A model generated the notes under the pieces. It saw nothing but the letters and a program-made list of their open reading frames with translations, was not told the origin of the DNA and ran no database searches. A program made the position numbers and the translations under genes. From Thermodesulfobacteriota bacterium (GTDB lineage Bacteria; Desulfobacterota; WTBG01; JAGOGO01): a stretch of 32,000 nucleotides of DNA. The DNA is taken from contig CP113000.1 in NCBI GenBank assembly GCA_026625185.1, forward strand, positions 420,001-452,000, in the 5' to 3' direction. Shown piece by piece: positions 1 to 32,000 of the stretch (positions within the stretch are counted from its first letter, which is position 1; every line of letters starts with the position of its first letter).

Positions 1-15
1 ATTTTATAAAGAAGA

Positions 16-942
16 GTGCCTTTGAAAATTGTTGAAGTCCACCCATCCTCAAAAAAAAATTTCTCACGATTTGTAAAATTCCAATTAAATGCAACCGACA
101 AAATAACTATACTCTATAACTTCATTCTTGTTATTTTCATTATTATTTTCAGAGTAAAGATCCCGCCATACCCTTGCCATCTCGCTTTTAACCTCTCTGT
201 TATCTTTTTAGTCCTTTTATTAAGCTTTATGAGGAGGAGAAATTCGACGGTTTTCATTGTGAGCCTGTGGTATCCATTAATACTTTATACTCCAGTTTAC
301 TTTCAGACCGGACTGATCAACAGGGTTGTCATACCCCAGTTCCTTGATGGCTTTTTTATGAATCTGGACGTCCAAATCTTCGGCCAATTTCCCGGCTTAT
401 TCCTCAGCGGGAAACACGGCAATGCCTTCCTCGACGAGTTTTTTCATTTTTCTTACCTTAATTATTTTCTGATAATTCCCCTGACTGGCATTTTGCTCTA
501 CCGCAAGGAGGTAAAACTGTTCGAGAGCTTCTTTTTCCAGCTTTCCTCCCTGTTCTACTTGTGTTATTTTATTTACATATTCCTGCCGGTTGAGGGACCG
601 ATCACTTTGCGAAATGAATATTTTCATCACGATGGTTTTTTTCGGGCAATAGCGGATTTTATTTACGCCAAGGGAGAAAATCCTGGCGCAGCTTTTCCAA
701 GTTCCCACGTTGCAGCTATGTTGCTTACAGCGTGGTGGGGGTGTAAACATTTTGAAAGGATGAAAGCGTTTTACTGGTTGACTTTTCTCTTACTGTCTAT
801 TGCCACCGTCTACTGCATGTTTCATTACGCGGTCGATGTTATTGGGGGGTTGCTCCTTGGGGTTCTCGCAATATTTGCGTTTAACTGGGTAGACAGAAAA
901 CGCAATTATGAGAAAACCCTCCAAGGAAAGTGTAAGGAGTAG
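16..942 (+). CDS. PAP2-superfamily integral membrane protein (lipid phosphate phosphatase or AUR1-like phospho-headgroup transferase type)
   Basis: 308-aa ORF with many hydrophobic segments. C-terminal PAP2 motifs FPSSHVAA (PSxH) and MFHYAVDVIGG (HxxxD). GTG start at 16, with an in-frame TAA at 7-9 upstream. Only plus-strand gene; convergent with the radical SAM gene. Confidence 0.7.
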   Translation: MPLKIVEVHPSSKKNFSRFVKFQLNATDKITILYNFILVIFIIIFRVKIPPYPCHLAFNLSVIFLVLLLSFMRRRNSTVFIVSLWYPLILYTPVYFQTGLINRVVIPQFLDGFFMNLDVQIFGQFPGLFLSGKHGNAFLDEFFHFSYLNYFLIIPLTGILLYRKEVKLFESFFFQLSSLFYLCYFIYIFLPVEGPITLRNEYFHHDGFFRAIADFIYAKGENPGAAFPSSHVAAMLLTAWWGCKHFERMKAFYWLTFLLLSIATVYCMFHYAVDVIGGLLLGVLAIFAFNWVDRKRNYEKTLQGKCKE

Positions 943-1003
943 AGGTATTTTTTTTGAGTGGATATATGTGGTTTCCATTTGCAAGCTCTTTTACTGGTGA
1001 TAT

Positions 1004-2356
1004 CTATTGCTTTCCCATTGGGTTGGAAGTCCCTGCAAATGGTTGTGGATTCTTCAGGCCTTTGAAATAACGTTTACGGGTAGATAGATTGAGCCCGGCG
1101 TACACCTGGCAACCGAACAGAGTTCGTTTCCATGGGCTCATGCCAAAAAATCGTTTTGTCATTGCGCGGAAAGAATAGGCTTGTCTGTTCAAGCGGGCGA
1201 AACCGCTAATAAGCTCGTCAGCAGTCATGCCCGTGGGTTGAAAAAGGAGTGTATCCGGAGGATATCCACGGAGCCACCAGTCACTCACGAACAACCTGCC
1301 TTCGCTTAAGAGACGCTTGTATAAACGTGTTCCCGGATAAGGCGTGAGAATCCTTAGCTGCGCACAATCCATATGGCTCTTCATTATAAACTCAAGGGTC
1401 TGTTCAAACACATCCTTGTTTTCGTAATCAAAGCCAAAAACAAAGCAGCCCAGTATACCGAAACCTTCGCCATGGAATCGATGCATAGCCTCATAAAAAT
1501 CGATGCTCAGGTTCTTTATTTTATGCACTTCATTCTGTGTGTCTTTTTGCACCGATTCGAATCCAATCAAAAGCCCCAGGCAGCCCGCGCGTTTCATTAA
1601 ACCCAGTAGTTCCAAATCCTCAGCTAATGACACTGTGCCTTGCGCCAGCCACTGCCGCCTTAGAGGCATCATTTCCGTAAAGAGTTTTTTAGCTGCATTC
1701 CGGTTCAGTCCAAGGGCATCATCGACGAAGAAGAGGTGAGGGGAATCAACAGACTCTATCTCGGCAATAACCTCCTGAACCGGTCGGACTCGATATTGAG
1801 ACCCCAAGGTCTGGCCAATGCAACAGAATTCGCAATCGTACGGACATCCGCGGGATGTCTCGACACCGACCGGGATTGGAATATAACAACTATTTTTTGT
1901 TCCGGAGAAGAGATCTCGCTGTGGTTTGGGCAGACCATGGAGATCTGTCATTTTAACGGCCCGATATATTCTTTGCATCTGTCCCGAGGCGGCATCCGAT
2001 ACAAGCTGTGGCCAGATACCTTCCGCTTCTCCCACGACGACGGCGTCTGCATGCGCTAAGGCTTCGTCAGGCAATACCGTGGGGTGTATTCCTCCCATCA
2101 CCACCTTCACGCCTTTCTGGCGATAGGTGTCACCGATATGATAGGCTCTTGGCGCAAGTTCGGTCAACACGGTGATGCCCACTAAATCCACATTTTGATC
2201 AATATCATCAGGAGCAAAAACTTCCTCGACAATTGTAATCGTGTGCCCAGGCGGAGTAAGCGCCGCCAGAAGAGGAAGATTTACCCTCTGTAATTTGAAA
2301 GGGCTGGGTATCGTGTCTTCACGGTGTTCATGGGGTGCAATAAGTTTTATCTTCAT
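1004..2356 (-). CDS. B12-binding-domain radical SAM enzyme (class B rSAM)
   Basis: 450 aa. N-terminal Rossmann-like B12-binding region (VDLVGITVLT...VVMGGIHPT...VVVGEAEG) followed by the radical SAM cluster motif SRGCPYDCEFC (CxxxCxxC). Last gene of the minus-strand operon. Confidence 0.85.
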   Translation of the reverse strand: MKIKLIAPHEHREDTIPSPFKLQRVNLPLLAALTPPGHTITIVEEVFAPDDIDQNVDLVGITVLTELAPRAYHIGDTYRQKGVKVVMGGIHPTVLPDEALAHADAVVVGEAEGIWPQLVSDAASGQMQRIYRAVKMTDLHGLPKPQRDLFSGTKNSCYIPIPVGVETSRGCPYDCEFCCIGQTLGSQYRVRPVQEVIAEIESVDSPHLFFVDDALGLNRNAAKKLFTEMMPLRRQWLAQGTVSLAEDLELLGLMKRAGCLGLLIGFESVQKDTQNEVHKIKNLSIDFYEAMHRFHGEGFGILGCFVFGFDYENKDVFEQTLEFIMKSHMDCAQLRILTPYPGTRLYKRLLSEGRLFVSDWWLRGYPPDTLLFQPTGMTADELISGFARLNRQAYSFRAMTKRFFGMSPWKRTLFGCQVYAGLNLSTRKRYFKGLKNPQPFAGTSNPMGKQ

Positions 2357-2377
2357 GTCTTAACCTGCTTGTCATCA

Positions 2378-4156
2378 TCATTCAAACTTGGGGCCATTGC
2401 CGACAGGTCTCGAAACGCCCCAACCCTCATCCGGTGGTGTAGAAATCATCTTCACCACGTAATCGCCAAATCCGTGAAGAGAGCCGCTCATATAATAACG
2501 CACTCTGTTGTCTTCGGCTGTCAAAGAAAAAATCGATTTATCGTAAGGACTAACTCGCAAAGACATCGGTACCCCCATCAGGTCGAGAAGGGTCGAAAAA
2601 TTGTTAAGATGGGAAACCCTGATGCTGGGGGGAATGCCAGCTAAAAGATTCTTCTGGCCATATCGCTCACCGACCAAGAGAAACTCAGGCACATCGACGA
2701 TCACCTTGTCCGGCTTCATATGGGTATACATTTGCCCATGCTCGGCCAACGTCTGGCCATGATCCGATGTATACAGAATGACATAATTCTGATTCGTCGT
2801 TTCAGAAACGAACTCCCGGAAGAATTCATCCACCTGAAAACGAATCCCGTTGTCATAGGTATTGACGAGCTTCTCACGGCCGAAAGGGCTGGGGTCAATG
2901 GATTCCGATGATTTCATAACCGGCTTCCAAATCGTAGAGTCCATATCGTCCGGATATTTATTGCAATAGTGGAAATGAAGACCTTTCTTGTTGACGAGAA
3001 TAAAATAGCCGCCTTTATCATTCAGAAGACTACTGAGAACACGGGCTACACCCAAATCCTTCGTGATATCAAGATTGATGTGGCGCTCCTCGAACGACTG
3101 GTCGGTCATCCATTGGTCCAGGGATCTCACGAAACCCTCCCCGGCCACGTTCATGAGCGAAGAAAGGTAGACTCGATTGATGTCAATATAGATCGTCTCG
3201 TAGCCCATTTTCTTTGCGTAATCAAAGATGGTCGGGTTCTTGTCGGTTCGAAAGTCATTGTCGGGAAATGCGTTGTGACCGGTAATAAGATAGGCATTGC
3301 TGATGTGGGAAAAAGAACCGGCTGCGACACAAATGCCGAGATTCTTGAGGAGGCCCTGGGTTTCGAGGGATTGAAGGAACGGTGTGGTGGCACGTGGGTA
3401 GCCATTCAGACTGAGATTGCTGCCACGAACCGACTCATCGATCACATAGATGATGCTGTCGAGTGGCCGTTGGGAAACGTGAAACGGAGGCAGGTCGTCT
3501 CGCGGTCCACGATATCCGCGGAGGTTTTCAAACTTCCAATGAAGTGTTGAACGGAGGAAAGAGGTCAGGGGATTCAGATGGAAACTGCGTTCAGGCACAT
3601 AAAGGAAGAGAGCGTAATTGGAAACGAGGAGGTAGAGGGCCGGCAGAAAACTGAGGGCGAGAGTCAGTCGTAAGGCGGAGCGAGAGGGGACGAGGATCAG
3701 TACGGAGAGAATGAGTGCGTAGGGGAGAGCATACAACAAGACGAGTGGCTTGAAGAAGCTTGAGATGGCTTCTACTCGATGATCACCGCTGACGGTCACG
3801 GCAAGAAACAGGTCGGTGCCAGTCATGAACTGGGATAAAGTCCGCCAATAGGATAATTGGATGATAACAACAAAAGCAGAAAGAAGGATGACGACCGCGC
3901 GGAGAGATCCCGGGAGGAGGGTAATGAGATAGAAAAGGGCGACCACCTGCAGGGAGACCAGTGTGAGGATACCCGAGAATTTCATGTAGCCGAGGACCGG
4001 GAGCGAATGCAATAGATCACGGTAATCGCGGAACCTGAAAATGAGGTCGAGGAGGACAGCGAAGGTTGCTGCAACCAAGGCGGTGGTGGCACGGGGATAA
4101 GGCACTTGAGTGATGGCGCTAAAGAGGTACATTGCTATCAATGGCCCTCTTCCCAT
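2378..4156 (-). CDS. EptA/LptA-like phosphoethanolamine (phospho-headgroup) transferase, sulfatase-domain membrane protein
   Basis: 592 aa. About 5 N-terminal TM helices, then an alkaline-phosphatase/sulfatase fold. YVIDESVRGSNLSLNGYPRATTPFL resembles the EptA metal-site block, and YTSDHGQTLAEHG resembles YxSDHGExLGENG. The start could instead be Met9 at 4132. Confidence 0.7.
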   Translation of the reverse strand: MGRGPLIAMYLFSAITQVPYPRATTALVAATFAVLLDLIFRFRDYRDLLHSLPVLGYMKFSGILTLVSLQVVALFYLITLLPGSLRAVVILLSAFVVIIQLSYWRTLSQFMTGTDLFLAVTVSGDHRVEAISSFFKPLVLLYALPYALILSVLILVPSRSALRLTLALSFLPALYLLVSNYALFLYVPERSFHLNPLTSFLRSTLHWKFENLRGYRGPRDDLPPFHVSQRPLDSIIYVIDESVRGSNLSLNGYPRATTPFLQSLETQGLLKNLGICVAAGSFSHISNAYLITGHNAFPDNDFRTDKNPTIFDYAKKMGYETIYIDINRVYLSSLMNVAGEGFVRSLDQWMTDQSFEERHINLDITKDLGVARVLSSLLNDKGGYFILVNKKGLHFHYCNKYPDDMDSTIWKPVMKSSESIDPSPFGREKLVNTYDNGIRFQVDEFFREFVSETTNQNYVILYTSDHGQTLAEHGQMYTHMKPDKVIVDVPEFLLVGERYGQKNLLAGIPPSIRVSHLNNFSTLLDLMGVPMSLRVSPYDKSIFSLTAEDNRVRYYMSGSLHGFGDYVVKMISTPPDEGWGVSRPVGNGPKFE

Positions 4157-5253
4157 TTGGTGGCTATTATGCCCAGGATGAAGACCACGGCCGCGAAAAC
4201 CCCTATGATCGCGGAATATCGCAGCGCGGCCATGTGGTCTTCAAATATCATCGATGCCCGTAGCCCCTCGTTCACGTAATACAGCGGGAGCGTCTTGGCG
4301 AATGTCTGCAGGAAACCCGGCATCAGCTCGATGGGAAAGAAGCTCCCCGAGAGGAACATCATCGGGAAACTGATAGCGTTTGCGGCGGCGGCGGCGCTCT
4401 GCGCCTCCTTGACGAAGCGGGTGAGTATCATCCCGATTCCGACAAACGCGAAGACGTCAAGCAAAATGAACGCAAGAAGCCAGGCGTTTATATGCAGGCT
4501 GACGTTAAACACGGCGTAACTCACCAGCAGCATCGCAATCGTGGATATGATTGCGAGTATAAATTGGTACAGGATGTTCGACAGTATCCAGTCGGTACGG
4601 GTGATAGGCGTGGTGGATAGCTTCCTGATGACACCCTTCTGCCGCAGCTCCGTGTCCGAGTTCACCGTGCCGAACAGGCTCAACGTCATCACCGCCATTG
4701 CGATGATACCGGGGACGAAGAACTCGATGAATCGGTACTTCTTGGTGAGTATCGATCTCTCAACCGATCTGAGGAACGGTGGCTTCCCGGACATCCCCTG
4801 GTTTATCCCGGCTAACACTGAGTTCAGGATTTCCATCTTCGTGGTCACCGAAGAAGAGCTGGGGTCGTATATATAAGTGATGGTGACGGATGCGTTGAAG
4901 TCGTTGAGCATCATTCTCTGCATGAGGGACCTTTCATAGCCTTTGGGAATAACGAGGACAAGGTTCACCTTGTTGTCCATGACGTATTGCTTGGCGTTGA
5001 CGGCAGGGTCGACCCTGGTTATCTTGAATTTTCCGTTGAGCTCGAGGGTCTTGACGGCCTGTGCGGACGAATTCGTCTGGTCGAGGTCCTGCAAGCAAAG
5101 GTGGTAACCAACGTTGTCCTGACTCAAGAATATCGTGCCGAACACGAGTATCAGAATTATCGGGAACGCAATCGTGAACAAAATTGCGCTCTTCTCACGG
5201 TAGAAGCTCAGGAGCTTCACGACGAGATTTGCACTGATGATGCGCGGATTCAT
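4138..5253 (-). CDS. ABC-2 type transporter permease
   Basis: 371 aa. One N-terminal TM, a large extracytoplasmic loop, then about 5 C-terminal TM helices, typical of ABC-2 exporters. The ATGA overlap with the upstream ATPase gene (5250-5253) indicates translational coupling. Confidence 0.8.
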   Translation of the reverse strand: MNPRIISANLVVKLLSFYREKSAILFTIAFPIILILVFGTIFLSQDNVGYHLCLQDLDQTNSSAQAVKTLELNGKFKITRVDPAVNAKQYVMDNKVNLVLVIPKGYERSLMQRMMLNDFNASVTITYIYDPSSSSVTTKMEILNSVLAGINQGMSGKPPFLRSVERSILTKKYRFIEFFVPGIIAMAVMTLSLFGTVNSDTELRQKGVIRKLSTTPITRTDWILSNILYQFILAIISTIAMLLVSYAVFNVSLHINAWLLAFILLDVFAFVGIGMILTRFVKEAQSAAAAANAISFPMMFLSGSFFPIELMPGFLQTFAKTLPLYYVNEGLRASMIFEDHMAALRYSAIIGVFAAVVFILGIIATKWEEGH

Positions 5254-6200
5254 TGTTCCTCCATTTGGGGGGGGTCCTCTCGGAGCGCTTCGCCGGTGAG
5301 CTTTAAGAAGACTTCTTCCAGGTTAAGCTTCCGGACATCCAGGCCGAGGTACAGAGCCCCGGCATCCTTGATGGCATTCAGTATCTTCTGGACGTCGTCC
5401 GTGTGTTCCAACCTGACAGCGATGTTTTTGTGGTTGTCAAGGACCGGCGCGAAGCCCATCTTCCGGGCGATTTCAAAGACTTTTTCATCGACGGACTGTA
5501 GCCTGAGGACCAGGTAATTCGCGTTGCTTTCGACGAGTTCCCCGGGGGAGCCCATGGCGATTATCTTCCCCTTCGAGATGATGGCGACCGTGTCTGCAAG
5601 AAGTTCCGCTTCCTCCATGTAGTGCGTGGTGAGAAATACCGTTTTCCCCTTCTTTTTCAGGCCCAGCAGGACTTCCCACACCTCGTGCCTTGCGCGGGGA
5701 TCGAGTCCTGTCGTCGGCTCGTCGAGGAACACGACCTCGGGGTCATTCACGAGCGCAATCGCGATTCCGAGGCGCTGCTTCAAGCCACCGGAGAGTTTCT
5801 TGTACTGCTCTTTGGTCTTGTCCTTGAGGTTCACGAGCTCTATCAGCCCGTCGATATCGGTGTTCCTGCAGCAGAAAAGCCGCGAGTAATACTGGATGGT
5901 CTCCCTGACCGTTATCCTGTCGAACGAGCTGAACCCCTGCGGGAGGACGCCGATGCGGGGGACGATGTCGTGTTTTTTCTTCGTGACGTCCATCCCCAGA
6001 AGGCTTACTTTCCCCGACGTGGGCGTACGGATTGTATCGATGATCTCGACGGTCGTGGTCTTGCCGGCGCCATTCGGGCCCAGCAGGGAAAAAACTTCGC
6101 CTTTGCTGACGGTAAACGATATATCGTTTACCGCCAGCAAATTTCCGTAACGCTTCGTTAGTTTGTCGACTTCAATTGCGTATTCGGTTTCTTTGGTCAT
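5250..6200 (-). CDS. ABC transporter ATP-binding protein
   Basis: Walker A GPNGAGKTT, signature LSGGLKQRL, Walker B VVFLDEPTTGLD. The ORF track starts at GTG 6227, but ATG 6200 (MTKETEY) is preceded by GGAG with 5-nt spacing, so it is preferred. Confidence 0.9.
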   Translation of the reverse strand: MTKETEYAIEVDKLTKRYGNLLAVNDISFTVSKGEVFSLLGPNGAGKTTTVEIIDTIRTPTSGKVSLLGMDVTKKKHDIVPRIGVLPQGFSSFDRITVRETIQYYSRLFCCRNTDIDGLIELVNLKDKTKEQYKKLSGGLKQRLGIAIALVNDPEVVFLDEPTTGLDPRARHEVWEVLLGLKKKGKTVFLTTHYMEEAELLADTVAIISKGKIIAMGSPGELVESNANYLVLRLQSVDEKVFEIARKMGFAPVLDNHKNIAVRLEHTDDVQKILNAIKDAGALYLGLDVRKLNLEEVFLKLTGEALREDPPQMEEQ

Positions 6201-6247
6201 GAATCTCCATTTCGCCTCTATAGGCACCAGTATTGAAAGTCTTTACG

Positions 6248-7492
6248 TCAGGCCTTCTTCGGGCGCTGAAGACGCTCTCCCCGTCTGAGTTCATTCGCCT
6301 GACTGGCCAGATCAAGGCGGCGAACAATGATGTGCTCCTGTCGGCCCTGGACCGGTACGCCCGGGGCGGCGCGAGAGGAGACGGAGGGCCAGAACCCGAG
6401 AAGGCTGAGTACCTTCTCGCTCACCGCCGGCCATGCGATAAGAAAACGATCAATCACGGGTTGGCGGTGTTTGAATAAAATAAAGCTCGGGATTAACGTC
6501 GCACCCAGATGCGCTTTGGTTTTCTCCGCGCCCTGGCCTGCGTGATAGAGAGGGATTTTTCGCTCCACGCAGGTGCGGATATTTTCAAACCAGGACAAAA
6601 CATAAAGGTTGTACTTGCGGCCGAGCTCGTAATCCATGCAGAAATATTTATCCACCATCGCTTCTTGTTTTACGACGAGAAGGTTGAAAGCGGCGAGTTT
6701 TTCCTGCACAAAATAGAGCGTGTATTCGGCGCCGGGGACTCGCTCACAGATTTTTTCAAAAAATAAACGGTTGTGCGCGCCCAACGCCATGGGGCTGCGC
6801 GCCACTGTTTCCAGATAAAGTTTGTAGATCCTGTCCAGAAAAGGAGAAATATTGCGGCTTCGAATGACTCTGACTTCGTGGGAGGCACGCATTTTGCGAC
6901 GCAGGTCTTTTCTCGCGGCCCTTGAAAGGCGGGCTAAGAATTCCTCCAGGCTGTTAAAATTGATCGGCAGCCGGGCGCAAGCCCGATATTGCACCCGGTT
7001 GAATTTTTTGAATACTTCCCCGGGAAGTTTGCCGTAATGATTAAAGTTGTAAAGCGCCACGATGTCGCTTTTAAGTTCGGCCGCGAGCTTTTGCAAAACG
7101 CCAAAGGCCATTTTGTATGCCGCCTCGAGGGTTCCCGCCTCGGTTTGAAGATCAATCCCGATTTCACTCCATTCCCCTTCCAGCAACCCCACGCTTAAAA
7201 CACGGGGTTGAAAAACCGAGGGGATGAGACGGCCTGCCACTTTCAGCGATTTCTTGATCCCTCCCTCCACAAAAGTGGACAAATCAAAACGGGTTTCAAA
7301 CAACGGCAATAAGAGAATCGGAGCATCATCTTTTAACACCACGATGCTGCGCAGGTTAAAACCGTCAATACCCGATTCTTGCAACAGAGAAAGAAGAGAG
7401 GCGGTGATAGAAGGCTCCGGGAAAAGCCGTCCAAGTTCTGCCGCCGACACTCCGTCTAACCGCGGCACGCAATTACAGGTAAGGTTATCCAT
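6248..7492 (-). CDS. GNAT-fold acyltransferase, FemAB-like/BioF2-like type (putative)
   Basis: 414 aa. The C-terminal block YFCMDYELGRKYNLYVLSWFENIRTCVERKIPLYHAGQGAEKTKAHLGATLIPSFILFKH resembles the conserved core of FemAB_like/Acetyltransf_6 proteins as I recall it. The start ATG overlaps the PPTase stop (CATGGATAA). Confidence 0.45.
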   Translation of the reverse strand: MDNLTCNCVPRLDGVSAAELGRLFPEPSITASLLSLLQESGIDGFNLRSIVVLKDDAPILLLPLFETRFDLSTFVEGGIKKSLKVAGRLIPSVFQPRVLSVGLLEGEWSEIGIDLQTEAGTLEAAYKMAFGVLQKLAAELKSDIVALYNFNHYGKLPGEVFKKFNRVQYRACARLPINFNSLEEFLARLSRAARKDLRRKMRASHEVRVIRSRNISPFLDRIYKLYLETVARSPMALGAHNRLFFEKICERVPGAEYTLYFVQEKLAAFNLLVVKQEAMVDKYFCMDYELGRKYNLYVLSWFENIRTCVERKIPLYHAGQGAEKTKAHLGATLIPSFILFKHRQPVIDRFLIAWPAVSEKVLSLLGFWPSVSSRAAPGVPVQGRQEHIIVRRLDLASQANELRRGERLQRPKKA

Positions 7493-8240
7493 GGTATGTC
7501 GGTCTCCGATCCAAAAGGGCGATGGAAAGCCACATCTTCTTCTGAGGAAGCGAAAGTACCCATAAGGACCGGCCGGCAGCTATAGGAAACCGCACCAGGG
7601 CATTCCCTGATAAGCCTACCGGAAAGGTGTACCCGCCATCATCCCCTATCGATGGATAGATGTAGATTTGCCGCGGATACACGAGATGGAATGCACATCC
7701 CAGTGCCTTGACAACGGCTTCCTTGATAGACCAAAGCATGGCTGATGCCTTTTCCAAATTTCCGTCCGCCAATCTTAAGGCGTGTTGGAGCTCTTGCACA
7801 TGGAAGACACGATGAAATGGGTATTTTCGGTTAAATTCATCGGTCCCTGCTACATCGATGCCGATATCAGACTCATCTCCAGAGAGAGCGGCCCAGACTT
7901 TTCCTCCACCCTCGCTGAAGGAGATGGCCGGGCCTCGATCTTCTCCCAACAGGAGATGGGGCCTGCCAAGTGGGTCACGAACCACCTGAATGGGGAAAGC
8001 AGCTCCGTTGGTCGAATGACAGTATTTCCAAAGAGGCCCTTCCATCGCCACCAGGCGATCCAACAAGAAGGAGACGAGGCGGTACTTGTCTCCTGCCTCG
8101 TTCGTCCCGCACCCATTGAAGGTTTCGGTGGCACATGGCATGGATGCACAGAAGACGGGGCCCCTTTGGTGAACGAACCTCGCAACATGGACAGTTATTT
8201 CTTGGCTATCTCTTGTCACATTTAACTCCATCTTTCCCAA
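7485..8240 (-). CDS. 4'-phosphopantetheinyl transferase (Sfp/PfaE-type)
   Basis: 251 aa. Motifs PLGRPHLL (GxP), ISFSEGGG, IGIDVAG and the hallmark WSIKEAVVKALG (WxxKEAxxK). Lies immediately downstream of the megasynthase. Confidence 0.75.
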   Translation of the reverse strand: MGKMELNVTRDSQEITVHVARFVHQRGPVFCASMPCATETFNGCGTNEAGDKYRLVSFLLDRLVAMEGPLWKYCHSTNGAAFPIQVVRDPLGRPHLLLGEDRGPAISFSEGGGKVWAALSGDESDIGIDVAGTDEFNRKYPFHRVFHVQELQHALRLADGNLEKASAMLWSIKEAVVKALGCAFHLVYPRQIYIYPSIGDDGGYTFPVGLSGNALVRFPIAAGRSLWVLSLPQKKMWLSIALLDRRPTYHG

Positions 8241-8271
8241 AAAAACTTCACTCTTTCTGAGCCCTTAAGGC

Positions 8272-11200
8272 TCAGTCCGAAACCCAGTGCATCCGCATAT
8301 CATAAACCTGCATGATGGTGTGGCCTTGATCGTCAATCCCTCTGGCATCCCATGCGGAGCCTTCTTCGTCTTGCGCCCGCATGCGGGCCTCCAGGGTTAT
8401 CTGTTCCCCCACCCGGCATTTTAGCAAAAACCTCATCTCACCGATCTCCACGGGAATCAGCGCTCGCCGCTCCGATGGGTTCGTTGCCGCGATGTAGAAG
8501 CCGACCAACTGCAAAAGGGCCTCTAAAAGGTAGGGAGAGTATTGGTACCGGGCGTTCCGCAGATGTGCGAAATCACTTGTCTCCCGGTAGGTGGTTCGGC
8601 CCCGCACCACGCCTGGACCTGCACCGTCAAGGAACTCCATCACGCGATACCTGTCTGCGAGGCCGCTGCGTTCTTTGTACCATTTAAGCACTTTTTTATG
8701 ATCCATAGGTCTCGTCAGCAGTTCGTCCAGCCGAACAGGAAAATCCGGGAGCCCCTCCCCGAAATTTCCTTCCCCGCCATCAAGGATCACTTGGCCCTTG
8801 CAGTGCGGGGTGAAACGGTTGGTCAATCTTCCGGTGGGGGATATCTCTTGGGTTGATAGAGATACCTCGCACACTACCTCCCGAAGGCTGGTGGCGGATC
8901 GGCGGCAGGAGATCATAGAAGGCCGTGTAACCCCCGCAGGACATCGGATCATGTCCATGAGCCGCACCTGACGAACTCCTCGCACCTGCAGGTGGGGATA
9001 GAGTATCCGTGCGGCTTCCATGAATGTCTCCAAAACCATGGCGGCTGAGACCAGAGGATGCTTGACGAACTTGAGAGGCCTGTGATCCGCGATCCAAAGA
9101 TCCTTCTCCAGGGAGAAGGATCTGATGGCCTCCAGTTTTTCCCGGCGGATGTCCAGGCAAGAGATCCTTTCTATCATGGGAAAGTCCTCGGGGCTCAAGG
9201 ACACGGTGCCTCCATCCAGATTTCCACTGAATGAAGGACGGGTTGTATCATTGAGCAGTGCTGTCTTCACTGCCGGCAACCTCCTCGTCAACATCACCCA
9301 ATCGTCGTCGGCCGGGGCTACAAAGAGCTCCCGACAGAAAAGCCCTGCAAGCTCATTGACATGGATGTACGCCGCGCCCTTCCGCTTCATCAGCTCCCGG
9401 ATCTCCGGATCATCGGCCATGCCTTCCCCCTCGACCGGGGGAAGCATTAAAGCCTTGAATCGGATGGAGCCGTTTTTCCGGTGGATGGTTCTGAGTAACG
9501 CAGACATCATTCGGTTGGCGGCAGCGTAGTTGGCCTGGCCGGGATTCCCCAGAATCGCGGCCCCCGAGGAGAGGCCCACGAAAAACCTCAAGCCGGATCC
9601 CTCTGCAGCCGAGAATAGATTCCAAGCCCCGAGAAATTTGACGTCCGTGACCATAGAAAAATCATCCGGGGTCATTTGGCTTAAGAGACCGTCCCTGAGG
9701 ACTCCCGCTCCGTGAATAATCCCGTCGATCTTGCCATAACGACTTGCCACCTCACCCAAAATCGCGTGGACCGCTTGGGGGTCGGTCACATCGCAGGTAT
9801 GGTACGTTGCTTCGATCCCTGAGGAACGCAAATCCGCAAGGGTCCGAGCAATCTCCGATGTTCTGTGGTCGAAAGGGAACGCCTCAGAAGCCGAATCTTC
9901 GGGGCGCGACTTGGCGGGCTCTAGAGGGGTCCTCCCCAGAAAAACCAAGCGGGGTCCGAAAGGCACAAGGCAGCGGGCCAGATGTACGCTGATCCCGGTT
10001 GCGCCCCCGGACATGACGACAACGTCTCCTGGTCTCAGATTCAGACTTGACGAATCCCCGAAGACCGACGGGGCTAACTGCCCCTCCGAAGTGAAGACCC
10101 TTCCATCGCGATGAATGGTCTCCACCACGGTGCATCCTCTGTCCAGAGCACCGCGCAGCGCAACGCGAAGGTCTGCATCCTTGTCGATTTCCAAGGTCCG
10201 AAACTGGACCGACGGGTATTCCTGGGCTGCGCTCAGAAACAGTCCGAGCACCCCTTCCGCCAGCAGCTGACCGAAAGGTTCAGTATCCTCCTTGGAATGG
10301 ACCAGCACCACGAATTTTTTAGCCGGTGATTGGAGAAACGTCTTCAGTAGGAGGAAGATCCCCCTGAGAAGCCGCGAAACATCCGCCATACCCCTTAGCC
10401 TCCCCGACCCGCCTTGGCAGAGGGTGATGACCATCCCAGCAAGGGGCGACAGGCCCGCTATTCTATCTACCGCCCTGGAGACCCCTTCATCGGTTCGAAT
10501 GTCAAGGCCCTTTTCGCCAGGACCGAAGTTCTCTGGCATAAATAGCATGGGAACCGTGTCAACCCCGTAATCCAGTCGGAGGATATCCCCTGCACTTCTG
10601 GCAATTCCGTCATCCCCGTCCGGTGAGAGAAGGAGGACTGACTCGCCTGGGGTCAATTCCATGGGAATAGAGGCCGCCAACTTTACCTTGACGTGGTTAA
10701 ATACGAGCCGCTTTAAACTCGCCTCATCCTCTGGGGGCTTCAGGATTTCATCCCGCGCTGGGTCGAAATCAGGAGCCTTGGCGGCTGGCTTTAGGCTTGT
10801 ACCTCCCAGCCTGGCGATTATTTTGGAGATCCTCTGGGCGATATCCTTCACGGTACGGACGCCAATAAAATCCTCCAATTCGATCGTGATCCCGAATTGG
10901 CGTTCCGCAGCATCCATGATGATGGGGAGGCGGCTGGATCGGATGGAGAGATCCTTCCTGAGATCCATATCGGGTTTAATCTCGTCCCTTTCGAATCCGG
11001 TAGCATCCATAATGATTCGAATAATCCTCTCCATCAGATCTTGGTCCTCAGGCGCCTCAGCGGGGACAGGTGAGGCCTGTCCCGGAATGTAAGGTGTGGC
11101 ATCGAGAGGCGGGGATACCGTGTTCCCAGGAGAGACCTGCTTCTGGCCTTCGGGATACCCGGAATCCCCAAGCATGGATTTGATAACGAATGATAGATCG

Positions 11201-14200
11201 CCTTCTTGGAATGTTGGGTTAAGCTCTTGTCGGATAGCTTCCAGGATGTTGGGCTTAAGGACGGGTCCGAAGGTCTCTATCATGAATCGGTTGATTTCCC
11301 TTTGAATGATCCTCTCCACCGGGTTGGAGCCTACAGGCCCAAGTTCCGACGGCCGTAATGCGGGTGCTGGGGCGATTCGGTGAGATTCGGGAGTTTTTCT
11401 GAATGAAGAGAGGGAAACAAACCTCGGTTCCCCTTCAACCTTCAGATGACCTTGGACGAAGAGCTGAGCAAGGGCGGTCTTGTAGGTCAGGCACTCTGCG
11501 GAAGGAAGACACGTCTGGATGCACGCCGGTTCAGGAAGCGTGTCGGCGATGAGATGGCTTAATGTTTCGTCGGGCCCCACCTCCACGAAGAGCCGGACTC
11601 CGTAGTCATTCCAAAGGGTCCGGACATTATTCATCCAATGGACGGTATTTTCCAGGTGGAACATCAGGATTCGCCTGATCTCAACGGGATCTGATGGATA
11701 CGGTGCCATGGTCGTGTTGGAGATGACGGGAATCTGCGGGGAATGAAATGGAATGGAGGCAACGTACGCCTCGAGCTCATCATGGATGACCTTCATGATA
11801 GGGGAGTGGAAGGCCATGCTGACCCGTAAGAGGGTGGCCCGGTATCCCATTTCCTTCAATCTTTTGCACAGATCCTTGACCGCTTCGGTGCTGCCGCTCA
11901 GGACAACCTGGTTCGGTGAATTGATATTGCCGATGTGGACATCCTCCCGTCCCTGGATCATCTCTCTCAGCAGATCCAGGTGAACGTCCACGGCCGCCAT
12001 GATGCCGGGTTCCACGTGCATGCCAGCAGCCTTGTCCATGCAAAGGGCTCTCTTGTTCACGATTCCAAACCCGTCCTCCGGGGAATAGACACCGGCCAGG
12101 CACAAGGCGGTCAGCTCGCCTAAACTATGGCCGGCCATGGCCACCGGGTGGATACCCAGGTTGGTGAGGTATCGAGCCATGGCGTGTTCCATGGCAAACA
12201 TGGCGGGTTGCTGCCACCGGGTCTTCTGAAGGTTCTCCTCGCGATCGTGGAACATTAAATGAAGAAGGTCGAAGTCCGCCACAGCCGCAGCACGATCCAT
12301 CCACTCCCTGATGACGGGAAAGGACTCGTAGAGATCCCGCCCCATTCCTCCATACTGTGAACCCTGTCCGGGAAATACTAAGGCGAGCGGCAGGGCCGGC
12401 AGATCCTCGGGGCTCATGAAAATTCCCTGTTGCGCCAGAGCCCTCAACACCTTAGGTGAGAGGATTTCGGCTTCGGCAAGGGAGACCGACCTCTCGATGA
12501 CCGTGAGCGCCTCTTCTTCGGATTGCGCCACAACAGCCATCCGATAGTTATGGCCGCTCACCTTAGTCCGGAAGGAAGAGACGCCCTGAAGCATGGGAGA
12601 GCCACCCTCCTTCTCTCTATCGAGACCGGGTTCTCTGCCCGGTGAGACCAGGATCGTATCCACTTCATCCATGGCCTGCTCCACCTGCACAACGTAGTTG
12701 GAACCTCCAAACCCGAAAGCATTGACCTGAAGCCTTCTTGGCTGGCTGTCCCTGCCCTTCCAATCAAGCGGCTTTGGGTTGATGAAAAGCCCCGATCCTT
12801 CCAGGTCGATTTCCGGGTCTGGATGCATATAATTAAGGGTAGGAGGAAAAACCCCCGCCTTCATGGCCATGACTCCTCGAATGAGGCTGTTAATGCCCGA
12901 GGCGCCCAGTGTGTGTCCGATCTGGGATTTGAATGAGGTAATCACGGTGCGATTGGAGGAATTGAAGACGGCCTTCAGGGCGCGGACCTCCTCCACGTCC
13001 CCTTGCCGGGTGCTCGTGGCATGGCATTCCACCAGGTCTACTGCATTGGGCCCATAGGGTATCCCCCGGAAAGAGGCGCGGATGGCGATCTCCTGGGCGG
13101 CGCTGGTCGACTCCACCATGCCCAGATGATTGTTGCCCCCCCCCATGCCGGTGATGACCGCGTGGAGACGCGCTCCTCTTGCACGGGCCAGGCTTTCCCT
13201 CTCGATGACGATCATCCCCCCGCCTTCGCCGAGGACCATCCCGTCTCTTTCAGCATCGAAGGGGCGGGAGGTCTCGTGAGTAGGTCTTTCCTGTCTGGAC
13301 AGCCCGTAAAGTGCGCCCAGGGCGGAGAATTCCAGAAAATGCAAATGGGTGAGATTGTCCTCGCCCCCTCCGACGATGGCTGCATCGATGATGCCGCTCC
13401 GGATCATCTGGATGGCGCAGTGAAGTGCCACCAGTGAGGTCGCGCAGGCTGCGGAGACAGAATAGCTGGGCCCCATGAACCCATACCGGTTGCAGATAAA
13501 GCCGGCCGCAGCACAGTTGAGCCTGCCCAGGAGTGTGGTGTCGTCCGGGGCCATTCGTCCGGACTTTACCTCCTGTTCGATGGCGCTCTCCAAATCTGGG
13601 GTGAGGTGAACGGCCCTTTTGATAGCGCCAAGGATATCGTGGACGTATTCCCTGATGATCATATTGGTGAGGGTTCCCGCCGCCTCTCCCGAGTTCTGGG
13701 AGATCAGGACCGCGATTCGCTCGCGTGGGATGTCTGACTCCAGGATACCGGATGCCCGGATGGCCCTGTCCGCCAGCCACATGGTGATTCTTGTCGCCTC
13801 GGTCATGCTCCGGAAATCATGAGGGGGGATCCCGAGTTCATTGCGGGAGATAGGAAAGTCTAAGAAGGCGCCCACCTTGCAGTAGGTCTTGTCCGGAACC
13901 TGCGGCCGGGGATCATAAAAAAGCCCGTGATCCCACCGCGAAGGCGGAACCAATGTAATCCCGCTCTTCATGTCCAGGCTTGCAGCCCAGACTTCTTCCG
14001 GACTCTTCCCCAGGGCATTTAGTATGCTCATCCCAGTGATAGCAACCCTTTCGTAATCGTCTCTATGGGGGGCGACTCGCTTCAGTCCACGGCCGACCCC
14101 GGAGGATGGAGTTTCCATGGATAGCGACGCTTTGGGTGTGGGGGTGGGCTGATGCAGCAAAAGAGGACCTTCGGCCAGCTCGCAGTGAAAGGACTTAAGC

Positions 14201-16212
14201 TTCTGGACCTCACGGATGAGGCCGGCGCAGGCCCCACTCATGAATTGCCCGCGTCCCAGACAGCCCCGCTCATCCAAAGCCATCCCGCCCGGCCTGTCCA
14301 TGCCTCGGGCCGCAGTGAAGAGGCTCCCCGCGGCTATCTCCTCCATTTTCGTCCGGAAAGAGGCCTCGTCCTGGTGACCCGCTGCGAACTCTCTTTCCAG
14401 GGATAAAATAGCTTCCACTCCCGGCGTTTTCAAGGATCGCACCCGAAGCCCGGTGTGCTGGCCTGAAACGACTGTTCCCCCCGGAGGCGATTTCAGGATC
14501 AGCTGTTGATAGAGCGTTGTCAAGGCGCCCGTTTCAACGATCTCCTGGGTGGCCAGGTAGGCGGTACCCATCTGGATGGCGTCCGCGCCGAGCATGGCGG
14601 CCATTAATGCGGTCTCCCGATCGAAGATTCCCCCTGCAAGGATCACGCGACATTTTTGGAACAGGGATGGCGTGCGCCGCTTGAGATCCAACAGCATTTG
14701 CGCAAGGGTGAGCGTGCTATGTTGCCCTACGTGGCCGCCAGCCTCATACCCTTCGCAGACCACGTATCGGACGCCCGCTTCAAGGGCGAGCCTCAACAAG
14801 ACCTCATCAGGAGCGATATACATGACCCCTATGCCGCATTCTATCAATTCTCTTACAGGGGAGAGATCGCCGCCTGCAATCACGGCAAAACAGGGTCTGT
14901 GTTTCATTATCCAGGCCAGATGCGTCTCCCTGAACGGGTTCTCGGCCAAAGAGACGACATTCACTGCATATGGGCGCCCCCCCATGATCTCCGACAGGCG
15001 CCCCAGCCTCCGGTCAAGGGCCTCCGCGTCCATCAGGCCAAGGGCGATGGTGGGCAATCCACCGGCATCGGCAACTCTTGAGGCAAACTCCGGGACATCG
15101 GTGATCCAGGACATGGCCCCCTGGATAAAGGGATATTTAGTTCCCATCTCTCTCGCTACAGGGCTGTTTAAAAAGCAATCCTTTTTCGCCTCCGCCAGAT
15201 GGCATGAGTTTCGAATCTCGTCCATGAAGGCCGTCACGGCCTCCTCGGTTTTGAACCCGAAACGCTCAACGAATGACCGGGCAAAGGTGGTCTCCACAGC
15301 AAGAGGGATGACCTCGTCCTGCGTGAAATGGCTCTCCAAAGGGTGGAGGGCCCTGGCATGCACCTGGCTTACGAAGGAGCGCTGGCTTTCTTCCGTGATC
15401 TCTGCTCCGCACAGCGAGTCCTCAAGCGTCTTGATCTCCTTGAAGGCGCGAGAGTTTCCCTTGTTGAAAAGGCGACAGGGAACCTGCAGGTCCAGGCCAA
15501 CCAGATCGGTAGAATCCAGGCGAAGGTTGGAGAGCCGCTGGCGCTGGAGATCATCAATGGCCACCAGGTCTGTCAGCCAATGGACGCTCTCGAAGACGAT
15601 CCCCGCCGCCCCTGTGGACAGGAATGCGGCTGCCGCCTCAGGGGTGAAGACGCCTCCCCAGATGAGGATGTCCAGAGACCTCGATGGGGTGCGCAGCATT
15701 TCCTTGACAACTGAATAGAGCACCAGAGTCGTCTCGCCGCTCACGAATCCGGAGGCCTCGCATCCTTTCAGGACGATCCGCCCAATTCCCGATCTATCCT
15801 TCAAAAAGGCTGCCAGGAGATCCAAATTTGCGATGATTGGAAAGCAACAATAGTCTTCCGACAATTTCCTCAATCTGTGGAGAAAAATGGAAGGATCGCT
15901 TTGAAGAAACTGGGGGTGGCACTCTACCCAGATGTCGTGGGCCCTTGTTTCCTTCAATAACTGCCCCAAAGATGGATCCATCAAGGTAGGGATAGAAATC
16001 TTGATATCCCTGACAAGGCCGGCAGGGTCATCCTTTCGCAAGAAAGAATGTAACTCTTCCACCCCCATAGTGGAAAAATCAAAGATGGCTCTGCTCCCTG
16101 TTCGCTGAGCCATGTGAATCACCGATGGGATGATCTCCTCAGGCCGCCAGACGAAACCGATGATAGAAACCCGATGCTCAGCCACTATGTCAGACCTTTG
16201 CTTCAACACCAT
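8272..16212 (-). CDS. Type I FAS/PKS-like megasynthase (PfaD-like ER fused to a PfaA-like KS-AT-ACP-KR-DH core)
   Basis: Single uninterrupted 2646-aa ORF. AGGTGA Shine-Dalgarno 5 nt before ATG 16212. All domain motifs were located directly (see domain features). No thioesterase or reductase release domain at either end. Confidence 0.95.
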   Translation of the reverse strand: MVLKQRSDIVAEHRVSIIGFVWRPEEIIPSVIHMAQRTGSRAIFDFSTMGVEELHSFLRKDDPAGLVRDIKISIPTLMDPSLGQLLKETRAHDIWVECHPQFLQSDPSIFLHRLRKLSEDYCCFPIIANLDLLAAFLKDRSGIGRIVLKGCEASGFVSGETTLVLYSVVKEMLRTPSRSLDILIWGGVFTPEAAAAFLSTGAAGIVFESVHWLTDLVAIDDLQRQRLSNLRLDSTDLVGLDLQVPCRLFNKGNSRAFKEIKTLEDSLCGAEITEESQRSFVSQVHARALHPLESHFTQDEVIPLAVETTFARSFVERFGFKTEEAVTAFMDEIRNSCHLAEAKKDCFLNSPVAREMGTKYPFIQGAMSWITDVPEFASRVADAGGLPTIALGLMDAEALDRRLGRLSEIMGGRPYAVNVVSLAENPFRETHLAWIMKHRPCFAVIAGGDLSPVRELIECGIGVMYIAPDEVLLRLALEAGVRYVVCEGYEAGGHVGQHSTLTLAQMLLDLKRRTPSLFQKCRVILAGGIFDRETALMAAMLGADAIQMGTAYLATQEIVETGALTTLYQQLILKSPPGGTVVSGQHTGLRVRSLKTPGVEAILSLEREFAAGHQDEASFRTKMEEIAAGSLFTAARGMDRPGGMALDERGCLGRGQFMSGACAGLIREVQKLKSFHCELAEGPLLLHQPTPTPKASLSMETPSSGVGRGLKRVAPHRDDYERVAITGMSILNALGKSPEEVWAASLDMKSGITLVPPSRWDHGLFYDPRPQVPDKTYCKVGAFLDFPISRNELGIPPHDFRSMTEATRITMWLADRAIRASGILESDIPRERIAVLISQNSGEAAGTLTNMIIREYVHDILGAIKRAVHLTPDLESAIEQEVKSGRMAPDDTTLLGRLNCAAAGFICNRYGFMGPSYSVSAACATSLVALHCAIQMIRSGIIDAAIVGGGEDNLTHLHFLEFSALGALYGLSRQERPTHETSRPFDAERDGMVLGEGGGMIVIERESLARARGARLHAVITGMGGGNNHLGMVESTSAAQEIAIRASFRGIPYGPNAVDLVECHATSTRQGDVEEVRALKAVFNSSNRTVITSFKSQIGHTLGASGINSLIRGVMAMKAGVFPPTLNYMHPDPEIDLEGSGLFINPKPLDWKGRDSQPRRLQVNAFGFGGSNYVVQVEQAMDEVDTILVSPGREPGLDREKEGGSPMLQGVSSFRTKVSGHNYRMAVVAQSEEEALTVIERSVSLAEAEILSPKVLRALAQQGIFMSPEDLPALPLALVFPGQGSQYGGMGRDLYESFPVIREWMDRAAAVADFDLLHLMFHDREENLQKTRWQQPAMFAMEHAMARYLTNLGIHPVAMAGHSLGELTALCLAGVYSPEDGFGIVNKRALCMDKAAGMHVEPGIMAAVDVHLDLLREMIQGREDVHIGNINSPNQVVLSGSTEAVKDLCKRLKEMGYRATLLRVSMAFHSPIMKVIHDELEAYVASIPFHSPQIPVISNTTMAPYPSDPVEIRRILMFHLENTVHWMNNVRTLWNDYGVRLFVEVGPDETLSHLIADTLPEPACIQTCLPSAECLTYKTALAQLFVQGHLKVEGEPRFVSLSSFRKTPESHRIAPAPALRPSELGPVGSNPVERIIQREINRFMIETFGPVLKPNILEAIRQELNPTFQEGDLSFVIKSMLGDSGYPEGQKQVSPGNTVSPPLDATPYIPGQASPVPAEAPEDQDLMERIIRIIMDATGFERDEIKPDMDLRKDLSIRSSRLPIIMDAAERQFGITIELEDFIGVRTVKDIAQRISKIIARLGGTSLKPAAKAPDFDPARDEILKPPEDEASLKRLVFNHVKVKLAASIPMELTPGESVLLLSPDGDDGIARSAGDILRLDYGVDTVPMLFMPENFGPGEKGLDIRTDEGVSRAVDRIAGLSPLAGMVITLCQGGSGRLRGMADVSRLLRGIFLLLKTFLQSPAKKFVVLVHSKEDTEPFGQLLAEGVLGLFLSAAQEYPSVQFRTLEIDKDADLRVALRGALDRGCTVVETIHRDGRVFTSEGQLAPSVFGDSSSLNLRPGDVVVMSGGATGISVHLARCLVPFGPRLVFLGRTPLEPAKSRPEDSASEAFPFDHRTSEIARTLADLRSSGIEATYHTCDVTDPQAVHAILGEVASRYGKIDGIIHGAGVLRDGLLSQMTPDDFSMVTDVKFLGAWNLFSAAEGSGLRFFVGLSSGAAILGNPGQANYAAANRMMSALLRTIHRKNGSIRFKALMLPPVEGEGMADDPEIRELMKRKGAAYIHVNELAGLFCRELFVAPADDDWVMLTRRLPAVKTALLNDTTRPSFSGNLDGGTVSLSPEDFPMIERISCLDIRREKLEAIRSFSLEKDLWIADHRPLKFVKHPLVSAAMVLETFMEAARILYPHLQVRGVRQVRLMDMIRCPAGVTRPSMISCRRSATSLREVVCEVSLSTQEISPTGRLTNRFTPHCKGQVILDGGEGNFGEGLPDFPVRLDELLTRPMDHKKVLKWYKERSGLADRYRVMEFLDGAGPGVVRGRTTYRETSDFAHLRNARYQYSPYLLEALLQLVGFYIAATNPSERRALIPVEIGEMRFLLKCRVGEQITLEARMRAQDEEGSAWDARGIDDQGHTIMQVYDMRMHWVSD
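8275..9180 (-). other. Megasynthase domain: PKS-type (double hot-dog) dehydratase; approximate bounds, aa 2345-2646
   Basis: LWIADHRPLKFVKHPLVSAAM is an HxxxGxxxxP-like motif with Lys in place of Gly (His codon 9082-9084, about His2377). Later SPYLLEALLQL corresponds to the hPALLDxxxQ motif with Glu in place of Asp. Confidence 0.7.
9433..10725 (-). other. Megasynthase domain: ketoreductase (structural plus catalytic subdomains); approximate bounds, aa 1830-2260
   Basis: Rossmann motif VVVMSGGATGISVHLA (about aa 2067-2080). Catalytic GQANYAAAN (Tyr codon 9535-9537, about Tyr2226). Confidence 0.8.
10813..11040 (-). other. Megasynthase domain: single acyl carrier protein; approximate bounds, aa 1725-1800
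   Basis: LMERIIRIIMDATGFERDEIKPDMDLRKDLSIRSSRLPIIMDAAERQFG. The putative phosphopantetheine Ser (codon 10936-10938, about Ser1759) follows Arg rather than the usual Asp. A possible degenerate ACP-like helix bundle lies just upstream (VERIIQREINRFMIETFG...). Confidence 0.65.
11488..12390 (-). other. Megasynthase domain: acyltransferase (malonyl-type); approximate bounds, aa 1275-1575
   Basis: FPGQGSQYGGMG, MAGHSLGELTA (Ser codon 12124-12126, about Ser1363). The MAFHS motif resembles the HAFH motif of malonyl-specific ATs. Confidence 0.85.
12673..14055 (-). other. Megasynthase domain: ketosynthase; approximate bounds, aa 720-1180
   Basis: RVAITGMS start. Active-site SAACATSLVALHCA (Cys codon 13444-13446, about Cys923). 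ECHATSTRQGD and KSQIGHTLGASG His motifs. FGFGGSNYVVQVEQ end. Confidence 0.9.
14143..15165 (-). other. Megasynthase domain: FMN-type enoyl reductase (nitronate monooxygenase / PfaD / FabK-like); approximate bounds, aa 350-690
   Basis: KYPFIQGAMSWITD...AGGLPTIALG, CEGYEAGGHVG (His codon at 14731-14733), ILAGGIFD...GADAIQMGTAYL. Confidence 0.8.
15193..16185 (-). other. Megasynthase domain: degenerate nitronate-monooxygenase-like TIM barrel (pseudo-ER); approximate bounds, aa 10-340
   Basis: RIVLKGCEASGFVSGETTLVLY...ILIWGGVFTPEAAAAFLSTGAAGIVF aligns by eye with the second domain's RYVVCEGYEAGGHVGQHSTLTL...VILAGGIFDRETALMAAMLGADAIQM. The EAGGH histidine is replaced here (EASGF). Confidence 0.55.
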
Positions 16213-16283
16213 TCGTTCACCTATTATGACAATTTGCCAGTTTGATCAATTCCACCCGATACGCTCAAGTATCAGCGCGATCG

Positions 16284-17129
16284 TCACCGCTTCCAAGCCA
16301 GGTACCACTCCGTGGCATCACTCCCGATTCCTAACCGGGCAAGCTGGCGTAGATCCGTTTCCAGAACGTCGGGCGTGCCATACTCCAGTATGCCGTATTG
16401 GGGATCCGTCCAGACACGCGCCGTCCGACCCCAAACCTTCGTTTCCGGCGGCAAGGTGAGGCGAATGCGGTGGATCAGGTTGATGCCCGCGAGCGCCGCT
16501 GCTTCTATCACCATATCGGTGCAGTTGTTGCTTCTCACGCCGAACTGGTCATAGTTCCGCTGCATCACGTATTCATGTATCAATTGATACCGACGCCGGG
16601 TAATCGGCATTCGCCAGACGAACGAGGGGGGGCGATTGGGCTTGCCGGTCTGGAATCGACCATCGGACATCGTCTGCCACAAGTAGGCAATAGGATTGGG
16701 ATGCCCCTCCCGAATTCTCTGAAACACGCCGTCATGGTAACGCGGTTTACTGTGCCCCAAGTCCCCGGTGTGGCCGAATTCCAGACGATCCCGGGGACTT
16801 TCCAGGATGAGCCAGCTATGCCCCCACGGACGCTGCCAGATTGAGAAGAGAAGCGACTTGGTAGTTCTGTAGTCCCAATTGGCAGCTTCGTTCAGGATAT
16901 AAAGGTAATGTCCCTCGTCCCCCACGGGTGTTCCGGTGGCGAGATCCAGGTCGGCATCGGGGGCAAAGCGGCACACGATCGAGATGGGCTGGACACTCCA
17001 GCCATCGGGTTGCATCGGAGCATAGAGCCGGGGCGTTCGGCGGGCGCATCTGACCGCAACCCCGGCCAGCCATCTCATCACCACGAGGAGACGTGCTCGA
17101 TATACTCGCTCGGTTGCTTTGCTATTCAT
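16284..17129 (-). CDS. Hypothetical protein with His...His...Cys pattern (possible permuted NlpC/P60 or LRAT-like acyltransferase/hydrolase)
   Basis: 281 aa. WGHSWLILE (His104), EFGHTG (His120) and SNNCTDMV (Cys203), which is reminiscent of NCEHFV in LRAT/H-REV107 proteins. ATGA overlap with the upstream gene (17126-17129). The coding call is solid; the function is speculative. Confidence 0.5.
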   Translation of the reverse strand: MNSKATERVYRARLLVVMRWLAGVAVRCARRTPRLYAPMQPDGWSVQPISIVCRFAPDADLDLATGTPVGDEGHYLYILNEAANWDYRTTKSLLFSIWQRPWGHSWLILESPRDRLEFGHTGDLGHSKPRYHDGVFQRIREGHPNPIAYLWQTMSDGRFQTGKPNRPPSFVWRMPITRRRYQLIHEYVMQRNYDQFGVRSNNCTDMVIEAAALAGINLIHRIRLTLPPETKVWGRTARVWTDPQYGILEYGTPDVLETDLRQLARLGIGSDATEWYLAWKR

Positions 17130-18247
17130 AAGGACTTTCTGAATATTCGATATTTTTTGTATCTTTTTGCGCCGGCTTCCTCTATCAGAGAGTTGATCGA
17201 CTCGTTGTCCTCCAGGGTCCAGCCCATTTCCAGATACTGATATTTCTTTTGTTTCCTCGCGATCTCATAGATGTGGTGAAAGGCAAGCATGGGGATTCCA
17301 AGCTCCCGGTATTCCTCCTTGATCCCGAACATCAAACACCTCAGTCCCCTGATCTCCCGTCGATACAACAGGAACTTCAGCATACCCAGGAGACCGATCC
17401 GGCCGTTGAAACGCTTGAGCAAAGGGTTAATGTCGGGAAAGATCACGCAGACCGCTGCGGGTTCATTTTCAAAATAGATGAAAAAAGCCAAATCCGGATC
17501 CGCGAATGCCATTACGCTCTTTTGAATGTCCTTCATCTCGTTATCGCTCAGGGGAACGAAACCCCAGTTACCAGACCAGGAGTCATTGTAAATTTTTCTG
17601 ATCAGGGCAAACTCGGCATCCTCCTCTTCTGGACGAAAGCGCCTGATGTGGATACCCTTTTTCCTGACTATTCGTTCAGCCAGACGGTCCATCCACTCAG
17701 GAAGGCGGTAATCGCCGTCTATCAGGAAAGCCAGCAGGTCCTTTTCTTTGCTGAAACCGCACGATTCGACCAGCCCGGGGTAGTACGGCGGGGTGTAGGA
17801 CATCATCAGGGCAGGCGGATACTCGAAGCCCTCAATAAGCAAGCCCACCTCGTAATTGGTGGACGGGCTGAGCGGGCCTCTCAAGAAGGTCATGCCCTTC
17901 TGATGAACCCACGTCTCCACCGAAGAGAAGAGGGCCGCCGCGGCCTCCGGATCGTCAGCGCATTCGAAGAATCCCCAAATGCCCATCTTTTCGAAGTGGA
18001 ACTGGTTATAATGATCATCTATAATGCCCGCAATCCTTCCCACCGTCTCCGAACCGCGTCGGGCCAGAAAGAGGATGCGCTCGGAAAATTCCCAGAACGG
18101 GTGACTGCGGGGGTCCAGCAACCGGCGAACCTCTTTCTTGAGGGGAGGAACCCAGTTGGGGTGCCCAGCATAGATTCTCCATGGCAGGCCAATGAAGTCC
18201 TTTAATTCCGATTTTCCTTCCACAGTAGTGATTTCCATGCCAGCCAT
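17126..18247 (-). CDS. GNAT-fold N-acyltransferase-like protein (two-lobed, about 370-aa family)
   Basis: 373 aa. The N-terminal LPWRIYAGHPNWVPPL block and C-terminal YRELGIPMLAF...LEMGWTLEDNESINSLIE block match, from memory, a widespread family annotated only as GNAT N-acetyltransferase. First gene of the operon. Confidence 0.5.
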   Translation of the reverse strand: MAGMEITTVEGKSELKDFIGLPWRIYAGHPNWVPPLKKEVRRLLDPRSHPFWEFSERILFLARRGSETVGRIAGIIDDHYNQFHFEKMGIWGFFECADDPEAAAALFSSVETWVHQKGMTFLRGPLSPSTNYEVGLLIEGFEYPPALMMSYTPPYYPGLVESCGFSKEKDLLAFLIDGDYRLPEWMDRLAERIVRKKGIHIRRFRPEEEDAEFALIRKIYNDSWSGNWGFVPLSDNEMKDIQKSVMAFADPDLAFFIYFENEPAAVCVIFPDINPLLKRFNGRIGLLGMLKFLLYRREIRGLRCLMFGIKEEYRELGIPMLAFHHIYEIARKQKKYQYLEMGWTLEDNESINSLIEEAGAKRYKKYRIFRKSL

Positions 18248-18286
18248 GATAATTCTTTCGAGTAGTTATTACTGAAAAAAAGTTTT

Positions 18287-18316
18287 ATAATAGCACCTAT
18301 GAGTTACTAAAAGCAA
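18287..18316 (-). promoter_or_regulatory. Candidate sigma70-type promoter for the megasynthase operon
   Basis: On the minus strand: TTGCTT (18311-18316), 18-nt spacer, TATTAT (18287-18292), about 40 nt upstream of ATG 18247 in a 97-nt AT-rich gap. Pattern match only. Confidence 0.25.
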
Positions 18317-18344
18317 ATTATTTTTTGTATCCTCTTCCATGTCC

Positions 18345-19643
18345 TTACTTATATATAAAGTTAAACAATTTATTTGCTTTTTCTTTATCCAAATCTTTCA
18401 AAATCTTATATTCCTCCACGGCTGAGCCTTTGTCTCCAAGTATGAGGTAGGTTGCGCCCAGGGCATAGTGCGCCTCGGCAGATTCCGGTTGAACGCGGAT
18501 AGCCTGTTTGTAAGCTTCTACTGCGTCCTGATAGCGGTCGAGGTGGGCATAAGCCAGGGCCAGGTTACAGTGGGCTTCGCCCAAATCCGGTTTAAGACGG
18601 ATAGCTTCTTTATAAGCTTCTACTGCGTCCTGATAGCGACCGAGATAGTCATAAGCCGTTCCCAGACAAAAGTATGCTTTTACGGAAAAAGGATTTTTTT
18701 GCACTGCCTTTTCAAAATAAGGAATCGCTTTTTCATAATCTTCAGCCAAATAATACGATAGGCCTTTTTTAAAAAGCCCTTCTGCTTCAGGTATGCCTTC
18801 TGTTTGTCGTTTGGCATTCCATTCGGCAACTGTCCTGGCTTTGGATGGTGTCAACTGATTTATTCTTTGACCCGGCAGGGCAAAGTTTAGGTTATGGCCT
18901 GTAACTCTTTGGAAGGTGGCAACCCCAAGAACCTCACCTTTCATATTTACTACCGGGCTTCCGCTTGAACCAGGAGAGATTGGAGCGGTTATCTGAAAGA
19001 TTTTTCCGAATGCAGGAATGTCCCGAACCGCAGAGACAATGCAATCAGAGACGGCCTTTTCAAGGCCGAGGGGACTTCGGATGACAATAACCTTTTCCCC
19101 GACCTCGGGAATGGATTTACTAAGTGACAGGGGAATCACTTCCTGGGCAGGAATCTTCACTGAGAACTTGATAAGGTCTCCATCTTCGTCCTCAGCAAGA
19201 ATTGCCTCCAGTGGAAAGAGGTTCCCGGAAGCAGTTTTTATTTCCGCCCGGCCCGCACCTTCAAGCACATGCCGGTTGGTGATAACATCTCCTTGCTGAT
19301 TGATAAAAAAGCCGCTTCCCTGGGCGAGCGGCTTATTGTCTGGAGTGTAGGTAATGATGGAAACGACGGATGGGGAAACCTTTCTAATAATGGCAGGCTG
19401 ATTTTCCTGAGCAAGGGCTGAGCCATAAACCGGAATGCAAAAAACAAACAAGAGCATCAAACCCGCGTTAAACCTGTTTATTAAGGTTCTTGTCTTCCCT
19501 CCTTTCGGGACGGAAAATTTTTTCGTCTCCCTCACTCCTAACTTCGAATTAATCCAAGAAAAAGGTTGTTTGGGCCCTTTCATGCTCATAATTGCCAGCT
19601 TCGTATGTCTAAAAAATTTTAAAACTTTTACGGTTCTGTTCAT
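18345..19643 (-). CDS. Trypsin-like (S1C/DegP-type) serine protease with C-terminal TPR repeats
   Basis: GSGFFINQQGDVITNRHV (His), GSSGSPV (Ser). Signal/anchor LMLLFVFCIPVYGSALA. Three or more TPR units (AYFCLGTAYDYLGRYQDAVEAYKEAIRLKP...). Start placed at ATG 19643, which forms a TAATG overlap with the upstream stop; the ORF track extends to 19661. Confidence 0.85.
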   Translation of the reverse strand: MNRTVKVLKFFRHTKLAIMSMKGPKQPFSWINSKLGVRETKKFSVPKGGKTRTLINRFNAGLMLLFVFCIPVYGSALAQENQPAIIRKVSPSVVSIITYTPDNKPLAQGSGFFINQQGDVITNRHVLEGAGRAEIKTASGNLFPLEAILAEDEDGDLIKFSVKIPAQEVIPLSLSKSIPEVGEKVIVIRSPLGLEKAVSDCIVSAVRDIPAFGKIFQITAPISPGSSGSPVVNMKGEVLGVATFQRVTGHNLNFALPGQRINQLTPSKARTVAEWNAKRQTEGIPEAEGLFKKGLSYYLAEDYEKAIPYFEKAVQKNPFSVKAYFCLGTAYDYLGRYQDAVEAYKEAIRLKPDLGEAHCNLALAYAHLDRYQDAVEAYKQAIRVQPESAEAHYALGATYLILGDKGSAVEEYKILKDLDKEKANKLFNFIYK

Positions 19644-20200
19644 TAGAAAAAGTGTTGCCAAACATACTCAACAACTGACACCCCCATGAATGCGACAAGG
19701 GACCAGTAAATGTTGCCAATTATAAGACTCGAAAAAAATATCTTCCAATCCCGCCTGCCCAAGCCATTATATTGATGACTTCCGTGACGCATGTATGCGG
19801 TGATAATAAAGGCATCGTATCTCATTGAAAGAAAAAGCAAAACAACCGCGTCGCTTTTGCGGAGAATCCAGGAAGTGAACCTGCGAATCTTACTATTGCC
19901 GCTGTAGTCCTTCAGCCCCTTTATTGCCTCAATGCCGAGCCAATCTCTTCGTGACCAGTCGTAAAAAATTAACAATAGATAGTAAATAAAACCAGAAAGA
20001 ACTGTCATCATGAGACCGCCTTTGATGAGTCCCATTTTCCAAATTACGAATGGATATAGCAGATAGTCAAAAAAGTAGCCAAATATAAAGGTTTTGACCA
20101 AAATTCCCAGCGTAAGAATCCCAACTTTTTCCTTTATAGGCACAACCCTTTTGGTTGGTAAAGCTTGCGATACTTCGTGCCCTTTATTTTGTGGGTTCAT
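19643..20200 (-). CDS. Hypothetical integral membrane protein
   Basis: About 4 predicted TM helices. The ORF-track start (20338) is a TTG preceding a non-hydrophobic, Cys/His/Arg-rich leader. First ATG at 20200 (MNPQNKG). No family recognised. Confidence 0.5.
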   Translation of the reverse strand: MNPQNKGHEVSQALPTKRVVPIKEKVGILTLGILVKTFIFGYFFDYLLYPFVIWKMGLIKGGLMMTVLSGFIYYLLLIFYDWSRRDWLGIEAIKGLKDYSGNSKIRRFTSWILRKSDAVVLLFLSMRYDAFIITAYMRHGSHQYNGLGRRDWKIFFSSLIIGNIYWSLVAFMGVSVVEYVWQHFF

Positions 20201-20373
20201 AACAGGTCTTATTAACTCACTTTCATAATGTTTCAGTCCACGATTGCGTGTCGCTCCACTATGTCTGTGGCATTTGTCTGAGACGTTACAGGCATTACCC
20301 CGGATAACACTGGGTATACGACTTGTGATTACAGGCAAAATGTGCCGCCACCCAGCCGTTGATTATTACCCCC

Positions 20374-20964
20374 CTATTCTAATTTTGACAGTTTAATTAT
20401 TTTTTTCAAAAACCTGTTTACATTCCAAAACCAAAACTTACCGGATTTGAAATAAAACTTTTCCGTTGTTCCGTCATCATTGTTTTTGACGCCAATAAAC
20501 GTAGGGGTTTTCTTAATACCAAGCTGTTGGCTGATTGCGCTATCTTGGTCGGGGAAAAGAGGAAAAGATACTTTATACCTCGCCCGAAATAAATCAACTT
20601 CGTTAGTGCCATTGTTCACGATGCCAATTATCTTAATTTTTTCTTTCAGGTCGGGGCGGGCTTGAATTGCCAGGTAAAGTTCGTTAACCTTTGGGGCAGC
20701 ATTCTGGCAGTGGCGGCAATCCGTGCTGAAAACTTCAATAATAATCACCGGGCTTTTAATTTGCCTAATCTTAAACTTTCCCGAACCTGATATTCCCAGG
20801 TAATTCTTTTCCGCATCATTTTGAGGGATCGGAAGTTCAAAAACCGGAAAAGGTGTTTTTTTATCTGAGGCTAATGAGATCTTCACCAGAGATACGCACC
20901 ATAACAAAATTATTGCGATAAGATAAAAGAAGATGGCACTTCCTTGAGAGCCAGATAACCTCAT
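20374..20964 (-). CDS. TlpA-like thioredoxin-fold thiol:disulfide oxidoreductase, membrane-anchored
   Basis: 196 aa. N-terminal TM anchor. CxxC motif in FSTDCRHCQNAAP. The downstream thioredoxin-fold pattern contains no cis-Pro-type K(T)PT motif that I could pin down. Confidence 0.7.
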   Translation of the reverse strand: MRLSGSQGSAIFFYLIAIILLWCVSLVKISLASDKKTPFPVFELPIPQNDAEKNYLGISGSGKFKIRQIKSPVIIIEVFSTDCRHCQNAAPKVNELYLAIQARPDLKEKIKIIGIVNNGTNEVDLFRARYKVSFPLFPDQDSAISQQLGIKKTPTFIGVKNNDDGTTEKFYFKSGKFWFWNVNRFLKKIIKLSKLE

Positions 20965-21176
20965 TGCTTCACCTTCCTTGGCGAGATGGTTGTTTATTTT
21001 AATTACTTTTTTATTATATCATTTCTTGTGGGGAAAAAATTTTAATTCATAAGCACCAGAAATGAATTGTTTCCCCGTCCCCCAAGTCCACGCTGTGGAA
21101 TCATGTCCTTAACTCCTCACTCATCTGAGCGAGTTTTAAAACTCTTTCACAAGGTATATGAAGCTTTACCAAAAAA

Positions 21177-21650
21177 CTACTTTGAAGATTGAATGCTTCT
21201 GCGGATACGCTTATCGAGACTCAGGACTTTCCGATCGCAGAAAAAAACCTGAAGGGCAACAAAAAAAATGACCAAATCCTGGAGCAATAAGCGGATACTG
21301 ATTTTCGGTACAACCCACGGGAGCAAGCAACCACAGTTTATATCAATTCCTCTTACTAAAGCAGATCCCTTGGCAAACAAAAACATTATGATTAATAGGT
21401 TGATGATAAGGATACTTCCTTCCGTCAAGAATCCCAAAAGGAGAAATATTCCAGAAAATAATTCTAACCAAGGAAGAATTAAAGCAAAAAGGTTCACCAT
21501 AAAAAGCGGCAAAAGTTTATAATCCATAGCTGCCAGTGCAAAAATACCCGGATGAAGAATTTTATAGAAGCTGGCGTAAATAAAAATAATCCCTAAGACT
21601 ATTCTTCCAAGTAGCGCTGTATAAGGATGAACGATGATTTTTTTAATCAC
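21177..21650 (-). CDS. MauE/DoxX-family redox-associated membrane protein
   Basis: 157 aa, 4 TM helices, conserved DINCGCL motif (CGC). 8-nt overlap with the rhodanese gene. Confidence 0.7.
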   Translation of the reverse strand: MIKKIIVHPYTALLGRIVLGIIFIYASFYKILHPGIFALAAMDYKLLPLFMVNLFALILPWLELFSGIFLLLGFLTEGSILIINLLIIMFLFAKGSALVRGIDINCGCLLPWVVPKISIRLLLQDLVIFFVALQVFFCDRKVLSLDKRIRRSIQSSK

Positions 21651-22131
21651 CTTCCCCCTCCTTTTCCAACGGCATATTCTTTTGGGTCCACTCTCCCCAT
21701 CCTCCTTTATAAACTTTCACATCTTTGTATCCTTTTGCGTTGAGTAAAAAAGCAATGTTTTTAGCATAAGAGCATTCGATCCCACCACAATAAACAATGA
21801 TCTCCTGGCTAAAGGAAATTTGTTTCATAACTTCTGGTAATTTTTCCGAAAATTCATGGTAGGGAATATTTATTGCCCACGGAATATGTTCTTTTTTAAA
21901 TTCTTCCGGAGAACGAACATCAATGAGGATAATACCCGACTTTTTAAATTTTCCTTTCATAACCTCAAAGGAAACGGTAGGTTCTTGGTTGTTTTTTGTT
22001 GAAAAAGAAATAGATGCGGGCTTAAGCTGGACAAGTGGAAGGCTATCAGAACGAAATAAATTGGTTAAAAGAGCAAAGGACACGGCAATAAAAAAAATTA
22101 TTGCACCCTCTGATAAATTTTTTTTATTCAT
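21643..22131 (-). CDS. Rhodanese-domain protein, N-terminally membrane-anchored
   Basis: 162 aa. TM anchor, then ILIDVRSPEEFKKEHIPWAINIP and active-site loop VYCGGIECS. Confidence 0.75.
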   Translation of the reverse strand: MNKKNLSEGAIIFFIAVSFALLTNLFRSDSLPLVQLKPASISFSTKNNQEPTVSFEVMKGKFKKSGIILIDVRSPEEFKKEHIPWAINIPYHEFSEKLPEVMKQISFSQEIIVYCGGIECSYAKNIAFLLNAKGYKDVKVYKGGWGEWTQKNMPLEKEGEGD

Positions 22132-22305
22132 ATCAAAATTAACTTTTACAGTTAACCCCTATTTTTTGTAATGATTTTTTGGTTAAAATAAATGTTTTAA
22201 AAATACCTTAATCAACATAATGTCAATATCTTGAACAAGGTTCGTACTCATTTTTCAGAACCTCTTTCTGTATGCTTGTATGTATTTTTCATGATGTTTT
22301 AACTT

Positions 22306-22329
22306 AATGTCTTCTGTAATGTCTTCTGA
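22306..22329. repeat. Tandem 12-mer (AATGTCTTCTGT / AATGTCTTCTGA)
   Basis: Read directly; two adjacent copies with one mismatch inside the 555-bp non-coding gap. Confidence 0.6.
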
Positions 22330-22384
22330 AAATTATCTCCATAAAAATAAGAGGCTGTCTCAAAAGAAAAATTCACTACAGAGG

Positions 22385-22445
22385 CACTGAGGCACAGAGA
22401 AATTTATTGTTGATTTGCAATTTTTTGTGTCTTTGTATCTCAGTG
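22385..22445. repeat. Imperfect inverted repeat (CACTGAGGCACAGAGA ... TGTGTCTTTGTATCTCAGTG)
   Basis: Arms of about 16 nt match at about 13 positions by eye and are separated by about 25 nt of AT-rich loop. No ORF is associated. Confidence 0.5.
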
Positions 22446-22686
22446 GTGAACATTTCCTTTATGACTGAAAGCTCCTTTTAAAGCTCAGCCGCTGTATTTG
22501 GGAATCCTTAAAATCTTTTATCAAACTTTACCACTCCAGGGGCCTTCATAGCTATCCAAACCTTTGCAGATTTATTGAGATTCTATCCCCAGGGGCATGC
22601 CCTGGTCCCCCCCGATGGTTTTTCTATGGCAACGCAAAATACATTATTCTACTTGAACTGAAAATAAATCAATGCAACGGCTCCCA

Positions 22687-23307
22687 TCAGACAAGGTTCT
22701 CTGCGGCGAAATCCCAATTAATCAGTTTGTCCAGCACGGCGTTGACATAGTCCGCGCGTGGGTTCTGGTAATCCAGGTAGTAGGCGTGTTCCCATACGTC
22801 GATGGTTAATAACGGTTTCATGCCTGTTGTCAAAGGGAGATCGGCATTGGCCGTCTTTACTACCTTGAGCTTATCGCCGTCTTGAACAAGCCATACCCAG
22901 CCGCTGCCGAACTGGGCTATTGCCGCAGTCGACAACTCCTTCCTGCAGGCATCCACGCTGCCGAAGGATGCCGTTATTTTCAGCTTCAGTGCGGCGGGCA
23001 GTTCGCCTCCACCCTTCGGTTTCAGACTGCGCCAATAAAACGTGTGGTTCCATGTTTGCGCTGCATTATTGAAGATCGGGGCCTTGTCAGCTTTGCCGGC
23101 TGTCTTGGTAATGATTTTCTCCAATGGCAGGTCCGCAAACTCAGTTCCTGCTACCCATTTGTTCAGGTTATCGACATATCCCTTGTGATGCTTTCCATAG
23201 TGGAAACCAATTGTATTTGCAGAGATTACAGGGCTCAGCGCGTTATCCGCGTAGGGCAGGGGCGGTAGGACATGCGAAGATACACTTTTGATCTGGTCAT
23301 TGTTCAT
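22687..23307 (-). CDS. sodB: Iron-type superoxide dismutase
   Basis: [35 protein letters not shown] (Fe-type, as in E. coli SodB AAQVWNHTFYW), [13 protein letters not shown]. Start moved to the second ATG (23307) because GGGAGGA lies 6 nt upstream of it; the ORF-track start at 23322 would sit inside that SD. Confidence 0.95.
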
Positions 23308-23329
23308 TATTTTTCCTCCCATGAAAAAG

Positions 23330-23352
23330 CTTCAGTCAACAGAAAACTGAAG
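23330..23352 (-). promoter_or_regulatory. Perfect 7-bp stem hairpin just upstream of the sodB ribosome-binding site
   Basis: CTTCAGT (23330-23336) and ACTGAAG (23346-23352) with a 9-nt loop. Function unknown. Confidence 0.25.
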
Positions 23353-23512
23353 GCAAGTTTATCTTTTTGACATGGATGATGATCACGTTAACCTCCCATT
23401 CGAGCTCGATCGCTCAACATTCTGGTTCAAATAAGGCGTCCCGATCTCCAAAACGATTTCCCAATTAATCAAGGAATATGCGGGCTTACCTTATCTCTTC
23501 GACCATCAATGC

Positions 23513-24663
23513 CTGTCAACTTTATCATCCCTCTCTGTTTCAAATAACCCTTCAGGCGCTAACGCCTATTAATCTCAATGGATCATAAGCCTTCTTGCTT
23601 TTTAATACTCCGTACGCAATCGTTAAAAGTTTCCTTGCTACCGCTACAATTGCTATCTTCTTTCCCCGCCGCTTCATGATCCGCTCAAAAAACTCCCGCA
23701 ACGGCCGGGATCCATAACTGCTCATACGCGCTATCACATGAGCACATTGTAACAATACCCGCCTGACTTCCTGACGACCATCCCGATTGATCCTCCCCAA
23801 ATGCGTAATTCCCCCACTCTGATATATCCGCGGGGTTAATGCCCCATACTTCGCAACACATTTCTTGCTGTCAAACCGCCCGGCATCATCCAAAGCGCTA
23901 ATGATCACCCGCGATGACAATCTGCCAAGGCTGGGTATGCTCTCCAATAACTCTATCCTCTTATCCCTTATCGCCCCAATCTCTTTCGTCAGCTTCTCCT
24001 CTGCTCTCAGTAAACTATCAATACTATCCATGAAGCTCTCGATAATCAGTTTCTGTACCTCCCCTATCTTTATCCCTTTAAGCCTCTCCCGCCAGTGCTT
24101 GCTCTGAAAAAATTTCTCCGGCAGACTATGTCCTTCTTGTTTCATCTGACCGCGGATACTGTTGATCAAAGCCACCCGCTTACCCTGTAACCGCTGCCTT
24201 GCACTGATCAACTCCCGCAACTCCCGTATCTTTCCCCCCACAATATGAACTTTCCGCGGCAACATATCCCCCCGTCCCAGGTGTGCCAGCTTGCAGGCAT
24301 CTATATTGTCCGTCTTGCCGCTGCTTTGATTGATCCACTTAATCTCGTTGGGATGAACCACGTGAATTTCTACTCCTTCCATCTCTTGCAACGTCTTCGC
24401 TATCCACTTTAACTGATTGCCCGCCTCGAATATCACCAGCTTTTTCTGAACCCCCAAACCTTTTATTAAACCCTTTAGTCCTGCACCGGTCGGCGCTATC
24501 TCCCCAGTTACCAAAACCCGTTTCTTTTCGTTAATACCGTGGACAATAAAACTCTTGCTACTTATGTCCATTCCAAGGTATATCATATTTGCCCCCTTTC
24601 GTTGGTTGGTTCTTTGTTTTTTTACCTAACCAACTGTTGCGCCTTCGGGCTTAACTGTCAACT
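23513..24663 (-). mobile_element. IS110-family insertion sequence (boundaries tentative)
   Basis: The transposase is flanked by the 9-mer CTGTCAACT at 23513-23521 and 24655-24663. IS110 elements lack classical terminal inverted repeats, so the ends cannot be fixed from one copy. Confidence 0.45.
23552..24586 (-). CDS. IS110-family transposase (DEDD N-terminal domain plus Transposase_20 C-terminal domain)
   Basis: 344 aa. MIYLGMDISSKSF start. C-terminal SIPSLGRLSSRVIISALDDAGRFDSKKCVAKYGALTPRIYQSGG, typical of IS110/IS116/IS902 transposases. Confidence 0.9.
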   Translation of the reverse strand: MIYLGMDISSKSFIVHGINEKKRVLVTGEIAPTGAGLKGLIKGLGVQKKLVIFEAGNQLKWIAKTLQEMEGVEIHVVHPNEIKWINQSSGKTDNIDACKLAHLGRGDMLPRKVHIVGGKIRELRELISARQRLQGKRVALINSIRGQMKQEGHSLPEKFFQSKHWRERLKGIKIGEVQKLIIESFMDSIDSLLRAEEKLTKEIGAIRDKRIELLESIPSLGRLSSRVIISALDDAGRFDSKKCVAKYGALTPRIYQSGGITHLGRINRDGRQEVRRVLLQCAHVIARMSSYGSRPLREFFERIMKRRGKKIAIVAVARKLLTIAYGVLKSKKAYDPLRLIGVSA

Positions 24664-24783
24664 GACGTTTGGGGGCTTTTTCATAGTATCTCCTATATTG
24701 TGTTGTAAAAGCCTATTGGCTTGTGCTTAAGCGGAATCCTGCCAAGTCCCTGTTCTTCTCGAGGACGGCGAACAGCCCACTCA

Positions 24784-25176
24784 CTATTCAGTCGTTTTAC
24801 CGTCAAAGTGTTCTTTGTCATTCTCCGCTTCGGCGCGGGTATAATGGACAATGCCGTCCTGATGATTCGGCGGCGCATAGAGCGTATAGAGCTTCAGTGG
24901 AATACTGCCGGTATTGATGATGTTGTGATTCATCCCAGCCGGGACGATCATGGCGAAGCCCGCCCTGATCAACGTGTGGACCCAATCGAGAACGACCTCG
25001 CCCGTCCCTTTCTCCACGCGAAAGAACTGATCGAGCGTGTGCACTTCCATCCCGATCTCTTCCTTGGGTTTCAACGCCATGACAACAAGCTGACAGTTCT
25101 TAGCTGTGTAAAGTACCCGGCGAAATTTCTCATTCTTTACGGTGATCTCTTCGATGTTTTGGATAAAACCTTTCAT
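24784..25176 (-). CDS. Cupin-domain protein
   Basis: 130 aa. Conserved-barrel pattern GMEVHTLDQFFRVEKGTGEVVLD...IVPAGMNHNIINTG. Confidence 0.75.
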   Translation of the reverse strand: MKGFIQNIEEITVKNEKFRRVLYTAKNCQLVVMALKPKEEIGMEVHTLDQFFRVEKGTGEVVLDWVHTLIRAGFAMIVPAGMNHNIINTGSIPLKLYTLYAPPNHQDGIVHYTRAEAENDKEHFDGKTTE

Positions 25177-25226
25177 AATAACTCCTTTGGTTGACGATAT
25201 TAAACATCGTCGTTAGTTAGATTGCC

Positions 25227-26051
25227 TCAAGTTTTAAGGAATGCCAGTAGGTCGGCATTGAGCTTGTCTTTGTGTGTGTACGCGAGGCCGTGGGGTGCAC
25301 CTGCATAGATCTTTAGGGTCGCATTTTTGACCAGTTTCGAAGAACAAAGAGCAGCGGCGCCGATCGGCACGATCTGGTCGTCGTCGCCGTGAAGGATCAG
25401 TGTCGTCACGTCGAACTTCTTAAGATCTTCGGTGAAATCTGTCTCGGAGAAAGCCTTGATGCAGTTGAAGGTGTTCTTGTGACCGGCTTGCATCCCCTGG
25501 AGCCAGAACGAGTCAATTATGCCCTGCGAGACCTTGGCACCCGGCCTGTTGGCGCCGAAGAATGGACCGCTGGCAAGATCCTTATACAGCTGCGAGCGGT
25601 CAGCGATGGAGCCGAGGCGGATCTCGTCGAACACCTCCATCGGCAAGCCTCCGGGATTGGCCGCCGTTTTCAGCATCAGAGGCGGGACGGCGGAAATCAG
25701 CGCGGCTTTGGCCACCCGTTTCGTACCGTGGCGGCCGATATAGCGGGCAACTTCGCCGCCGCCCGCTGAAAAGCCGATTAAAACGGCGCCCTTCAGGTCG
25801 AGCATCTCGATGAGCTCCGAGAGGTCGTCGGCATAAGTATCCATCTCGTTACCACTCCAGGGCTGGATAGATCGGCCATGCCCGCGGCGGTTATGAGCAA
25901 TGCAACGGTAGCCGTTGGAGGCCAGGAACACCATCTGAGCCTCCCAGCTATCCGCGCTGAGGGGCCAGCCGTGGCTGAACAGCACAGGCTGTCCTGTGCC
26001 CCAGTTCTTGTAATAAATCTGCGTACCGTCTTTCGTCGTAATTGTATTCAT
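25227..26051 (-). CDS. Alpha/beta hydrolase of the non-haem chloroperoxidase/arylesterase family
   Basis: [35 protein letters not shown], nucleophile elbow [22 protein letters not shown]. Start set at ATG 26051 (MNTITTKDG), giving the usual length of about 274 aa; the ORF track's N-terminal extension to 26153 is unsupported. Confidence 0.85.
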
Positions 26052-26320
26052 TGTTTGCGCGACCTTTTTTACTGAATAAATTGTTAGATTCGGCAAGAAA
26101 TATTTCTGGAACTCCTGCACACCTCCTGTAAAATTATCTAACCTTCTCCCCACACGCCAATGGAATCTATTTGGACTACTCGACGTTTACGCTCCCAAGC
26201 CGTTTAGGTCGTTAACGAGTTTGATTGCTATATCATTGTTAATTGCGTTTTTGGCCGTGCCATCCTTCCTATTGCAATCTTGGTAATGGAGGGAGCGACA
26301 CGAGCTTTTCTAATAGAATC

Positions 26321-28147
26321 CTATTCATCCTGCGAGAAAATAACTACTGTGTATGGCCCGATGCTGATTTCGCCGGAGCAGGGCAGTCCATCGAGTCCTT
26401 CTTCATGAGTTTGGACGTCAGGCGTAGGATGATTATAAAAGTTTAAGCCGTAGTTGTACGAATCACTGTTAAATCGCGTTTTCCACAATCCGGCCCTCGG
26501 AAAACCGATGCGATACCCATCGCGGTTTTGATTGGTCATATTCACTACCACAACGACGCTATCGGTTGGTCCCAGTTTGTCCCAGCGATGGAAAGCGATG
26601 AGCTTGGCTCCATCGTCAAAATGATAGATTTGGATATTTTGACCGCACAACCCCCGCGTCACACCCGATAGATTGCGCCGTAGGGTGATCAGATCCCGAT
26701 ACATTCCGAGAATACCGTGTTCGTCCTCAGCTCGAGACCAATCAATCTGGACTTTATCCTGGAACCAGCGATCTTCCAGCAACTCCTGCCCTTTAAAAAG
26801 CATCGGAATGCCGGGCGCAGTGAGAACGAGCGCGGCGCCCAGGGTGGAGCGTTTCTTAGAAAACCAGCTATCCACTTTCCCTGGCCAGATCTCCTCCGGC
26901 ACCCGGGCTCGACCATTAGCAACCTCGTCGTGCGACTCAGTATAAATGACCCGTTCAAAGGCGTCTAACTCGTAGCGATGCTCGATCGCTCTACTGACTG
27001 CCCCCAAATCGCGGAGATTATCATCACTGGCGATGACGGCATAGCGAACAGGGTGAACAAACTCACTATCCCACTGCGCACTGAAGCCTCCGCCACCCGC
27101 CCCTGTATCTTTGTTGACCCATACGTTATTCTTCAAATCTTCAGCGATGCTGATCTTGCCCGGAAAACGTTTCTGGATTTCCTCATTAATCCACTGCATC
27201 AGGCTCCAGCCTTCGGGGATGTCATTAGCCGGATTTCCTTCATTGCCCTCAATGTTCTTGATATAGGTTATGGCATCCCAACGCAGCCCATCGGCGTGGT
27301 ATTCCTCAAGCCACATCAGAGCGTTATCGCACAGATAGCGGCGCACTTCATCCCGGCCATAATCGGGGCGTGTATCTCCCCAAGGTGTTTTCGAGCGGTG
27401 ATCATTGTAGAAGTAAATGCCCCCTTTCTCATTTTCGCACCAACCGTCAAACCGCCACAAATCAAGATCGGAGGGACCAAAGTGGTTGTAAACGACATCT
27501 ACGATAACAGCAATACCATGCAAATGGGCCGCCTTTACAAATCGCTTAAAGGCATCGGGCCCACCGTAAATACTTTCAACGGCAAAGGGATGAGACGGAT
27601 TGTAGCCCCACGAAAAGTCGCCTGAAAACTCCATGACCGGCATCACTTCCACGGCATTGATACCCAGTTCCTGAAGATAGGGCAATTTTTCCATGGCACT
27701 ATCCATCGTGCCCGGATGCCCCTCTTCTTTGACGTGAAAGGTACCGATGTGCATCTCGTAAATGATAAGCTCATTCCACGAGGCAATAGTAAAGGTATCA
27801 TCACCCCAATCGAAGGTTTGGGGATCATAGATAATTCCGTTGCCTGCTGCCTTCGTCACTTTTCTGGTATAAGGATCCATGCGAGAAAGAGGAGGGAGAT
27901 TCCAATCAGCAGGAGCGTGAATCAAATATCGGTACTCATCGCCCACTTTTGCCTCCGACACGCCAGTAGACCAGTATCCGTTTTTCTCATTGACGAGGGG
28001 TGCAGGGGTTTTGCTCCAGTCATTGAAGGTTCCGGTGACGTAAACCTTTTCAGCATGGGGTGCCCATACTCGGAAGGTTACACCCTTTGCATCGGGAATG
28101 GCCCCCATGCCGGGATGTTTAGTCATGGTACGAGCCTTTTTTGTCAT
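26321..28147 (-). CDS. GH13 alpha-glucan branching-enzyme-like protein (CBM48 plus catalytic barrel)
   Basis: GVTFRVWAPHAEKVYVTGTFNDW (CBM48). GH13 regions I DVVYNHFG, II DGLRWDAI, III IAED, IV YTESHDE. Start set at ATG 28147 (GGGAGAAG upstream); the ORF-track extension to 28234 overlaps the 3' end of the small-gene pseudogene. Branching versus trehalohydrolase/debranching activity is not resolvable by eye. Confidence 0.85.
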   Translation of the reverse strand: MTKKARTMTKHPGMGAIPDAKGVTFRVWAPHAEKVYVTGTFNDWSKTPAPLVNEKNGYWSTGVSEAKVGDEYRYLIHAPADWNLPPLSRMDPYTRKVTKAAGNGIIYDPQTFDWGDDTFTIASWNELIIYEMHIGTFHVKEEGHPGTMDSAMEKLPYLQELGINAVEVMPVMEFSGDFSWGYNPSHPFAVESIYGGPDAFKRFVKAAHLHGIAVIVDVVYNHFGPSDLDLWRFDGWCENEKGGIYFYNDHRSKTPWGDTRPDYGRDEVRRYLCDNALMWLEEYHADGLRWDAITYIKNIEGNEGNPANDIPEGWSLMQWINEEIQKRFPGKISIAEDLKNNVWVNKDTGAGGGGFSAQWDSEFVHPVRYAVIASDDNLRDLGAVSRAIEHRYELDAFERVIYTESHDEVANGRARVPEEIWPGKVDSWFSKKRSTLGAALVLTAPGIPMLFKGQELLEDRWFQDKVQIDWSRAEDEHGILGMYRDLITLRRNLSGVTRGLCGQNIQIYHFDDGAKLIAFHRWDKLGPTDSVVVVVNMTNQNRDGYRIGFPRAGLWKTRFNSDSYNYGLNFYNHPTPDVQTHEEGLDGLPCSGEISIGPYTVVIFSQDE

Positions 28148-28190
28148 TTTCTTCTCCCAATCCGAATCGTTTTCCTCTGAACCGGGATGG

Positions 28191-28384
28191 TCACCTCCCC
28201 ACGTGAATCCTGGAGAGGGAACTAAGGAGTCCAAAAACGTTCAGGAGCCACAAAATTATTGCAATGACCACGACGGCATTCAAGATCGACTTGATGGAGC
28301 CCGCCATCGGGATGAAACGGTGTTGATAAGCCAGAGAATAACACCAACCACGACCAGGTTCACCACGAGTAGTATTAAAGACAT
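28191..28384 (-). pseudogene. Frameshifted paralog of the 63-aa small membrane protein at 31635-31826
   Basis: AAGGAGGTG SD, then ATG 28384: MSLILLVVNLVVVGVILWLINTV. Two extra nt (tc) follow. In the shifted frame it continues IPMAGSIKSILNAVVVIAIILWLLNVFGLLSSLSRIHVGR*, colinear with MPLLQLIIVLVVVGVILWVINSYIPMQSTIKKILNVVV.... As written, the frame stops after 34 codons. Confidence 0.65.
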
Positions 28385-28402
28385 ACTACACCTCCTTGTC
28401 TT

Positions 28403-28433
28403 CCGAGGCAGACAACCCTATGTCCGCTCCCGG
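28403..28433 (-). promoter_or_regulatory. Conserved stem-loop (copy A) immediately 5' of the small-membrane-protein SD
   Basis: Minus-strand RNA CCGGGAGCGGACA-uagggu-UGUCUGCCUCGG gives a 12-bp stem (including G-U pairs) with one bulged A. No U-tract follows it, so it is not a canonical terminator. Confidence 0.35.
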
Positions 28434-28533
28434 TTGTATTGTTGATTATTGCCAATTTAAGGCGAAAGTCAGCGCAGCACTTTAAAACCCTCGTTGCCGA
28501 CTCCTCCGCGTGACAAAAGTCGTGCTTGGCCAC

Positions 28534-28689
28534 CTAAAGCCGACCCAAAAGAAGCAGGATTATCAGAATCACCAGTACCAAACCCAGCAGTCCGCTGGGG
28601 TAGTAACCCCACTGCCGGCTGTGAGGCCAAACGGGTATTACACCCAACAGTACCAAAACTAAGACGACGATCAAGATAGTTCCGAGCAT
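28534..28689 (-). CDS. DUF3309-like small membrane protein (copy A, 51 aa; not in the ORF track)
   Basis: Hand translation: MLGTILIVVLVLVLLGVIPVWPHSRQWGYYPSGLLGLVLVILIILLLLGRL*. AAGGAG SD 6 nt upstream. About 85 percent nucleotide identity by eye to 31295-31450. Confidence 0.75.
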   Translation of the reverse strand: MLGTILIVVLVLVLLGVIPVWPHSRQWGYYPSGLLGLVLVILIILLLLGRL

Positions 28690-28704
28690 ATCGTTTCTCC
28701 TTTC

Positions 28705-28855
28705 TTAGTAAAAATAACCCGGCTCCGGGTAACTCAGCGACTGCGGGTCGTTTTCTTTGAGGGATTTTTGCTTTTTCCTTTGTTCCCCGCCATCGCGTTC
28801 GTGACTGTCAGCTTTCTTGACTCCCCGCCAAATTTTTATCCTGCGCGTCGAGCAT
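28705..28855 (-). pseudogene. Decayed copy of the small hydrophilic protein gene (paralog of 31451-31645)
   Basis: The frame ending ...KKADSHERDGGEQRKKQKSLKENDPQSLSYPEPGYFY-TAA has no in-frame ATG/GTG/TTG after the upstream TGA. The only ATG (28853-28855) is in another frame and stops after 15 codons. Confidence 0.4.
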
Positions 28856-28934
28856 TTCTTCGAACGCTTTTTGTTTATCTCTCAAAACAATTTCCGCGCG
28901 TTTTAAATATTGCGCCTCCGATTATCGATTTTTC

Positions 28935-29843
28935 TTAACTTCGGCAGAGCAAGTTGCTATTAACTAACTCGTTTTTAAATCTTACACCGTGCGGGAGTAT
29001 CGGCAGAATGTCTTCGTAAATATCAAAGGCGTCTTGCCGTTCCATATGGAGAAAGTGTCCTGCGCCTTTTACGATTCTAACCTCGCAGTGAAGAACTTGG
29101 GAAGCAAGAAATCGAACATCTTCCAAATCGATAATCGTATCGTTTTCTCCGTAAATCAAAAACGTTTTTGCCTTAATTTTTGAAAGGTTAATTAAATTAC
29201 CTATTTTTTTTGTCGATACCATCAATAATCCATGTTCATAAAACGCATGCAAGGTTTCCGGGCTCATAGCATGAAACTGGGTGCCAATTTTATTTTTAAT
29301 GCTTTCAGGAAGATTTTGGCCGAAGCTTTCTATTAATACATCAGCTATTTTTTGCCGGTTTTGTGAGTCTATCTGTAAGCCCTTATTAATAGTTTCTACC
29401 ATCGCATCGTTGGCTTTTGTTCCCAGGCTTGCTAAACATAATTGTTTTACTTCATTACGATACCGCGAGGCAAATGCCAGCGCAATTATTCCTCCCCATG
29501 AAGCAGAACATATTGAAACGTTCCTATTTGTTCCGGTAGCTTTTATTACCTCGCGTAAAATATTTACCTGCTCATCCAGTGAAACAGAAATAGACCCAGA
29601 ACCAATTTTCCCTTTGCCCTGGTTAGGAAAATCAAAAAGCACTACCCGATAGTAGGGAGCATAACGCAAGACAAAAGTAAGCCACATTGCCATAGACTGC
29701 TGTACTCCATTAAGACATATAATATGCGGCCCTTCATTCTCATAAATCCGGTATGGAACCACAAATCTCCCTATTTCAATCGTTCCTTTTACGATTTCTG
29801 AGCCATGACGCATATATTTAGTAAAATGAGATGAATTAAACAT
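28935..29843 (-). CDS. RhlA/PhaG-like alpha/beta hydrolase (putative 3-hydroxyacyl-ACP acyltransferase/transacylase)
   Basis: 302 aa, colinear by eye with my recollection of P. aeruginosa RhlA. Matches are VVLFDFPNQG vs VVLFDLPFAG, SICSASWGGIIALAFASRY vs LVSASWGGISTLLALSRN, and HCEVRIVKGAGHFLHMERQ vs HCSFSRVEGTGHFLDLESK. Confidence 0.55.
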   Translation of the reverse strand: MFNSSHFTKYMRHGSEIVKGTIEIGRFVVPYRIYENEGPHIICLNGVQQSMAMWLTFVLRYAPYYRVVLFDFPNQGKGKIGSGSISVSLDEQVNILREVIKATGTNRNVSICSASWGGIIALAFASRYRNEVKQLCLASLGTKANDAMVETINKGLQIDSQNRQKIADVLIESFGQNLPESIKNKIGTQFHAMSPETLHAFYEHGLLMVSTKKIGNLINLSKIKAKTFLIYGENDTIIDLEDVRFLASQVLHCEVRIVKGAGHFLHMERQDAFDIYEDILPILPHGVRFKNELVNSNLLCRS

Positions 29844-29877
29844 TGCTTCTCCTTACTGTCATGGGCGACAAAAAAAA

Positions 29878-30324
29878 TTAATTCTTCAAAGTTTTAAGAT
29901 ACGCCTTTCTATCTTGAACTGCTTTTTTAACTCTCATGCCAACAGCAAACTGGTTTAAACCTTCAGACTCTGCCTTATGAGCCGCGCCAGAGGTAATCTT
30001 TGCGGCCTCTAACGTATTGTCTCCGCTTTCAACGAGCTCGGCTACAGAAGCTACCGCGTTTTTCAATGCCCTCCCATTTCTCCCTTCACCCCATAAATCC
30101 AATAAAACACTTTTTATGTCGGCGAGTAATGCTCTGGATGATATCAATCTTTTTACCGAATTTTCTGTAATCGTTATGAATTCATCAGATACGCCTTTGT
30201 TTTTCAGTTCCAACTTTAATTGTTCAAATGTGGTATCGACTGGTTCGCAATATCCCGGGAGGCGAATAAATGAAACAAGCATAATAGCAAAAATAACTAT
30301 GGGTAAGGCATTCTTTTTTTGCAT
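29878..30324 (-). CDS. Secreted hypothetical protein (all-helical)
   Basis: 148 aa. N-terminal signal peptide MQKKNALPIVIFAIMLVSFIRLPGYC. No recognisable family. Confidence 0.55.
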   Translation of the reverse strand: MQKKNALPIVIFAIMLVSFIRLPGYCEPVDTTFEQLKLELKNKGVSDEFITITENSVKRLISSRALLADIKSVLLDLWGEGRNGRALKNAVASVAELVESGDNTLEAAKITSGAAHKAESEGLNQFAVGMRVKKAVQDRKAYLKTLKN

Positions 30325-30433
30325 ATAGTATCTCCTTGATAGGGCAAAATTTCGAACTTTTCAACAGAACGACCATGGGCTGAATAAGGCGAAAAACAAC
30401 AAGCGTTATAGTATGGCCCTTGTCTAAACATAA

Positions 30434-30646
30434 TCAAGACGATGGGTTCTTTTCCTTCATCCTTCCAATCATCATCAGTAAGCATCCGGTCAGCAAGCCA
30501 ATTACGAAACTCGCCAGAATTGATAGGACTAAAGAGGTGGAAATTTGCCAGAAAAGAAAATTAAGAATTACAGGCTGAGTGTTCTGAATGGCAAATATCA
30601 GCAAAAGAATGAGAAGGACGATTATGGCGATCACTTTAGCACTCAT
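30434..30646 (-). CDS. LapA-domain (DUF1049-like) small membrane protein
   Basis: 70 aa, two TM helices. FAIQNTQPVILNFLFWQISTSLVL matches the LapA_dom pattern (AxQNxxxVxhxFLxW). Confidence 0.7.
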   Translation of the reverse strand: MSAKVIAIIVLLILLLIFAIQNTQPVILNFLFWQISTSLVLSILASFVIGLLTGCLLMMIGRMKEKNPSS

Positions 30647-30718
30647 TTATTCCACCCCTTTTTTTAAAGCGTTTAATTCTGAAACAAAACGTGCTGTCTG
30701 AGTGAGGAGAACTGATGA

Positions 30719-31033
30719 CTACTTCACGATCAGATTATTCTTTACGGATTTGACTCCCCCGACAGCCCTTGCAATTTGGCCCGCTCGATCGATGGCCGTT
30801 TGAGAATCAACGAAACCACTCAGCTGAACGGTGCCCTTATAAGTTTCGACACTGATCTGGAAGGACTTGAGAAAATCATCATTTGCAAGCTGAGTTTTTA
30901 CCTTGCTCGTGATGACCGTATCGTCAAGGTATTGACCGGGACTTTCATGTTTGCGTGTCGATGCACAGGCCACAAAGGTGGCAATCAGCACAAGAAGGAT
31001 AACATAGCGAATCAAGATACCTTTCTTTTTCAT
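30719..31033 (-). CDS. BON-domain lipoprotein (OsmY-like)
   Basis: 104 aa. Signal with probable lipobox ...IATFVAC. BON pattern DDTVITSKVKTQLANDDFLKSFQISVETYKGTVQLSGFVDSQTAIDRAGQIARAVGGVKSVKNNL. Confidence 0.8.
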   Translation of the reverse strand: MKKKGILIRYVILLVLIATFVACASTRKHESPGQYLDDTVITSKVKTQLANDDFLKSFQISVETYKGTVQLSGFVDSQTAIDRAGQIARAVGGVKSVKNNLIVK

Positions 31034-31085
31034 AGTAGTTACTCCTTTCTAACTGTTTAATATTGCCACTAAAAACCCTGTCCAA

Positions 31086-31136
31086 CTAAGGATTGAGCCC
31101 CTTTATCAGGATCACCACAATTTGAATTAAAGGCAT
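31086..31136 (-). pseudogene. Truncated remnant (16 codons) of a third copy of the small membrane protein gene
   Basis: GGGAGGTG SD, then ATG 31136: MPLIQIVVILIKGLNP*. The first 11 or so codons are homologous to 31826-start (MPLLQLIIVLV) and 28384-start (MSLILLVVNLV); homology is then lost. Confidence 0.4.
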
Positions 31137-31158
31137 AAAATATACACCTCCCTATTTT

Positions 31159-31189
31159 CCGAGGCAGACACCTTTGTGTTCGCTCCCGG
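31159..31189 (-). promoter_or_regulatory. Conserved stem-loop (copy B), homolog of 28403-28433
   Basis: Same right arm as copy A. The left arm has one change that creates an A-C mismatch. The loop differs (caaagg). Confidence 0.3.
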
Positions 31190-31294
31190 TTCTGCACTGT
31201 TCCATAGGGCATATTTGAGGTTCAAGCTCGCCGCTATACTTTCAAAAGCGCTTGTTGCCATCTTCTGCGCGTGACATCAGTCGTGCATGGCCAC

Positions 31295-31450
31295 CTAAAG
31301 CCGACCCAAAAGCAGCAGGATGACCAGAATCACCAGGACTACACCCAGCAGTCCGCTCGGGTAGTAACCCCACTTTCGGCTGTGAGGCCACGTGGGTATG
31401 GCACCCACCAGCATCAAAATCAAGAGGACGATCAAAATAGTTCCGAGCAT
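31295..31450 (-). CDS. DUF3309-like small membrane protein (copy B, 51 aa)
   Basis: MLGTILIVLLILMLVGAIPTWPHSRKWGYYPSGLLGVVLVILVILLLLGRL*. Has its own AAGGAG SD. The ORF track shows it only as the C-terminus of a 116-aa fused ORF. Confidence 0.75.
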   Translation of the reverse strand: MLGTILIVLLILMLVGAIPTWPHSRKWGYYPSGLLGVVLVILVILLLLGRL

Positions 31451-31645
31451 ATCGTTTCTCCTTTCTAAGTAAAAATGACCCGGCCCTGGGGAACTAAGCT
31501 CCTGCGGGTCTTTTTCTTTGGAAGATTGTTGCTTCTTTTCTTGCTCCCCGCGGTCGCGTTCGGGACTGTCAGTATTTTTTGACAGACGAGTGGTGGGCAC
31601 ATAAATGCCCTTTGCAATTTTTATTTTAGACTCTTTACTTCCCAA
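31451..31645 (-). CDS. Small hydrophilic Lys/Glu/Ser-rich protein, reading through in frame into DUF3309 copy B
   Basis: MGSKESKIKIAKGIYVPTTRLSKNTDSPERDRGEQEKKQQSSKEKDPQELSSPGPGHFY, then TTA where copy A has TAA. 11-nt overlap with the upstream small membrane protein gene. Confidence 0.45.
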
Positions 31646-31826
31646 TACGAATCGTTGAGAGGTCTCCTATAAGTCCGAAGACACTCAATAGCCATATAAT
31701 CACAACAATAATTACTACCACATTCAAAATTTTTTTTATGGTAGATTGCATTGGTATGTAGCTATTAATCACCCATAGAATCACTCCAACGACAACCAAA
31801 ACAATTATTAATTGAAGTAACGGCAT
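31635..31826 (-). CDS. Small two-TM membrane protein (63 aa; resembles the family I recall as Thivi_2564-type)
   Basis: MPLLQLIIVLVVVGVILWVINSYIPMQSTIKKILNVVVIIVVIIWLLSVFGLIGDLSTIRIGK. AAGGAG SD upstream. Only intact copy of three in the window. Confidence 0.65.
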   Translation of the reverse strand: MPLLQLIIVLVVVGVILWVINSYIPMQSTIKKILNVVVIIVVIIWLLSVFGLIGDLSTIRIGK

Positions 31827-32000
31827 ATTATTTCTCCTTTCATAATGAGGATTGAGGAGAAGGGATACTTTTCCCTCTCCATTTACTGTTTCTTTTCCAT
31901 CTGCCTAATGATGTGCAATCATCTGATTGAAATGTTAATAAAAGTAGCCATCCTTATTTTCTATCATATTGTTCTTCTCCCCCTCTTTCATGGTTTCCCT

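Follow-up and report, generated by a model that had tools for sequence, protein, structure and literature searches.

A conserved megasynthase operon of uncultured anaerobic bacteria with a candidate role in ceramide-type lipid formation

An operon centered on a 2646-aa iterative megasynthase is kept in many uncultured anaerobic bacteria, with a gene arrangement that is conserved far beyond chance. Because the constant partner of the megasynthase is a bacterial ceramide synthase (bCerS) homolog and sphingolipid genes adjoin the operon, an uncharacterized ceramide-type lipid, its fatty chain built by this unusual fused fatty-acid synthase, is most likely made and exported. On balance, judging from gene content, we lean towards the view that this is a sphingolipid-type (ceramide-like) lipid locus, within which the operon would form the half that provides the acyl chain, decoration and export.

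Organization of the operon

All nine genes were located within the window, the whole 32,000-nucleotide stretch of DNA that was analyzed, together with one gene on the opposite strand:

1004-18247, minus strand: the nine-gene operon
17126-18247, minus strand: p373, tandem-GNAT N-acyltransferase of the YghO/bCerS (CC_1154) family, from BLASTP against YghO and Foldseek
16284-17129, minus strand: p281, conserved His/Cys protein, perhaps a thiol enzyme with a permuted papain fold; accessory
8272-16212, minus strand: 2646-aa iterative megasynthase, TIM'-ER(FabK-type)-KS-AT-ACP-KR-DH, from Pfam and NCBIfam
7485-8240, minus strand: Sfp-type phosphopantetheinyl transferase (PPTase; ACPS, E 3e-9)
6248-7492, minus strand: FemAB_like/Acetyltransf_6 protein (Pfam, E 7e-8 and 5e-5); accessory
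5250-6227, minus strand: ABC transporter ATPase, DrrA/NodI-like (ABC_tran, E 6e-31; TIGR01188, 261 bits)
4138-5253, minus strand: ABC-2 permease with six hydrophobic segments (ABC2_membrane_3, E 1e-36)
2378-4156, minus strand: EptA-like membrane phospho-headgroup transferase (Sulfatase, E 4e-22); accessory
1004-2356, minus strand: B12-binding radical SAM enzyme (Pfam B12-binding, Radical_SAM and DUF4070); accessory, tailoring
16-942, plus strand: PAP2_3 membrane protein (PAP2_3, E 1.5e-19), convergent with the operon

The tight co-directional packing described in the earlier sequence-only reading, with gaps of at most 71 nt and four overlapping junctions, is confirmed by the ORF coordinates. 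When the longest ORFs are taken, p281 and the megasynthase lie 71 nt apart, and the other gaps measure 31, 20 and 21 nt. Four-nucleotide ATGA overlaps, read directly from the sequence, lie at 17126-17129, where p373 runs into p281, and at 5250-5253, and further genes overlap by 8 nt (7485-7492) and 19 nt (4138-4156). For the source contig, the genes called by JGI and by NCBI comprise the identical nine-gene set, with the starts of the EptA-like, ABC ATPase and PPTase genes placed slightly further downstream than in the longest ORFs. The wider locus runs beyond position 1004, through the PAP2 gene and then to an Spt-like gene outside the window. The domains assigned to the nine proteins from sequence alone held in the Pfam search, except for the subtype of the ER, and this domain search found no TE, CLF or FabA-type DH gene in the operon.

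Domain architecture of the megasynthase

Though its NCBI annotation is merely "SDR family oxidoreductase", Pfam bears out the proposed fully reducing, TE-less synthase with a single ACP and the order KS-AT-ACP-KR-DH. The Pfam boundaries, in residues, are NMO 356-619, KS 721-1128, AT 1279-1561, PP-binding 1728-1795 (one copy) and KR 2065-2246, with PS-DH at the C-terminus. All catalytic motifs are invariant across 18 intact orthologs.

15163-16212, minus strand: degenerate second NMO/FabK-like TIM barrel, residues 1-350 (NMO, E 0.0058, weak)
14191-15150, minus strand: ER domain, FMN/TIM-barrel, FabK-type, His494 in EGYEAGGH (TIGR03151; motif invariant)
12673-14052, minus strand: KS domain, Cys923/His1064/His1100 (ketoacyl-synt, N-terminal E 1e-49, C-terminal E 3e-26; triad invariant)
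11515-12387, minus strand: AT domain, malonyl-type, GHSLGE and MAFH (Acyl_transf_1, E 7e-47; motifs invariant)
10828-11031, minus strand: single ACP, attachment motif DLSIRSSRL (PP-binding, E 1.5e-6; motif invariant, 18 orthologs)
9415-10020, minus strand: KR domain, Tyr2229 in NYAAAN (Pfam KR, E 2e-36; invariant)
8275-9177, minus strand: double-hotdog PKS-type DH, His2377 and Glu2564 in LLEALLQ (PS-DH, E 1e-11)

The AT domain matches FabD (TIGR00128) with 216 bits, and its xAFH motif is one that we take to indicate malonyl specificity. The DH gives further weak PKS_DH_N and FabA matches, and both of its catalytic residues are invariant in the orthologs. The ER had been called PfaD-type, a call that fails because the FabK model scores far better: TIGR03151 gives 151 bits, with model positions 7-291 of 307 aligned, versus just 29.9 bits for the PfaD model TIGR02814. 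In addition, the sequence-only reading overlooked residues 1-350, a conserved second barrel with a weak NMO match, in which the motif KGCEASGF carries Phe156 in place of the His of the EAGGH motif in the ER proper. In the ortholog alignment this degenerate barrel has 74% column identity and its motif is invariant. TIM-barrel ERs work as dimers (PMC13311796), and we infer that the degenerate barrel and the ER may form an intramolecular pseudo-dimer.

Conservation of the operon and its bCerS-family partner

Full or partial orthologs of the operon occur, with gene order kept, in 50 MAG loci whose best-matching segment is 69-91% identical; the carriers are uncultured Thermodesulfobacteriota, Nitrospirota, Planctomycetota and one Bacteriovoracaceae MAG. 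The proposal of a co-conserved biosynthetic operon centered on the megasynthase is thus upheld by the same order in related MAG loci. Besides the megasynthase, p373 (40/40 loci with upstream sequence), the PPTase (30/31) and the ABC pair (25/27) are near-universal, while p281 (24/40), the FemAB-like protein (15/27), the radical SAM enzyme (15/26) and the EptA-like protein (9/26) are variable. The nine genes thus do not form a single co-conserved set, as five are near-universal and the other four accessory.

The first gene, p373, had been described as GNAT-like, and Foldseek supports this fold through matches to the tandem GNATs 7q3a, 5kgh, MshD and FemX. Its membership in the YghO/bCerS family had been missed: p373 is 31% identical to YghO of Escherichia coli BL21 over its full length (BLASTP, E 7e-68). 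YghO is listed as a homolog of CC_1154, a ceramide N-acyltransferase gene, and the bCerS family is described as acyl-CoA N-acyltransferases (PMC9386255); ceramide formation requires CC_1154 (PMC11324152). In related loci, p373 is always the direct upstream neighbor of the megasynthase and PPTase, or is separated from them by just the accessory p281. A second paralog, bCerS2, is more YghO-like than p373 (37% identity, E 3e-82) and is grouped with both Spt and CerR in three loci (L016, L027 and L043); in L052, which is truncated, it accompanies Spt. Since bCerS2 already accompanies Spt/CerR, this arrangement argues that p373 is a specialized bCerS copy that serves the megasynthase.

Neighboring sphingolipid genes

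Of 22 fully flanked loci, 13 have an Spt-like AOS and 10 a CerR-like SDR no further than 10 kb away, and nine have no Spt-like gene within that distance. The best model for the AOS of related loci is serine palmitoyltransferase NF047600 (558-591 bits, against 392-414 for Kbl and 397-400 for BioF), and the best-fitting Spt model is of the CFB type. Bacteroidetes Spts take acyl-CoA (PMC11324152). Four loci encode FAAL-ACP-AOS fusions, and at others the AOS sits beside a stand-alone ACP and a KS; the sphingoid base thus appears to have a separate acyl supply of its own.

Gene order is informative as well. In L016, a co-directional run reads CerR-Spt-bCerS2-(unknown ORF)-p373-p281-megasynthase; it is repeated in L027 and, in partial form, in L052. 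An SDR-AOS-PAP2 set adjoins the operon in L023, L036 and L040, with PAP2 orthologs 65-74% identical, and the PAP2-AOS pairing is also found in L003 and L018, so that this block, incomplete at some loci, is repeated beside the operon across orders and phyla. The source contig reads POR-AOS-PAP2, the Spt-like AOS adjoining the PAP2 gene; this Spt-like gene is broken by an in-frame TGA at codon 317, and a CerR-like gene is absent from the 10 kb around the operon in the source genome. The product had been proposed as an undescribed specialized lipid. Though no characterized match was found, the YghO/bCerS membership of p373 and the Spt-like, PAP2_3 and, elsewhere, CerR-like neighbors assign the locus to sphingolipid-type metabolism and speak against an entirely undescribed class of lipid.

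In an alternative that we regard as unlikely, and that stays close to the sequence-only proposal, the chain is released by p373 or the FemAB-like protein to an amine or hydroxyl acceptor such as a free amino acid or a polyamine, giving a phospho-decorated, exported N-acyl aminolipid, and the linkage to Spt and CerR is a loose co-localization of envelope-lipid genes. The nine loci with no AOS nearby and the interrupted Spt-like gene of the source genome fit this account, yet chance is an unlikely cause of the SDR-AOS-PAP2 block, and the co-directional CerR-to-megasynthase order is seen repeatedly. The alternative also agrees with the FemAB-like, EptA-like and radical SAM genes, none of which has an equivalent in the sphingolipid cluster of E. 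coli BL21, and with p373 being a divergent paralog (31% identity to YghO, against 37% for bCerS2), so that its acceptor may have changed. PAP2_3, however, is presumably a family that includes ceramide phospho-headgroup transferases.

Proposed pathway

For the ceramide-type product that we favor, the PPTase would activate the single ACP, and the megasynthase would elongate a chain from malonyl units, reduce it fully and keep it ACP-bound. p373 would then move the chain to the amino group of a sphingoid base or 3-ketosphinganine from the neighboring Spt-like enzyme, whose amino-acid substrate may be serine, alanine or cysteate; to our knowledge, there is no evidence for acyl-ACP use by characterized bCerS enzymes. 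A CerR-type reductase would finish the ceramide, membrane enzymes (PAP2_3 and EptA-like here, PLD-like in other genomes) could add phospho-headgroups, and the ABC-2 pair would flip or export the lipid. In the "long" variant of the operon, as here, the radical SAM enzyme, the FemAB-like protein and p281 may tailor the chain or aid its release. GNAT-type off-loading, phospho-headgroup addition and ABC-2 export, as first suggested, are still the most sensible steps.

Relation to known systems

Comparison with the literature and with known clusters found no characterized cluster with this gene combination, as had been supposed. The nearest pathway is the bacterial ceramide route Spt-bCerS-CerR, represented by CC_1162, CC_1154 and CC_1164 in Caulobacter and by the spt-yghO cluster in E. 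coli BL21. Beyond the full-length family match of p373, neighbors in related loci match BL21 Spt (41% identity, E 6e-98), the CerR-type epimerase (32%, E 8e-44) and, in the FAAL portion of the fusions, the AasR-type ligase (35%). In known ceramide systems, too, a cerS-type gene lies in a transcription unit apart from spt/cerR (PMC11324152). Unlike in that pathway, the bCerS paralog here precedes a megasynthase that has an ACP and a PPTase of its own (with p281 between them in the window), and some carrier genomes have two bCerS paralogs. Furthermore, the ABC-2, EptA-like, PAP2_3, FemAB-like and B12-radical SAM genes set the locus apart from the BL21 cluster.

PKS-derived sphingolipids are already known from SgaAB of Pseudomonas fluorescens MYb115 (bioRxiv 10.1101/2024.02.06.579051; Nat Commun 2025, PMC12134224); the present synthase differs in its architecture and in its bCerS-paralog partner. 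Both synthases are TE-less, fully reducing, iterative type I enzymes that yield an ACP-bound long chain, as the genes suggest for the present one, and phospho-headgroups are added to the SgaAB products and proposed here. SgaA, however, contains KS, AT, DH, ER, KR and ACP plus a cryptic domain, and its partner is a KBL-like AOS alone, in a two-gene cluster of a host without Spt. By analogy, the megasynthase could pass a (very) long acyl-ACP to the Spt-like AOS for condensation with serine to a sphingoid base, leaving p373 to use ordinary acyl-CoA. The AOS often adjoins the operon, the megasynthase lacks a TE, and in MYb115 an ACP-bound C22-C26 chain is passed straight to the AOS. We nevertheless think this route improbable: it is the bCerS paralog that lies upstream invariably and in close linkage, in all 40 loci as opposed to 13 of 22 for the AOS, and the AOS has its own FAAL-ACP or ACP and KS at several loci. 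Moreover, p373 is still present as an extra copy beside canonical CerR-Spt-bCerS2 sets, and the megasynthase, as far as can be judged, fails the SgaA-like model NF045894 (546 bits, cut-off 1740) and has its domains in another order.

The nearest pfa type is Type J, pfaD plus KS-MAT-ACP3-KR (Shulse & Allen 2011), which shares the KS-AT-ACP-KR(-DH) order, the TIM-barrel ER in front and the nearby Sfp-type PPTase, but the present synthase joins its domains in one polypeptide and has one ACP, an extra degenerate barrel and an ER nearer to FabK than to PfaD. Gene content effectively refutes a classical pfa-type "secondary lipid" synthase, whether for PUFAs, olefins or other products, and this reading is very improbable, despite the PfaA-like order, the adjoining PPTase and a partial TIGR02813 match, since PfaB, PfaC, CLF and FabA-type DH are all missing, no ole genes lie within the window, none of the 20 types of Shulse & Allen (2011) matches, and the PfaA and PfaD cut-offs are not reached. 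PfaA subfamily membership fails with 433 bits for TIGR02813 against a cut-off of 1010.

Accessory proteins

The EptA-like protein has about five N-terminal TM segments and scores 76 bits against NF028537, far under the cut-off of 500. The top NCBIfam matches of the radical SAM enzyme are HpnJ and BchE, both well under their cut-offs. The FemAB-like protein has no similarity to YghO and so falls outside the YghO relatives. p281 has no sequence match in Pfam, NCBIfam or PDB, and its family comprises 248 representatives at 50% identity, with G103, H104, W106, G119, P146 and C203 invariant. Weak Peptidase_C97/PPPDE matches in four of 43 family members and a top Foldseek match, from a low-confidence model, to the Cys peptidase 3kw0 (E 0.69) suggest that p281 is possibly a permuted papain-fold thiol enzyme.

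Organization and conservation of the operon

The nine minus-strand open reading frames proposed in the sequence-only reading lie at the coordinates given there, and the gene predictions of JGI and NCBI for the source contig, made independently, recover the same set. The features that are discussed here are as follows.

1004-18247 (-), operon, in the order p373, p281, megasynthase, PPTase, FemAB-like, ABC ATPase, ABC-2 permease, EptA-like, B12-rSAM
17126-18247 (-), p373, the first gene
16284-17129 (-), p281, a His/Cys protein
8272-16212 (-), megasynthase of 2646 aa, in the order TIM'-ER-KS-AT-ACP-KR-DH
15163-16212 (-), megasynthase residues 1-350
10828-11031 (-), megasynthase ACP

Direct reading of the sequence verified the ATGA stop/start overlaps at 17126-17129 and 5250-5253, and at the remaining junctions the coordinates of the reading frames give four gaps (71, 31, 20 and 21 nt) and two overlaps (8 and 19 nt). 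The domain calls were all upheld by Pfam, with matches to B12-binding/Radical_SAM/DUF4070, Sulfatase, ABC2_membrane, ABC_tran, FemAB_like/Acetyltransf_6 and ACPS, and to NMO, KS, AT, one PP-binding, KR and PS-DH in the megasynthase. Both p281 and p373 lack a Pfam match and are genuine, strongly conserved genes, with 584 and 1883 homolog clusters, respectively. A promoter and terminator scan of 1-19800 returned the same counts as shuffled sequence, and the window yielded no Rfam or tRNA hits.

Orthologs of the operon were found in 50 loci when every GTDB species was represented by a single genome in the scan, with best-matching segments that are 69-91% identical. The carriers are all MAGs, none of them cultured, from peat, fen, soil, groundwater and sediment. 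They belong to the Thermodesulfobacteriota, Nitrospirota and Planctomycetota, together with one Bacteriovoracaceae MAG, and the groups represented are Syntrophorhabdales, Syntrophobacterales, Desulfuromonadales, Desulfobulbaceae, Thermodesulfovibrionales/Nitrospirota and Sedimentisphaerales. The nine genes had been put forward as a co-conserved set; synteny frequencies bear this out for a five-gene core, while the other four genes are accessory modules, and the window carries the 'long' variant of the operon.

Table. Frequency of operon genes among evaluable related loci, by tblastn synteny.
p373: 40/40
PPTase: 30/31
ABC ATPase and permease: 25/27
p281: 24/40
FemAB-like: 15/27
rSAM: 15/26
EptA-like: 9/26

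p373 and the bacterial ceramide synthase family

Comparison of p373 with YghO of E. coli BL21 revealed 31% identity over 373 of 380 aa (BLASTP, E 7e-68), and BL21 yghO (ECD_02850) is listed as a homolog of Caulobacter CC_1154, a ceramide N-acyltransferase (PMC9386255), in a pathway whose genetics are summarised in PMC11324152. By this comparison and the published equivalence of YghO and CC_1154, p373 is classed, from its sequence, as an N-acyltransferase of the CC_1154/YghO family (bacterial ceramide synthase, bCerS). The predicted model of p373 is of low confidence (pLDDT 58), yet its fold matches are consistently tandem GNAT; the YghO comparison is the decisive evidence for its identity. The FemAB-like protein was rejected as a ceramide synthase, as it has no similarity to YghO.

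The BL21 cluster contains yghO, FAAL, epimerase, ACP and spt genes, and proteins from the loci related to the operon align with several of its products.

Table. Similarity of proteins from related loci to the E. coli BL21 cluster (SDR, reductase; AOS, alpha-oxoamine synthase; FAAL part, from the AMP-binding-ACP-AOS fusions).
SDR versus CerR-type epimerase: 32% identity, E 8e-44
AOS versus Spt: 41% identity, E 6e-98
FAAL part versus AasR-type ligase: 35% identity, E 1.5e-70

In four related loci, a second bCerS paralog (bCerS2), with 36-41% identity to p373 and 37% identity to YghO (E 3e-82), lies beside Spt/CerR genes.

L016 3352-9714, two-paralog locus
L027 3603-9090, two-paralog locus
L052 19-4098, two-paralog locus
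L043 20255-25945, two-paralog locus

The gene for bCerS2 is found just upstream of p373-p281-megasynthase in L016, L027 and L052. Throughout the two-paralog loci, the more YghO-like copy accompanies CerR/Spt and the p373-type copy accompanies the megasynthase; in L016 the entire set is co-directional.

The megasynthase

The enoyl reductase of the megasynthase had been described as PfaD-type, an assignment that does not hold, given a TIGR02814 score of 29.9 bits on a short stretch against a cut-off of 449. Instead, the domain is FabK-type, with 151 bits to TIGR03151 over model positions 7-291 of 307. It is preceded in residues 1-350 by a degenerate second NMO/FabK-like TIM barrel (NMO E 0.0058), in whose motif 'KGCEASGF' Phe156 replaces the His of 'EAGGH' in the ER proper, and column identity in this region reaches 74% among 18 intact orthologs. 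As TIM-barrel ERs act as dimers, and one thraustochytrid pair is a heterodimer (PMC13311796), it is reasonable to suppose by analogy that the dead and active barrels could form an intramolecular dimer.

The catalytic motifs are all invariant in the 18 intact orthologs, namely KS Cys923/His1064/His1100, AT GHSLGE and MAFH, KR Tyr2229 and DH His2377/Glu2564, the DH being a complete double hotdog. The ACP attachment motif DLSIRSSRL is likewise invariant, with Arg preceding the Ser in place of the usual Asp, and the domain search found no TE in the megasynthase. The PfaA model TIGR02813 scores 433 bits, below its cut-off of 1010, and the PP-binding domain is single, with no tandem ACPs. Similarly, the 'PKS_plus_SDR' model NF045894, which may not represent SgaA, scores 546 bits, below its cut-off of 1740. 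The NCBI annotation reads merely 'SDR family oxidoreductase'.

A PUFA or olefin synthase is rejected on gene content and on scores under the family cut-offs. In agreement with the earlier claim that a CLF and a FabA-type DH are lacking, no PfaB/PfaC genes (the KS-CLF and FabA-type DH pair) were found in the window or among the recurrent neighbour families of related loci.

Candidate sphingolipid genes beside the operon

Clustering of every ORF of the related loci revealed recurrent neighbours of the operon, comprising an Aminotran_1_2 alpha-oxoamine synthase, an NAD-dependent epimerase/dehydratase-family protein, and PLD/cardiolipin-synthase-like, DUF4833, MBL and AsmA/YhdP-like proteins. The AOS is closest to serine palmitoyltransferase (Spt), with NF047600 scores of 558-591 bits that fall slightly under the cut-off of 640 and are far above those for Kbl and BioF, and the Spt genes are of the CFB type. 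In the usual layout the operon is followed by PAP2 (-), AOS (-) and SDR (-) genes, convergent with it. Among the 22 fully flanked related loci, an intact AOS is adjacent in 13, nine are without Spt within 10 kb, and a CerR-type reductase lies near the operon in 10. In addition, four loci encode AMP-binding-ACP-AOS fusions (L008 22131-25670, about 1170 aa; L043; L047; L051), and such a FAAL-ACP-AOS fusion is the single-polypeptide counterpart of the AasR-AcpR-Spt trio of Rhodobacteria.

No Spt gene lies inside the window. On the source contig (L064), which extends beyond the window edge, the order is POR-alpha/beta, Spt-like and PAP2.

L064 8801-9997, Spt-like gene, immediately before window position 1, with an in-frame TGA at L064 9749-9751
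16-942, PAP2_3, at the extreme edge of the window

The in-frame TGA stands where the conserved 'LG(F/Y)' has its Gly, consistent with a GGA to TGA change, and with TGA read as Gly the gene scores 591 bits to NF047600, just below the cut-off of 640. Three assemblies share the resulting split gene call (316 and 63 aa). The interruption may mark a pseudogene, reflect a sequencing artefact common to the assemblies, or be bypassed by read-through. A CerR-type reductase is absent from the window and from the 10 kb on the PAP2 side.

Two further gene sets were observed in these flanks. In L003, a module at 16538-19529, between the operon and PAP2/Spt, encodes a stand-alone ACP (97 aa), a FabF-like KS (414 aa) and an MBL-fold protein; it adjoins a DUF4833 protein and also occurs in L018, L023, L026, L036 and L040. 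Directly upstream of the source Spt-like gene, L064 6391-8707 encodes the alpha and beta subunits of a 2-oxoacid:ferredoxin oxidoreductase (IOR/VOR-like), a pair that is found in the source genome alone among the loci. This oxidoreductase is a possible source of branched or aromatic acyl-CoA primers.

Proposed pathway

A bCerS paralog is invariably paired, in close linkage, with the megasynthase, and Spt, CerR and PAP2_3 recur next to the operon. In the proposed pathway, the product of the megasynthase would remain bound to its ACP, and p373 would move the acyl chain onto the amine of a base made by Spt, to form a ceramide that has its own dedicated N-acyl chain. From knowledge of the families, headgroup addition would fall to PAP2_3, with its multiple TM segments, and to the EptA-like protein, with its five, and lipid export to the ABC-2 pair, with the B12-rSAM, FemAB-like protein and p281 as putative tailoring or release factors.

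Alternatively, the megasynthase might feed Spt itself, as in the SgaAB PKS-derived sphingolipids, which are among the closest known systems. SgaAB, however, is a two-gene unit with an adjacent KBL-like AOS and a domain order unlike that of the megasynthase, whereas the AOS here lies in a separate, convergent unit. This alternative is less preferred, because the AOS frequently has its own acyl supply (FAAL-ACP, or ACP and KS), because the Spt is of CFB type and Bacteroidetes Spts use acyl-CoA (PMC11324152), and because genomes with a canonical bCerS still retain p373. Following the N-acyl route through p373, it is conceivable, though on balance doubtful, that the operon makes a structurally new class of sphingolipid, in which an amide-linked chain built by a dedicated FabK/PKS-type megasynthase is passed directly from the ACP to a specialised bCerS paralog and tailored by the B12-rSAM. 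Such a lipid would be a common, unrecognised component of the envelope in uncultured anaerobes of peat, soil, sediment and groundwater, and would thus be a candidate origin of orphan environmental lipid signals.

Relation to known systems

Bacterial sphingolipid synthesis has been elucidated just recently, as has the PKS route of SgaAB, and metagenomic surveys suggest sphingolipid capacity in many anaerobic phyla. The Spt-bCerS-CerR pathway is also among the closest systems, and pfa-type synthases, with Type J the nearest, are architecturally near; none of these systems, SgaAB included, has this synthase architecture or its pairing. The typology of Shulse & Allen contains no matching type, and in line with the earlier view that the gene combination is not a characterised cluster, the literature searches found no published description of a Pfa/FabK-type synthase linked to Spt or bCerS. 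The portions of a 2026 pfa-hybrid survey reached by term searches likewise contain no such link. Bacterial sphingolipid loci, including PKS-fed ones, are already known. As read from the genes, what is new is the kind of synthase, the link between it and a paralog of ceramide synthase, the set of accessory enzymes and the predicted product.

If true, this would be a third sphingolipid design, in which a ceramide-synthase paralog is supplied by its own megasynthase. Researchers in lipid geochemistry and envelope biology would gain a concrete, testable gene set for candidate ceramide-type lipids of anoxic soils and peat, from a locus that present annotation of the megasynthase hides. For enzymology, the tandem dead/active FabK-type ER and the possible use of acyl-ACP by a bCerS-family enzyme are unusual.

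Accessory genes

The name EptA-like is upheld at the level of the superfamily, with a Sulfatase score of 79 bits against a cut-off of 25 and five N-terminal TM segments, but not at that of the EptA/MCR equivalog (NF028537, 76 against 500). The best NCBIfam matches of the B12-rSAM are HpnJ/BchE, both far under cut-off. It is not a member of the ladderane-type rSAM family (TIGR04072), scoring 74 bits against a cut-off of 360.

The p281 family consists of proteins of about 250-300 aa (248 representatives at 50% identity), with a core at residues 70-280, the motifs 'VGHAW' and 'QCxxFV', and invariant His104 and Cys203. No Pfam or NCBIfam model covers the family, and neither the single sequence nor two profiles gave a credible match in PDB sequence searches. 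Peptidase_C97 matches four of 43 members weakly (best E 0.026), the AlphaFold model is poor (pLDDT 56; best Foldseek lead 3kw0, E 0.69), and hhalign against an approximate PLAAT3 sequence aligned 16 columns covering the Cys motif alone at 5% probability. Together these are weak pointers to a possible permuted papain fold (PPPDE/LRAT/YiiX-like) with a His-before-Cys pair.

Genomic context

The GC content of the operon is 0.49-0.59, with GC3 up to 0.75, compared with 0.36-0.45 for PAP2, for the POR and Spt-like genes upstream of it and for the region at 18345-22131. Mobile-element genes nearby include an IS110 transposase (23552-24586) and a resolvase, and a PD-(D/E)XK protein and a HepT/MNT toxin-antitoxin pair are also found near the operon; the flanking region considered includes L064 1-5500. 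Operon orthologs in Nitrospirota and Planctomycetota show 74-88% identity. The GC- and GC3-rich island, the mobile elements and the similarity across phyla suggest that the operon has spread horizontally, and its function in this host is therefore not guaranteed.

Genes upstream of 18247 are conserved in no related locus. The regions at 18345-22131 and 28935-31645, which are not conserved with the operon, encode a trypsin-like protease with TPR repeats, a hit-less 231-aa protein and an AhpC/thioredoxin-like protein, as well as MauE/DoxX, rhodanese, alpha/beta hydrolase, BON-domain and DUF3309 proteins.
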